Shown: positions 1 to 64,000 of the stretch, piece after piece | How the letters are laid out: the number at the start of each line of letters is the position of its first letter | Position numbering within the stretch: the stretch's first letter is position 1 | Virus record (IMG/VR): IMGVR_UViG_3300032285_001177 | Source: a virus | Reading direction: 5' to 3' (one strand) | DNA: 64,000 nt | The notes under the pieces: generated by a model | The model's input: the letters and a program-made list of their open reading frames with translations, nothing else | Databases searched by the model: none | What the model was told of the DNA's origin: nothing | Program-made: the position numbers and the translations under genes

Positions 1-1689
1 GTTGGTCTTTTCAAAGCGGATGTTATTCTTAAACTTATCAAGAAGCACGTCGCCTTTATGGGATATAACGAACACATTGGTGTTTTCGCCCAACGTATCC
101 ATTACGGATAGGAAGTAATCAGTACCAGCCACATCAAGACTAGAGTCGAAGATCTCGTCTAGTAATAACAAGTTGGTGTTCACTGAGTTCTTCATCTTAG
201 CGATCTGACGCCAAGTGAATAGGATTGCCAAGTCGATACGCATCTTCTCACCTTCTGAGAACGAAGCATACGTGAACTCATCTCTGAACCTAGATTTGAT
301 AGACTCATTGAACGATTCATCAAGCTCGAACTTAACGAAGAAGTCCATTGCGGATAGATACATGTTGATTAGCTTGTTCATTGCTGGTAGGTATTCGCGG
401 ATGATCGTGGTCTTGATACCAGTATCCTTAAGCAATACGCCTGCGATCTCTTGTAGTTGTTTCTCTTTAACCAATTCCATCTTTACTTCATTCTTTGCTA
501 ACGCATCATTAGCTAGCAACTTGATCTTATCTTTCTCTGCATCGATGTCACCTTGTACAGATAACTCGTTGATCTCTTTCTCAAGTTGTTGGTTTGCTTT
601 GATAAGCATGTTCATAGCATTGATCTCTGTAGAGATAGAGATGTTCTTATCTTGGATTTGGTTTAAGATATCTTGTTTCTGCTGCAGATCTGCACTCAAC
701 TTAGTATAAGCAGAGTTAAGTGTATCCATGTTATCAGTAATTTGTTTCTTATTACTTGATATCTTTTGAATGATCTTATCTTTATGGTCGTGTTGGATGC
801 CTTGCTCACATGATGGACACGTCTCGTTACTTGTAAAGAACTCGATATGCTCATCAACTTGTGTAAGCTTTTGTGATAGCTTATTCATGTTTGACTTACA
901 CATTTCAATATTCTTATCTACTTCGGCTTTCTCATGTAGTTGTGTATTGAGTGCCTCTACATCTTTGTTAAGTAGATCCACAAGCTGCGTCTTATCGTTT
1001 ATCTCAATGATGTTAGCATCGATCTTATCTCGTAACACCTTAACGTTTTGATCTTTAGAGTTTTGTAATGAATCGATTAAACTCTTTTGAGCTTTAGCTT
1101 GTTCAGTGATGATACGGATCTCAGTCTCTATAGCTGATAGACCTTCTTTATTCTCAGCGATCTTCTCTTTGAGGATCGTATTCATAGTGGAGAATACCTT
1201 GATGTCAAGGATATCTTCGATGACTTCACGGCGTTGCCACACGGGTAACTGCATGAACGGTACAAAGGAAGCAGATCCTAATATCACTACCTGGGTGAAG
1301 GTTTTATAATTAAGTTTTAGGATCTGCTGTTCGAGGACTTTTTGATAATCTTTTACGGCTGCATCTTGATTGATGATGGTTCCGTTCTGATATATCTCAA
1401 AGATATTAGGTTTGACACCACGCACGACTCTATACTCTGTAGGACCAATAGCAAACTCTATCTCAACGACACAGTTCTTTTGGTTAATAGAGTTGACGAG
1501 TTGGTTCTTGTTGATGTCTCGAAATGGTTTATTGAACAGAGAGAAGGTAAGTGCATCAAGGATAGTGGACTTACCTTCTCCGTTCTTCCCAACTATTAAG
1601 GTTGTTGGGTGACCGTTGAGCTCTACTTTATTTGGAACATTGCCAGTTGATAGAAAGTTTTTCCAACTGACAGACTTAAATATAATCAA
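1..1689 (-). CDS. gp46: Recombination endonuclease ATPase subunit (T4 gp46 / SbcC-Rad50-like), 3' end just outside the window
   Basis: Not in the ORF track because it runs off the edge. Hand translation from TTG at 1689 gives MIIFKSVSWKNFLSTGN, then Walker A GKNGEGKST, a CPSC hook, signature FSEGEK, Walker B LLLDE and NVFVISH. The start overlaps the gp47 stop (TTGA). Confidence 0.95.
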   Translation of the reverse strand, partial: MIIFKSVSWKNFLSTGNVPNKVELNGHPTTLIVGKNGEGKSTILDALTFSLFNKPFRDINKNQLVNSINQKNCVVEIEFAIGPTEYRVVRGVKPNIFEIYQNGTIINQDAAVKDYQKVLEQQILKLNYKTFTQVVILGSASFVPFMQLPVWQRREVIEDILDIKVFSTMNTILKEKIAENKEGLSAIETEIRIITEQAKAQKSLIDSLQNSKDQNVKVLRDKIDANIIEINDKTQLVDLLNKDVEALNTQLHEKAEVDKNIEMCKSNMNKLSQKLTQVDEHIEFFTSNETCPSCEQGIQHDHKDKIIQKISSNKKQITDNMDTLNSAYTKLSADLQQKQDILNQIQDKNISISTEINAMNMLIKANQQLEKEINELSVQGDIDAEKDKIKLLANDALAKNEVKMELVKEKQLQEIAGVLLKDTGIKTTIIREYLPAMNKLINMYLSAMDFFVKFELDESFNESIKSRFRDEFTYASFSEGEKMRIDLAILFTWRQIAKMKNSVNTNLLLLDEIFDSSLDVAGTDYFLSVMDTLGENTNVFVISHKGDVLLDKFKNNIRFEKTN

Positions 1690-2741
1690 ACAACCTCCTG
1701 GTTTATTGCTTCAAGATATAACCCTTTTACAAAGGTTTTAATAGATTCTTTATCTCCTTCCGTTTGGACGGAATCAATATAATTACCAAGAATACTAAGA
1801 GTATCCTCGAGATTAATTTCAGCATCGATGGTCCCTTCATTGAACTCCGAGAGGTCTTCGATAATTTTAACTTCATATGGTTCTTGTTCGTACATCAAGT
1901 TAACGAAGCGATCAAACTTATATAAGTCTGTCTTGTTTACTACAACTAACTTGACGTATTTGTCCTTTATTGTTATTGTATTTGGATCTAATGGTTCTTG
2001 ATCTTTGTCATTGTAAAGTATTTTCTCATGTATTGTAAATGGATTCTGAATGAATTGTAAAGATCTTGATTCAGTATCAAATATAGAAAATCCTTTTGGA
2101 TCATCTGCATCTTGCCATGTCATCTCATACGGTGTGCCCACATACTCAATGTTTTCAGCCTTAGAACGTGTATGATAATGACCTGACCATACACGTTCAT
2201 ACTTTGCAAACATATCATGTGATAGGCCTTCTTCAGAATGCATACCGCGATACATCGGGAATCCAGCAATCTCAAAGTGGCCAGCACAGATATCAGACTT
2301 ACTATTATCTATGAAGTCGAATACTTCTTTCTCATTCTCTTTACAGATCCATGGAATAAGATCAAATGTAGTACCATCAATATCTATTGTACTGGGTTTG
2401 TCAATTAAAGTAAAATTATATTCACCTAAGATAGAACCTGTTGAGGATACCGCAAGCGATTCTTTCCAAAAGATATCGTGGTTACCTAATAAGGTATAGA
2501 ACTTGATTGGTCTTTTCTTTAGTTCATCAAAGAAGTACTTCTTACATTCAACTAGTGTGTTGAAGTTGATAAACTTGCGACGATCAAATAGGTCGCCAAG
2601 TTGGATGAGATGTTCGATCTTATGTTCATCAAGGTATGGGAAGAATACTTCATCATAGAACTTCTTCATGTATGCATGGAACTTTAACGAGTCTCCACGT
2701 GCACCAAAATGGGTATCACCTAATATTGCTATCTTAGTCAT
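1686..2741 (-). CDS. gp47: Recombination endonuclease nuclease subunit (T4 gp47 / SbcD-Mre11-like)
   Basis: Metallophosphoesterase motifs GDTHFG, LGDLFD, LGNHD, SGHYH; adjacent to gp46. Confidence 0.95.
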   Translation of the reverse strand: MTKIAILGDTHFGARGDSLKFHAYMKKFYDEVFFPYLDEHKIEHLIQLGDLFDRRKFINFNTLVECKKYFFDELKKRPIKFYTLLGNHDIFWKESLAVSSTGSILGEYNFTLIDKPSTIDIDGTTFDLIPWICKENEKEVFDFIDNSKSDICAGHFEIAGFPMYRGMHSEEGLSHDMFAKYERVWSGHYHTRSKAENIEYVGTPYEMTWQDADDPKGFSIFDTESRSLQFIQNPFTIHEKILYNDKDQEPLDPNTITIKDKYVKLVVVNKTDLYKFDRFVNLMYEQEPYEVKIIEDLSEFNEGTIDAEINLEDTLSILGNYIDSVQTEGDKESIKTFVKGLYLEAINQEVV

Positions 2742-3300
2742 CTAGTTCACTCTCAATAAATGTATCAAGGGTTATAGTTTCTTTTGCTACTTTCTTTTTC
2801 TTCTTATTCTTCATGCGTTCTTCAAATCCATCATCAAACGTACCGTGTTGCTGCATGAACCCGATGTAGGAGTTTTCAAAGTCCTCATCATGATCTGATC
2901 CTTGTGTTGAGAAGGATTCTACTGTTACATCACGTATTAGTTTACCGCGAATGTATGATTGTTTCTTTTCTTTTTCTATGCGGCGAAGGAATGCATAGTA
3001 GATGATCTGTGTAAAGTACGCGAATGGGTTGGATGATTTTTCTGGATCGAAGTTATCAAAGTACATGATACAGTTCTCGATGCCGTCGAGGATCATGTCG
3101 TCTTTATAGCTATAGTTAATAAAATTAGGCCTATTAGCCAACTTTGTAGCTATTTTAAGTATGCATTCACCAAGATAATTTGATAGCTGAGGTTTTGGAT
3201 CACCACATGCTTCGGCTTCTGCGCATTGCTTTTTATACTTTTTAACTGCGTCTAAGAAGTCTGGATTGTTGACATAATGTCGTTTAATCTTTTCGGTCAT
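2734..3300 (-). CDS. gp55: Late transcription sigma factor (T4 gp55)
   Basis: HYVNN, RPNFINYSY, MILDGIENC, NPFAYFTQIIYYAFLRRI motifs; canonical position upstream of gp47. Confidence 0.96.
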   Translation of the reverse strand: MTEKIKRHYVNNPDFLDAVKKYKKQCAEAEACGDPKPQLSNYLGECILKIATKLANRPNFINYSYKDDMILDGIENCIMYFDNFDPEKSSNPFAYFTQIIYYAFLRRIEKEKKQSYIRGKLIRDVTVESFSTQGSDHDEDFENSYIGFMQQHGTFDDGFEERMKNKKKKKVAKETITLDTFIESELDD

Positions 3301-3327
3301 TCAATTCACCTTTATTAATATAAAATC

Positions 3328-3356
3328 ATTATACATCAAGATGGGTATAATGTACA
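3328..3356 (-). promoter_or_regulatory. Sigma70-type (early/middle) promoter for gp55-47-46
   Basis: Minus strand TGTACA-N17-TATAAT in the intergenic region upstream of gp55. Confidence 0.75.
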
Positions 3357-3380
3357 ATTAATATCTACTCATAAAATAAT

Positions 3381-3409
3381 TTTACTTTAATTGTACATTG
3401 TAGTATTAT
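3381..3409 (+). promoter_or_regulatory. Putative divergent sigma70-type promoter pointing antisense into the uvsW operon
   Basis: Plus strand TTTACT-N17-TATTAT with the same TAC(A/T)TTA extension as the three minus-strand promoters. Confidence 0.4.
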
Positions 3410-3433
3410 GACTGTATGGGGTCTTTCATGTGG

Positions 3434-3871
3434 TTAGTGTAATGTCTTATTACCATCGATGTTAATTGGTGGTAAATCTTCTAAATCTTCTCTTAACTTA
3501 TCTCTAAACATCCTTTGTAGTTTATCAGTTAGATCTTGTAGTTCGTTCGGGTCATAGGGAATAGGGGTTTGGGTATTTTGGCCAACAAAGTCATCTATAG
3601 CACGGTTATACTCTTCTTCATACCGAGCATCTAAGTCCTTCATGAATATGACTTGGTTCTTTTGAAATGCATACTCATCATCTGCTGAGAAGTAAGTATA
3701 CGGTTGGAGGGTTATTGACTCTGCCATCTGACCATTTGGTCCACGGATTGGGAACCGTTTAACAGTCATAGGAAATAATACTGAGATTTGATAATCGTCT
3801 TCGCCGATAAGATGAGCTACTATCTCTTCAGCGCTAATTAACTTAAACACTACGTATCTGTCGGTGTGCAT
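3434..3871 (-). CDS. Conserved hypothetical protein downstream of uvsW (possible Sm-like fold)
   Basis: VFKLISAEEIVA N-terminus typical of small T4-like proteins at this locus; coupled to uvsW by TAATG overlap. Confidence 0.7.
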   Translation of the reverse strand: MHTDRYVVFKLISAEEIVAHLIGEDDYQISVLFPMTVKRFPIRGPNGQMAESITLQPYTYFSADDEYAFQKNQVIFMKDLDARYEEEYNRAIDDFVGQNTQTPIPYDPNELQDLTDKLQRMFRDKLREDLEDLPPINIDGNKTLH

Positions 3872-5364
3872 TATAGGTTTACCTCATGGACTTTATAGTC
3901 AAACTTTTCTTCTGAGTATATCTTAACGCGTTCAACAAAGTGGTTCAATGTATGGTTCTTTCTCGATTTGTGTTGAATATCATCTGCGATATCGAATAGT
4001 TTTAGATGAGTCTTACCATCTTTTAATCTTAAACCACGACCAATGGATTGGAGGTTACGGATCTTAGACTTAGTAGGAGAGGCAAATATAATATTCTCTA
4101 TGCTAGGTATATTTATACCCGTTGAAAACGTAGCATAGGAAGCAACGATGATCGTGTTATCACCCTTCTCGGTATTCTTACGGATATCCTCACGGTCTAA
4201 TGTCTCTACCCCACCATGCACGATGTATACGTTCTTATCTGGCGCCTTAGCTTTGATCGCCTCATATAATGGTATGCCGTGTTTTTCCACGAACTGAAAT
4301 AGCACGAGAGTATTACCTTTACAGTTTAAAGCAAGATTACGTATGAATTTATTCCGCGCGTCGTTGGCTATGAGGAACTGCATCTCATCTTGGTAAGTAT
4401 GTTCCTTACAAGCTTTACGAACCTCATCTTGATACTTAAGCAGTATACAGTTGATATCGATCTTAACGACCTTACCATCATCCATAAGTTCTTTTGTAGT
4501 GGTAACCCTATGGACTGGACCAAATAGCCCTTCTAATGTTAACTGATTGATCTTCTTATTATCAATCGTACCTGTGGTACCTATACGATACTTAACATGC
4601 TGCATGCGTTCCATGATAGTAATTAACGATGTAGCTTTAAATTGGTGTGCTTCGTCTCCAACTATGACATCAAAGTTTGCAAACCATTGTTTAGGTTGAG
4701 TATAGATTGATTGCCATGTGGTGATGAGTACGTTCTTAGTGAAGTCTCTTGTAAAGCCTGAATATAGTTTCTGACAGTTCTCTTTGACTGGCCATTGATT
4801 ATGCGAGGAGTAGTCTTCGAAGTCTGAGTACATCTGTTCGACTAATGACGTAGTAGGTACAACGATGATTGTCTTACGGTCCTCTTCAAGATGCCATCTC
4901 ATTAGACAGTAGATCATGAAAGATTTACCTGATGCGGTAGGTGATAGTAATACGGTACGATTAAGGTTTAATGCAGTCTGTACTGCCGCGATCTGATAAT
5001 CACGAGCTTCGATTGGCTGACCACGACCATACAGATCGAGATCATATATGAACTTAGTAACTTGGTCTGTTGAGTAGTTATGGAGATCTAAAGGTTTTGG
5101 ATAATCATCGGTAGGATTGAACGTTAGTTCATAGTTATTGCGTTGAGCAAACTCTAAGACATACTGATATAGACCAGCGTATAATGTCTTCTTGATTAAT
5201 GAATACAGGCGAACCTTACCATCCCACAGTCTAGCTTTAAACTTAGGAGTAAACCTTGCACCTGGAACTTCATATGTAAAGAAGTTCTCAAGTTCTTGTT
5301 CACATCCTGCATCTCCATAAACACGGATGTTTACTTCATTAATTTTTTCAATAGTTAATTTCAT
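3871..5364 (-). CDS. uvsW: SF2 DNA helicase UvsW
   Basis: SPTASGKS, DEAH, TTGT, QSIGRGLR motifs. Start reassigned to ATG 5364 (MKLTIEK), which overlaps the uvsY stop (TAATG). Confidence 0.95.
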   Translation of the reverse strand: MKLTIEKINEVNIRVYGDAGCEQELENFFTYEVPGARFTPKFKARLWDGKVRLYSLIKKTLYAGLYQYVLEFAQRNNYELTFNPTDDYPKPLDLHNYSTDQVTKFIYDLDLYGRGQPIEARDYQIAAVQTALNLNRTVLLSPTASGKSFMIYCLMRWHLEEDRKTIIVVPTTSLVEQMYSDFEDYSSHNQWPVKENCQKLYSGFTRDFTKNVLITTWQSIYTQPKQWFANFDVIVGDEAHQFKATSLITIMERMQHVKYRIGTTGTIDNKKINQLTLEGLFGPVHRVTTTKELMDDGKVVKIDINCILLKYQDEVRKACKEHTYQDEMQFLIANDARNKFIRNLALNCKGNTLVLFQFVEKHGIPLYEAIKAKAPDKNVYIVHGGVETLDREDIRKNTEKGDNTIIVASYATFSTGINIPSIENIIFASPTKSKIRNLQSIGRGLRLKDGKTHLKLFDIADDIQHKSRKNHTLNHFVERVKIYSEEKFDYKVHEVNL

Positions 5365-5801
5365 TACATTCCTGCTAGGAATTTTTTCCATTCAATACCA
5401 TTCTTAAGTTGCCAATCTCTTGCTTTGATTTGCCCTAAGATACCCTCGAGTAAGTAACCCATAGTTTCTAAGTATTCTACACGAGTATTTAGATCGATCA
5501 AGTCTTTATCACCTTGAAGGAACTCGTCCATCTCGTTCTTAAGTGGTTTGATTAGTTGATATGGCTGCCATCCAAGATCTGCAAGTTCTTCTCTTGATAG
5601 CTCGCCTCTATAGTACCTAAACTTTTGTTTGCGTAATAGGTTATAGTCTGCTCGATATTTGGTTAGCTTCATCTTAACGCCAACCATAAGCTTGATATAC
5701 TTTGCATGGACCTTGGCAGTTTCAGTCGATGCTTCACCCAAATGGTTATCATCGATAATACTGTCTTGCTCCCACATTGTTTGGATCTCTTCGATATTCA
5801 T
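5364..5801 (-). CDS. uvsY: Recombination mediator UvsY
   Basis: DS.IDD..L, HAKY, YYRG, RDWQLKNGIEWKKFLAG motifs; upstream of uvsW. Confidence 0.93.
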   Translation of the reverse strand: MNIEEIQTMWEQDSIIDDNHLGEASTETAKVHAKYIKLMVGVKMKLTKYRADYNLLRKQKFRYYRGELSREELADLGWQPYQLIKPLKNEMDEFLQGDKDLIDLNTRVEYLETMGYLLEGILGQIKARDWQLKNGIEWKKFLAGM

Positions 5802-5827
5802 AATAAACTCACACCATTTAAAATTAC

Positions 5828-5856
5828 ATTATAACACAATAACTAATTAAAGTACA
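5828..5856 (-). promoter_or_regulatory. Sigma70-type (early/middle) promoter for uvsY-uvsW
   Basis: Minus strand TGTACT-N17-TATAAT between gp3 and uvsY. Confidence 0.75.
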
Positions 5857-5860
5857 TAGC

Positions 5861-6421
5861 CTATCCAATAGTATAGTATGTATAGCCAAATGATGCCGTT
5901 CCCGTCAGGTATTGGACGTCGTCTACATTGGATTGGAACTCTATTGTACCTAATGAGATAGGATGGATATCCACAAAAGATATAGTTTTCACAGGCATAT
6001 TATTACTTCCTAATATGACCAATGATCCATCAGAATAGTTGCCTTGTAATGTACCGAATGCTGGGATAGCTGGCGTTGTAGTGGATGTAGTACTATTTGC
6101 TGCCGTTGTAACCAAGTTTTGGTATTGTAAGTAGTTTTGCGGGAATCCTAAACCAGCTAACCAATTCCATAATGCGATATAGTTCTTCATATCTTCGTCT
6201 ATGATGAAGTTAACTGTAAGATCTGCAAAGTTGAGCAGTTCGCCTGGCACTTTATTGACTGAGAATGGTGTACCAACGTTAACGTTCTCGAGACTCATCG
6301 ACGGTAATGTTACAGTCTGACAGAAGAACGAGATCTCAGGCAATTTAGTAATAGCCAACCTAAACCCGGTGGGGGATAGCGGGTTAATGTTATTTGGCAT
6401 AGGGCAGTTTGGATTAGCCAT
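5861..6421 (-). CDS. gp3: Tail completion / tail tube terminator (T4 gp3)
   Basis: NPLSPTGF, FFCQTVTLP, FIIDEDMKNY..WNWL..LGFP motifs; position between gp23 and uvsY. Confidence 0.9.
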   Translation of the reverse strand: MANPNCPMPNNINPLSPTGFRLAITKLPEISFFCQTVTLPSMSLENVNVGTPFSVNKVPGELLNFADLTVNFIIDEDMKNYIALWNWLAGLGFPQNYLQYQNLVTTAANSTTSTTTPAIPAFGTLQGNYSDGSLVILGSNNMPVKTISFVDIHPISLGTIEFQSNVDDVQYLTGTASFGYTYYTIG

Positions 6422-6444
6422 AGTAATTCCTTAATGTTATATAC

Positions 6445-6452
6445 TATTTATA
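6445..6452 (-). promoter_or_regulatory. T4 late promoter (gp55-dependent) for gp3
   Basis: Exact TATAAATA on the minus strand, just downstream of the gp23 terminator. Confidence 0.85.
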
Positions 6453-6455
6453 TGT

Positions 6456-6485
6456 AAAAAAAAGGGACTCTTGCGAGCCCCTTTT
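6456..6485 (-). terminator. Rho-independent terminator after gp23
   Basis: Minus strand GGGGCTC-GCAA-GAGTCCC hairpin followed by a run of 8 T. Confidence 0.9.
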
Positions 6486-6515
6486 AGTTTTAATGTAGTT
6501 CCCTTACGGGTATTA

Positions 6516-7844
6516 TTACATTAAGTTAGTTACTGCCACTTTTCTGTAGTAGTAGTTTTTGTTAGCTGTGATAACAGTTTGATCTGTAGTACCGTCATCT
6601 AAGTTAACAAATGGGTTAGCTACGATACCATAACGTGTCTTGAAGCCAATTTTTGGTTGGAAAGTGTTAGGATCAACAGCTCTAACCAATTGGAGAGGAA
6701 CGTATGGGCAGTAGAATAAACCAGCATCAAATGCTGATGTACCTTTGTAACCAACTACGAAGAATTGTGAACCATTTGCAGATGGGTTGTTACCGCCTGA
6801 ATATGGATCGATATACACTTTATATTTGCCGTTTAATACACCAGCGAATGTTGTTGAAGCTTCGTCAACGTTCAATGATGTGTTAAGAGCTGGAGCGTAA
6901 TCTAATACACCTGCCATAGCCAATGCTGATGCAGTGTCTGATGAACAGATGATGAAATTACCACGACCACGACGTGTTTGTTGAGCAATCGCATTAGCTT
7001 CACGTTCGATTTGGAACAATAAGCCTTTGAATTTTTCAACAGACCAACGACCGTTAGAGTCAACGTCTAAGTCGAATGTACCAGCAGTAGCTGTACCGTA
7101 TTGAGCACCAACTTTAGCACCGTAGTAAACAGTTCTGATAACTTCACGGTTAATTTCAGCAAGAATTTCTGTAGAAAGAATATTGCTTAATTCACCTTCA
7201 GCATCTAAACCATGAACTGATTTCAAGTCTTGTGCTAATTCAATTGAGTACTCAGCTTTAAGAGCACGTGTTTTAGCAGTTACGCTAGTTTTTTCAATTG
7301 AGAAAGCCATTGAATGGAAGTCAGCAGGTGTTGAACCTAATTGTTCAGCAGTAGCTGTTGTCATACCAGTACCAGTGTTAGAAGCTGTATCGCTGAATGG
7401 GTTACCACCAGCATTTTGTGAAGCACCAGTTGCACCAGCGAAGAATGAATCTGCTTCGTTGAATAATGCTTCTGTACCACCTTGTGTTGTGTAACGTGAT
7501 TTCATCGCGAAGATCAAACCAGTTGGTTGTGTCATTGGTTGAACGCCAGCGATATCGTAAGCGATCATTTGTGGCATAGCACGACGTACTAAAGCGATAA
7601 GTACTGGGTCGAAACCAGATACTGTACCAGTAGAAGCACCAGAACCACCTAAAGCAATACCACTACCACCAGAGTTAGCTGGAGCAGCTTCGAAAAGTGC
7701 TTCAGCACCTTTTTGCATTTCGCGTTCTTGATTTTCTAAAAGAATCGCAGTAACTTCCTTACGGTAGTTATCTTTGATTGCTGGGAGAGAAGCGTGTTCT
7801 AGAATCGGCTCCCATTTTTTTACTAAGTCTTGACGGATTGTCAT
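6516..7844 (-). CDS. gp23: Major capsid protein (T4 gp23)
   Basis: KKWEPIL, AILLENQE, GVQPMTQPTGLIFAM, RALKAEYSIELAQDLK, AGLFYCPYVPL, FQPKIGFKTRYG. Start reassigned to ATG 7844 with AAGGA SD. Confidence 0.98.
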   Translation of the reverse strand: MTIRQDLVKKWEPILEHASLPAIKDNYRKEVTAILLENQEREMQKGAEALFEAAPANSGGSGIALGGSGASTGTVSGFDPVLIALVRRAMPQMIAYDIAGVQPMTQPTGLIFAMKSRYTTQGGTEALFNEADSFFAGATGASQNAGGNPFSDTASNTGTGMTTATAEQLGSTPADFHSMAFSIEKTSVTAKTRALKAEYSIELAQDLKSVHGLDAEGELSNILSTEILAEINREVIRTVYYGAKVGAQYGTATAGTFDLDVDSNGRWSVEKFKGLLFQIEREANAIAQQTRRGRGNFIICSSDTASALAMAGVLDYAPALNTSLNVDEASTTFAGVLNGKYKVYIDPYSGGNNPSANGSQFFVVGYKGTSAFDAGLFYCPYVPLQLVRAVDPNTFQPKIGFKTRYGIVANPFVNLDDGTTDQTVITANKNYYYRKVAVTNLM

Positions 7845-7854
7845 TTTATTTTCC

Positions 7855-8904
7855 TTATTTAATGTTATTATTGAGTACTGACATATATCTCTTGATTGAA
7901 GGATCAACAGCTTTTTCTTCTGTTAGATTTTCAACTGGAGTATCTGTTACTACAGACTCAACTAATGTTGATGCCTTGTTTGTGAAATAATTTTCACGAA
8001 TTGTCTGAACTTTCTTTTCAAATGATTCAACAGAATCAAAAGATAATTCTTCAGCTAAGCCAAGGAACTTCTCTTTATCAGTTTCTGTTAGACCATCTAA
8101 AGCGTCAGCAACGATTTCATTGCGTGCTGATTCGTTTAAAGCTTGTGTAAGCTCAACGTTAGCTGCAACTTGTTCGTCTAATTTTGCTTGTAATTCAGCG
8201 ATTGCTTCTTCTTGAGCACCTAACACATCAAATTTTTCCTCAGGAATATCGATGTAATGCTCTTCGAATAGGCCTTTTAGACCTGAAACAAAGCCTTCAA
8301 GAATTTCAGACTTCATACCACTTTCAAGGGCGATTTCATTTTGTTTAAACCACTGCTCAACTATATAGTTGAGGTATCCATCAACTTTTTCAACAAGACC
8401 CTCTTGATTCTTTGCTGCTTCCTCTTGGAGGCGAGCTTCGAATTCTTCTTCAATAGTAGTCACGGCTTCGTTAATACGAGTCATAACTGCTGCTTCGAAG
8501 ATTGTAGATGCTTTGTCTTTGAATTCTTCAGTGAGTTCTTCACCGTTGAATAATGCATCCATATCTTCTTTGAAATTAACTGCTGCACCCGCAGCCGTAG
8601 CTGGGATTACATTTGTAGCACTGCGAATAACTGCTTGGTCGCCAGCCTCAGCCTTAGCTGTAACAACGTTAGGTTTCTTAGAAGCAACTTCTGCTTCTTT
8701 TTCGTCTTCTGCATTGTTTTTATGGTTAGCTTCGTTAGGTGTTTCGCCACCGTTTGGTACTGAGTTTGTAGCTGTACGAATAACTGCTTGGTCACCTGCT
8801 GCAGCATTCTTTGTTACTACATTCTCTTCAACAATTTCTTCAGCTTGATCGTCAGCTGATCTTGATTCAGCTAAGATCTGAGCGATTTTTTGTTCGATTG
8901 ACAT
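7855..8904 (-). CDS. gp22: Prohead core scaffold protein (T4 gp22)
   Basis: LTEEFKDKASTIFEAAV, KVDGYLNYIVEQW, LFEEHYIDIPEEK; acidic, coiled-coil; between gp21 and gp23. Confidence 0.93.
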   Translation of the reverse strand: MSIEQKIAQILAESRSADDQAEEIVEENVVTKNAAAGDQAVIRTATNSVPNGGETPNEANHKNNAEDEKEAEVASKKPNVVTAKAEAGDQAVIRSATNVIPATAAGAAVNFKEDMDALFNGEELTEEFKDKASTIFEAAVMTRINEAVTTIEEEFEARLQEEAAKNQEGLVEKVDGYLNYIVEQWFKQNEIALESGMKSEILEGFVSGLKGLFEEHYIDIPEEKFDVLGAQEEAIAELQAKLDEQVAANVELTQALNESARNEIVADALDGLTETDKEKFLGLAEELSFDSVESFEKKVQTIRENYFTNKASTLVESVVTDTPVENLTEEKAVDPSIKRYMSVLNNNIK

Positions 8905-8927
8905 ACTAATCTCCTATATCTTTCTAT

Positions 8928-8935
8928 TATTTATA
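8928..8935 (-). promoter_or_regulatory. T4 late promoter for gp22-gp23
   Basis: Exact intergenic TATAAATA upstream of the AGGAG SD of gp22. Confidence 0.88.
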
Positions 8936-8936
8936 G

Positions 8937-9587
8937 TTATTTGATTTTCGCGAGGAAGTTCATGAATACTTTTAACTTCGCTTCTTCTAAATTTTTACGT
9001 GATGCAGAACGGATAATCCCTTGTGCTTCTCGTAAGTCTTTCTCCACAAATTTTCCATCGACCATAACCCACTCTTTAGACTCCATCACACCCTCAACGA
9101 AAGCATTGGGAGCGGAAGGGTCAGCTACGATGTCTGCAGCTGTCGCTAAAGTGAAATCTTTTCCAACATAAGATACGTCACCTTTACGATCTAGTGAACC
9201 CATACCTCTAGAACTAACACCAAGTGTAGCTCCTTCATCGATTAGGGATTTCACAATCTTACCATATGGAGTGTCCATGATCTTAGCTTTACCAATGAAG
9301 TTATCACCTTCACGGCGTAGACTCTTGATCATATGAGATACTCTGTCAAGGTTGATCGTTGGTGAATCAGGATGACCTAACTCGCCAAAGGCACGACTCT
9401 TGTTTACATACTCATCGTTATATCGTTTTACCTCATTATCAAGTATCTCTACTGGATAGATGCGGCCGTTACGATTCTTTAAGTTCGATTGAAGGAATAC
9501 GCCTTCAATGAAGTATTCTTTACCTTTACCTAGTTTCTCTTCGACAACTAGTTTAACTTCTTCGGTGTGTTCTTTAATTAGTTTCAT
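8937..9587 (-). CDS. gp21: Prohead protease (T4 gp21)
   Basis: NRNGRIYP, GELGHP, LGVSSRGMGS, DIVADPSAPNAFV. Start reassigned to ATG 9587 (MKLIKE). Confidence 0.96.
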   Translation of the reverse strand: MKLIKEHTEEVKLVVEEKLGKGKEYFIEGVFLQSNLKNRNGRIYPVEILDNEVKRYNDEYVNKSRAFGELGHPDSPTINLDRVSHMIKSLRREGDNFIGKAKIMDTPYGKIVKSLIDEGATLGVSSRGMGSLDRKGDVSYVGKDFTLATAADIVADPSAPNAFVEGVMESKEWVMVDGKFVEKDLREAQGIIRSASRKNLEEAKLKVFMNFLAKIK

Positions 9588-9588
9588 G

Positions 9589-10086
9589 TTATGCCTTGTC
9601 TGGAGAACCAGATAATGTTGTTGATGCACCTACACGGGTTGGATCATCATAAGCACCATAAATTTCGTTCTCAACTTTAGAGTAGAAACCTTCTTGTTTA
9701 TGAAGGACTAAAAATGTTGTAGCATTTGCTCCTGATGCGCCAGCATGTGTAATGAATATGGGTTTATTATTTTGCCCATTTTCTGTAAAACCATATTGGT
9801 TGAACTGTACAGCCGGAGAATTTTCTGGAGCTCCAGCAAATACAAGATGTCCTGTAGCACCGGTAGCTCCGCGTCTAATTGACATAGAAGAACCTAAAGT
9901 GCCTGAGCTGATTACAGTTGCAACATTGATTACTGGACCAGTTGCTCCAGCAGCACCTGTTGCACCTAATTGTTGATCAGCTGATACAAAATCAGTTAAA
10001 GCTATAGTGATAGTATCATTAGCTCCAGATACTGAAACAACAGCTTCTTTACTTGTATTCTTAATAATGTGGTAATCTAAGGCCAT
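9589..10086 (-). CDS. Conserved head-region virion protein carrying three GATG/GASG stretches
   Basis: 165 aa between the prohead core genes and gp21; contains LGATGAAGATG, RRGATGATGH and HAGASGA. Confidence 0.75.
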   Translation of the reverse strand: MALDYHIIKNTSKEAVVSVSGANDTITIALTDFVSADQQLGATGAAGATGPVINVATVISSGTLGSSMSIRRGATGATGHLVFAGAPENSPAVQFNQYGFTENGQNNKPIFITHAGASGANATTFLVLHKQEGFYSKVENEIYGAYDDPTRVGASTTLSGSPDKA

Positions 10087-10088
10087 TC

Positions 10089-10628
10089 TTATTCTCCGAT
10101 TTGTTTAAGCACATCGATAAAGTTTTCTTTACTTTCTCTCATATGCTCGATAACTTCTTGTTCGTCTTTAAATAGTTCTGCAAGTTTATCTTGCGTTGAC
10201 TCGTTGATAGCTATGATACTACCATCGGCCAACTTGTAATCTATCTTACCTTCAATAAGCTTATCTAACTTATTAAGGTTTCTAATCTCTAATACAACAG
10301 GGTCTACAGTAAAAAGTTTAGAGGAAGCAAGTTCTATGTATGACTCTATTAATGTATCAGTAACTTTAATATCATGATGCTCTTTAATTATATTCGCTAT
10401 CTTATTGTCTGGGATATCTTCGTATAATTCTGTCTTAACTTGTTCTTCTATAGTCTTCGTATATTGCTGTGTTTTAACGTATTGTCTTGCTTCCTCTAAA
10501 TCTGTAAAAGATGTTTTTTCACCATCGATAAGGATCTTACCGTTGGATGCTTGCTCAATGATATGACCATAAGATCTAACTTGAGCGGATGTGCCTCTGA
10601 TGGACTTAAGAAACTTACCATAGTACAT
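10089..10628 (-). CDS. Putative prohead core / internal head protein
   Basis: Position between gp20 and gp21; several (I/L)-x-E motifs compatible with gp21 cleavage. Confidence 0.6.
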   Translation of the reverse strand: MYYGKFLKSIRGTSAQVRSYGHIIEQASNGKILIDGEKTSFTDLEEARQYVKTQQYTKTIEEQVKTELYEDIPDNKIANIIKEHHDIKVTDTLIESYIELASSKLFTVDPVVLEIRNLNKLDKLIEGKIDYKLADGSIIAINESTQDKLAELFKDEQEVIEHMRESKENFIDVLKQIGE

Positions 10629-10900
10629 TATACTGGATTATCCTTTGTATAAGTTTTAGGACCACCTGGTTCTTGGTCACCAAACACACCTTCTTTTTTC
10701 ATTTTCTTTTTACTCTCATAAGCAACATTAACTTTCATTGCATCTGGAGTTGAACCACTTGGTTCAGACTTAAGATCGTCCATGCTGCAGGTTGGGTTAT
10801 ATGCAGATTCTTTTTTGCAGCCGCATTTAGCCGCCGCTTCTAATAGATCTGCGTCTAAGCCAAGGCTTGACACATTCATGTTGCTGAGAGGATTAAACAT
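10628..10900 (-). CDS. Hypothetical protein, possible internal head protein
   Basis: Coupled on both sides by TAATG overlaps within the head operon. Confidence 0.6.
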   Translation of the reverse strand: MFNPLSNMNVSSLGLDADLLEAAAKCGCKKESAYNPTCSMDDLKSEPSGSTPDAMKVNVAYESKKKMKKEGVFGDQEPGGPKTYTKDNPV

Positions 10901-11145
10901 TATTCAGTTTCAAATGGTTCTGCATCTTCAGCAGGCTCTTCAATTGGAGCTTCTTCAGCTTCATCACCAGGGCCAACTTCTTCAACGGCTTGTTCTGTAG
11001 CAAACATATTCTTAGCTACTGTAGCTCTCATATCTTCAAGTCTTGTACCGATACGGTTTGCCATCTCAGCATTGAATGCTGTATCGATAGCTTGTGCATC
11101 GCCTGTGCTGATAGCTGCGATTAAATCTTTTACGCCTTGTGACAT
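10900..11145 (-). CDS. Prohead core protein (gp67-like)
   Basis: Small acidic protein directly after the portal gene; DLIAAI..GD....AF..EM pattern with acidic tail. Confidence 0.7.
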   Translation of the reverse strand: MSQGVKDLIAAISTGDAQAIDTAFNAEMANRIGTRLEDMRATVAKNMFATEQAVEEVGPGDEAEEAPIEEPAEDAEPFETE

Positions 11146-12725
11146 TATACTTCTCCTTTAGGTTTATTAGATGATTGTGGTGGTGGTAAACCAGGAGGAT
11201 TGGGTCCTGCTCCCATACCGCCATCAACCGGCATTCCGCCTTGCATAGCCATCATAGCTTGCATTTGATCCGTCTCCGAATCCATTTGTTTCTGCATCTC
11301 TTCAATCTCTTCTTCAGATTGCTTGAGAACATTTCGTTTTACATACTCTAAACTATAGAACGTACCAATAAATGGTTGTAACATGTTTAAAGTATTAATC
11401 CTATTATTTAGGATCTCAGAATCTTTTAGTTCTGCAAAGTGGTTATCTTCTTGGAAATCGAATCGTATATCTTGTGCGATCGCATCCCACTCATCAGGCC
11501 TAATAATCTGTTTAGCAACTAGCTGTACTCTTAATGCTTCTGCAAACAATACCGAGAACTTGCGACGGATACGTTCAATGAACTTATTGAACTTAATCTC
11601 ATCACGGGTTATCTCATTTGTTCTACCAAGACTGAAACCTTGATCGGTCTTCATCCTTGATACTGGTACATTCAAGCATTGATACAACTTGTTTTGGAAG
11701 TAATTGATGTCTTCGATCTGACCTAGGTTCTGACCACCATTTAATGTAGTGATCTCAGTACCTTTACCGCCTTCTCTACGTGGCATCCAAAAGTCTTCCA
11801 TCATAGAGAGGTGTTTACGATCATCTCTGATCTCGCCAGTGTTGGCATCATAGACAACTTTGTTCCTATACTTATTCATAATATCATTGACGTATTGCTC
11901 AGCTTTAAGCTTTGGCAAGTTACCTACATCAATGTAAAAAATCCTACGTTCAGGTGCTCGTGATACTCTGTAGATAACAAGAGAATCTTCGATCATCTTT
12001 AATTGGTTTACAGGTTTGATCGCTTTATGTAAGTAACCTAACATAGTGTTAGAGTTAGCATCGATCAAGCCTGAAGGAGCATAGATTACCGAATCAATCG
12101 ATAACTTAACACCCTGACTTGTGTTCTCGTTGATACCCTTATCGTTGTAGATATAGAACTCTTCTATACCAATTACGACGTCGATACCTTTATCGTTCTT
12201 ACCTTTTTTGATATTCTTAATACGTCTGATCTTACGTGGATCAATGAAGCGTAGTTCTTGAATACCGTTCTTAATATTCTCGTTGTCAATAAGGATGTGA
12301 TAGTATAGTCTGCCGTCTACATACCATGACCTAAATATGTCGTGACCTCTGCTGTCAAACTTATAGAGCTTAAGGATTTCCTCAAACTCATCAGTGATCA
12401 TCTTCTTAACAGAACTAGACAACTTAACGTCATCTAATACTACTTCAACGATCTGCTCATTGTTATTAGCAACGATAGCTTCGTTAACGATGTCTTCTAC
12501 AGCATTGTCACAATCACCGTACTGAGATATCTCTCTGTATCGGCGGATTAAATCATTCTCATTCTTGATAACACCCTCAAGGTCTACAGTCATGCCATAA
12601 TAGGCTGCTGCAGCTCCAAGAGTGGAGATTACCGTCGAGCCGTCATCCGGCGCAGGGGTTACAACTTCTGTTCCCTGCTGCCTTTTGACCTTTTTCTTTG
12701 CTATCTCGAAACCAAAAATTTCCAT
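11145..12725 (-). CDS. gp20: Portal vertex protein (T4 gp20)
   Basis: FGF N-terminus, WYVDGR, YLHKAIKPVNQLKMIEDSLVIYR.SRAPERRIFYIDVGNLP, EDFWMPRREGGKGTEITTL. Confidence 0.98.
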   Translation of the reverse strand: MEIFGFEIAKKKVKRQQGTEVVTPAPDDGSTVISTLGAAAAYYGMTVDLEGVIKNENDLIRRYREISQYGDCDNAVEDIVNEAIVANNNEQIVEVVLDDVKLSSSVKKMITDEFEEILKLYKFDSRGHDIFRSWYVDGRLYYHILIDNENIKNGIQELRFIDPRKIRRIKNIKKGKNDKGIDVVIGIEEFYIYNDKGINENTSQGVKLSIDSVIYAPSGLIDANSNTMLGYLHKAIKPVNQLKMIEDSLVIYRVSRAPERRIFYIDVGNLPKLKAEQYVNDIMNKYRNKVVYDANTGEIRDDRKHLSMMEDFWMPRREGGKGTEITTLNGGQNLGQIEDINYFQNKLYQCLNVPVSRMKTDQGFSLGRTNEITRDEIKFNKFIERIRRKFSVLFAEALRVQLVAKQIIRPDEWDAIAQDIRFDFQEDNHFAELKDSEILNNRINTLNMLQPFIGTFYSLEYVKRNVLKQSEEEIEEMQKQMDSETDQMQAMMAMQGGMPVDGGMGAGPNPPGLPPPQSSNKPKGEV

Positions 12726-12758
12726 TATATAACCCCTATAATATTAACCCAAACCAAC

Positions 12759-13355
12759 TTAGATGTTGATTGGGAATGAACCTAATGGAGTATTAACTGT
12801 TGTAGTTACTCCAAAGTTCGAACCAGCTGTACTTGTATCTGATGTCCAGTAGTTGTAAACAAACTCACACTCAAAGATTTCAATTTGGTTAACTGTATCG
12901 TAGTCAACAGCGATTGGACCAACTGTAACTGGATAAGCGTCATGGAACTTATAAGCCTTGACAACTGCACCATTACGATCTAGTTGGAATACTTGTAGAT
13001 CCACTTGGTAATCACGCGGATTAGTACGACCGTTTGTTTGACTATTGTTTTGAATACCATCTGACCATTTTTCCATCGCATTACGGATGTTAAATGTTGT
13101 GTCATTGTAGACTGATACAGTCCATGGTTGGAATACCTTTTCACCCGCAAAGTTAACAGCGCGACCACGGTATTGGATAGGCATGTTCTCAATGTTTGCA
13201 GCTGGCAATGAAGCAGCTTTACATAAGAACTGTGATTGCAATCCAATGGCAGGTCCACCAACAACAAATGAAGGGAATGTTAATTGCACTTGGAACTGGT
13301 TGGCGCGTGCTCCGCCACCAACTAGTTGTGCTTTAAAATCGCTAATGTTTGCCAT
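12759..13355 (-). CDS. gp19: Tail tube protein (T4 gp19)
   Basis: GGGARANQF, FLCKAASLP, YRGR...AGE, WTVSVYND, QLDRNG motifs. Confidence 0.96.
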   Translation of the reverse strand: MANISDFKAQLVGGGARANQFQVQLTFPSFVVGGPAIGLQSQFLCKAASLPAANIENMPIQYRGRAVNFAGEKVFQPWTVSVYNDTTFNIRNAMEKWSDGIQNNSQTNGRTNPRDYQVDLQVFQLDRNGAVVKAYKFHDAYPVTVGPIAVDYDTVNQIEIFECEFVYNYWTSDTSTAGSNFGVTTTVNTPLGSFPINI

Positions 13356-13380
13356 ATTTTATCCTTTATTTTTCCTTTAT

Positions 13381-13388
13381 TATTTATA
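13381..13388 (-). promoter_or_regulatory. T4 late promoter for gp19
   Basis: Exact intergenic TATAAATA. Confidence 0.88.
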
Positions 13389-13390
13389 TG

Positions 13391-15379
13391 CTATGCACCA
13401 ATTTCACTGAACGCTACTGAAGATCTAGCAGCAACAAAGTTCAATGTAATGAAGTTGATGGAGCGGTTAGGTTTAATATAGATATCGGCAACAAACTCGT
13501 TACGATCGATTACTTCACCTGTATTGTTTGTATCATCACAAACTACACGGAAGTCTGTAACACCGCGTCTACCTTGTACATCTCTTAAGAACGGCTCTAC
13601 TAAATTCTTGAACTGAGCTCTTGTGAATGCATCGTTAAATTCAAATAATTGATATTTAGATGCTGTAGCAATTGCTTTTTCAAGTACAATGAATAGTCTA
13701 CGTACGTTGATACGATCAAATGCGCTAGGTTTAGCAAGCAATGTCTTATCACCGAAGAGAACTGTACCTTGACCTGGGAAGTTAACAACTGGGTTAACAC
13801 CACCTTTATAAAGGTTATCACGTTCTGTTTTACCTGGATTAACAGCAAGCTTAACAACGTTCTTGATTTGACCACGGTTTAGACCAGCTGGTGACCACCA
13901 TGGATCATTTGTGTAATCTGTACGAGCAGATAAACCAGCAACGTCACCGTTGAGTGGAACCCAACGATACTTATCGTTGTATCTGTCATATTGATACTTA
14001 AAGCCAGAATCTAACACAGCGTATGATGAGCTAGGTAATGCTTGACGGTATGTCAAGATAGCATTAGTTGCATCTGAACCAGAACCGATGATGATATCAC
14101 CTGTTGAGTTATTTTGTGGAGATGCAAACACTACGCAATCAAGTCTTTCTTCAGCTACGTTGTTGATAACGTATGTAGCTACAGTTGAAGATACTTTACC
14201 TAGTGGGATCAATGAAACATCATATTGTTCTGCGTTAGCAAACAATGCGTATGCATTCATTAGTTGACCATCTGTTGGGTTTAAGTCATCAACACCACCT
14301 GATAGTGATTTTGTAACAGCATCTTGAAGATCTTTAAATGCAACACCCGCTGCAGCTTGACCCCAAGCTTGACCGCTTGAACCTTGGCCATGAACTGTTG
14401 AAACTACTGATGTTGTATGATCCATCCACCAGATATATTTAGATTGTGAGTTGATCACATCTTTATAGTAGTTGTTTGTACCATCTGATTTTTTAGCGTC
14501 TGAAGCTTTTGAAACAAAAGCAAATTTTTCTAATACTGTACCAGCAGTGCCAGACCATGTACCGTCTTCGTCGATAACTAATACATGTAGTTCATCGTTT
14601 GAACCAGCAACACCAGCTGCATAAGTTGAAGTACCTGGAGCAGAGTCAAACTCAGCTTCGTAGATACCTTTTGATTCGCCTGATGGGATACCGCCCCAAC
14701 CAGCATACTTTGTTGAGTCAGCCATAGAAACTTTTAATCCGTTACCTAAAGCACCTGGGTATTTAGCAGCCCATTCACCAACAACACCTTCGCCATGAGC
14801 GTATGATGCAGAGTATACATCAAAGTTGTTGATCTTGATACCTGAAGTAGTGATAGCTGAATGTGCTGTAGCACGTGTACCAGATGAAGTAGCGATAGTA
14901 ACTGTTGGTGCAGCTGTATAACCTGTACCTGGATTATCGATAACGATATGATCTACGCCATCTGAAACTAATACTGCATGAGCTGTAGCTTGGATACCAC
15001 CAGTAACGTTTGGTGCACCGATTTGTACTGAAGGAGCAGTTACATATGAGTCACCATGTAAGTCCATAGTGATACTAGTTACTGTACCTGTTTGTGTAAC
15101 CACTGCGTTTCTGTTGCCGTTTGTATCAGCACGAACTGTCAATAGGTTATTTGTATATGCAAGGAAATTTGCTGCAGTGAAGAATGATTGTGCTGTTGCA
15201 TCTGTTGGTTTGCCAAAACGTTGGACCAAAACAACTTCTGATGAAATAGTAACAGGATCAAGTACTGGACCCCATGTGAACGCACCGGCAAAAGCACCAG
15301 CAGATGTTGAAACCGCTGGAATGATACCTGAAAAGTCTTTCTCGACTACCGCAACTCCTGGAGATAATTGGAACGGCAT
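13391..15379 (-). CDS. gp18: Tail sheath protein (T4 gp18)
   Basis: LSPGV.V.E.D, AANFLAY, WWSPAGLNRG, GDKT, FDRINVRRLF, IKPNRSINFITLNF. Confidence 0.98.
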   Translation of the reverse strand: MPFQLSPGVAVVEKDFSGIIPAVSTSAGAFAGAFTWGPVLDPVTISSEVVLVQRFGKPTDATAQSFFTAANFLAYTNNLLTVRADTNGNRNAVVTQTGTVTSITMDLHGDSYVTAPSVQIGAPNVTGGIQATAHAVLVSDGVDHIVIDNPGTGYTAAPTVTIATSSGTRATAHSAITTSGIKINNFDVYSASYAHGEGVVGEWAAKYPGALGNGLKVSMADSTKYAGWGGIPSGESKGIYEAEFDSAPGTSTYAAGVAGSNDELHVLVIDEDGTWSGTAGTVLEKFAFVSKASDAKKSDGTNNYYKDVINSQSKYIWWMDHTTSVVSTVHGQGSSGQAWGQAAAGVAFKDLQDAVTKSLSGGVDDLNPTDGQLMNAYALFANAEQYDVSLIPLGKVSSTVATYVINNVAEERLDCVVFASPQNNSTGDIIIGSGSDATNAILTYRQALPSSSYAVLDSGFKYQYDRYNDKYRWVPLNGDVAGLSARTDYTNDPWWSPAGLNRGQIKNVVKLAVNPGKTERDNLYKGGVNPVVNFPGQGTVLFGDKTLLAKPSAFDRINVRRLFIVLEKAIATASKYQLFEFNDAFTRAQFKNLVEPFLRDVQGRRGVTDFRVVCDDTNNTGEVIDRNEFVADIYIKPNRSINFITLNFVAARSSVAFSEIGA

Positions 15380-15442
15380 TTTTGTTTCTCCTTAAATTAT
15401 GTGTTTTTTATGATATAAGTTCTAGAGTCACCTCTATACCTA

Positions 15443-15450
15443 TATTTATA
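15443..15450 (-). promoter_or_regulatory. T4 late promoter for gp18
   Basis: Exact intergenic TATAAATA. Confidence 0.88.
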
Positions 15451-15454
15451 AGTT

Positions 15455-17041
15455 CTAAAAATTCAATAGGACCTGAGAGTCCTGCATACCCTGTCCATCA
15501 TCATAGAATCCAAAGGGGGTAAGCTCATCTTCTATCTGTTTAATACGATTCTCATACATTATCTCTCTCATGTTTATATTATTGAGTTCTTTAAAGTATG
15601 GGTTTGTTGTCAACCAACTAAATAACACTAATGTCATAACCAAGTCATCATGATAACCTTCATCAGCTTCGTATGAGCCTTTATTGTTCTCGATGAAGGT
15701 TGAGATCTCAGCAATGGTGTCTATGTCCTGTACAAGCAACTTATTCTCTTCCACCAGAGACTTGAAATTCATACAACCAATTCGTTTTACTTTCTTATCA
15801 GTATTTACCCCTAGCTGAGTTTTACCTCCACCAAAGCCACCTGATACTACCTGACCGTCCACGCCTCTATTGACAAACAATAGGTTATCATATTCCATCT
15901 CACCGTATAAGATCATGGCAACTTGCTCTGAGGAGTTAACCTCTAACAATACGTATGCTTTATTATATTCTGTTGCTACTTTATATATGACTGATGGGAA
16001 TAGCATAGGACTAATACTGTTGTCTCTATACTTTGCCACCTGTCTGTATGGTGCAGCTGTTACATCTATGATAGAAAAGGCTGAGAAGTCTCCTCCCACA
16101 CCCTTTGCAGTATCTGCAACTAGCACATAACTGTGATCCTTAACCGGTCTTTCATACACATCAAGGCCATCCTTACTATGTATAATGAAGCCCGCAGACA
16201 TCCTCCCGATCACATCCGCACGCACCAGAGTGAGTGCAGAACCAAGGAAGTTACACATAACCTCTTGGTTGTATTTTAGTTCACCAAGCTGTCTCCTTTG
16301 TTCCTCTGCCCATTTTTCATTCCTACCTGGGATAGAAGTATATGGTATAAACAATGGAACGAAGTCGTTACGTTTATTCTCAGCATCGTTCCAAAACTTC
16401 CAAAAGTGGTTGTAACCCAACGGAGTGGAACTTAATAAGATCTTTGTCGTTTCACCCGCAGATATCGTAGGATAAACTGAAGTGAAGAAGTCTTCTGCTA
16501 CGTTATTAGGTATGATCGCAGCTTCGTCGACATATAGCATGTTAACAGATTTACCGCGGATACCAGATGCAGACGTTGCTGCTGTGAATACTTTAGAATT
16601 ATTCTCAAGCTCGATGTCACCTTTATTCCAAGTAGTTACACCTTGTTGTAACCAGATTGGAAGGTTCTCATACATTAACTGATACCTGTATAAGACCTCA
16701 CGGGCGGCGGTGGCTTTGTTTGCCAAGATCGCGACTTGTTTCGATTCTTGAAATAGGGTATACCATAAAATATATGCTGCACTAGTTGTCGTCTTACCTT
16801 GTTGACGACCTTCCATAAGGATAACTTTTCTATTCTCATGTATTACCTTCACCTTTTCCTTTTGGCACTCATACAACTTAAAGTCTATAAGACCATGGTC
16901 TAGTGATATGATCTTACAGTAGTTCTCAATAAAATAGATTGGATCAGCAGCACACTTCATGTACTCTTTAACTTGATCCTCAGTAAAAGGTATGTTTACA
17001 CCGGCTGCCTTTAACTGACTATTGGCATTATAGTTCTTCAT
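15455..17041 (-). CDS. gp17: Terminase large subunit (T4 gp17)
   Basis: GRQQGKTT Walker A, YVDEAA Walker B, SSTPLG, HDDLVM nuclease motif. Start reassigned to ATG 17041 (MKNYNAN), which overlaps the gp15 stop (TAATG). Confidence 0.97.
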   Translation of the reverse strand: MKNYNANSQLKAAGVNIPFTEDQVKEYMKCAADPIYFIENYCKIISLDHGLIDFKLYECQKEKVKVIHENRKVILMEGRQQGKTTTSAAYILWYTLFQESKQVAILANKATAAREVLYRYQLMYENLPIWLQQGVTTWNKGDIELENNSKVFTAATSASGIRGKSVNMLYVDEAAIIPNNVAEDFFTSVYPTISAGETTKILLSSTPLGYNHFWKFWNDAENKRNDFVPLFIPYTSIPGRNEKWAEEQRRQLGELKYNQEVMCNFLGSALTLVRADVIGRMSAGFIIHSKDGLDVYERPVKDHSYVLVADTAKGVGGDFSAFSIIDVTAAPYRQVAKYRDNSISPMLFPSVIYKVATEYNKAYVLLEVNSSEQVAMILYGEMEYDNLLFVNRGVDGQVVSGGFGGGKTQLGVNTDKKVKRIGCMNFKSLVEENKLLVQDIDTIAEISTFIENNKGSYEADEGYHDDLVMTLVLFSWLTTNPYFKELNNINMREIMYENRIKQIEDELTPFGFYDDGQGMQDSQVLLNF

Positions 17042-17772
17042 TAGAACTGAGCTTCCCAATTCTCTGTAACTGGATCAGCTATACCACCTGTTGCTGTGGC
17101 AGTATACTTCCTACCAGGAATTGATATATTTGCATTTGTAGTAAGGATAACACCGTTCTCTGACACTGGCCCGTATATGTTTGTCTTAAGCGTGAACGTA
17201 AGTGTATGTACTACGAATCGTCTTTCTTGGAAAGATCCATCATAGTTGTCTTCTACAGTAATAGAGTTTAAGATAACTGGGATATCCTGTACTATCTCCA
17301 TCTCTGGAACTGCATTGATTGATAGTGTATATTCTGGGTTGAAGATCGGTAAGATCTGTTCTACGATCTGCATCGCATCTTCTTGTGTTTTTGTTAGTAC
17401 ATATAAACTGATGTCGATATTATATGGAGCTGGAGCAAACACTGTCTTTGCTGTAGGACTTGCATTAGTTGTTGCATCTTTACATGTAATCTGGTTCATC
17501 TTGTTTGTCTTACGTGATGAATCATAATGATATCCAGTTATCTCAAATGATAACCTTGGTAGAGATGTGTATACGTTGTTTGTTAATGTTGGGTCTGAAT
17601 CAACACGTACCAACCATTTTTCTTTTGGAGCATAAGCAAGAGGCACTGCAACTGTTTGAGCAACATTTCCATCATTGCCTTGTCTAGCTATCTTGATGTC
17701 AGAGAATAAACGACCAAAGGCAATGATCGTCTTTCTAATAGCTCCGTGGTAATAGGTTTGTCCGTTAAGCAT
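17041..17772 (-). CDS. gp15: Tail sheath stabilizer / completion protein (T4 gp15)
   Basis: YHGAIRKTIIAFG.LF, VPLAYAPKEK, LPRLSFE, QIVEQILP.F.P. Confidence 0.95.
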   Translation of the reverse strand: MLNGQTYYHGAIRKTIIAFGRLFSDIKIARQGNDGNVAQTVAVPLAYAPKEKWLVRVDSDPTLTNNVYTSLPRLSFEITGYHYDSSRKTNKMNQITCKDATTNASPTAKTVFAPAPYNIDISLYVLTKTQEDAMQIVEQILPIFNPEYTLSINAVPEMEIVQDIPVILNSITVEDNYDGSFQERRFVVHTLTFTLKTNIYGPVSENGVILTTNANISIPGRKYTATATGGIADPVTENWEAQF

Positions 17773-18848
17773 TATGGTGCCTTATGATATGTTGAGAGTT
17801 CACCAAATGGGTTGCTCTCATTGAATATAACAGATTCAGCTTCTTCTTTAAACTTATTGTTATCGCCGAATGAGTTACCTTGATTGTCAAGGTTAGATAT
17901 GATTGCTGTAGCTACACATCCATTTGGATATCCACCACCTGCAACAACTACTAAAGGCGGTTTTGTATAACCAGATCCTGCATTGTCCACTGATATCTTA
18001 ACAACTTGACCAGATGATATTGGTTCATCACCAAGATATGCTGTAGCTGTGGCTCTATAGCCAAAGAATTGTAATGTTGCTGTACCATTTACTGCAATAC
18101 TACCAGTATGAGTAGGACCATTTGCGCCCGTAATACCCGCGATCGTACAGATATATCTACGACCTCCAAAGCAGGCTTCATCCCCAACTGCGATAGCAGT
18201 ATTAGCAATCCAATCAGATCCGATAGTTACAGCTGGCGCAGTTGCATATCCGCCACCATGATACTGGATATTGAAACCTGTAACTGTACCGTTCGGCACT
18301 TTATCCACATCAAAAGTCTTGAGTGACTCGAACGTATCGATCTCTTTGATACCTGTTTGGATATGCTCTGAAGCATATTGGAATAATTCAACTTGTAGTT
18401 TGTAAACGTATAGTTTACCAGCCTGATAGAATGGGTCTTGATGTGTAACGAACTTGATCTCAAACAATCCACCAGTTAGCGGGAAGTATAATAGATCACC
18501 TTCAGCAGGTCTATTTGGTAATATGGATAAGCCATGTTGACCAACGAGTTGTTCCCATTTACGGCGAGCTACTGTAAGCGTAGCACTTTGTTCCATCATG
18601 AGGCCAAACTTTTGAATGAATGCGCCTTGACCCTCAAAGCCATCATGTGTTTCTAGGTACATCTCAATGCCATAAGCATACTTAAACTTAGATAGACGGT
18701 CTTCACCTAAGATCTCATCTTTGCCAACTAATGTACGTGGGATATAATAGAAGTCTTGACCGTAGATCGAGATAGACTCTACTATGATGTCCTCATAGAG
18801 CAATTGCTCGGATCTTACTCCGTTTGAAAAGTATACTGAACGAGCCAT
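17772..18848 (-). CDS. gp14: Neck protein (T4 gp14) with inserted decoration domains
   Basis: EQ.LYEDI..ESI.IYG, GED..SKF, RP.EGDL.YFP, FE(S)NPFG ending. Confidence 0.93.
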   Translation of the reverse strand: MARSVYFSNGVRSEQLLYEDIIVESISIYGQDFYYIPRTLVGKDEILGEDRLSKFKYAYGIEMYLETHDGFEGQGAFIQKFGLMMEQSATLTVARRKWEQLVGQHGLSILPNRPAEGDLLYFPLTGGLFEIKFVTHQDPFYQAGKLYVYKLQVELFQYASEHIQTGIKEIDTFESLKTFDVDKVPNGTVTGFNIQYHGGGYATAPAVTIGSDWIANTAIAVGDEACFGGRRYICTIAGITGANGPTHTGSIAVNGTATLQFFGYRATATAYLGDEPISSGQVVKISVDNAGSGYTKPPLVVVAGGGYPNGCVATAIISNLDNQGNSFGDNNKFKEEAESVIFNESNPFGELSTYHKAP

Positions 18849-18849
18849 G

Positions 18850-19863
18850 TTATCCTAAGAAGAATTCGAGAGGCGCTGCTTTGTTTAGCATCTCGTCTTG
18901 TAATTCTTTTATCTCTGTAATAGCTTCAGCGTATAGCTTATCTCCATCGATAGTTACGCCACCTGGTAGTTGGATTCCTTGGAACTTCTTGATATTTGTA
19001 GCCCATTGACGTTTAAACAATGCTGTCACATAGTGTCTAAACCATGGTTCATTCCATACTTTAGAGAATGTTGTAGGATCTAATGCTCTATAGCATTCAA
19101 CCAATATAAAGTCACCCATAGTGAGAGCTGCATCCCAATTGATATCAAGACTCAATCTACCCATCATACGGTTAAACCTATATAGAGGATATCCATTAAG
19201 TTCAAGATTAAGCAGAGAGATATGTTGCATAACCGTCTTATAGTAGATCAATGACGTTGAAGTCAAGTCATATAAGTCGTTAAGTCTTAGTTGGTATTGT
19301 AAGTCAAAGAGGTTCTTTGAGCTGGATGCTGCTGAGAATGGGATAACTCTTGTTACGCCATAGATGTAATCAGGAATAGGGAAATACTTAAGGTCGTATG
19401 TACCTAACGTTACGCCATCCGCATGGACAACTGCTGTAGCACCATTATCACCAGTAATAGTTTCACCTGGGATAAATGCAGCAGATGTTGTAGAGTTAAA
19501 CACATGGTGTTGGATAGTCTGTTCATTTGCAATAGTTACACTCTTACATATGATGATGTTCTCAACTGCGGCCCTTCCGCTTTCACCACACACGACAGCT
19601 GTAGCACCAGAAGTGGAGCCAGTTATCTTTGTACTTTGTGGGAAGTCTGCTGAGTTTGTGCCTACGATCTTAATGGTAGAAGCTGTAATCTTTTGTTTAA
19701 GATACATGCGTTCTGCACCATCAAAGTGATATTGGTTCCAATAGTCGAGAGCTTCATCGATACGCTCCTCTAATTGAGAGTCATCAACGTTGATCTCAAC
19801 TACTGGTTCACCCAAGGCCCTAAGGCAATATTCTGTTAATCCTGCTCTACTTGTAACGGCCAT
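18850..19863 (-). CDS. gp13: Neck protein (T4 gp13) with insertion
   Basis: YCLRALGEPVVEINVDD.Q..ERIDEAL, YHFDG, YVTALFKRQW..N..KF.G.QLPGGVT. Confidence 0.94.
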   Translation of the reverse strand: MAVTSRAGLTEYCLRALGEPVVEINVDDSQLEERIDEALDYWNQYHFDGAERMYLKQKITASTIKIVGTNSADFPQSTKITGSTSGATAVVCGESGRAAVENIIICKSVTIANEQTIQHHVFNSTTSAAFIPGETITGDNGATAVVHADGVTLGTYDLKYFPIPDYIYGVTRVIPFSAASSSKNLFDLQYQLRLNDLYDLTSTSLIYYKTVMQHISLLNLELNGYPLYRFNRMMGRLSLDINWDAALTMGDFILVECYRALDPTTFSKVWNEPWFRHYVTALFKRQWATNIKKFQGIQLPGGVTIDGDKLYAEAITEIKELQDEMLNKAAPLEFFLG

Positions 19864-19887
19864 TTTGTGTTCCTAGTTATATTATAC

Positions 19888-19901
19888 TATTTATATTTAT
19901 A
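19888..19901 (-). promoter_or_regulatory. Two overlapping T4 late promoters for the gp13-17 operon
   Basis: TATAAATA at 19894-19901 and 19888-19895 (TATAAATATAAATA). Confidence 0.85.
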
Positions 19902-19924
19902 ATAGGTTCAAAACGGCCGATGCA

Positions 19925-21610
19925 TTAAGCTTTCTTAAGGATCATCACGTTGTTAACGAACCAACCCATATGATAGCCTTGACGGCAGTAGTTGATCAGT
20001 TGGTCTTTAAGCTCAACGTCTTCAACTAAACCTTTTGCAAGGAACTTATCAAGCCAATATTGGCGAGGACGACAGTTAATATGTCCAACTCCACCTTGAC
20101 CAGGTTTTGCTGCAGTAAAGATCAATGTACCACCAGATTCGATAGTGTTGAATACACCATCAACGATCTTGTCATTATGCATTGGATCCATATGTTCTGC
20201 AACTTCAAACATGATAACGCAATCAGCTTGTCTTGTACCATCAAGTGTTAGCATATCTGCATAGGTGATAAGGTTCTTACCATCTACACGAGGATCAATA
20301 TCTAAACCTTCAGCGTTAACACCAATATCATCAAGCGAATAGACATACATGCCAGGACCACAACCAATGTCGAATACCTTTTTAGGGTTTACAACATCTT
20401 TGATCCATGATGCGATACGGTTTGCAAATGGTTTCTCTTCAGCTTCGATAGCTGGATAGTCGATCAGATCTGGATAGCGTGGATAATGCTTCTTAGCATA
20501 GTCCATGTTACTACGCCATGGATTCTCTTCGTACCAGCCTTGACCACCATGGATATTAAGTACAGCTTGGAAGTACTCTTCATACATACCAGCTACCTTC
20601 TCAAGCGAGAAGTTTCTTAATGCCCAATCACGGCAGTCTTGAGGACTAATCTTATCGATGTTCTTAAGTGCCCACACAAACTCTTCCATAGTACGGCAAC
20701 GGTAACCTGTAACACCATGGATATTGTTCTCTGTGAATGAACCCCAATCGGTAGTAATCGTTGGTGTACCAGAGAATAAGTTCTCGATCTGTACTCCACC
20801 GAACGGTTCAACATACATTGAAGCAACGAAAGATACTTTAGCTTTTGCCATTAGTTCTTTACGCATCTCTACGTCAGCATAACCAATGAACTCAACGTGT
20901 TTTGGGATCTCTTTATAACCACATGCTTCAAGGTTATTTTGACCAGCAACCTTAAGCTTCATACCTGCACGCTCAGTTGCCTGGATAGCGATATGGATAC
21001 CTTTACCTTCATAGACACGACCTAAGAATAAGCAGTAGTCTTCTTTTTCTTCAGGAGCAAACCTAAAGTCATCAGGATCAAAGTAGTTAGGGATAACAAC
21101 ATCATAGAAGTTTTGTTTACACATGCCAACCGCTTCAAGACCATAGTATGCATGCATGATAGCATAAGATTCAAAGATCTTAAACTTAGCCCAATGGCCA
21201 CCTGCATAACCAATACCAGGTTCAACGCAGATTAGATCTGGATGTGCATCACAGATTGGTCTTGTACCAGAACCCCAGAATGGAAGGATAAAGTCGTTCT
21301 TTTGTTTACGAAGACCTACTTCACGGATAGCGTTCTTATAGAACTCTTGATAGGCATGATCGCCTGTATTGAACTTGAAGAAGTTCTTACGCCAATCATA
21401 AGAACCATATGCGATCTCAAGGTCTTTGTTGGTTGTTACTGTAACATGTTCTGTACATGGTACATCTGATTCTTCATGACCGTAGTGGATAACTTCATGA
21501 CCACGTTCAGTCATCATCTTACCAAACTTCCACACCTTCTGTGTATAAGCGCAAGCTACATACTCTTTAGATGTTACCGTATGAGGCAGACCTAAAATAT
21601 GAAATCTCAT
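19925..21610 (-). CDS. GT4-family (GT-B) glycosyltransferase fused to a class I SAM-dependent methyltransferase
   Basis: N-terminal part: RGHEVIHYG, IPNYFD, LFLGRV..GKG, EPFGGVQIE.LFSGTP.ITTDWG...E (GT4 E-x7-E). C-terminal part: FDIGCGPG, GLDI, FEVAEH, GGTLIFTAA..GQGG.GH.N. Confidence 0.88.
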   Translation of the reverse strand: MRFHILGLPHTVTSKEYVACAYTQKVWKFGKMMTERGHEVIHYGHEESDVPCTEHVTVTTNKDLEIAYGSYDWRKNFFKFNTGDHAYQEFYKNAIREVGLRKQKNDFILPFWGSGTRPICDAHPDLICVEPGIGYAGGHWAKFKIFESYAIMHAYYGLEAVGMCKQNFYDVVIPNYFDPDDFRFAPEEKEDYCLFLGRVYEGKGIHIAIQATERAGMKLKVAGQNNLEACGYKEIPKHVEFIGYADVEMRKELMAKAKVSFVASMYVEPFGGVQIENLFSGTPTITTDWGSFTENNIHGVTGYRCRTMEEFVWALKNIDKISPQDCRDWALRNFSLEKVAGMYEEYFQAVLNIHGGQGWYEENPWRSNMDYAKKHYPRYPDLIDYPAIEAEEKPFANRIASWIKDVVNPKKVFDIGCGPGMYVYSLDDIGVNAEGLDIDPRVDGKNLITYADMLTLDGTRQADCVIMFEVAEHMDPMHNDKIVDGVFNTIESGGTLIFTAAKPGQGGVGHINCRPRQYWLDKFLAKGLVEDVELKDQLINYCRQGYHMGWFVNNVMILKKA

Positions 21611-23229
21611 TTTCTACTCCTAATATTATTCAAATAATTATTGATATCCCCATTTGGCATTGCATAACGATGTACAAGTTCTGGGTGCTTCATCTGTACT
21701 ATCGTGTAGATAGCTTCTTCAGTACCGATTGCTCCAGCTTCTAGCGACTTATCGATATATTCAAAGTACTTATCATTAAACTTCTGTATCTGTTCAGGCG
21801 TACCACCAAACAATGTTGCCCTACAGACGTATGATGGTTTTTCTCCAATCAACTCTGTCATCTTATTTATATCATACCCATGGATCTCAGAATCAGTCCA
21901 GTATGGATATGATGTTAGTAAGAAGTTATCCTTCGGCATCTTAAGGAAGTTGTATGTACTGATAGGTTCTCTAACACCAAAACTATTAGAGAATCCAGAA
22001 TCTATCCAATAGAAACGTTTGGATCCCCATGGACGGCCAACAGGATTCTTCTCAGCTACATAAGCCAATAACTCGTTCTTAATAAGAGTTAACGGTATGT
22101 AGTACTTAGATGATATGACTGAGTCCTTCATCCATGCAGATTGGTTTTTCCATTCATCTGTAGAGATAATATCTTGGATAGGTTTAAACCAACGATGGTT
22201 ATCAAGATAATCTGTTGCAAGAGGGAAGCATTGAAGTCTGTTATCAGATGTAGCGATACTTAGTTCTTTACGTCTCTTATATAGGTACTCGTGATGCTCT
22301 TCATCTGCAAAGATAACGAGCGGGTTACGTACAGATAACAGCTTATCTAAACCTTTGATGTAATGCTCAACGAAGTCCCTATCACCTCTATTAAGGTCGA
22401 TCGCCATAGTAACGAGTGTGATGTCACCGGGATAATCATACTTTGGATCAGAGTCCATATAACGATAATCAAAGTATGGTAAAGTTCTATTCTTTTTAAG
22501 TTCTTCGGGGAAGAAGTCATGTGGAACCTTGCTATCGTCTGGTCGTTTACCTTCCATAGCAGAGCACTTATCACCTAGGTGTCTAGAGTATTCACCGTTA
22601 AGGTATGCACCTCTAAAGCCTAACCCACTAAATAAGCGATCGATGTTCCATTCATTATGCCACTTCTCTACACGACCTAACATGATAAGGTCATCGCGGC
22701 GTCTTAGGTTTGGAGATCCAACCCAACAATGCCATGCTAGGTGACCATCAGTGATACGCCATGGTTTCTTATAGAAGAACATATCATCGATGAGTTCCTT
22801 CTCATATGAGTCGATACCTTGGAACTCAAACGTTCTCCATGATGTATCAACGCAACCGATATCACGATACTTCTCTAAGATTTGTTTTGATTGGTTTAGG
22901 TAACCTGGTCGGATAAGTTCCCAGTCATCTTCAAGGTAGAAGATGTATTCACTGTCACAGTAGGATACCATGAAATCCATGGCCCACCATTGTGAACGGT
23001 TACGGGGAAAACATACTACATCGCAGTAATCACCATACTCTTCAACAAGCTTCTCGAATACTCCATCGACAGCAGAGTCATCTACGATCACCATCTTGGT
23101 GATATAGTCTTGTGTGTCATGGAATGATTGAAGAGTCTTAGATAAGACGTCTAGTCTATTACAGGATAGTACGAAGGTTGTTGTGTCTGAATCTGGTTGA
23201 TCAACGGTGTGGATCTTCAATTGTGCCAT
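21607..23229 (-). CDS. Two-domain glycosyltransferase: GT-A (GT2-like) + HtrL/WlaTC-like
   Basis: N-terminal part: VLSCNR, VIVDDS, YIFYLEDDW (DxD-like). C-terminal part: TLVT..IDL.R, K..LL, FYWIDSG, ATLFGG, GTEE.IYT, which I recognise as HtrL-family patterns. Coupled to the next gene by ATGA overlap. Confidence 0.8.
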   Translation of the reverse strand: MAQLKIHTVDQPDSDTTTFVLSCNRLDVLSKTLQSFHDTQDYITKMVIVDDSAVDGVFEKLVEEYGDYCDVVCFPRNRSQWWAMDFMVSYCDSEYIFYLEDDWELIRPGYLNQSKQILEKYRDIGCVDTSWRTFEFQGIDSYEKELIDDMFFYKKPWRITDGHLAWHCWVGSPNLRRRDDLIMLGRVEKWHNEWNIDRLFSGLGFRGAYLNGEYSRHLGDKCSAMEGKRPDDSKVPHDFFPEELKKNRTLPYFDYRYMDSDPKYDYPGDITLVTMAIDLNRGDRDFVEHYIKGLDKLLSVRNPLVIFADEEHHEYLYKRRKELSIATSDNRLQCFPLATDYLDNHRWFKPIQDIISTDEWKNQSAWMKDSVISSKYYIPLTLIKNELLAYVAEKNPVGRPWGSKRFYWIDSGFSNSFGVREPISTYNFLKMPKDNFLLTSYPYWTDSEIHGYDINKMTELIGEKPSYVCRATLFGGTPEQIQKFNDKYFEYIDKSLEAGAIGTEEAIYTIVQMKHPELVHRYAMPNGDINNYLNNIRSRK

Positions 23230-23252
23230 AAATGTTCCTCAGTTATGATATA

Positions 23253-23281
23253 ATTATACTATAGAGAGTGTTTAATGTAAA
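23253..23281 (-). promoter_or_regulatory. Sigma70-type (early/middle) promoter for the glycosyltransferase operon
   Basis: Minus strand TTTACA-N17-TATAAT followed by GAGGA SD; same pattern as the gp55 and uvsY promoters. Confidence 0.72.
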
Positions 23282-23286
23282 ATTAT

Positions 23287-23472
23287 TTATGTCATCCAGT
23301 AAATTAGTTTATATCCAGAATACTCAACATCTATCTCAGGACAATGTACTTGAATATCACCTGGCAAAAATATTGCAGCAGGTGGGGTTGATAGTTGTCC
23401 TGGAGTTCCACCCCAACATTCTATCATCGTCTCATCATCTACTTTAATTAATTTATATCCAATTATTTGCAT
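23287..23472 (-). CDS. Small hypothetical protein
   Basis: 61 aa, AGGAG SD, co-oriented and fills the gap. Confidence 0.6.
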   Translation of the reverse strand: MQIIGYKLIKVDDETMIECWGGTPGQLSTPPAAIFLPGDIQVHCPEIDVEYSGYKLIYWMT

Positions 23473-23481
23473 CGTATCTCC

Positions 23482-25517
<2,036 letters not shown>

Positions 25518-25521
25518 TTAT

Positions 25522-26226
25522 TTATACGTATGCCCATTGAGATTCCATGTTTCTTGATGATGTACTATTTGTCCATGAATAAGCAACTGTTGCTGTACCG
25601 GCTGTGCCTTGGCTATTATCATAGTAGTATGTTTGATCTAAATTTGGTGTTGAAAATGGGCCTGCTGTAGGATTTGCTGGTGTACCAGTTGCTATTAGCG
25701 CAGTTGGAGCTGTCGTACCAAATGAAAGATGGAAGAAGTTAAACCCACCTGCAGACATCGCTAGCGAGTTTGTTCTGCTAGTACCGGTAGCTATCGTTGT
25801 TGTACTTGACGATACATACGATAGTGTGGTCCTACCATCTAAAGTATATACCAGAAATTCTGTAGTACCATTTGCAGAAGCTCCTGATGTTACCACGCTA
25901 ACAGTTACACCAGTCGTACCTGTTGTTACGTTTGCAAAGATCGCAGCATTACCACCTGATGTAGTACTACTAGGATTAGAGTATGCTATGGTTGCAGAGA
26001 CACCATTAATAGTTGCGGATGTAAATGATCTTGGAGTAATCGATGTAACAGGAGTCCTAACAAAAATTATTACCCATCTAGTAGATGTTGCTGTTCCTAT
26101 GTTTACACTTGCAGTCTTAGTCGCAGCAGTGCTTGCTGCCATCTGGAAAGGTCCTTGCGATGTGAGCGTGGCTATTGTGTTACTGTTACTCGAAAACGAG
26201 CCTATCAATGCTTGCATCATACTCAT
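25522..26226 (-). CDS. Thr/Ser-rich beta protein, putative fibre-tip adhesin
   Basis: Start reassigned to ATG 26226 (MSMMQALIG), which overlaps the stop of the 1876 aa fibre (TAATG). Confidence 0.65.
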   Translation of the reverse strand: MSMMQALIGSFSSNSNTIATLTSQGPFQMAASTAATKTASVNIGTATSTRWVIIFVRTPVTSITPRSFTSATINGVSATIAYSNPSSTTSGGNAAIFANVTTGTTGVTVSVVTSGASANGTTEFLVYTLDGRTTLSYVSSSTTTIATGTSRTNSLAMSAGGFNFFHLSFGTTAPTALIATGTPANPTAGPFSTPNLDQTYYYDNSQGTAGTATVAYSWTNSTSSRNMESQWAYV

Positions 26227-29200
26227 TATGTTAGACCTGCACCTGAACAATGGAATGTTGGAGTTCCACCACCGACTACACATAAGTATGTCGCCATACC
26301 ATACTGAGCTAGTGTCCTGTTACCAGTCGATGCTGTACCAGCTAGTCTGAATGTTACTGATGTACCTGCAGTAATCGTTTGTGCTGACGCAGAGTTGTTA
26401 ACGATGGTGACCATATCACCAGCATTGAATACTGAGGCATTGATCGTCACACCGCCTGTAGAGATGTAGATAGTCTTACCTGCATCAGAAGCCGCGGCAA
26501 TGTATGCTCCACCCTGCGTATTGATCGGTGCGGCACGCACATCTCCTTTAGAATCTGAGATAATACCAGATGCATTAATTACACCAGTAGCACCAGTCGC
26601 GCCTGTACCCACAGTAATATTTGATGTGATAATCATGCCTGACGCATTGATTGAACCTGTTGCACCGGCCGAAGCACCACCTACGGCTACGGCAGCATTT
26701 AATACTACAACACCAGATGCACCAATGGTTGGGGTAGTATTGATATTGATACCAGTGCCAGATATATTACCTGAAGCATTGATAGAACCTGTTGCACCTG
26801 TAGCACCAGTTCCTACTGCTAAGAGTACTGGATTAGTTCCTCCAACACCTGTAGCACCGCTTGCCCCTTGTACACCTGTAGCACCATTAATGCCTGATGC
26901 ACCACTAGCACCAGATGCGCCACTAATACCAGTAGCTCCACTTGCTCCTGAGGCTCCACTTGCGCCTGATGCACCATTAACTGCAGCTGGTCCAGTTGAT
27001 CCTGTTGCACCATTGATAGCTACACCAGTTGCTCCTGATGCACCGTTGATTGCTGCTGGTCCTGTTGCACCTATCGGTCCTGTTGAACCAGTTGCGCCTG
27101 ATGCTAGTAGTACACCAGCTAAGTATGCGGTATTAAAGTAAGCAGTAGTTGCAGACATCGAACCAGTAGATCCAATATATCCTGTTGCACCTGTAGTACC
27201 TACTGCAAGGTTAGGTGATTGGATTTGACCTGATGTATTGATCGTACCAGTTGCACCAGTAGCACCAGTACCGATAGCAAGAGCTTGTGCACCCATACCT
27301 TGTGATGAGTTAATACTATTGAAAGCTGATATTGTACCCGTAGCACCTACTGATACACCACCTGCAGCAATTGCACCATTAACTAATACTGCTCCAGATG
27401 CACCGAGACCTGCATTTCCAATGCTAATACCACCAGCTAACATGTTACCAAGAGCAGTGATAGAACCCGATGCACTAACAGTTCCAGTTGCTCCAGGACT
27501 TGATGTTCCTGCACTAATACCACCTGTTATAGCTAAAGTATTTCCATCAATTCTACCTAATGCATAGATTGATCCAGTTGCACCTGAGGCTCCTATATTA
27601 CCTATCTGTAGAGATTGGGCAAACATTGCTAATCCCGCTTTAATCTCTCCGGACGCTGTGATAGATCCAGTCGCACCTGTCGCACCAGTACCTACAGTTA
27701 ATGTACCTGTACCTATATTAGCATTTGCAATAATAGATCCAGTTGAACCTAAGATGCCAGTGGCTCCAAGTCCAATTTGTAAGTTTTGAGTAACAGTGTT
27801 TACAGCATTAACCGCAGTTGCACCAAGCGTTGGAGTATTTACGGATAGTGAAGCAGTAATTGCACCAGTTGCACCTGTCGCTCCAGTACCAATTGCTAAG
27901 TTAGGAGCAGTGATGGTATTAGATGCCATAACTGTACCAGTCGCACCTGTAGCACCAGTACCAACAGTTAATGTACCAGATGCTATATTAGTTGTAGCAC
28001 TGATATTACCTGAAGTGTTGATAGAACCGGTTGCACCTGTTGCACCGGTACCAACTTCGATTGTTTGTACAGCGATGTTAACAACGTTAGCAGCGGTCGC
28101 ACCTAATGTTGGAGCATTAACAGATAGTGAAGCATTGATAACTCCGGTTGCGCCTGTCGCGCCTGTACCTATCGCTAAGTTTGGAGCAGATACTGTATTA
28201 GTTGTAATGATTGTACCAGTTGAACCAACTGTTGCACCACCAATAGCTAAGGTACTAGATGCTAATGCTGTAGCAGCTATTTGTCCAGAAGCGTTAATAG
28301 AACCTGTAGCTCCTGTGGCACCAGTACCAATTTGAATTGTTTGAGCTGTAAGGTTTACGGTGTTAGCTGCAGTTGCACCCAATGTAGGAGCGTTAACAGA
28401 TAATGAAGCATTGATAACACCTGTAGCACCAGTTGCTCCTGTACCGATAGCTAAGTTAGGAGCTGAGATAGTATTTGATGTGATAACAGTACCTGTAGCA
28501 CCAGTTGCACCAGTTCCTACTGTTATTGTACCGTGAGAAACGTTATTTGCAAATACACCTACTAGGGCATTAATGGATCCTGTAGCACCTGTTGCACCTG
28601 TACCAACTTCAATCGTTTGTGCTGCAAGGTTTACGGTGTTAACACCAGTCGCTCCATGTGTAGGAGCATTAACAGCTACTGAAGCATTGATTGTACCTGT
28701 AGCTCCTGTGGCACCTGTGCCAACTTCAATCGTTTGTATAGCAAGGTTAGTAGCAGTTATTGTACCGCTAGCACCGGTTGCACCAGTACTAAATGATGCA
28801 GCATTAATAGATCCAGTTGCAATGATAGAGCCTGTTGCTCCAGCAGTGCCTGCACCAACAACTGCATTCTTAAGAACACCCACTGAAGTTAAGCTTGAGT
28901 TAACAACGTTAGTTCCTAATGTAGTTGAACTAAGTACTGCTACGTTATTGATATAGTATGTTAATGATGCGCCACCAAGATTCCAGTTATCCGAAGCGTT
29001 CCAATAACCAGTGTTTGTACCAGCGGTTGTGGCTGTCGCAGCCCAACTTAATGTCTTGTCTGTTGCACCTTTAAGTGTAACACCACCACCAGCTGCTGTA
29101 ACATCTGTTACCCCGCCGATTGTTAATGTAACACCCGCAGTTGGTCCACCAGTACCAGTTAACGCTGCACTTAATGTGATTTGAGTTGCGCTATCAACAG

Positions 29201-31856
29201 ATTGAACTGTTGTACCACCAGCAACAGTGATTGTACCAGCACCAGTTAATGCAGTAAGTGCAGATCCTGGAATAATACCAGTTACGCTTGACATGTTTGT
29301 GATGATACCAGATCCAGCAGTTACCGTACCTGTAGGGCTTACTGCTGTTACAGAACCTAACTCGATGTTCTTATCATCAACAGTTAGAGTGTTTGAGTTT
29401 ACTGTAGTTGTAAGACCGTTAACAGTTAAGTTACCAGTGATCGTTGTATTACCACCGACGTTTAGGTCACCTGAAGCATTGATAGATCCTGTAGCACCAG
29501 TTGCACCTGTACCAACTCTAAATGATTGTATTACGCCGTCAGTGCCAACTAATGTATTAGTAGTAACACCTGTTGAACCAACTGATAATGCACTAAATGC
29601 ATTTATGGTCGCAGCTGTTGCACCGATAGATGCTGCGGTTACAGAACCTGATGTAACGATTGAACCTGTGGCACCAGTTGCGCCAGTACCAACTTGAATT
29701 GTTTGAGCTGTAAGGTTTACTGTATTAACACCTGTTGCACCGTGTGTAGGAGCATTAACAGCTGTTGATGCATTGATTGTTCCTGTAGCACCTGTAGCAC
29801 CAGTACCGACCGTAAGTGTACCAAACGCGGCGTTATTTGTGATTACACCAGTAATAGCACTAATAGAACCTGTTGCTCCCGTAGCACCTGTGCCGAGGAT
29901 AATATTAGGTGAAGTGATCCATCCGCCAAACGCAGCACTAGTTGCACCAATAGATTGCGCTGTTAGAGGACCAGAAGCATTGATAGAACCGGTTGCACCT
30001 GTTGCACCTGTACCTACTTCAATAGTTTGTAATGCTGAATTAGTTGCAACTAATGTATTAGTAGTAACACCGGTTGAACCAACAGTCAATGCACTGAATG
30101 TATTGATTGTTGCTGCAGTTGCACCAATGGATGCAGCTGTAATTACACCAGATGCATTGATTGTGCCTGTCGCGCCTGTTGCTCCCGTACCAACTTGTAA
30201 TGTTTGCACACTTCCATTAGTAGTAACTAATGTATTTGTTGTAACACCTGTTGCGCCAATTGTTGCTGAAGCTAACGTGTTTGTTGTTACACCAGTTGTT
30301 CCAATTGTTGCTGCAGATAATGTATTAGTAGTAACACCAGTTGCACCAACTGTTGCAGCAGATAATGTATTAGTAGTAACACCAGTTGCACCAACTGTTG
30401 CAGCAGATAATGTATTTGTTGTGATGCCTGTTGCACCAGCGGTACCGATATTTAAAGTATTAGTTGTGATACCAGATGCACCGATTGTTTGCGCGCTAAA
30501 CGTATTAATAGTTGCTGCAGTTGCACCAATAGATGCAGCTGTAACTGATGTTGTAGTTGTTATAGGACCAATAGTACTAATCGCACCAGTAGAACCAGTT
30601 GCACCTAATGTAGTACCTACATTTAATGCATTGGGGATATTAATGTTACCGTTTGCATCTATTCCAAGTCTTATAGCTATAGGAGCCGCACCAGTAGCAC
30701 CGTATCTATCTCTTATTGCAAATTGTCGCGCGCCTGTTGCACCTGTTGCATACATATCAAAATATGCACCGTTTGTAGTAAGTGTTGAATCCCATTCTTG
30801 TAGTTCAACAGATGGGTTTCCACCCACACGGGCGACTTTAACTGAAGCAGAACCGTCTATTAAGTTAAAACTTCTGTTTGCTGGTAAACCAGTTGTAGTT
30901 CCTTGTACCCAAACGTTTGCGATATTTACGTCAGAGATCTTATTGCCAGCCAGTATATGACCATCAGTTGAATATACTCTATTGTATAATCCAACGTTTA
31001 GGTCACCAGAAGCATTGATAGATCCAGTAGCACCAGTTGCTCCAGTGCCTACTCTTAATCCACCATTGATCCATGTTGAATTATCTGTGCCAATCGTCAT
31101 CGCATCGTATGTATTGCCATTGATTACGAAGTGGATTGGTTTTAATGCATATGTACCAATAGCAAGATCAGATGACTGAGATGCAACGTATACCGTGTTA
31201 GGTTGGATAAATGCGCCGCTAGCACCAGTTGCGCCTGATGCACCAGTATTGAACAGCGATGAGTTCATACCAAACTCACCGTAGTAGGTTGAGTTGGTTG
31301 CTTGGTCGTTTGATACTACGAAGTTAGTAGAGGCACTTTGACCCGCAAAAGTATTTTGTAGGAGTAGTTGGTTATAGCTATCTACAGATGATGACCATGA
31401 ACCCATGATGTTGCCATCTGTATAGTTCAATGTACCGTATGAGTATGCTCCTTGTGCAGATGATGCACCTATAGAACCATTAGCTATATAGTATGTACCT
31501 GAAAAAGCGCCAGAAGCATTAACAGAACCTGTTGCACCAACACCTGTTGCACCGACAGCAAGAGTTCCAGTAAATGATGTATTTGTTGTATTAAGGTTTG
31601 AAGATATAGCACCTGTAGCACCTGAAGCGCCTGTCGCACCAGCTCCAACATGCAAACTACCTACAAGTTGTACAGATCCGGTTGCACCAGTAGAACCAAC
31701 TAGTGGTCCTACTTGGAAGGTGTAGAAACCTCCCGAAGTTGGGACTTGACCGGTTGCTCCATAGAAGCCTGTCGCTCCTGAAGCCCCTTGAGGACCTGTT
31801 GTACCAATTGCACCAGCAAAACCACTTGATAATATATTTCTGATATCAGTTGTCAT
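26226..31856 (-). CDS. Long repeat fibre protein (1876 aa)
   Basis: About 20 copies (hand count) of [17 protein letters not shown]; also GNLTVNG.TTTVNS.TLTVDDKNIELG fibre motif, a short collagen segment and a C-terminal cap domain. Confidence 0.85.
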   Translation of the reverse strand: MTTDIRNILSSGFAGAIGTTGPQGASGATGFYGATGQVPTSGGFYTFQVGPLVGSTGATGSVQLVGSLHVGAGATGASGATGAISSNLNTTNTSFTGTLAVGATGVGATGSVNASGAFSGTYYIANGSIGASSAQGAYSYGTLNYTDGNIMGSWSSSVDSYNQLLLQNTFAGQSASTNFVVSNDQATNSTYYGEFGMNSSLFNTGASGATGASGAFIQPNTVYVASQSSDLAIGTYALKPIHFVINGNTYDAMTIGTDNSTWINGGLRVGTGATGATGSINASGDLNVGLYNRVYSTDGHILAGNKISDVNIANVWVQGTTTGLPANRSFNLIDGSASVKVARVGGNPSVELQEWDSTLTTNGAYFDMYATGATGARQFAIRDRYGATGAAPIAIRLGIDANGNINIPNALNVGTTLGATGSTGAISTIGPITTTTSVTAASIGATAATINTFSAQTIGASGITTNTLNIGTAGATGITTNTLSAATVGATGVTTNTLSAATVGATGVTTNTLSAATIGTTGVTTNTLASATIGATGVTTNTLVTTNGSVQTLQVGTGATGATGTINASGVITAASIGATAATINTFSALTVGSTGVTTNTLVATNSALQTIEVGTGATGATGSINASGPLTAQSIGATSAAFGGWITSPNIILGTGATGATGSISAITGVITNNAAFGTLTVGTGATGATGTINASTAVNAPTHGATGVNTVNLTAQTIQVGTGATGATGSIVTSGSVTAASIGATAATINAFSALSVGSTGVTTNTLVGTDGVIQSFRVGTGATGATGSINASGDLNVGGNTTITGNLTVNGLTTTVNSNTLTVDDKNIELGSVTAVSPTGTVTAGSGIITNMSSVTGIIPGSALTALTGAGTITVAGGTTVQSVDSATQITLSAALTGTGGPTAGVTLTIGGVTDVTAAGGGVTLKGATDKTLSWAATATTAGTNTGYWNASDNWNLGGASLTYYINNVAVLSSTTLGTNVVNSSLTSVGVLKNAVVGAGTAGATGSIIATGSINAASFSTGATGASGTITATNLAIQTIEVGTGATGATGTINASVAVNAPTHGATGVNTVNLAAQTIEVGTGATGATGSINALVGVFANNVSHGTITVGTGATGATGTVITSNTISAPNLAIGTGATGATGVINASLSVNAPTLGATAANTVNLTAQTIQIGTGATGATGSINASGQIAATALASSTLAIGGATVGSTGTIITTNTVSAPNLAIGTGATGATGVINASLSVNAPTLGATAANVVNIAVQTIEVGTGATGATGSINTSGNISATTNIASGTLTVGTGATGATGTVMASNTITAPNLAIGTGATGATGAITASLSVNTPTLGATAVNAVNTVTQNLQIGLGATGILGSTGSIIANANIGTGTLTVGTGATGATGSITASGEIKAGLAMFAQSLQIGNIGASGATGSIYALGRIDGNTLAITGGISAGTSSPGATGTVSASGSITALGNMLAGGISIGNAGLGASGAVLVNGAIAAGGVSVGATGTISAFNSINSSQGMGAQALAIGTGATGATGTINTSGQIQSPNLAVGTTGATGYIGSTGSMSATTAYFNTAYLAGVLLASGATGSTGPIGATGPAAINGASGATGVAINGATGSTGPAAVNGASGASGASGASGATGISGASGASGASGINGATGVQGASGATGVGGTNPVLLAVGTGATGATGSINASGNISGTGININTTPTIGASGVVVLNAAVAVGGASAGATGSINASGMIITSNITVGTGATGATGVINASGIISDSKGDVRAAPINTQGGAYIAAASDAGKTIYISTGGVTINASVFNAGDMVTIVNNSASAQTITAGTSVTFRLAGTASTGNRTLAQYGMATYLCVVGGGTPTFHCSGAGLT
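30313..30416. repeat. Perfect 45-bp tandem repeat (about 2.3 copies)
   Basis: gcagataatgtattagtagtaacaccagttgcaccaactgttgca repeated exactly; encodes TTNTLSAATVGATGV. Confidence 0.9.
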
Positions 31857-31865
31857 GTTCTATTC

Positions 31866-32408
31866 TTAAGAAGTTACTGCAACGATTGTATTTACATTTG
31901 TTTGGATATTATCAATCTTACCAATCTTACCTGCTACTGTATCAGTAGAGTAGTTAGTTGGGCTTGTATTCCATACTGTATCAGCGATAGTAGCTGCTGA
32001 AGGTACAGAAACTGGGATAGTATTATAAGCGTAAGCTAAGTTAGATACAGTTGATTGAACACCACCAGCATTAACTATGAATACCGGCGAAGTCGTCGTG
32101 TCGTTGTATATAGTACCAACAACTGATACTTGACTATTTACGACGATCTGCCATCCATTAGTTAAGAAGTAGATGTCACCAGCATATATACCGCCAGTGA
32201 TAGGGTCACCTCCAATAGCTCGCATGGGACGTAAATAGCTGGCATTCTGACGTCTCTGCAACCAACGTTTCATTGCAGAGTAAATGTCAGCCTTTACCGA
32301 TACTGAGGTATACTGAGTATTGATAAGGATCTGTTTATTGATCCCATCAAACGTAACCTTAAGAGGATCTAATAGATCATCCCAAAAACTAATAGAAGTT
32401 GTCCACAC
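31866..32408 (-). CDS. Hypothetical virion-associated protein
   Basis: GTG start, co-oriented in the fibre block; DIYS..K.W, GGDPI, YFL.NGW motifs. Confidence 0.65.
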   Translation of the reverse strand: MWTTSISFWDDLLDPLKVTFDGINKQILINTQYTSVSVKADIYSAMKRWLQRRQNASYLRPMRAIGGDPITGGIYAGDIYFLTNGWQIVVNSQVSVVGTIYNDTTTSPVFIVNAGGVQSTVSNLAYAYNTIPVSVPSAATIADTVWNTSPTNYSTDTVAGKIGKIDNIQTNVNTIVAVTS

Positions 32409-32410
32409 AA

Positions 32411-34903
32411 TTAACGCATCTCCCTCCAGTATTTAGTATAGAAGAACGATCCAGTTGCACCACCGATTGCACCTAAGTTCTTAACACCAAAGATGAATAC
32501 ACCTTTAGCGTCTTCTGCAGTATTAAGTGCTGGACCTAAACCGAATGATTTTTCAATACGATCGCCAAGAGCAGCACGACCAGCACTGTTACCTGGAGCA
32601 AAGAATGATTCGATAGGTTTAAATGAATAGTATGCACCATATGAACCGATAGTTACACCGTTATTTGCTGTAGATGTTTGATCACCATTAACTGCTAGTT
32701 GATATGTTCCAACACCGCCTGGTGTATAGAATGATACAGCACCTGAAGGAGCAGCATTTAAAGGTTTAGATAACAATACGACACCAGTTGCACCAACTGA
32801 AGCTTGTGTTACAGACTCAACGAATGTACCAGCAACGATAGCACCTGTAGAACCCATTACTATTTGACCAGCAGCAACACCGTTACCGTTTGCCACAGTG
32901 ATCGTAGTGGAACCTGCACCAGTTGCACCAACTGTTGGAGATGCTACCCAATTTTGTGGTTGAGAAGTTGAACCAGTTGCTCCAGTCGCTGTTAGTTGGC
33001 CAACACATCTTGTTCTTGCTGCAAGTGAACCAGTTACACCAGCTAAAGAGATTGAACCGTTAACGTATAGAGGACCAGACGCATATGTTGGAGGAGCTGT
33101 GATGTACATCTCTTTTAATAAACCAGAACCAACTGCACCAGTTAATGTAAGTATTGAACCAGATATTGTACCAGCCACACCAGTTGCAGCTGTCGACCAA
33201 TATTGATACTGAGCAAAGTCAGTAGCTTTTTGATCTACATATAACATAGTTGATGGAGCGATTGTTTCTGACCATTGTAAGTTGTTTACCCATTTTTCTG
33301 AAGGAGCTACGAAGATACCAACGTGTAAGTTAGCAGCTGTGTTAGAAGCCCAATCGAACGTTTCATGGATACCAATGATTGAGTTTTGGATAGCCATCTG
33401 AGCAGAACCACTATAACCTGCTGTACCTGTGCCAGTTGCTGTAAACTTAACACCAATAGCATTAGCACTAGCACCGATCGCAGTAAAGTCTTGGATCGGA
33501 GATGCTGCACCTAATGCAGTGATATTATAACTTGCACCAACTACAAATGTACCAGGTGATTGTGTAGGACCTGCAACAGTGCTCTTAGCTTTAAACTGTA
33601 GACATGGTTTATAGTTACCATCTGCTGGGATTAATACGTTATCGTCTGGTGTAATATGAATAGCAACACCAGAATATTTAATATCAGATGTTTCTGTAAA
33701 TACAACAGCAGCACCAACACGCATCGTAAATCCAGTAGCTGAACTTGATGATGTTCTGTTTGATAGAGTAACTGTACCACCATTTGGGTTTGAAACAGTT
33801 TGTGTATAGTTAGAAGTTTGCCATGTTACTGGTAATGATAAGTTGCGGCATGAAGGACCAACAATGCCAGCACTTTCAATAGGAGTAAATTGATGACATG
33901 TGATACGACGACCGTCTTGTGTTTCAACACCTAAACGAATTCGACCAATAGTACCTTGTACATCCATCCACCATAAGTTATTGAGTGACCAATTTAATAA
34001 GAAGTCAGACTTAGTAGCAGAAGTTAAAGTATTAACGTTCCAATAATCTTGTCTATAAACTGTTTCAACTGGAACACCTGATGTGTCAGATCTTAAGAAC
34101 ACATACATGTAACCATCAGAGTTTAAACGGAAACCAAAGCCGTTGTTGTCGTCAAAGTATCCCCATTCTGCGATCTTACCAGTTTGAAGTGAACCACCAA
34201 AGTAACCACCACCGCCACCAGCTGTGATAGCTAATGATGTATATATTAATTGTGAAACACCCGGTTTATATGGATGGTATTGACCAGTAGATCTACGAGC
34301 TAAGTCACCAGCTGCAGTAGTCGTTGTATAGACCATTGATGATGTATTTGGGTTATGAACTACTGAACCAGAACCAGAAGATGTTGTGTAGTACCTAGTA
34401 GATAAGTCTTGTACGAAGTGGTAGTATTCACCAGCCGCTTGCATCTGAGATACTTGCATGTGACCCCATGCATCGAACTGTGGAGTACCCTCTTGGAATC
34501 TAGTATATGCTGCTCCTTTATTATCTACAGATAATGTATATTCAGGAACCTTAGCATCTGAGATATTTAAAACTGGTTGATAGATAGGTGAACCACTTGA
34601 ACCAAGAGCTGTGATAGTACCATATAACGTACCAGCACCTAATGAAGCACTCGTTAAGTTTTCACCAGAAACAAACTGAGTTACAGATGTACTAGTTACG
34701 TTGATGAACCAGCTTACAGAACCATCAGGAGCATTATAACTACCGATTAAGTTACCATAACATCCGCTGGATGCACCATACATTAAAGTATTTAGCTCAG
34801 GTGTTGTAGTTACAGAGACAGTTAAATCATTAAGAAGTCTGTGTCTAACCTTCTTACCAACCCCATCTGGTGGTAATTGAATTGTATTAGTAGTTATTGC
34901 CAT
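32411..34903 (-). CDS. Virion structural protein with lectin-like core, paralog of 39119-42025
   Basis: Shared motifs Y.PG/Y.SG, G.FD..NGF.F, Q..WN, W..D, IR.G, CH, LP; many GATG stretches. Confidence 0.7.
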   Translation of the reverse strand: MAITTNTIQLPPDGVGKKVRHRLLNDLTVSVTTTPELNTLMYGASSGCYGNLIGSYNAPDGSVSWFINVTSTSVTQFVSGENLTSASLGAGTLYGTITALGSSGSPIYQPVLNISDAKVPEYTLSVDNKGAAYTRFQEGTPQFDAWGHMQVSQMQAAGEYYHFVQDLSTRYYTTSSGSGSVVHNPNTSSMVYTTTTAAGDLARRSTGQYHPYKPGVSQLIYTSLAITAGGGGGYFGGSLQTGKIAEWGYFDDNNGFGFRLNSDGYMYVFLRSDTSGVPVETVYRQDYWNVNTLTSATKSDFLLNWSLNNLWWMDVQGTIGRIRLGVETQDGRRITCHQFTPIESAGIVGPSCRNLSLPVTWQTSNYTQTVSNPNGGTVTLSNRTSSSSATGFTMRVGAAVVFTETSDIKYSGVAIHITPDDNVLIPADGNYKPCLQFKAKSTVAGPTQSPGTFVVGASYNITALGAASPIQDFTAIGASANAIGVKFTATGTGTAGYSGSAQMAIQNSIIGIHETFDWASNTAANLHVGIFVAPSEKWVNNLQWSETIAPSTMLYVDQKATDFAQYQYWSTAATGVAGTISGSILTLTGAVGSGLLKEMYITAPPTYASGPLYVNGSISLAGVTGSLAARTRCVGQLTATGATGSTSQPQNWVASPTVGATGAGSTTITVANGNGVAAGQIVMGSTGAIVAGTFVESVTQASVGATGVVLLSKPLNAAPSGAVSFYTPGGVGTYQLAVNGDQTSTANNGVTIGSYGAYYSFKPIESFFAPGNSAGRAALGDRIEKSFGLGPALNTAEDAKGVFIFGVKNLGAIGGATGSFFYTKYWREMR

Positions 34904-34931
34904 GTTAGCGTCCTTGTTTAAAAGTTTATTA

Positions 34932-34939
34932 TATTTATA
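34932..34939 (-). promoter_or_regulatory. T4 late promoter
   Basis: Exact intergenic TATAAATA upstream of an AAGGA SD. Confidence 0.85.
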
Positions 34940-34943
34940 ATAC

Positions 34944-37900
34944 TTAACCTATGATATTCGTAATACTTCCACCAACTGGGGTTGTAGCACTGGTACCTGT
35001 TACAGTATACGTTATAGAAGTTAATGAAGGTATTGATGTGATTATACATGAAGTTGGTAAGCCTCCATATAATGCACCAATTCCGGATGTTGCTGAAATA
35101 CTTTGCCCTACATACATTTCACCGGTAGATGTTAAACCGGTAACTACAGCAGACCATGTTGGGAATGCTCCTGTAACCGTTCCAACAGTACCAGTTGCGC
35201 TCAATACATTACTATAGTTCAACTCTTGAGTATTAATAGCTGCAATGATGGTAGTAGTAAATGGAGCTAAAGTAGCAGTAACATTAAAGTAATCTGCGTT
35301 TATTCTACCTAAAGCAACTAATATAACTGATGGACCTGATATAACTGAACATTTCGATGTATCAGTTGTGCCAAAAGTAGATCCAGATGTATACGCTGTA
35401 GTAACTTCATACCATGTAGTTGCAGCTGCAACTCTATTACTGAATTGATCACCTACTTTGTAAGTATTATTTGCAACCCACGCGCCTTGTGTATTATAGA
35501 TGTAATCATAGTTAAATGTTACTGATGAAGATGTAACTGTACCTTTAACTTCGAATGAACCATCAGCTGATAGGTCTGTACTTAATGATTTAACCAACAC
35601 CGCATCATTAGTACCAAACTTTAATGATGAGCCTGAAGTATTAAGTTGTTTATAGAATAACCTGTATACAGCACTACCATAATCTGATTGAACGTATGAG
35701 TCAAACGTTATTTGACCAAACGTTGTAGTATTTTGTACGACTATACTATTTCCCGGTACTGTCGTATATGTAGAAGCGTTTGCAGTTGAAGATGTATTTG
35801 TCCAGATGAATGAAGTTCCAGTAGCACCGATCAAGTTTAAGTCATACGTATTGCCAGAAAACGTCTTATCAGAGTTAGTTAATGTGATACCAGTAGCTCC
35901 GCCAGTATAGTTAACTTTAAGAGCACCTGCAGCATTAGTATTATTTGTAAATGAACATGATACTAGTCTATTAAGAGCATTCTGTAGATCTGTTTGTGAT
36001 GTACCGTTGATGATGACAGCAGCTCCTGATGCACCTAATGTACCAGTTGCACCATAACATGTATTACCTGCCGCAGCATTAAAGTTACATAACGTCATGA
36101 TAGGACCAGTAGCACCAGATGCAGGTCTTACTGGGATCTCAGAGCAGTTTGTAAATGCTACAGATGTTAGTGGAACGTTTGCGTTTAGCGTAACGATACC
36201 AGCACCGTTAATCACCGTATTATTAAATGTATATGTTGCAGAAGCACTAGTATTTGGGCTAAATCCCCATGTGTACTTATCTTGGGAGATGATAGTAGCA
36301 TTACTATGGATGATAGTATCACCAGTACCTGCATAGTATGTAATACCTGCAGCATTAGGAACTGAATTATAGAATACTTGTTTCTTAGCTACATCATAGA
36401 TCTTTGGAAACTCGATCGCAGATGAATCAAGGTTTAAGTAGATAGGATCAGTACCACCGTTACCAAACTGTAATGGTTGTAGCACTAGCGCTTGGTCGAT
36501 ACCTTGTTGGATAACGCTTAGACGTTCTTTACCAACAGCAGCAGCTTTTGCCATACCCTTTGTATCTACTGGGAAGTATTGATTACCTCCTGCGATCACT
36601 GTAGTATCTAATGCCCACATCGAACCAAACTGCCATGACGGAGTAGGAGTTCCTACAGCAGAAGTAAAGAATCCAAATGATCCAACATTTGTTGTATCTA
36701 GTAGACCAGTTGAACCTATGATCTTAGATCCAGTTGCTCCAGCTGCTGGTCCTGTTGCTCCAGGATGTACGACCATTGGAACGTGTGTTGCTGTATCAAA
36801 TGGAGTATTTGAACCATGTACATGCCATATTTTCCAATTGCCAGATATATATGTATTTGTTGTATTAGTATAAGCACCAGTTGCACCTGATGCAATACCA
36901 AATCCAATACCTTTTGTTATATCACGACCGATGCCATCTGTGTTTTGATACGTCGCTGGAGTGGTTGGTTTTGAATGAACTAAGATGTTTCTATATCCAA
37001 TATTGATACCACCAGTTGCACCGCCTACTGCTAGGTATGCGCCTTTATATTGTTTTGTTACGATAGTACCATGGGTCATAGTACCCATTGAGTGATATGA
37101 ATTTAATCCTACGTCAGTAGAAGCAGCAACAGCACCTGATTCTAAGTTACTACCAGCTAAAGATATACCAAACGGTCTGATACCAGATGCACCAGTTGCA
37201 CCAGTCGCTCCGCCTAATACTGCAAATGCAGCTTGACCGTTATATGCTGTTGTACCATTGATAGGAGATATGTATTTAGAGCTATCGCCTGCACAATATG
37301 CAGGTATAACTGCGGTACCTGTTGCACCAGTAATTGATGGGCTGATGCCTAAAACAATAGCATGGCCAACAAATGTTGCTGCAGTTGTTTGAGAATATCC
37401 AACAGTACCTGGTGTTTGTCCAGCAGTTCTTTGAACTGTGTAGCTTAATGCAGATGAGTTCGATGCATAGTCTGCACCGTATTCATATACGACTGGACCT
37501 TCCATGATCATCGGAACTATCGCACTATTTGTTGTTAAAGCGTATAGAACTAAACTATTGTCTACAGTGGTAGTTAACTGTGGCATAAAACCTACTGCAG
37601 CAGTTGTAGTAGACGTTACGATCCTATAACCTGTACCAGCACCACCAGTTCCATTAAATGGAGATGATGTGTTAACATCTTGTAAAGCTATGATGTGTAC
37701 ACCTGCGACAGCAGATGTAGTTGCCCAGCTAAAAACAGGATCAGCATCTGCACCAGTAGAAACCTTATATAAGATCGCGGTAGTATGACCAGATGATACA
37801 AATGATTGTGCAAGAGATGTCCAACCAGTAGCTGAGACAGTAACAGTTGCTGTAGTTGTCCTAACAACAACGATAGCAAGTAATAAGTCACCTGCTACAT

Positions 37901-37976
37901 CGTTAGGTAAGTAACCTGTTATATTAAGCGCGCTGGCGCTGGTATAGTTTGATGCGGAGTCTCTTATGGCTGCCAT
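34944..37976 (-). CDS. Large multi-domain virion protein (1010 aa), putative adhesin
   Basis: AGDLLLA.V N-terminal beta domain, beta-helix-like middle, W..N.TY..GD (CBM5/12-like) motif, many GATG stretches. Confidence 0.7.
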   Translation of the reverse strand: MAAIRDSASNYTSASALNITGYLPNDVAGDLLLAIVVVRTTTATVTVSATGWTSLAQSFVSSGHTTAILYKVSTGADADPVFSWATTSAVAGVHIIALQDVNTSSPFNGTGGAGTGYRIVTSTTTAAVGFMPQLTTTVDNSLVLYALTTNSAIVPMIMEGPVVYEYGADYASNSSALSYTVQRTAGQTPGTVGYSQTTAATFVGHAIVLGISPSITGATGTAVIPAYCAGDSSKYISPINGTTAYNGQAAFAVLGGATGATGASGIRPFGISLAGSNLESGAVAASTDVGLNSYHSMGTMTHGTIVTKQYKGAYLAVGGATGGINIGYRNILVHSKPTTPATYQNTDGIGRDITKGIGFGIASGATGAYTNTTNTYISGNWKIWHVHGSNTPFDTATHVPMVVHPGATGPAAGATGSKIIGSTGLLDTTNVGSFGFFTSAVGTPTPSWQFGSMWALDTTVIAGGNQYFPVDTKGMAKAAAVGKERLSVIQQGIDQALVLQPLQFGNGGTDPIYLNLDSSAIEFPKIYDVAKKQVFYNSVPNAAGITYYAGTGDTIIHSNATIISQDKYTWGFSPNTSASATYTFNNTVINGAGIVTLNANVPLTSVAFTNCSEIPVRPASGATGPIMTLCNFNAAAGNTCYGATGTLGASGAAVIINGTSQTDLQNALNRLVSCSFTNNTNAAGALKVNYTGGATGITLTNSDKTFSGNTYDLNLIGATGTSFIWTNTSSTANASTYTTVPGNSIVVQNTTTFGQITFDSYVQSDYGSAVYRLFYKQLNTSGSSLKFGTNDAVLVKSLSTDLSADGSFEVKGTVTSSSVTFNYDYIYNTQGAWVANNTYKVGDQFSNRVAAATTWYEVTTAYTSGSTFGTTDTSKCSVISGPSVILVALGRINADYFNVTATLAPFTTTIIAAINTQELNYSNVLSATGTVGTVTGAFPTWSAVVTGLTSTGEMYVGQSISATSGIGALYGGLPTSCIITSIPSLTSITYTVTGTSATTPVGGSITNIIG

Positions 37977-38356
37977 TATGCAAGGATCTCAGTTGCTCGT
38001 TCTTCGGTTAATAAATTTACACTAACTAAATACCCAATACTATCGATGATAGTCTCATCATCTGTATATATGGTATCCGCTAAGTCTATCATAAAAATAA
38101 AATCTTTGACTTTATCATCGTTTGAGTTTCTTATAGCTATACGCTCATCTGAAGTAAAGCGTGTCATAAATTCAAACGTAGTATGTTTTGTAGTATTAGG
38201 CACAAGAGATAAACTATCTTTGTCCCATCTTACTTTATTAAGGTTAGGAACTTGTCCTTCAAAGTCTATTGCAGAAACTCCGTTGATACTAACAGCACCT
38301 TCAGTAGTAACACCTACTAAAGATAGATCTTCTGAATATAATACATAATACGCCAT
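37976..38356 (-). CDS. Hypothetical protein, possible fibre-associated chaperone
   Basis: F..RFT..ER.AI...L...LL..ERA.EIL C-terminal pattern seen in small genes next to fibre genes. Confidence 0.6.
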   Translation of the reverse strand: MAYYVLYSEDLSLVGVTTEGAVSINGVSAIDFEGQVPNLNKVRWDKDSLSLVPNTTKHTTFEFMTRFTSDERIAIRNSNDDKVKDFIFMIDLADTIYTDDETIIDSIGYLVSVNLLTEERATEILA

Positions 38357-38369
38357 ATTACTTCCTTAT

Positions 38370-39119
38370 TTATGTGATACTGTAGTATATGCTGCTTACT
38401 GATCCAAGAGCATCATAGTTAAATAGTTTATTATATTGACTTGCAAAAGCAGAACCTGTTATAGCAATCTGCGATATAGTTCCATTAGTATTATAACTAT
38501 AAGTCTTAGTTACTGTACCGCTGCCTGTAGAATACACGATCGATGTAATTATACCTGCAATATCTTTATTGATAGTATAGTTATATGCATTAATGTTTTT
38601 TGCTAGTGATTCGTACGTCGTTGGTACTGTACCAGTTGCTCCTGTAGCACCCGCTGCAGCTGTAGTAGCTGTAACTTGCCATGTAGCACCATCATATATG
38701 AACTCACATGTAATACCTTTAATCGTTAGTAATACATCATCATTGATCGATTCTATCGATGAACCATTACGAGCAATAGTTAAGTTATGTTCTGCCCAAT
38801 TCCCACCATCACTGATTACAAGATATGTTCCTGCAGTAGGATTAGCTGGTAACGTAATCGTAAATGCAGCAGAAGTAGTGTTTGCTAATACCCTCTCACC
38901 ATTTGATATCGTATAGTTAGAGGTTTTTACTATCCATGGAGCTAAAGCACCACTTGCACCAACACCACTAGCACCTGATGCACCTTGAGGACCCTGAGGA
39001 CCTGAGGCACCACCAGTTGGACCTTGTATACCAGTTGCACCCGCAGGACCAGTAGAGCCTGTAGCTCCACCTGGTCCAACGAACGAGCCAGTAATTAAGT
39101 TGCTTAGTATTACTGACAT
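38370..39119 (-). CDS. Short collagen-like protein with gp9/gp34-like beta domain
   Basis: Gly-X-Y stretch followed by ANTTSAAFTITLPANP..G....DGGNW...NLTIARNGS.IE...W. Confidence 0.75.
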   Translation of the reverse strand: MSVILSNLITGSFVGPGGATGSTGPAGATGIQGPTGGASGPQGPQGASGASGVGASGALAPWIVKTSNYTISNGERVLANTTSAAFTITLPANPTAGTYLVISDGGNWAEHNLTIARNGSSIESINDDVLLTIKGITCEFIYDGATWQVTATTAAAGATGATGTVPTTYESLAKNINAYNYTINKDIAGIITSIVYSTGSGTVTKTYSYNTNGTISQIAITGSAFASQYNKLFNYDALGSVSSIYYSIT

Positions 39120-42025
39120 TAAGCTTGAGCTTCAGTCCAAGAGATACGAGCGTTAATAAATCCGGTCGCACCTACAGGTGTTGCACAAATCGTTACGATA
39201 TCAGGACCATCAGGATAGAATCCATAAGAACCTGTCGCACCTACTGGTACGTTGTTTGTTAAACCACCACCAACGATGGAGTTACCAAGGTCTCGAACTT
39301 GGTTAATATCTTGGGATGTTGCTGCACCAGTGTTAGTGTAGAAACCATAGATGTTTTCACCACCAGTAATAGTGTTAGCAGCACCAGTTGCACCAGTACT
39401 ATGGAACGCGATCTGCGCTAAGCTTGAACCACCAACTGGAGTGAATGTATAACCAGCTACACCTGTTGCACCTTGGATCTTACCATTAAGGATCAAGTCG
39501 ATCTTACATGGAGCGTTTGTTGTTACGCAATCTAAGCTTCGTAGTGTTAACTGCATACGATTAATGATCTCACGCGCGCCTAATACGCCCGTTAAACCTG
39601 AGTCAACTGAAGGAGCAAGTCTTAAGCTCATCAATGCATATCTTGTACCAGCTGTTAGACCACCAACTGTTGTTGCCATAGATGAGTTGAACACGAATGA
39701 TTTATCGTCGTCATATCTACCGTCCATGATGATCGAAGAACCCCAATGAGATAATGTACTTGCATTTGCCGGAGCATATAGTGCCACTTGAACAGGAGCT
39801 GTACCACCTGGTAGATATGTTGTAGTACCAGTGATAGAGAACGTTGTAGCAGAAGCACCACCTGTTACACCACGACCAGATACAACGAATGTTGTTGAAG
39901 TCTTAGAGCTGTATGTGATATACTCGATTGCGCCAGTAGTATTAGATGCTGCTGATAATACGATAGTACCTGAATCTGGGAAATCTGTCGTGCTAGCAAC
40001 AACTACGTTAGAACCTGCACCAGCACTACTTGATAATGACGCTGTCAAGTATGTTGATGGTGGGATTGTAGATGTTTCATAACGAGCAGGTAAGTTACCT
40101 GATCTCATGTAAGCACGATAGTTTACGTTGTTATTTGTGATACGATGACAATAGATTACTTCACCACGATTATTCTTGAAGCCAAAGCGGATCGCACCAG
40201 CACCATACCATGAATAATCCATGAACCACATCTGCATCTTAGTAAGGTCAAGGTTGAACTTAGATGCACCTGTACCATCACACTTGTCGATGTTCCATGA
40301 ACTTTGTGGGTATTTAGTTACTATAGTTTTAGTAACGACAGCATTAGTCACAGATGAACTACGATATTCAGGTAATATGTATAGTTGTGTATCTGATGTG
40401 ATAGATTGCACGATATATGATGTACCACGGATAACGATATTATCACCTGGTTTTAATTGTTGTGAGAACAATGTACCAGTTCCAGTAACAGATGCAGTAC
40501 CATTGGTTGCAGATACTTTACCTGAGATCTGTTGTGTTGATGAACGACGACACGCGTTAATATTTTGACCATCGTATTCAAAGTAGAATCCATTTTGATG
40601 GTCAAACATACCAAGTCTATTTTGTGAACCATACCATGAATATGGACTTACTGTGATCGGGAAACTAGATGATCCTGTACCCGCTGGAGTTGTTCCTGTC
40701 GCATCAAGTCTATTAGTTGTAACATATGTTAATGTGACACCGTCGGGAGTAGATACTACGGCATATCGACCATTGTATCCAGTTTCAGCACAACCTGCTA
40801 CAACGATGATTGCACCGACAGCCATACCATGGTTTGTCTTAGTAGTAATAGTAACTGTTGAACCAGAGTTAGTTAATGAATCAACTGCTAAAGCTGGTTT
40901 CAATACTGAACCGGTTGAAAATGAAATTGCCTTACCAGATTGGTAACGGAAGTAACGACGAGTTTGTCTAATTACTTGATAACCATGATATGGTTGTACG
41001 TTACTGAACTGTACTCCACCATCAAATGCACGGTGTTCTACATAACCAAACGGTCTTGCGAAAAGCGTTGCAGTTGCACCAGCTGATGCTGTGACTGTAG
41101 TTGATGCAGTTGTGTTTGCAAAAGTAAACGTGTTTTGTGTAGGAGTTGTTGCAACTATCCAGTTACCGTTGATAGTAGATACGTTTGTTCCTAATAAGAA
41201 GAAAGTATCACCAACTTGTAAACCGTGAGCGTATGTTGTTGTAACTGTCCAAATACCTGATGATGTGAAAGATACTGCCGCACCAGCAGAAGCTGATACC
41301 GGAATACCTGCCCCAGTATAGTATTGGCCAATAAAGATATATGTCTTAGTAGCATCATAGATACTTGCACCGCCGCCAGGTGATGGTGCGTTTGTTGTAA
41401 TGTATGAGAATGATGAAACAGATGATGCAGTAACCATGAACCAACCATCAGCGTCAGCAACGTCAGTAGTACCTTGAACGAAAATCACAGCTCCAACGCC
41501 GGGATTTGCAGCAGATGTTACTGTAACTGTTGTACCAGTAGAAGTTACCGCTGTAATAGTAAGTGGCGCTGTTACATCATAGAACCATGTTGGACGGTTG
41601 TTGAACATATGTAATGATTCCCACTTTGTAGGCTGTGTGCCGTATTCAAAGTCGGTATCGATAAGAGCTTGCGGTTGTGATGTTCTTATTTTATCATTAC
41701 CATCACGATATGTTTCTGCTGGAACAAATTCTGTATAAGTCTCATCGTATAAGATAGATAACTTATCAGTTGAAGACATACCCAATGTGTTATATTCTAG
41801 AGCGATAGAAGTAGTTTCTTGACCAGTCGTACTATCAATTGTATTAGTTATTGTACCACCTAATGCTGGATCAGAGAAGTTATAGATGATAGCACCAGTT
41901 GTTACGTTGGTGATCAATAATAATTGCTCTTGACGTAATGTTTTGCCAGTAACTACTATAGCTCCAGCAACATTAGACGCGCTCGGCGTAAAGGTATAAG
42001 CTTCAAGTATCGTGTGTTTTGCCAT
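39119..42025 (-). CDS. Virion structural protein (968 aa)
   Basis: LLLITNVT...IYNF, IRTSQPQALIDTDFEYG.Q.TKWE, RQTRRYFRYQSGK, YSWYGAG.IRFG, ISWTEAQA: a pattern I recognise from aquatic T4-like virion proteins. Confidence 0.75.
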   Translation of the reverse strand: MAKHTILEAYTFTPSASNVAGAIVVTGKTLRQEQLLLITNVTTGAIIYNFSDPALGGTITNTIDSTTGQETTSIALEYNTLGMSSTDKLSILYDETYTEFVPAETYRDGNDKIRTSQPQALIDTDFEYGTQPTKWESLHMFNNRPTWFYDVTAPLTITAVTSTGTTVTVTSAANPGVGAVIFVQGTTDVADADGWFMVTASSVSSFSYITTNAPSPGGGASIYDATKTYIFIGQYYTGAGIPVSASAGAAVSFTSSGIWTVTTTYAHGLQVGDTFFLLGTNVSTINGNWIVATTPTQNTFTFANTTASTTVTASAGATATLFARPFGYVEHRAFDGGVQFSNVQPYHGYQVIRQTRRYFRYQSGKAISFSTGSVLKPALAVDSLTNSGSTVTITTKTNHGMAVGAIIVVAGCAETGYNGRYAVVSTPDGVTLTYVTTNRLDATGTTPAGTGSSSFPITVSPYSWYGSQNRLGMFDHQNGFYFEYDGQNINACRRSSTQQISGKVSATNGTASVTGTGTLFSQQLKPGDNIVIRGTSYIVQSITSDTQLYILPEYRSSSVTNAVVTKTIVTKYPQSSWNIDKCDGTGASKFNLDLTKMQMWFMDYSWYGAGAIRFGFKNNRGEVIYCHRITNNNVNYRAYMRSGNLPARYETSTIPPSTYLTASLSSSAGAGSNVVVASTTDFPDSGTIVLSAASNTTGAIEYITYSSKTSTTFVVSGRGVTGGASATTFSITGTTTYLPGGTAPVQVALYAPANASTLSHWGSSIIMDGRYDDDKSFVFNSSMATTVGGLTAGTRYALMSLRLAPSVDSGLTGVLGAREIINRMQLTLRSLDCVTTNAPCKIDLILNGKIQGATGVAGYTFTPVGGSSLAQIAFHSTGATGAANTITGGENIYGFYTNTGAATSQDINQVRDLGNSIVGGGLTNNVPVGATGSYGFYPDGPDIVTICATPVGATGFINARISWTEAQA

Positions 42026-42028
42026 TTT

Positions 42029-42994
42029 TTAATCTCCTAATGCGATGGTCATCGCTGAATATGGGTATTTCTTTGTTTGTACATTACTATTGTTATTTAT
42101 AACCATTAAAACTGAGTCTGATCCTGACTTGGGTGGAGTACTGAATACTACTTGCTGAACTCCGGTTGCTCCAGCCAATGCAAGTCTAAAGCTTCTGAAT
42201 CCATAATTATTAACTTCAGTAATCCATGGATAAGTTATTTCCTTGATATATGGCTTATACATCAAACCGTTAACCACTACTTGCAAGTTAACAGACGCTG
42301 ATAGTGTAGTCACCGGTGTTGTATCTGTATATAGATAAAAAGCTGAATTCCTACCATCAAACTGGGTTGATATATCATTTAAGAAAGCTGGAGCAGGTAT
42401 ATCATTCACATAGCCTTGTGTGAGAGCTCCTGTTGCACCTGGACCCGTTGCTCCAGCTGGACCTGCTGCACCGCTAGCACCTTGTGCACCTGTTGAACCA
42501 GCACTAAAACCTGATGCGCCTTGTACGCCTGAAGCACCCGCAGCACCAACTGTAGCAGATACTTGCCATGTAGTACCATCGTATAGCAAGTATACTAATA
42601 CTCCACCAACGTTTAGAACTAAGTTAGTCGATTGTCCTTCAATCGTACTACCATTTTGTAGTACTGTTAGAGGGTATGTTGACCAGTTTGCTCCGTCTTG
42701 GATAACAACTACGTTACCTACAGTTGGACTAGCTGGTAATGTAACTTGGAAAGATCCACCAGATGTATCGATGATGTATTGAGCGTTAGCAGATAGAGTT
42801 GTAGCAGTTGTTATCTTTGTCCATGGGGCTACGATACCGGTTGCACCTGTTGCACCTGATGGGCCCGAAGCACCAGTAATGCCAGTGGCACCACCAATAC
42901 CTGATGCACCTTGTACACCAGTAGCACCAACACCGCTTGCGCCTCTAAACGCAACGGTATTTCCTAATATGTCTTCTATCGTTGTTGTTGCCAT
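42029..42994 (-). CDS. Collagen-like protein with gp9/gp34-like domain
   Basis: GAS/GAT triplets flanking IIDTSGGSFQVTLPASP; C-terminal LNDIS.QFDG....F.L domain. Confidence 0.75.
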   Translation of the reverse strand: MATTTIEDILGNTVAFRGASGVGATGVQGASGIGGATGITGASGPSGATGATGIVAPWTKITTATTLSANAQYIIDTSGGSFQVTLPASPTVGNVVVIQDGANWSTYPLTVLQNGSTIEGQSTNLVLNVGGVLVYLLYDGTTWQVSATVGAAGASGVQGASGFSAGSTGAQGASGAAGPAGATGPGATGALTQGYVNDIPAPAFLNDISTQFDGRNSAFYLYTDTTPVTTLSASVNLQVVVNGLMYKPYIKEITYPWITEVNNYGFRSFRLALAGATGVQQVVFSTPPKSGSDSVLMVINNNSNVQTKKYPYSAMTIALGD

Positions 42995-43028
42995 TTTAGC
43001 TCTTAGTTATGTTCTCTATATTTATGGT

Positions 43029-44003
43029 TTAAAATAATGCAAAAAAGTTTGGGTTGTTAGTATCGTACTTGAATACGATAATACCTTGTGCTCCAGGATT
43101 TGATGTAGATCCTGCTGCAGAACCTCCACCACCGCCGCCATATAAACCACCAGCTTTACCACCATTGACTGTACCAGTTGCTATACCACCAGTACCTCCT
43201 CCTGGACCTAGTGTAGTACCAGTTCCGGTTGTATTTGGATATACTGATCCAGTCCATATACTTCCAGCGCCAGCTGCACCCGCGGCTGTATTTGTTGTTG
43301 CGAAACCACCACCACCACCGCCGCCATTTGCACCCGCGCCTGCCGCAGCCCCCGTTGTTGCTCCGCTTCCACTAGTTTGTCCGGATACTGCACCACCAGC
43401 ACCGCCAGCAGCTACTAAACCATTTGCGCCAGTTCCTCCAGCTGAAGTAAGTGTAGCACCGCCTCCACCGCCTCCACCACCACCACCAGCAACTGTATAT
43501 CCATCACCGCCATTACCGCCAGCTCCGCCAGGTCCGGCTGCTCCGCCTGATCCTCCTCGCAATTGAGTAACTGTTTGTACACCAGAATTTCCTCCTGAGT
43601 ATACTGTATCACCTACGCATGATGCGGCTTGTCCACCAAGAGTTGCTGCAACACCTAAAGTGTTTCCAGCACCGCCCGAACCGCCTTTAGCTAAAGTTCC
43701 AGTTGATAATGTAGGAGTTGCAGATCCAAACCATGTGTCTCCACCTGCATTTCCAGCAGTTGTTCCTGATCCAGCACCACCCGCACCAACACTAACACTA
43801 ATGTTAGTTCCTGGACCCCAACCAGAAGTTGAAATAGTAGTGCCTTTAGCATAAGCTCCACCACCTCCGCCATATCCATTAGCACCATTACTACCAGAAC
43901 CACCACCGCCAATACATTCAACCGAAATAAACTTACCAAAATCAGTAGGTAAAGTAAATGTACTTGCTCCAGTTGTGGTTATGAATATTGTTTTTGTAGC
44001 CAT
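43029..44003 (-). CDS. Glycine-rich putative fibre-tip adhesin
   Basis: VECIGGGG.G...GGGGGAYAK...VGAGG...GGDTWF; ends GAQGIIVFKY; polyglycine runs. Confidence 0.72.
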   Translation of the reverse strand: MATKTIFITTTGASTFTLPTDFGKFISVECIGGGGSGSNGANGYGGGGGAYAKGTTISTSGWGPGTNISVSVGAGGAGSGTTAGNAGGDTWFGSATPTLSTGTLAKGGSGGAGNTLGVAATLGGQAASCVGDTVYSGGNSGVQTVTQLRGGSGGAAGPGGAGGNGGDGYTVAGGGGGGGGGGATLTSAGGTGANGLVAAGGAGGAVSGQTSGSGATTGAAAGAGANGGGGGGGFATTNTAAGAAGAGSIWTGSVYPNTTGTGTTLGPGGGTGGIATGTVNGGKAGGLYGGGGGGSAAGSTSNPGAQGIIVFKYDTNNPNFFALF

Positions 44004-44004
44004 A

Positions 44005-47000
44005 TTAAGCTTGTGTTGCTGATGCTACTACATCCCATGAGAATGTATTTGAGTTCCATATAGCACCAATATATTGGTACTTATTAATAACAGTGGTTGA
44101 TGGTAATGATGTTCCAAGAGGAGCAAAATATCCAGTTGCACCAGTTGCACCAGAATAAGTTATTGCACGAGCTGTACCATTGTCTTTGATCCTTATAAAC
44201 AATCTTTGACCATTTGCAGGAGTTCCAGATTCATTAGCAACAGCTAATGCATTGCCTAATGCTGTGATATCATAGAAGTCATAGCTGTTAGCGTTAGGAG
44301 TTAAAGTAGAAGGAGATGTTGCTCCGCTAACTCTTACTGTACCATATACCCCAGTTGAACCTGATGCACCTTGAATACCTGTAGCACCTGTTGCACCTGA
44401 AGCACCTTGTACACCTTGAGAACCTGTCGGTCCTGTTGTACCTGAAGCTCCTTGAACACCTTGTAAACCAGTTGAACCTGATGCACCTTGTATACCTGTT
44501 GCACCGCTTGCTCCAAGTGGACCGGTTGAACCAGTTGAACCTTTAACACCCTGTGGTCCTAAGTTTGCAGATACTCTCCATGTAGAACCATCGTATACTA
44601 ACCTTACAAATATCTGATCGATATCTATAACTAAGTCGTTAGCTGCACCTTGGATCGTTGATCCGTTTCTAAGTACTGTTAATGGGTTTGTAAAGAAGCT
44701 TGCTGCATCTTGGATCTCGATCGCATAACCAGTTGTTGGTGATGCCGGTAATGACACGCTGAATGCACCACTTGTAGTATTAGCGATGTATCTTGTACCG
44801 CTTACTATACCAGTTGCACCAGTTAAGTTTGTCCATATTGTGATTAGACCAGTCGCACCAGTTAAACCTGTTGAACCTGACGCACCTTGGAAACCAGTTG
44901 CACCTGATGCACCAGTTAAACCTGAAGCACCAAATATACCTGTAGAACCAGATGCACCTTGGAAACCAGTTGCACCTGAGGCGCCTTGGTTACCGATGTT
45001 GGCATATACTTGCCATGTACCTTGACTATAGATTAAGTTAAGGATTACATTTGGCACATCGCACACCAGATCTGTAGCAGATCCTTCGATCGTTGAACCA
45101 TTACGTGCTAACGTTAAGTTCTTTGTAGCCCAATTATTACCATCTGCAATAACTACCCAATCGCCGTTTGCTGGTGATGCAGGTAATGTAATAGTAAACG
45201 GTGCAGATGTTGTGTCTGCAATGATATAATCTTTATTAACTGCAGTGTATGTTGTTGTCTTAATTAAGTATGATGAGATAAGACCAGTAGCACCAGTTAA
45301 GCCTGTTGAACCACTTGCACCTTGTAAACCTTGGATGCCTGATGCACCACTTGCACCTGAAGCGCCTTGGATACCTTGAGTACCAGTTGCTCCGCTAGCT
45401 CCGCTAGTTCCACTCGCGCCTTGAATACCTTGAGAACCTGTAGCACCTGACGCACCTTGAGGACCTGTTGTACCTACGTTACCTTGAGTTCCTTGAGGAC
45501 CAGTTGAACCTACATTACCTGTAATACCGGTTGCACCGCTTGCACCTTGTACACCACTTGCTCCAGTAATACCTGTAGAACCACTAGCACCTTGTACACC
45601 TGAAGAACCTTGGATACCAGTTGAGCCTGAAGCTCCTTGAACACCGCTTGAACCTTGGATACCAGTTGAACCTGATGCACCTTGTACACCGCTTGAACCT
45701 TGGATACCAGTGGATCCACTCGCACCTTGAACACCTGTTGAGCCATTAACTCCGCTTGCACCAGTAATACCAGTTGAACCTGATGCACCTTGTACACCAG
45801 TTGAACCACTAATACCTTGTAAACCTGTTGAACCTGATGCACCTTGGAAACCTGTGGCACCTGTTGATCCAGTTTGACCTGTTGCTCCGCTAATACCTGT
45901 TGCACCTTGTACACCTACTGCACCGTCAAGGTTGACTGACCATGTATTGTATGTACCAGAACCTACAACTCCTGTACGCGTAAGGTTAAGTGCACCAGTT
46001 CCAGATGTGTATGAATCTACGTTTGCATATTGTAAGTTGGACGCGTCGTACGCGATGACTACTGATTGACCAACAGAATAACTTAATCCAGTAGGGACAG
46101 AGATTCCGGTTGCACCAGAACCAGCAAGCGTCATTGAAGATGTTGAAGTTGTTTGGTACTTATCACCGTTTGAACCAGCTGTACCTGTTGCGCCCGGTAA
46201 ACCAGTTGAACCTGAAGCACCTTGTGCACCTGTTGAACCGCGTGGACCTGCAGGACCTTGACCACCTTGGATAGAGTCAACGATCGCTATGTAATCGATA
46301 TTTGTTTGATGTGATGCATTACCAGTGTTTGAGTGGTATAGTCTTAGATCTACTGCTCCACCCATTCCAGCATTAACATAATTGGTGGATGAGATAACTG
46401 CTAGTTCAAATTGGTAGTAACCACCTAAACCGCTATAAGACCCAATATTATCCCAGTTACCGGTATTCCAGTTCCATAACTGAACATAGATCGTATGGCC
46501 AGAATTTTGTGTATATTGGATGTTGAGGTCGACAAGGTTGAACTTCTCTACACCTGTGAAACTTACTTGGAATATCCATGCTGGACCAGTTCCAGTACCA
46601 TCCGTTAAGATGTATTGATTACCATCATTAAAGCTTTGAATATCTGTAACAGAGCCTGAAACATATACACCGTTTGTTAAGCTAACAGAAGTTGCACCGT
46701 ATATAGTGACCGCAGGAGCAGGACCAGTAGCACCAGTATAACCTGTTGCACCACTTGCACCAGTAATACCTGATGCACCAAATACACCCGTCGCACCAGT
46801 TAAACCTGTCGAACCAGATGCTCCATTAATACCAGTGGCACCTGAAGCACCTTGATAACCAGTTGCACCTGTGGCACCAGTTAAACCTGAAGCGCCGAAT
46901 ACACCAGTTGAACCTGATGCACCTTGGATACCTGTAGAACCTGAGGCACCTTGGAAACCAGTTGCACCTGATGAACCTTGGTAACCTGTGGCACCGGTAG

Positions 47001-48759
47001 AACCTTGTGGACCAGTTGAACCAGTCGCACCACGAATACCTGTAGCACCTGTAGCACCTTGATTGCCTGTGGCTCCTGATGCACCTTGAATACCCTGTTC
47101 ACCTGTTGCACCAGTTTCTCCAGTAGAACCTGAAGCACCTTGAATACCTTGTGTTCCTTGAACACCTTGTGGACCAGTAGCACCTGAAGCACCAGTATCT
47201 CCTGTTTGACCAGTTGCGCCTTGTACACCTTGAACGCCAGTTGCACCATCATTACCTTGAATGCCTGTTGCACCTGTACGACCTTGAATACCTGTAGCAC
47301 CACCAAAACCAGTGGCACCCGAAGCACCGTTGATACCAGTAGCACCAGCAGTACCTGTTGAACCGTATACACCGGTTGAACCACCGATACCTGTTGCACC
47401 AGTATAACCAGTCGCCCCACTAATACCTGTAGCACCAGTTAATCCAGTTGAACCACTTGCACCAATTAATGTATATGTTACCTGTGATGCAGAAATTTCA
47501 ATTGCTGGTGCTGCTGGGTAAGCACCACTTGCACCGGTGGCGCCAACACCTGGTAAATTTTCAAGACTTACTGTATTCTTTTCAACGTTTAACCAGAACT
47601 CAATATAATCACCCGCCGCATAGCTGTCAACATACGTGCGCGAACTGATCGTCTGACCTGCCACGCCTCCAGGTCCACCGGTTTTAGGTTGAACGGATAC
47701 TTGTGAAGTTGAAAGTGGTACAGCATTTCCATTAAGTTTTACAAATATATTTGCATTTTGTGGTGAACCATCTGTGTTAAGCAGTTGTGCAGAAAATGAT
47801 ACTTGATAAGTACCAGCATTTGCAAATGTTAATCTTGTTGGTACTCCTGATCCATTATTTGTAATGGATACACCATTGGATTCCCTTGTACCATCAATTG
47901 GTATGACATAATTTATGTCTTTAGTGCTTGGAGCTACAGCAGTTTGGCTATAGAAGTCACCATAGTATGCTACCGTTCCACCAACACCTGGAGAACCAGT
48001 CGCACCAGCTTGACCTACTGCACCATCAAGGTTGACTTCCCATGTTGAGTATGTACCTGAACCTTGAACTGAAGTTCTAGTAATTGCCAATGCACCAGTA
48101 ACTTCGTCATAACTAACTACTTGTGCATGTTGATGATTTGCATAGTCATGCGCGATGATGATACTTTGACCAATAGTATAGTCAAGGTATGTATCTACTA
48201 CGATGCCTGTTGCGCCGCTTGCTGCTAGAGTTAATGTGGAAGTTGATGTGGTGTTGTAGATGTTACCGTTGATACCTGAGGCACCAACACCGGTAGCACC
48301 TGTTAAACCCGTTGAACCTGATGCACCTTGGAAACCTGTGGCACCGGTTGCACCGGATAACCCAGTTGAACCTGAAGCACCTTGAGTACCGGTGGATCCA
48401 CTAGCACCTTGATAACCTTGAGAGCCTGAAGCTCCTTGAAGACCTTGAACACCGGTGGCACCTACATCACCGGTAAAACCTGTTGCACCATCATTACCTT
48501 GGATACCTGTTGCACCACGGATACCCGTAGAACCTGAAGCACCTTGGATACCTTGTAAACCAGTAGAACCTGAAGCGCCTTGATGACCTGTAGCTCCTGA
48601 TGCACCTTGGAAACCAGTCGCGCCTGATGCGCCGGATGCACCTGTGAGGGTGCCAGTGGCACCTATCCACTCGCCTTGATCGTTGATTACATCAATTGGT
48701 CCCGATGATCCAACGCTGAGACCATTCTTTACGTTGAACGTTTTATTACTTGTAGCCAA
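44005..48759 (-). CDS. Large collagen-like fibre protein (1584 aa)
   Basis: TTG start with AGGGGA SD; long Gly-X-Y runs interrupted by globular domains (two NLDGAVG domains, a BclA-CTD/C1q-like domain, two gp9/gp34-like domains). Confidence 0.88.
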
Positions 48760-48804
48760 GGTTCACTGTCCCCTAGGTTTATGTGATTACGATATATCTA
48801 TTTA

Positions 48805-51800
48805 TTAGTATCCGTAGGTGATCTTATTTAAGTCGTCCCTTGAAGTAAAGTTTCCGTTAATAGTAACAACTGTTAATACTGCACCGTCCCAAGCAACTAC
48901 ATAACCATTTGCTGGGTTTTGCGGACCAATACCGGCAGAATCAAACGTGATGTTTGTATTATTTGCAGCAAGTGTAGCAAAGTCAATTGTATCATACCAG
49001 TAATCGCTTGGATAGATGTATGCTTGACCATTTGGTATAGAATTAACATCAGCATGATCTCGTGAACTAAACAAGTATGTGCCAGAAGGATCATATATTG
49101 TTGTACCACCTATACGACTCTTAACACCTTCTCTTTGCCATGTAATATCAGTACCTGAAACTGTTGGAGTTACCTTTAATGATACTACAGAACCGTCTGT
49201 AGTTGCTGTAACTGACATAACGTTATGACCAGTTGCCCCAGTTCTTAATGTTGCATACTCTGTCATGTATACACCGTCTGCATTTTGTGTTAGGATAACT
49301 TCTGTTGCTTGTACGTTAGTTCCTTCTACACCTTGAACGATATACTTAACTGTACCTTGATCATTAGATTGGAACCTATCAACTGTTTGCTGAGATGTAC
49401 CGCTCAATCCTGTTGTACCAGTTATGAAGCCATAACCTTTTACACCTAAGAAGCCTGTAGCACCGTCAAGACCAACTGTACCAGTTGAACCTGAAGCTCC
49501 TTGAGTACCTGTTGCACCTTGGTAACCTGTAGCACCTTGATCGCCGTCTACACCAGATGCACCGTCAATACCTGCGGCACCACTAGCACCTTGATAACCA
49601 TCTGCACCGCTAGCACCTTGGTAACCATCATTTTCTGCTGGACCAAAACCTTCGATAACAATGCTTGCACCTGGAGGTATAGCACCAAGAGTTACAGGAT
49701 AGTCTGTAAAATTAAGCATTGAGTATTCATTATTATTCTCAATGTAATTATAAACGGTGTATGTATGACCGCCATAAGTTACGGTCATTCCTGGAGCAAT
49801 ACCAGATATAGGACCATTAACCCTTAAGAAACTGCCCATTAATGTTGGGTATTCTAACCAAGCATTGTCTAGACCAGTATAACCACCAAATGATGAGACT
49901 GTAACATTGATAGAATTATATGCTGCACCGTTACCACCAGTGTAACCACGAGTACCGCTTATACCGCTTGCGCCAAATATACCAGTAGCACCTGATGCAC
50001 CAATCCAACCTACTGCACCATCAAGGTTAACTATCCAACCACTAACTCCTGTTGCATTTCCGTATGACGCAGTTACTTCTACATCAATTCCACTACCACC
50101 ACCAATGACGTTAGTAATATCAGCAACCATATAGTTGTTGATATCTTTAGCTATGATAACTGATTGACCAGTTGAGTAATTATAAGTTGTAGCACCAGTA
50201 TCTGGATCTGCTAAGAATGGTATAGTTATAGGAGTACCTATAGCATATACTGAGAAGTTTCCATCAGCTGTTGCTTTGAATTGTAGACCGCTATAACCTG
50301 TAGCACCTGTTATACCAGAAGCACCATCGATACCTGCGGCACCGCTTGCTCCATCTATACCAGCCGCTCCTATATAACCGGTTTCGCCTTGAGCACCAGA
50401 AGCACCGTCAATACCAGCAGCTCCACTAGCACCATCGATACCAGAAGCACCTGAAGCACCATCTATACCTTGAGCGCCTGATGCACCATCAACACCTACT
50501 GGACCAGTAGATCCATTAATGCCTGAAGCACCTGATGCACCAGCCCAAGCTGTCCATGCCCAATATTCTGGATAACTATCTGGGTAAAGTCCTGTATTTT
50601 CTACTAAACATCTATGTGAATCAGCAGGCATAGTAACTACTATATCACCTGGATAGTATGTTGTACCTACATCCCATAAGCCGCGTGGATTACCAGTAGT
50701 GAGTTGGTCTGCATCGTAACCAGCGTTACCATCAGGACCTTGTACACCATCTGCACCAGAAGCACCTTGAATACCTGTGTTTGTTGGTGCACCATTACCT
50801 AAGTATGTGTATCCACTTGGAACATCATACTGAGGAGTAGTTATTAATTCAAATACAGCACCATCGAGTGTGCTTACTGCTGGATAACTATGTGGTTGAG
50901 CTAATAAGAATGGTGAACCGTTAGTATTAGTTGCGGGATCTCCGCCTTTTGACCATGCTCCACCGTTAACTCTTGCCCAGAAGTATCCAGTATTATAATT
51001 AACTGCAACTTCTACTAAATCACCAACACCCCAACTAATACCTAATGCATCTGTTTGTGCACCGTTTGTGTAAACAGCACCATCTTGTTGGAATCCTTGT
51101 GATTGATTATCATACATTCCTAACGCATTATTGACATCAATGCCAGATGTTCCTAAGCCAATGCGATTAGTAGTAGCAGGTATATCAGCATCTAACCTTA
51201 CACCAAACATACTTAAACCAGAGTTGGCGTATGTTGCCATTTCAGCAGTACCTATTGCTGATTCAATATAACCAACTGTACCACTTAATATTGTATTTGT
51301 GCCGTTACTGCCGCTTGAAATTGTTTGATGGGCTCCGTAATGACCATAACTTGTATCAAATTGAACTGCTGAGGATGAACCATCACCACCTTGTGCACCA
51401 GTAGCACCAGTGTAACCTGTAGCGCCATCGATACCTTGATAACCTTGATCGCCTTCATCACCTTGTGAACCTTGAGAACCTGTAGCGCCTTGTACACCGT
51501 CAGCGCCAGAAGCACCATCTATACCTTGAGCACCACTTGCTCCATCGATGCCTGCAGCACCAGTTGCACCTTGTACACCATCTGCACCAGAAGCGCCTTG
51601 ATAACCTTGTTCGCCATCAGCACCTGTAGCACCTTGAATACCTGTTGCGCCTTGATAACCTTGTGCGCCTGTAGCACCTGTAGCGCCATCTTGACCAGTT
51701 ACACCTGAGGCACCAACTTGTCCTTCTGCACCGTCAAGGTTAATTTCCCATGAACTTGCAGAACCTGTACCTACGTGATCGATCGGGGTGAATGCTAAGA

Positions 51801-52467
51801 TCTTTGTATTAGCATCCCATGAAGTAACAGTAGCGTGGATATGTTTACCACCACCATCTGCTAAAAGGATTGTTTGACCGTATGAATAGTTTAGATAATC
51901 GTCAACAACTACTACACCTGTAGCACCTGTTGTTAAATTGAGTGTTGTCGTAGATGTTGTATGGTATCTATGACCATGAACACCTGTAGCACCAGTTTCA
52001 CCTGTTACACCAGAAGCACCATCAATACCTGCAGCTCCAGAAGCACCGTCGATACCAGCAACGCCTGTTGCTCCAGTTGCACCATCTGTACCTTGATCTC
52101 CAGTAGTACCTATCTCACCAGTTGCACCTCGAGCACCAGTTGCACCAGTTATACCTTGATAACCATCTGCACCACTTGCACCTTGATAACCTTGTGCGCC
52201 TGTAGCACCTTGGTAACCTTCTACGCCAGTAGTACCTTGATAACCATCAATACCGGTGGCACCTGAGGCTCCATCAATACCAGCAACACCTGTTGCTCCA
52301 GTTGCACCATCTGTACCTACTACACCAGTTGCACCATAAGGTGATTCACCTGGGCCAGAGTTACCAACCCATTCACCAGCTGTGTTAATTACTTCGAATC
52401 CAGAAGCTCCAACGGCAAGGCCGTTCTTAACTAGAAACTTCTGGTTATTGGTTGGTTTGTCAGCCAC
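48805..52467 (-). CDS. Large collagen-like fibre protein (1220 aa)
   Basis: GTG start with GGAG SD; acidic Gly-X-Y runs (GID/GAD/GYQ), SPRY-like and CBM5/12-like inserts, KYIVQ...TEYA domain. Confidence 0.88.
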
Positions 52468-52492
52468 GTTAATCTCCGATTATTTTGTTTTA

Positions 52493-54775
52493 TTATGCTA
52501 GTAATGCTGAGCGTACATAGTCTATAACAGTGTTAGTATTTGCTGGTGTTACTTTAATGTAAACATAACCTGCATTATACTCTGCACTTATTGTCATTAG
52601 ACTCATACTTGAATACAATGTTGCGTATTCTGTAACAGAAGCATCTGTACCATTATGAGTAACGATAACTTCTGTTGAGTGTACTTCACCAGCTTCTGTA
52701 GCTTGGATGATATACTTAGCTGTTCTATATGTAGTAGCATTATAGCTATCAAGTGTTTGGTTTGGTGTTGTAGTTGGGAATGATCCATCATTGATGAATA
52801 AACCAGCACCGCTTGCACCTACAGGACCAGTTGAACCGGTAGCACCAGTTAAACCAGTTGAACCTGAAGCACCTTGGTAACCCGTAGCACCTGTAGCACC
52901 AGTGTAACCTGTTGCACCTGAAGCACCGCTTGCACCATCAATACCTGTAGCACCTGAGGCACCATCTAAACCAGTTGAACCTGATGCACCTTGGAAGCCT
53001 GTCGCACCTGTTGCTCCTGTATAACCTGTAGCACCTGAGGCACCTTGGATACCTGATGCACCAGTGATACCGCTTGCACCTTGGATACCTTGAGCACCGT
53101 CTAAGTTAACTTCCCATGCTGAATGTTCACCAGAACCATTTGATGTTGTTTTATTAAATACTAATTGGTTACCAGTTAGACTTACAACTGTACCAAGTTG
53201 CATGTTGCTTGCATCCCAAGCAACTACGATCGATTGACCTACTGTGTAGTCATAATTTGTTTTATCAAGTGTTAATGTGATTTGACCTGTGCCACCGATA
53301 GTCATTACACCTGTTGCAGTAGCAGCATAAGTGTCACCATCAGAACCAGTTGCACCAGTTAAACCTGTTGCACCATCGATACCTGTAGCACCTGATGCGC
53401 CATCAATACCTGTCGCGCCACTAGCACCGTCTATACCTGTAGCACCTGATGCACCATCGATACCAGTTGCACCTGAGGCACCATCGATACCCGTTGCACC
53501 ACTTGCGCCGTCTATACCAGTCGCACCTGAGGCACCATCGATACCTGTGGCACCAGTCGCACCTGAGGCACCATCGATACCCGATGCACCTTGTAAACCT
53601 GTTGCACCTATAATACCAGTTGCACCTGAAGCACCTTGTAAGCCTGTTGAACCACTAGCACCTTGTGAACCCGTAGCACCTGATGCACCTGTTGGACCAG
53701 TCGCACCATCATAACCTATAACACCCGAAGCACCATCAGCACCAGTTGCACCGGATGCTCCTCGAACACCTGTGGCACCTGAAGCACCTTGTAAACCGGT
53801 TGCACCTGATGCACCATCAATACCTGTGGCACCTGAAGCACCGTCAATACCAGTGGCACCTGACGCGCCTTGTAAACCTGTAGCGCCGCTTGCGCCGTCT
53901 AAACCTGTTGAACCAGAGGCACCTTGGAAACCAGTGGCGCCTGAAGCACCTTGGAAACCTGTTGCACCTGAGGCACCTTGATAACCAGTAGCACCAGTAT
54001 AACCTGTTGCTCCTTGTACACCAACTGCGCCAGATAAGTTAACATTGAAGTTGCTTGATACAACATCTTGTGCATTAGCAACGTCTGTGATTACTAAATT
54101 TAATTCGCCTGTACTAGCATTATATGCATATACAGTACCATGAATATGATTACCTGGATTATTAAGATCGGCTACGATTACGGTTTGTTGCGGACTATAA
54201 TCTAAGTTTATATCAACGTATAGTAGATCTAGAGTATCTGTTACAGAGTAGTCAGATAAGTTTAATGAACCAGAATATGTGGTGTTGTATTTGTCACCGT
54301 CAAGACCTGCAGTACCTGTAGCACCAGTGTAACCTGTTGCACCATCGATACCAGTTGCACCTGAGGCACCATCAATACCCGTTGCACCTGAAGCACCATC
54401 TACACCTGTCGCACCAGAAGCACCGGTATGACCTGTAGCACCTGAAGCACCTTGATAACCAGTGGCACCTGAAGCGCCATCTAAACCTGTTGAACCAGAG
54501 GCACCTTGGAAACCTGTCGCACCGCTTGCACCCTGTGGGCCTGTAGCGCCTGAGGCACCATCAACGCCGCTTGCTCCGCTAATACCTGAAGCACCATCAA
54601 TACCTGTAGCACCAGAAGCACCATCGACACCCGTTGCACCTGAAGCACCTGTCGCTCCAGCTGGAAGTTGGGCCCCTACCCAATTACCATTCTCGTCAAT
54701 GACATCTATCGGTCCTGACGCTCCGCCAACGGCTAGGCCGTTCTTTACTATAAATTTTGAATTATTCGTTGCCAC
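52493..54775 (-). CDS. Collagen-like fibre protein (760 aa)
   Basis: GTG start with AGGAG SD; (GIDGASGAT)n runs, two NL(D/S)GA.G domains, C-terminal TAKYIIQ...TEYA domain. Confidence 0.88.
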
Positions 54776-54812
54776 AGTGTGCTCTCCTTGATGGGTATTC
54801 TTGCTCTTTAGT

Positions 54813-54820
54813 TATTTATA
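54813..54820 (-). promoter_or_regulatory. T4 late promoter for the collagen gene trio
   Basis: Exact intergenic TATAAATA. Confidence 0.85.
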
Positions 54821-54825
54821 ATTTA

Positions 54826-56262
54826 TTATACTGACAAATCAGTCCTAATATACTTTAATGTTGTTATTCCGCCTGATGGTGTAAACCTTAGTTCACATGT
54901 TCCTGTACCGTCCCAGGCTATGTTACTTAGTAATAATATAGGTGATCTTGTTGGTGTCACTGTAGCTTGCCAAATTCCTGTAGATACCTCAGTAAACTTA
55001 GAGGTAGTTTGTACTGTATATGCACTTGAGTTTAACCTAACTTCAAGGCCTATAATGATCGATTGTAACGCTTGTATTACAGTGTTACTTGTTGTGTATA
55101 CTCGAAGGTTTGACCCATTCCAATATGATACTCCACCAGTATTTATACTTGGTGATGAATAGTTATTTACTAATGGTGAGAAGTATGTTGCGAACGTGCC
55201 AAAATCTGGACCTAATACACCATACTCGTTTAAGAATACGTTTGCTGCGTCATGTAGTAACCTAAGTTCACTTACTTGTACATCAGAACCACGAGTAACT
55301 TGCATCTCAAACTTACTACTTCTTACTGTTGCAGTATCGATGACTTCAAGTAGCTGTTCGTCTGTTGTTCCGTCTGTTGTGAATACTGTTTCTTGTATTA
55401 CACCTGCACCTGATGCACCAACAGGACCTAAGTTACCTGTAGCACCAGTTAAACCTGTTGAACCTGATGCACCTCTAATACCAGTTGCACCATCTCGTCC
55501 TACATAACCTGAAGCACCGCCAACACCGCTTGCACCCGCTGGACCTGTTGGACCAACTTCACCGGTTGCACCTGTAAATCCAATACCGCTTGCACCTTGT
55601 GTTCCTGTAGCTCCACTAGCACCTTGAATACCTGTTGCACCTGTTAGTCCTGCACCAGTTGCACCAGTTAAACCAGTAGCACCAGTAGCACCATCACTAC
55701 CAACATATCCTGAAGCACCACCTACTCCAGATGCACCTTGTATACCTTGAGATCCTGTTGCACCATCTCGTCCTATGTATCCGCTTGCACCAGCAACACC
55801 AGATGCACCAACACCTGTAGCACCCTGTGGACCAGTGATAGAGAACCAACTAGCAGGATCAGTATTTGGAGCACCAACAGTATTGCCTGAGGATGGAGAA
55901 GACCATACGTATACAACTGAGTTATATGTAACATAATCACCAGCATTATATGTAGCACCTGATGACCATGGTCCTTGATTACTAAATCCTGAACCAGTCG
56001 CACCAGACGCGCCTTGCACACCTGTTGCGCCGTGACTACCTGTACCTACACCTGAAGCACCTTGAATACCTTGTGGGCCGGTTGAACCTGTTGCACCCGC
56101 AGTACCTACACCAGTAGCACCACTTGCACCTATCGGTCCAGTTGCACCATCATTACCAACTGGACCGGTTGATCCAGTGGCTCCATTACCGGTACCACCA
56201 CCTCCTGATAGGCCTTGTATACCTACCGCGGTGACTTCTGCGTAAACATCTCCTAGTGCCAT
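54826..56262 (-). CDS. Collagen-like protein with CBM5/12-like insert
   Basis: Gly-X-Y runs, [17 protein letters not shown] motif, C-terminal SSKFEMQ...NEYG domain related to the TEYA domains. Confidence 0.8.
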
Positions 56263-56271
56263 ATTCTCTCT

Positions 56272-56619
56272 CTAAGCTGGATCTGGTTTTGTTATTTGTG
56301 GAGTGAATATAATAATTCCCTCAGAAACTCTTAGCTTCTCACCAGTAGAAGTTTGAGTTATCTCAACATCATACATATATCTGCCAGGTTTAATCGCATT
56401 CGTGTCAGCATTAGATAGTGATAATCTAATTTGACCACCAACCTCTGAATAAACTTGTGCATGGAAATCAATGTGTGTTCTTGATGCATACGACTTACGG
56501 ATATACGATTCAACAGTAAATCCGGTTAATCGTAATGGAAGCCCATCAGAACCTTTAACAGTAATGACTGCACCAAAGTTAGAGCCTGTATCGATATAAA
56601 AATTAGTTATAGCTGCCAT
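56272..56619 (-). CDS. Small conserved virion protein (Ig/BppU-N-like)
   Basis: N.YID.G..F, LTG.T..S.IRKSY, G.I.LSL...T..IKPGRY.YDVEI, EG....P pattern common in aquatic T4-likes. Confidence 0.75.
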   Translation of the reverse strand: MAAITNFYIDTGSNFGAVITVKGSDGLPLRLTGFTVESYIRKSYASRTHIDFHAQVYSEVGGQIRLSLSNADTNAIKPGRYMYDVEITQTSTGEKLRVSEGIIIFTPQITKPDPA

Positions 56620-56620
56620 G

Positions 56621-57691
56621 TTATTTGAACTCTACCCATTTTTGTACAGTAATAGTATATTCTTGATGACCAACATCGCCTGGTTCATAGTGGTGGAACT
56701 CAATACGATATGTTTTACCAGGAGGTACAAAGAAGTTAAGGTTGGATACGTGTTTTTGCCCCCACCATGGATCTTCTAAACGCTCTTGCCAAATGATGTT
56801 ACCATCAACTATACCATATACAGCATTCTCTTCACCTTCTCCGATTTCGCCAGAATAAGTTTCTGAATGGATAGTAGCATTAATCCATATAGTATTGCCA
56901 GTTGAATTTGTATATGTTGTTTCGGTATCTCTTGATCCAGTTACATCGTAGTATGTTTGACCTGTACCAAAACCAGAAGCGATCGTAGCTGTACCTCCAA
57001 GAGATACTGTACTACCATTGATTGTAATAGATGAGTTAACGAGTGATGAGTTTGGTATAGCTGTTACTTTTGTACCAGCTAATGAAGTAATCCATGCTGG
57101 ATTACCATATGATCCGTTTGTATAAACACCGTTAGTAACAGTACCAGCATTACCTGATACATTGCCAGTTACATTTCCTGTAACATTACCAGTTACGTTA
57201 CCTGTCAAGTTACCTGATACATTACCAGTTACATTACCTGTCAAGTTTCCAGTTACATTACCATCCACTGCACCATGATGTACACCATATGTTTGACCAG
57301 TTACATCGCCAGTTACTGGACCAGTATGTGTTCCAGCAGAATTTCCAGTTAAGTTACCAGTTACATTACCTGTTACTCTACCTGTTAATGGACCAACTAA
57401 TGATACACCAGTAATAGTTTGTGCAGCAAAAGATCCATTAGAATCTCGTGCTACGATTGAGTATGGTTGGTTTGTCCAGTATGGATATAAACCACCAACT
57501 GTGTCTGAATTTAAACCAGATGTATCTGCTGGTTTTGTAACAGTCTTAAGCTTAGTTAAGATGTCGGCAGCAGTATATGTAGATGAAGGTAGTCTTGTAC
57601 CTATATCTATATTTAAGTTACTAAAGTTAGTATCTACCTCTTCAATAGTGAGAGGTGATCCTTTATCTACTCTTAATTTTATGCTTGCCAT
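56621..57691 (-). CDS. Fibre protein with (GNVT/GNLT)n repeats
   Basis: LR..KGSPLT..EVD.NF.NLN N-terminus, TGNV tetrad repeats, G.GQT..DVT.SR..TTYTN.TG..I tip domain. Confidence 0.8.
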   Translation of the reverse strand: MASIKLRVDKGSPLTIEEVDTNFSNLNIDIGTRLPSSTYTAADILTKLKTVTKPADTSGLNSDTVGGLYPYWTNQPYSIVARDSNGSFAAQTITGVSLVGPLTGRVTGNVTGNLTGNSAGTHTGPVTGDVTGQTYGVHHGAVDGNVTGNLTGNVTGNVSGNLTGNVTGNVTGNVTGNVSGNAGTVTNGVYTNGSYGNPAWITSLAGTKVTAIPNSSLVNSSITINGSTVSLGGTATIASGFGTGQTYYDVTGSRDTETTYTNSTGNTIWINATIHSETYSGEIGEGEENAVYGIVDGNIIWQERLEDPWWGQKHVSNLNFFVPPGKTYRIEFHHYEPGDVGHQEYTITVQKWVEFK

Positions 57692-57699
57692 ATTTTACC

Positions 57700-58266
57700 C
57701 TATTTTTTAAATACGTGTTCTATTACTTGATCTGCATCATCCGAATAACAAACTATTGCACATACTCCATCTTTTGGTATGACTAAGTTTGCTATATTAT
57801 CTTTCCATACTGTTGCATGCTGCATACTAACCATTCTACTTCCATTTGCATGCGCATACTTTTGTACACAAATTATTGTAATTCTTTTATCTAATGGTCC
57901 TACTTGATGAGTACCTTCTCTAAGTATCTTAACATCAAGTAATCTAGTCTCAGCTATTGGATTAAAAAACATAGCTGTACTACCTTCACCTTCAGTTATA
58001 ACAGTTTCATATTTACTTAGTTTCAGATGATCTAATAACCGATTTTCATCTTGACTACCATCATGTTTGTAGTCCCTACTATTAAACGTCGATGTTATCT
58101 CACCGTCTTCAGTATCTCTAAACTCTATCTCTAGTTGGCCATCAATTAAATAAGTATATTGATGCCATAATCCATTACCTTTATTATGGAACTTTTTTCT
58201 TTCCCATGGTCCCCAATGGGTCGTACAATATATAAAACTTCCACAATTCACATCTTGATTAATCAT
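57700..58266 (-). CDS. Hypothetical protein (possibly cupin-like)
   Basis: 188 aa, co-oriented; HQYTYLIDG motif; composition unlike the fibre genes. Confidence 0.6.
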   Translation of the reverse strand: MINQDVNCGSFIYCTTHWGPWERKKFHNKGNGLWHQYTYLIDGQLEIEFRDTEDGEITSTFNSRDYKHDGSQDENRLLDHLKLSKYETVITEGEGSTAMFFNPIAETRLLDVKILREGTHQVGPLDKRITIICVQKYAHANGSRMVSMQHATVWKDNIANLVIPKDGVCAIVCYSDDADQVIEHVFKK

Positions 58267-58653
58267 TTAAGTTCCAGTGGGGCCGTCAGCTCCAGTCAAT
58301 GCATTTAGTTGTGCTATCGCAACTTCAGGGTTTGCAATAGCTTCGTTTGTAATTAAGCTTGCATTATGATCACTCAATGTTGCATACGCATGTTCTGATT
58401 CATGCCCTATCCACATTGATAGATCCATCTCAACATCAGCGATCTTTTCTAAGTTATCTCTATGTAATGCTTGATCTAATAAAGCTGGCTGAATACCAGC
58501 AACAAAATCTTCTATAGTTGCATAACCTAATGTTTTTGGTTGATATGATACAGCGTCATATTCATCTATAGGTTTAGCGCTGTTCTCAGTGGCAAATTTA
58601 ATTAAGATCGATTCACCTTCAACACCTACAACTTTTATTTTTAACAAAGCCAT
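58267..58653 (-). CDS. Hypothetical protein
   Basis: 128 aa, AAGGA SD, co-oriented. Confidence 0.6.
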   Translation of the reverse strand: MALLKIKVVGVEGESILIKFATENSAKPIDEYDAVSYQPKTLGYATIEDFVAGIQPALLDQALHRDNLEKIADVEMDLSMWIGHESEHAYATLSDHNASLITNEAIANPEVAIAQLNALTGADGPTGT

Positions 58654-58670
58654 TTTATATTTCCTTTAAA

Positions 58671-59498
58671 TTATGCTACATTTCCTAATCTAGTACCAGT
58701 TGCAACCCATGTTACGTTAACATTACCATTCAAGTACAGTCCTGATGTACCACCGGCTCCAGGACTTGTACCAGCTCCAGCTGCACCACCGCCACCTTGC
58801 CCACCACCAGAACCGCCAGTTGGAGAGTTAGTAGCTGTACCGCCACCTCCGCCCGCTATTGTAGTACCATTGGCACCAGCTCCACCATTATATGATGCTC
58901 CAGTTCCACCTGCACCGCCTGCACCACCAACATTACCAGCACCACCGCCACCACCAGAACCAGCTTCTGTATATACTGTGTAGTTACCTTTAGAGCCGGT
59001 AGAGAATGATCCATAACCACCACCGCCACCACCACCGCCACCCGCGATGATCGATCCAGTATTATTAATAGTTATTGGGAATCCTGCAGTTACAGCTGTA
59101 CCACCAACACCACCGGTACCGCCTGCTCCGCCATAAGCCGCACCAACACCACCGGTACCACCCGCTCCTTGTATTGTTCCACTATTATTTAGTAATATCT
59201 GTGATCCAGTTACAAATGACCCAACTGTTAAAGATGGTAATGTTGGATCAGTTGAATTAATAGTTATACCTGAAGCGATGTTCACCTTTAATCTCAATGG
59301 AGAAGTTGGTGAACCTGCTAAAGTATATAAGTTAATATTACTTGCATTAGCTGTGATGTTTATTACCTTATGAACTATCTTCCATGTACCATTATCGTTA
59401 AGCCATGTTTCTGATGGTTCAAACCATGAAGAACCATTATAGACCCATAGATCTTGTACTAAACTCCACGTACCTGCATTATTAACGTATAATGACAT
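58671..59498 (-). CDS. gp38-like polyglycine adhesin
   Basis: L.N.G.I.G.GG.GG, INN.G.I.AGGGGGGGG, C-terminal V.W..TG.RLG.V, resembling T2/S16-type gp38; YVN..G.W repeats at the N-terminus. Confidence 0.75.
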   Translation of the reverse strand: MSLYVNNAGTWSLVQDLWVYNGSSWFEPSETWLNDNGTWKIVHKVINITANASNINLYTLAGSPTSPLRLKVNIASGITINSTDPTLPSLTVGSFVTGSQILLNNSGTIQGAGGTGGVGAAYGGAGGTGGVGGTAVTAGFPITINNTGSIIAGGGGGGGGGYGSFSTGSKGNYTVYTEAGSGGGGGAGNVGGAGGAGGTGASYNGGAGANGTTIAGGGGGTATNSPTGGSGGGQGGGGAAGAGTSPGAGGTSGLYLNGNVNVTWVATGTRLGNVA

Positions 59499-59500
59499 TA

Positions 59501-60379
59501 TTAAATCCTATACCAAATATCGCCAGATACGCCAGTTGCTCCAGGAGCATTAGTGGAAATATACTTTGTTCCTTGTGAATTTTGTCCAACACCAGCTACT
59601 GGTGCCGTTTGAACGTATTCTTGTGTTGCTATAGTTCCATTTGCATTTGGTGCAGTAAGAGTCTTAGTTGTACCTGATCCAATGTTAGATACTTGGAAGT
59701 TTAGAACTTTTGTTGTATCAACATCATCGGTGATAGCAAACTTATTATCTCTAAATGTTTGTTGACCTGTCCATAAATTATTTCCAGTTTGTGTACCTAA
59801 ACCTAAACTTAATGAACCACCCAATGATACAGAGTTACCGTCGATGCTGATAGAACTATTTGCTAACTTAGTGTTAGCGATTGAACCTGAAAGCATTGCG
59901 TTTGTAACTGTACCAGTATCGCCAGTAGTTACAACTGTACCTGACACATCAGGCAACGCAATAGTTCTGTCTGCAGTAGGATCATTAACTGTTAATACAG
60001 TCTCATACGTATTATCTGTTGGACCTTCAAACGTAACGTTTTGTGATGGACCTACATAAACTCCTGCATTAACTAAGTTAGCTGTGATAACATTAGCAGA
60101 GAAGTTGCCAGATGAACGGGTAACTACACTGTTACCAGATTGATCTGAGCTAGATGTGTTTAATCCATCTAATAAGTCAGCATCTAATCCTGAACCAGAA
60201 CCATCTACATTCTTAACTTTTGCTAGTACACCTGCATCAGAATAGTCTGTTGTTAATACACGTGTTTGTATATCAGCGTTTAAGTTATAGAAGTTAGTGT
60301 CAATCTCTGCATTTGTAAGTGCAGCGTTTTTAACTCCTGTTGCGCCAGTGGCACCTAATCTATATAGTATACTTGCCAT
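59501..60379 (-). CDS. Short fibre / adhesin carrier protein
   Basis: LTNAEIDTNF.NLN N-terminus, DGSGSGLDADLLDG, FEG.T...ET.L.V.DPTADRTI.LPD, C-terminal GDIWY. Confidence 0.8.
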   Translation of the reverse strand: MASILYRLGATGATGVKNAALTNAEIDTNFYNLNADIQTRVLTTDYSDAGVLAKVKNVDGSGSGLDADLLDGLNTSSSDQSGNSVVTRSSGNFSANVITANLVNAGVYVGPSQNVTFEGPTDNTYETVLTVNDPTADRTIALPDVSGTVVTTGDTGTVTNAMLSGSIANTKLANSSISIDGNSVSLGGSLSLGLGTQTGNNLWTGQQTFRDNKFAITDDVDTTKVLNFQVSNIGSGTTKTLTAPNANGTIATQEYVQTAPVAGVGQNSQGTKYISTNAPGATGVSGDIWYRI

Positions 60380-60566
60380 TTGTTATCCCGTCGATAATCG
60401 TTTCTAATCTATTTATTTTCTCTATTAATACATCTATTTTGTTTTCTTTCTCACGCAATGCTGCTTGCATAGCACGATGCTTTTCCAACTTTGATATGTC
60501 TGTTTCCAAGATGGCACCAGTATTAGTATCTCTTACAAGTGTATCTTTTTCTACAGGTATCTTCAT
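60360..60566 (-). CDS. Small conserved coiled-coil protein
   Basis: LVRD..TGAIL.TD motif followed by a coiled coil; start reassigned to ATG 60566. Confidence 0.7.
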   Translation of the reverse strand: MKIPVEKDTLVRDTNTGAILETDISKLEKHRAMQAALREKENKIDVLIEKINRLETIIDGITNGKYTI

Positions 60567-60567
60567 A

Positions 60568-63500
60568 TTAACTATCCAATGCAATCACTCTAAGATCTCT
60601 TAGTCTTGGAGTATTTGCAGCATAAGATGATAACATTACTATCTTAATCTGGAATGAGTTAAACCTTGGAGATATTGGGTTATCTTGAGGTATACTGTTA
60701 ACGATCGCTCCAGGTGGGAAGTATCTGTGTTCTTTAAAGTCAAAGCTTGATGTAGAGTTAGCTACTGCACTTTCCAAGTTCATCAACACCCATTGTTCAT
60801 TAGTTATTGGTGTATTCTTTTCTGCAGGTAAAGTTCTGTAGTATACTTTAACATCAGTGCCAGTAGGCTTATTAATATCAACTGTTACACAGATATTAGA
60901 TGCTTCGAATCCAGATGCAAGGTTAACTACTTTACTGATATACTTAGCTGTAGCTGAACCACCAACAGTGATACCAGCTTCTGTGCTTGCATTATTATTA
61001 ATATCATTGAGTGCTGTTATAGCAGCTACAGTTGCTGCATCAATAGTAGGAGATACTTCATACTTAGTAGCAACTGTTGGATCAAGAGACATCTCAGCAC
61101 GCAACCTTAATGTATTGTTAGCATGTCCTGCTGCAGCATCGATAGCTCTGATAGTGTCATAGTTAATATCTTGGTTCATGTTTAATGGAACCCAATCAGA
61201 ATCATATGATGTACCACCATAGTATGTTCTTGCAGACCATGTGATTGATGTACCAGTTGGTAAGATAGAAGACACATTTGCTTGTAATGTATGATAGTTT
61301 CTTAAAGCATCTGGATCTTGGATATCAAACTCAGCGTATCCAGTAGATGAACTAAACACACATCTATTCAATGTAAACTTAAGATCTTTATTTTGATCTG
61401 GTTCCCATGTAGAGGCATTTTGTGATTTAAACAATGAGCCAATGTATGGTTGTTTGTCGATCTTACCACCAGGATTTACTGCATAGGTAGATGGTATGGT
61501 GTCACCAATATTTGCAACGAATACTTGATACTCTTGTGTGTTAGCTAATAATACGATAGAGTAATCACCAGGAGCAAGATGTATTGGGTTATCAAATTTA
61601 AACTTAGTTGCCACTGAACCATTTTCAGAAACACTAACATCAGAAGCTTTTAACTGTACTGATGAGAATGGTATGGTTGGTACAGATTCTGGATAACCAT
61701 TAACGTTGTTTCTGATCTGCAACTCAACTGGAACAGTATTAGATTTAGATTTAAAGTAGATATCTACTGAAGATAGGTGTAGACCTAATGGGAAATCATT
61801 CTCATAGATAACGAATGATTCTGCAATAGGATCATAGTAACCAACTTCTGTTGTAGTCTTTGTATTTTGGAGTAAACGTGTTGTAAGTATTGTTCTTTGC
61901 TTAGTTTGGATCTCACCAATAGCTGTATACTTAGCTTCGCCGATCGACTCTTCTAGTTGAACGTTGTTAGCTGAGTTGTCAATCAAACGAATAGTTCTTT
62001 CACCAGTCTTGAATGTATTAGCTGGGATATCAAACTCAAAGCCAAGATTACCAAACTCATCTGGAACTAAATCTGCGCCAAGGCTATACGTATGTACAGC
62101 TGTAATTAATGCTGATGTACCACTCTTAGAACCAACTACATATTTGCCAGTGTACGACGCTACAGAACCTGACTCACCGCTGATAGTTAATAGGTATTTG
62201 GTTGGATCTGCAGTTGTAGCTTGAGAGAATATAGCAACATTAGCTGTTACACCAGTAGCTACTCCACCTGCAGCTAATGAATGGAATGTTAATCCTTCAT
62301 ATACGCCTTGTCTGTCATCAAATCCTGTACCAACAAGTGTACTAATCTCTAATACAGTTAGAGGTTTAACATATGATGTGATAGCAGTATTCTCAACGAA
62401 TGGGTATAGTTTAGCTTTAGGTTTAAATAGTTTACCGATACCAAGAACTTTACTTGCTCTGATGAATGGAACCATTTGAACGTCAACAACTGTTGTACCC
62501 AACGTTGCAGTAGATGTGCCAAGTACGTTTGTACCAAATGTTACGGTTGTGCTTGCAACATGCCATGGATGGCCGCCTGCTTCTGAATGGAAACGTGTTG
62601 CATTGTTATCGATACGAACATCTTGTTCCATTACACCTGGAACTACAGAGTCAACGACTAAGTTTGTATCTGGTAAGTATGTTGTATCAATCCATGTATC
62701 AAATGATGGTTCAAGTCTGATAGTACCGATGAATCGAATAACGTTAAATGGGTTAACATTGATATATTGAGAAGCTAATGGTTGTACGATAGCTGGTGTC
62801 TCAGTATATGTTAATGTGATTAGATCGCCGTTTCTTTCTGTGTTTGTTAAAGCATCAGTCACAACATCAAATTGATGAAACTCCACGGTGAATGGTGCTC
62901 TTAACTCTTGGTTTAATGGATCAATAGCTGCATAGAAATCAATATTAGATGCATCAGCTAATGAGTTTGCATTGTAGTTTGTAGATGATACGTTCCATGT
63001 ATTTGAACCATTGAACCATGCATTCCACCAACCCCAACGACGTGTGGCCCATGTGCTAGCATTAAAGATGTCAGCTGATGTAAATGGATCTGTAGCAAAG
63101 CCGTTCTTAAACTTCTCTTTAGTATTAGCGTCAGCTACTGATGTATCCTTAGCTTGTTTTTCAAGCAATGATAGCTGTGTGTAGTACTCTAAGTTTGCTA
63201 TACGTTTTTCAAGTCTACCGATATCACGCATAGTATATCTACGATTATCAAAGTATTTAACTGAGATATCACGTACGTTTGCTGTGTATGGAGGGATGAT
63301 GACAGCAAATATAGTCATGCCGTTTGATTCATCAATCGGTGGTTGTGGATATAGAGAAGGATTACCCTTCTTAATAGTAAACGATTTATCTGCAGTAGCG
63401 ATGATCTTATCGATACGACCTAAGTAGTATTGATAAGTTGAGATCATATTACTTACAGGAGAAGGGATCTGCTCATACTCAACCGCAGTAGTTGCTGCAG

Positions 63501-63999
63501 CTAAACTCTTTGTAGTGTTAGTAGTATAGTTAATAGTAGAGAGATCAATATCAGAACGTCTTGGTCTAAAGTCAATACAATCTCTTAGCGTATATGTAAC
63601 TCCAGATGCAGGATCTGTAAATGATGGGATACTACCATAAGGGATACTACCATAAGAATCAACTGATAGATAGCCATAACCAAGACCACCATCATGTTTA
63701 TAGTTTCTATATACTACTAACAAGTAGTTTGTATCTGTTGGTGGTGAACCGCTTAATACGATAGTGCCATGATCATACTTCTCAGCACGTTGGCCGTTAT
63801 CAAGAGTATATCTTGATGTCACATCAGTATGTGATACTCCACCCCATGCAAGTACACCTGTACCAGCATTAATAGTAACTGCGCTTGGGACAGTTGAACC
63901 AGTATTATAAACTCCATAGATATTTTCAATATCAGAAGCTCCTAATGTATCTGAACCGCCAGTTGTAGTATTTAAACCACCAGTAGATCCAGAACCTAA
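60568..63999 (-). CDS. Very large virion structural / baseplate protein (DUF4815/VrlC-like), 5' end outside the window
   Basis: Frame stays open from 63822 to the window edge. LDNGQR, DFRP, NRRYTMRDIG.LEKRI.NLEYYT.LSLLE, FKNGF..D.F, NVNPF, GSLFKSQN.STW, F..FQIKIVM...P...DLR.IAL. Confidence 0.85.
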   Translation of the reverse strand, partial: LGSGSTGGLNTTTGGSDTLGASDIENIYGVYNTGSTVPSAVTINAGTGVLAWGGVSHTDVTSRYTLDNGQRAEKYDHGTIVLSGSPPTDTNYLLVVYRNYKHDGGLGYGYLSVDSYGSIPYGSIPSFTDPASGVTYTLRDCIDFRPRRSDIDLSTINYTTNTTKSLAAATTAVEYEQIPSPVSNMISTYQYYLGRIDKIIATADKSFTIKKGNPSLYPQPPIDESNGMTIFAVIIPPYTANVRDISVKYFDNRRYTMRDIGRLEKRIANLEYYTQLSLLEKQAKDTSVADANTKEKFKNGFATDPFTSADIFNASTWATRRWGWWNAWFNGSNTWNVSSTNYNANSLADASNIDFYAAIDPLNQELRAPFTVEFHQFDVVTDALTNTERNGDLITLTYTETPAIVQPLASQYINVNPFNVIRFIGTIRLEPSFDTWIDTTYLPDTNLVVDSVVPGVMEQDVRIDNNATRFHSEAGGHPWHVASTTVTFGTNVLGTSTATLGTTVVDVQMVPFIRASKVLGIGKLFKPKAKLYPFVENTAITSYVKPLTVLEISTLVGTGFDDRQGVYEGLTFHSLAAGGVATGVTANVAIFSQATTADPTKYLLTISGESGSVASYTGKYVVGSKSGTSALITAVHTYSLGADLVPDEFGNLGFEFDIPANTFKTGERTIRLIDNSANNVQLEESIGEAKYTAIGEIQTKQRTILTTRLLQNTKTTTEVGYYDPIAESFVIYENDFPLGLHLSSVDIYFKSKSNTVPVELQIRNNVNGYPESVPTIPFSSVQLKASDVSVSENGSVATKFKFDNPIHLAPGDYSIVLLANTQEYQVFVANIGDTIPSTYAVNPGGKIDKQPYIGSLFKSQNASTWEPDQNKDLKFTLNRCVFSSSTGYAEFDIQDPDALRNYHTLQANVSSILPTGTSITWSARTYYGGTSYDSDWVPLNMNQDINYDTIRAIDAAAGHANNTLRLRAEMSLDPTVATKYEVSPTIDAATVAAITALNDINNNASTEAGITVGGSATAKYISKVVNLASGFEASNICVTVDINKPTGTDVKVYYRTLPAEKNTPITNEQWVLMNLESAVANSTSSFDFKEHRYFPPGAIVNSIPQDNPISPRFNSFQIKIVMLSSYAANTPRLRDLRVIALDS

Positions 64000-64000
64000 G

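Follow-up and report, generated by a model that had tools for sequence, protein, structure and literature searches.

Mycobacteriophages encode cytoplasmic glycosyltransferases (GTs), and glycans have been demonstrated on the C-terminal tails of their capsid and tail-tube subunits (Freeman et al. 2023, Cell Host Microbe, cited in PMC12619734). The locus described here lies in a window (the whole 64,000-nucleotide stretch of viral DNA analysed) that is the structural region of a T4-like cyanophage, and shares with that system phage-encoded, putatively cytoplasmic GTs and proposed O-glycans on the phage's own structural proteins; the candidates here, however, are collagen-like fibres, with gp19 free of the Gly-Ala-Thr/Ser-Gly (GA[ST]G) motif. 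BclA, a collagen-like surface filament of the Bacillus anthracis exosporium, likewise has Thr in the Y position of its triplets (Daubenspeck et al. 2004, cited in PMC11923368) and carries O-linked oligosaccharides whose terminal anthrose is 2-O-methylated (PMC6222408). In the cuticle collagen of Riftia pachyptila, glycosylated Y-position Thr stabilises the helix in place of hydroxyproline (Mann et al. 1996, cited in PMC11923368), which offers a mechanistic reason why a Pro-poor, Thr-rich collagen might need a GT; that collagen is extracellular, comes from an animal and is glycosylated in the Golgi manner, and its likeness to the window is functional only.

Chlorovirus PBCV-1 has, in A064R (GT-GT-methyltransferase) and A061L, soluble multidomain GTs with a class I SAM methyltransferase, as does the window, and the methyltransferase of A064R caps the terminal sugar of a glycan on the virus's own structural protein (PMC9614988). 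The chlorovirus infects eukaryotes, and its glycan is N-linked to the major capsid protein (PMC9614988); in the window the domain order differs and four domains are spread over two genes, and the likeness is one of domain content. The mimivirus lysyl hydroxylase/glucosyltransferase L230 is a viral enzyme that modifies a viral collagen-like protein, as we propose for the window, but acts on hydroxylysine (PMC9614988); the window collagens are almost Lys-free, and no oxygenase was found among the profile-scanned window ORFs. Finally, GTs in the host-recognition clusters of marine T4-like myophages, which share with the window a hypervariable setting where GT and tail-fibre genes are mixed, have been read as modifiers of LPS or DNA (PMC7029224, PMC12801897); those studies do not tie the GTs to fibre composition, whereas the co-occurrence reported below points to the fibres. 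Among the papers found, none describes such GTs acting on GA[ST]G fibres for T4-like phages.

Both GT genes are placed between the fibre block and gp13/gp14 (Table 1) and overlap by 4 nt. The upstream gene encodes a Glycos_transf_2 domain (PF00535, aa 20-144), with DDS and EDD motifs that are invariant in the alignment, and an HtrL_YibB domain (PF09612, aa 269-519), both above Pfam cut-offs; the HtrL part was modelled, and its Foldseek matches are GT6/GT8 GT-A enzymes (E about 1e-6), so that the model matches a GT-A glycosyltransferase fold. Its partner comprises a GT-B part (aa 1-377, with PF00534 Glycos_transf_1 at aa 182-315) and a methyltransferase domain (about aa 395-561, matched over aa 408-499, with the motif DIGCGPG). 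Pfam and the model thus bear out the earlier description of two coupled genes with three GT domains and one methyltransferase. The GT-B part matches PDB entry 7fg9 (E 9e-23), and its nearest solved relatives are cyanobacterial small-molecule enzymes, glucosylsucrose synthase and biopterin glucosyltransferase, an observation that counts against fibre glycosylation. Neither enzyme has a predicted transmembrane segment or Gtr-type partners, and both are predicted to be soluble. Upstream of the operon lie a late-like element, CATAAATA (23291-23284), and a sigma-70-like TTTACA-N17-TATAAT (23281-23253; 11/12 matches), followed by a GAGGA ribosome-binding site; the same pair of elements precedes GT2-HtrL in L007, L010, L012, L014 and L048.

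Table 1. Features of the window, with motif counts and the basis of each assignment
Feature	Coordinates	Strand	Motifs and basis
Small beta-sandwich ORF, head module	9589..10086	(-)	5 motifs
gp13	18850-19863		phrog_211
gp14			PF11649
GT-B + class I SAM methyltransferase fusion	19925..21610	(-)	Pfam, PDB match
GT2 + HtrL-like GT-A fusion	21607..23229	(-)	Pfam, alignment, model
GT operon promoter region	23253..23291	(-)	late-like + sigma-70-like elements
Collagen-like protein	24678..25511	(-)	20 GA[ST]G; PF01391
1876-aa fibre	26226..31856	(-)	90 GA[ST]G; tail-fibre PHROGs
Virion structural protein phrog_1645	32411..34903	(-)	4 isolated GATG
1010-aa non-collagen protein	34944..37976	(-)	13 scattered GA[ST]G (0.39 expected)
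Short collagen-like fibre protein	38370..39119	(-)	8 motifs
Conserved virion structural protein phrog_5838	39119..42025	(-)	4 GATG, C-terminal part
Collagen-like fibre protein	42029..42994	(-)	13 motifs
1584-aa collagen-like fibre	44005..48759	(-)	103 motifs
1220-aa collagen-like fibre	48805..52467	(-)	50 motifs
760-aa collagen-like fibre	52493..54775	(-)	87 motifs
478-aa collagen-like tail fibre phrog_5073	54826..56262	(-)	29 motifs
Fibre-like protein	59501..60379	(-)	3 motifs: N-terminal GATGATG, C-terminal GATG

Of the 430 GA[ST]G motifs encoded in the window, the fibre block (13,352 aa) accounts for 424 and the left block (6,328 aa) for six (five in the small head-module ORF, one in gp23), and 13 proteins carry at least three; the hundreds of units first noticed in about a dozen upstream proteins are therefore real. 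By per-ORF count the motif is absent from both GT genes and from gp46, gp47, gp55, UvsW and UvsY, as had largely been noted before; it is also absent from gp13-gp20, and the glycan coat over the whole virion that had been envisaged is thus not supported. Since the 430 motifs are encoded by 121 distinct 12-mers, they represent a protein-level feature rather than a single DNA repeat. Collagen register holds 320 of them. The collagen triplets overall have Ala (45%) or Pro (4%) at X and Thr (34%) or Ser (21%) at Y, and Lys, Arg and Glu are scarce. BclA triplets are mainly G-P-T, and BclA is a spore protein, whereas these G-A-T/G-A-S triplets belong to phage fibres; the enzymes of the two systems are unrelated fusions.

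The other 110 motifs fall outside collagen register. The 90 motifs of the 1876-aa fibre, with its repeat unit of roughly 30-40 aa, are mostly not in long collagen runs. As previously suggested, the motif also marks five non-collagen virion proteins (phrog_1645, the 1010-aa protein, phrog_5838, the fibre-like protein and the head-module ORF), at 3-13 copies where shuffled sequences would give 0.05-0.4 (p about 0.0002 for each protein) and in a specific residue order, permuted tetrapeptides occurring only 0-3 times in the proteins tested. Among non-collagen orthologues, only those from GT-B-bearing lineages carry the motif, and they do so at indel or variable sites: the GATG positions of phrog_1645 fall in variable or indel alignment segments, and its orthologue (52% identical) in a phage lacking the gene has none, while homologues of phrog_5838, matched by BLAST over residues 1-710 only, have none in S-PM2 and one in S-RSM4. 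Where a relative's contig allowed a check for the GT-B gene, the contig with a homologue of the head-module ORF was gene-positive and the homologue had 3-5 motifs; the homologue in the clade without the gene has none.

GT-B gene and motif are associated both phyletically and physically. Among 13 Kyanoviridae isolates, PF00534 scores above cut-off only in S-CAM7 (whose GT is 75% identical to that of the window) and ACG-2014f, which have 216 and 43 GATG-coding DNA sites respectively, against 1-9 in each of the other 11; a GATGATG 20-mer is missing from 13 of the 14 records without the gene. Metagenomic relatives anchored on gp13 divide in the same manner: those with gp13 79-90% identical have the GT-B gene (89-91%) and 257, 259 and 93 GATG sites, at 52-69% the gene is missing and GATG sites number 0-4, even where a contig is 63-68 kb long and takes in the fibre block. 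Immediately upstream of the gene in S-CAM7 are two ORFs, one with 62 motifs and the other with 65. Outside the T4-like phages, a GT-B orthologue or 31-39% homologue again sits beside GA[ST]G fibres: in S-CBWM1, immediately downstream of a 329-aa fibre with 13 motifs; in a group of 34-35-kb phages, about 5 kb from a fibre with 35-41 motifs; and in a complete 73-kb phage, close to a collagen fibre. A 250-kb contig carries the GT in a cassette flanked by UvsX-like and UvsW-like genes, with the largest GATGATG cluster about 80 kb away. The GT-B-positive records are only in part phylogenetically independent, and one mobile host-recognition region houses both fibres and GTs; both points count against fibre glycosylation.

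The expectation that motif enrichment would track the GT operon thus stands for the GT-B enzyme and fails for the two-gene operon: GT2-HtrL has no homologue in phage isolates, in two essentially complete 34-35-kb genomes GT-B is the sole GT1- or GT2-family gene, and GT-B is the only GT component common to all motif-rich lineages. Methyltransferase genes are found with the GTs both in the window clade and in the UvsX-UvsW cassette, TylF and FkbM methyltransferases (sugar-O-methylating types) lie near them in one relative, and a 2OG-Fe(II) oxygenase gene adjoins GT-B, or is one gene away, in S-CAM7, ACG-2014f and the cassette. In a complete 80-kb phage, a single gene lies between a double-GT2 gene and a collagen ORF. 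Some close relatives have the GT genes set apart from the fibres or gp13 by 6-10 kb of metabolic, propeller and methyltransferase genes, which counts against fibre glycosylation.

A serious alternative, though in our view an unlikely one, is that the infecting phage uses the enzymes to alter glycans on the host surface, such as the LPS core, the O-chain or some other envelope polysaccharide. This might block superinfection, or keep progeny from sticking to debris, and co-occurrence would arise as the fibre type recognises the altered glycan, much as seroconverting phages link their tailspike genes to genes for O-antigen conversion. HtrL_YibB is named for an E. coli gene of the LPS-core cluster, and cassettes of other lineages include a GT9 heptosyltransferase-like gene, the resemblance of both partners to LPS-core enzymes counting against fibre glycosylation. 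The strong sigma-70-like promoter suggests expression ahead of the late genes, the gp13-adjacent island of relatives also carries ordinary metabolic genes, and the pelagimyophage and S-SCSM2R papers favour a host-surface role (PMC7029224, PMC12801897). Such a role nevertheless leaves unexplained why non-collagen virion proteins have isolated GATG in their variable segments solely in phages with the GT, and why fibres of unrelated architecture have one tetrapeptide in common; nor does it sit easily with the lack of membrane segments or Gtr-type partners, or with an essentially complete 34-kb phage that keeps this GT alone, with the gene for its collagen fibre about 5 kb away. Synechococcus WH 7803 or Syn7803 is the recorded host of S-CAM7 and ACG-2014f and likewise of S-PM2 and S-RIM8, which are motif-free; the two groups are thus not obviously set apart by the type of host surface.

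Rather improbable, in our view, is that enzyme and motif are unconnected, GA[ST]G being a structural feature of fibres built from Pro-poor collagen and beta turns, and the GT, whose real acceptor would be a small molecule (pterin, sucrose) or another phage or host protein, travelling with the fibres in a mobile, hypervariable host-recognition module. The small-molecule substrates of the top PDB relatives fit this, as does internal repeat amplification as the source of most motifs. GATGATG repeats are moreover common in viral contigs (a GT-B homologue is found in only two of 20), extend to giant-virus bins, and occur a few times each in two small phages whose complete genomes lack GT1- and GT2-family genes; motif without GTs, named beforehand as telling against the idea, thus occurs in part outside the cyanophage group. 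Against a chance pairing, the co-occurrence persists with genes about 80 kb apart and in phages with different virion modules, the 20-mer is missing from nearly all GT-B-negative records, and the order-specific motifs of non-repeat proteins reach 10-100 times expectation. Glycosylation of hydroxylated phage DNA bases to evade restriction, as in T4, RB69 and DLP3, seems very remote. Enzymes of similar GT-B fold, with like generic matches (7fg9, 5zfk, BshA), do arabinosylate or glucosylate T4-like DNA, including that of RB69 and DLP3 (PMC13326640), and the S-SCSM2R paper names DNA glycosylation as a possible cyanophage GT role (PMC12801897); however, PF00303 (thymidylate-synthase/dCMP-hydroxymethylase) is missing from four of five GT-B-carrying genomes and lies about 60 kb from the GT in the fifth, the GT genes sit among fibre genes rather than nucleotide-metabolism genes, and DNA as acceptor offers no reason for a tie to a protein motif.

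Given that GT-B and motif are found together across many phages, we lean towards the view that the phage encodes, in these two enzymes, a system for O-glycosylating its own fibres and peripheral virion proteins, a view based on association. We infer the acceptor, enzyme order, sugars and benefit as follows. GT-B would add the first sugar to Thr/Ser of GA[ST]G, which may act as a ‘sequon’, mostly where Thr/Ser is the Y residue of a Pro-poor collagen triplet but in variable segments and short GATG(ATG) turns as well; the GT2 and HtrL-like GT-A domains would then lengthen the glycan, and the fused methyltransferase would O-methylate a sugar, giving a putative ‘methyl-capped oligosaccharide’, with all steps presumably taking place in the cytoplasm of the infected cell ahead of fibre assembly. 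The likely pay-off is a collagen helix stabilised in the absence of hydroxyproline or charge pairs, as by glycosylated Thr in Riftia; the glycan may also serve in shielding or adhesion. Candidate targets are the fibres, the peripheral structural proteins and the one small head-module ORF, rather than the whole virion. The genes for gp20 and gp21 flank this ORF, placing it where prohead core genes lie, which counts against fibre glycosylation; all five of its motifs fall in predicted loops. The GT-B occurs in > 6400 metagenomic cluster representatives in both fused and unfused forms.

The tetrapeptide Gly-Ala-Thr/Ser-Gly (GA[ST]G), which the sequence-only reading had taken for an O-glycosylation acceptor of the virion proteins, occurs 430 times in the window, with 424 of these in the fibre block and, as had been claimed, none in the enzymes. 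Outside the fibre block it is found five times in a small head-module ORF and once in gp23, and replication, transcription and other core virion proteins hold none; gp19 and the sheath are likewise empty, as are the orthologues in G039 (a 99%-complete 160-kb relative), so that a coat over the whole virion, as envisaged earlier, is not supported. Of 823 triplets in collagen register, 166 are GAT and 156 GAS, together 39%, and 58 are GST; Ala fills the X position in 45% of triplets and Pro in 4%, and the Y position is Thr in 34% and Ser in 21% (about 56% combined). Of the 430 motifs, 110 lie out of collagen register, many of them GATGATG turns in the repeat of a 1876-aa fibre, and among 283 G-x-y-G tetrapeptides outside the collagen runs Ala-Thr is by far the top middle pair (96). 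The presence of the motif in non-collagen proteins was confirmed, with five of them at 10-100x the shuffle expectation and no enrichment of permuted tetrapeptides, which together rule out an artefact of composition; a DNA-repeat artefact is ruled out by diverse codon use, the 430 motifs being spread over 121 distinct 12-mers.

A second, distinct low-complexity class is interleaved with the collagens: three glycine-rich proteins (23482-24681, 43029-44003 and 58671-59498, minus strand; 23-34% Gly) with GGxG and GAGG runs, zero GA[ST]G, and weak PHROG matches to tail-fibre or tail-fibre-assembly proteins.

All genes of the window are encoded on the minus strand, and profile searches identify the late region of a T4-like cyanophage (gp46, gp47, gp55, UvsW, UvsY, a tail-tube-like protein, gp23, gp22, gp21, gp20, gp19, gp18, gp17, gp15, gp14 and gp13), with the gp46-to-gp13 region followed by two enzyme genes and then by genes for fibres and virion structural proteins over some 37 kb. 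Megablast with the first 20 kb found no close isolate relative (best match, 2% query cover at 74% identity); a conserved structural protein of 968 aa shares about 42% identity with its S-PM2 and S-RSM4 counterparts, and the glycosyltransferase (GT) protein of the window is recorded on a 169,980-bp contig.

The enzyme genes overlap by 4 nt and, as proposed, encode three GT domains and one methyltransferase domain, all four of which exceed their Pfam cut-offs. The GT-B domain has 7fg9 and 5zer as relatives in the PDB, and its nearest solved relatives, cyanobacterial glucosylsucrose synthase and biopterin glucosyltransferases, settle the fold and not the acceptor. In the GT2 half of the upstream enzyme, for which the predicted N-terminal model was too poor to use, the acidic DXD-type motifs DDS (50-52) and EDD (100-102) are invariant in an alignment with five homologues that are 71-73% identical. 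The HtrL half (aa 270-520) gave a model with block-mean pLDDT mostly of 63-94 and two blocks at 37-40, for which Foldseek returned GT6 and GT8 GT-A enzymes (E ~1e-6, target TM ~0.47); so modelled, the HtrL_YibB domain, a putative enzyme, matches a GT-A-like fold. Neither enzyme has a transmembrane segment (maximum 19-residue Kyte-Doolittle means of 0.97 and 0.73), and in this they differ from the membrane-embedded GtrA/GtrB/GtrC-like proteins of Gtr-type O-antigen seroconversion. The GT-B family counts more than 6400 cluster representatives in metagenomes, with the enzyme itself being 70-90% identical across T4-like cyanophages and a group of 34-kb phages.

Enzyme domains and head-module ORF of the window, and oxygenase loci of other lineages
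Feature	Location	Strand	Details
Glycos_transf_1 (GT-B, GT4-like), PF00534	aa 182-315 of 19925-21610	-	61.5 bits; gathering cut-off 26.4
Class I SAM methyltransferase, PF13489	19925-21610	-	35.3 bits; cut-off 27; motif I DIGCGPG
Glycos_transf_2 (GT-A), PF00535	21607-23229	-	28.1 bits; gathering cut-off 23.3
HtrL_YibB, PF09612	21607-23229	-	29.9 bits; gathering cut-off 24.1
Small head-module ORF, 165 aa	9589-10086	-	between gp20 and gp21 genes (T4 prohead-core gene position); 5 GA[ST]G
2OG-Fe(II) oxygenase locus	contig L031, 6873-11137		
2OG-Fe(II) oxygenase locus	S-CAM7 KU686213.1, 18.8-21.3 kb		

Among cyanophage isolates, homologues of the GT-B domain are confined to three groups, S-CAM7 (75%), ACG-2014f (72%) and S-CBWM1 (31%), and no homologue of the GT2-HtrL enzyme was found. 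The expected co-occurrence of enzyme and motif is seen in 13 Kyanoviridae isolates, where GATG-coding DNA sites number 216 in S-CAM7, 43 in ACG-2014f and 1-9 in each of the remaining eleven, and where PF00534 rises above its cut-off in S-CAM7 and ACG-2014f only. In S-CAM7 the GT is immediately preceded upstream by two collagen ORFs, bearing 62 and 65 motifs, and the GATGATG sites of ACG-2014f (13.6-15.5 kb) sit just upstream of its GT (17.3 kb). A correlation of the motif with GTs of any kind was rejected, as S-SRM01 is motif-free despite its two GT2 genes. Collagen-type glycine periodicity is limited among the isolates to S-CAM7, ACG-2014f and S-CAM9; the collagen-like gene of the last (KU686206.1, ~31.5-32.0 kb), with GQK, GEK and GPT triplets and a sub-threshold GT-B-like match, is quite unlike the GA[ST]G collagens in composition and would provide a useful contrast case. 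In several lineages a 2OG-Fe(II) oxygenase (prolyl-hydroxylase-type Pfam) adjoins the GT-B gene or lies one gene off; the collagens hold scant Pro or Lys, and none was found among the profile-scanned ORFs of the window.

The proposed link to the motif was also upheld in metagenomic relatives anchored on gp13. At 79-90% gp13 identity the GT-B gene is always somewhere on the contig and these relatives are motif-rich (259 sites in G039, and 257 and 93 in two further contigs), whereas at 52-69% identity the gene is missing and 0-4 sites are found, though contigs of 63-68 kb span the fibre block. A genome-wide comparison of virion and non-virion proteins, run on G039, bore out the expected enrichment for fibre-like ORFs and the small head-module ORF, to which the motif is confined, but not for the major subunits, which have none.

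Orthologue contrasts point the same way. An 830-aa structural protein has four GATG sites, all in indels or variable segments of the alignment, against none in its 52%-identical orthologue from the clade lacking the GT-B gene. On relatives’ contigs the small head-module ORF has homologues bearing 3-5 motifs, with the GT-B gene present wherever the contig could be checked, and the homologue in the clade lacking this gene has none, with deletions exactly at the motif positions. This ORF is predicted to form a beta-sandwich with the motifs in loops; it has no PHROG match, and comparison with PDB folds gave weak jelly-roll-like matches only.

The fibre-to-gp13 island of G039 (L240/L241; G039:C1, ~112.7-127.9 kb) comprises GT2-HtrL, a TylF-type O-methyltransferase, a homing endonuclease (NUMOD3, between the TylF and GT-B genes), the GT-B gene, three RCC1 propellers, DUF4376 and two more methyltransferases (Methyltransf_11 and FkbM). 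That the GT operon always abuts the fibres was rejected, since relatives’ islands hold or adjoin SpeD, a fatty-acid desaturase, a TRAP transporter, RCC1 propellers, methyltransferases and a homing endonuclease. In one contig (L009, 1277-8237) the island carries SpeD, the desaturase and TRAP transporter components (TctA, DctP-like), the latter being seemingly unusual cyanophage cargo. In one close relative (L010), a 623-aa collagen-like ORF with 66 GA[ST]G is inserted between homologues of the neck genes gp14 and gp15, an unusual site for a fibre gene.

The association extends to other lineages. In a group of 34-35-kb phages, with their own terminase and portal and with terminal repeats in one member, a GT-B orthologue (71%) is the sole GT1-/GT2-family gene in both essentially complete genomes, and the gene for a collagen fibre bearing 35-41 motifs is ~5 kb away. 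In S-CBWM1, which is not T4-like, the GT comes directly after a collagen tail fibre of 329 aa that bears 13 motifs. A 39% GT-B homologue lies 2-3 kb from two collagen ORFs in a complete 73-kb phage, and in a complete 80-kb phage a double-GT2 gene is found at one gene’s distance from a collagen ORF. Another T4-like group carries, between UvsX-like and UvsW-like genes, a GT cassette that also comprises a methyltransferase, DUF5672, a GT9-like gene and a 2OG-Fe(II) oxygenase, and on the longest contig with this cassette the GT is ~80 kb from the main GATGATG repeat cluster. GATGATG is present in 11 of 15 contigs carrying the GT-B gene; two of the other four are 14-17% fragments and two have GA[ST]G-rich ORFs.

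The reverse association fails generally, and here the sequence-only reading, for which relatives with the motif and no GT counted as contrary evidence, loses ground: GATGATG is common in viral contigs, giant-virus bins included, a homologue of this GT occurs in only 2 of 20 GATGATG contigs, and complete small phages with a few repeats have no GT1- or GT2-family gene. Outside cyanophages, then, the idea that the motif needs a phage GT is rejected, and as GATGATG is widespread and often found without this GT, the motif is first of all a fibre-building element. What survives is that GA[ST]G-rich fibre proteins are present wherever the GT-B enzyme is, and that no motif-rich record lacking that enzyme turned up among the T4-like cyanophages examined.

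Synthesising these observations, we propose, as a tentative possibility with the balance still against it, that GA[ST]G serves as a portable O-glycosylation sequon recognised by a single, highly conserved soluble GT-B, such that glycosylated Thr/Ser would replace hydroxyproline in stabilising proline-free viral collagen, with the same tag inserted in variable surface segments of unrelated virion proteins. The GTs might instead modify host surface glycans, which is how they are read in papers on marine T4-like phages (PMC7029224, PMC12801897); the sigma-70-like promoter would fit, as would the domains of HtrL and GT9-like type, and cytoplasmic action of the LPS-core type may be possible without transmembrane segments. 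Saying this, such activity leaves the motif pattern in non-collagen virion proteins unexplained, and we consider it rather improbable. Simple hitch-hiking of GT and fibres in a mobile module seems more doubtful again, being weakened both by the unlinked case (~80 kb apart) and by co-occurrence in unrelated phage types. Glycosylation of phage DNA bases, as in T4, RB69 and DLP3, is unlikely because the ThyA/dCMP hydroxymethylase family (PF00303) is absent from four of five genomes with the GT-B gene (S-CAM7, ACG-2014f and the relatives G006 and G011) and in the fifth, G039, is separated from the GT by ~60 kb.

Virion glycosylation is established in mycobacteriophages, so far for capsids and tail tubes (Freeman 2023, as cited in PMC12619734). 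There the glycans are carried by the major capsid and tail-tube subunits, whereas gp23, gp19 and the sheath of the window are nearly or wholly motif-free. Glycosylated collagen-like filaments are described for BclA (PMC11923368) and mimivirus (PMC9614988), and GT-GT-methyltransferase enzymes for chlorovirus PBCV-1 (PMC9614988). The G-X-Y repeats of the window resemble BclA in having Thr/Ser in the Y position, but differ from its dominant G-P-T in their Ala-rich, Pro-poor X position. No description of fibre glycosylation in T4-like cyanophages was found in the literature searched.

Marine T4-like fibre-region GTs are as a rule classed as modifiers of host LPS or of DNA. Were the sequon reading true, many GT genes at present annotated as LPS-related auxiliary genes would be re-assigned as a class, and fibre glycosylation would be a widespread aquatic-phage trait. 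If the GTs decorate the phage’s own receptor-binding fibres, then host range, adsorption, particle stability and marine grazing/decay would hinge on post-translational modification that is invisible to predictions from genes, the folding of proline-free collagen would be accounted for, and phage virion glycosylation would extend to viruses that are very abundant in ocean and fresh water. Cultured S-CAM7, ACG-2014f and S-CBWM1, with S-PM2 as a negative, render the fibre-glycosylation idea directly testable.

The window has 13 TATAAATA boxes, all on the coding strand, and no perfect late box of this kind precedes the GT operon. Its promoter region instead holds a late-like CATAAATA (7/8), then a strong sigma-70-like TTTACA-N17-TATAAT (11/12) and a GAGGA site. 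With a late box of 7/8 only beside the strong sigma-70-like promoter, purely late expression of the operon is unsupported; the pair is conserved upstream of the enzyme genes in relatives, so that the enzymes could be available both before and during fibre synthesis. Most of the gap separating a glycine-rich gene from the GT operon is taken up by a 61-codon ORF (23287-23472, minus strand), which also overlaps the late-like box.
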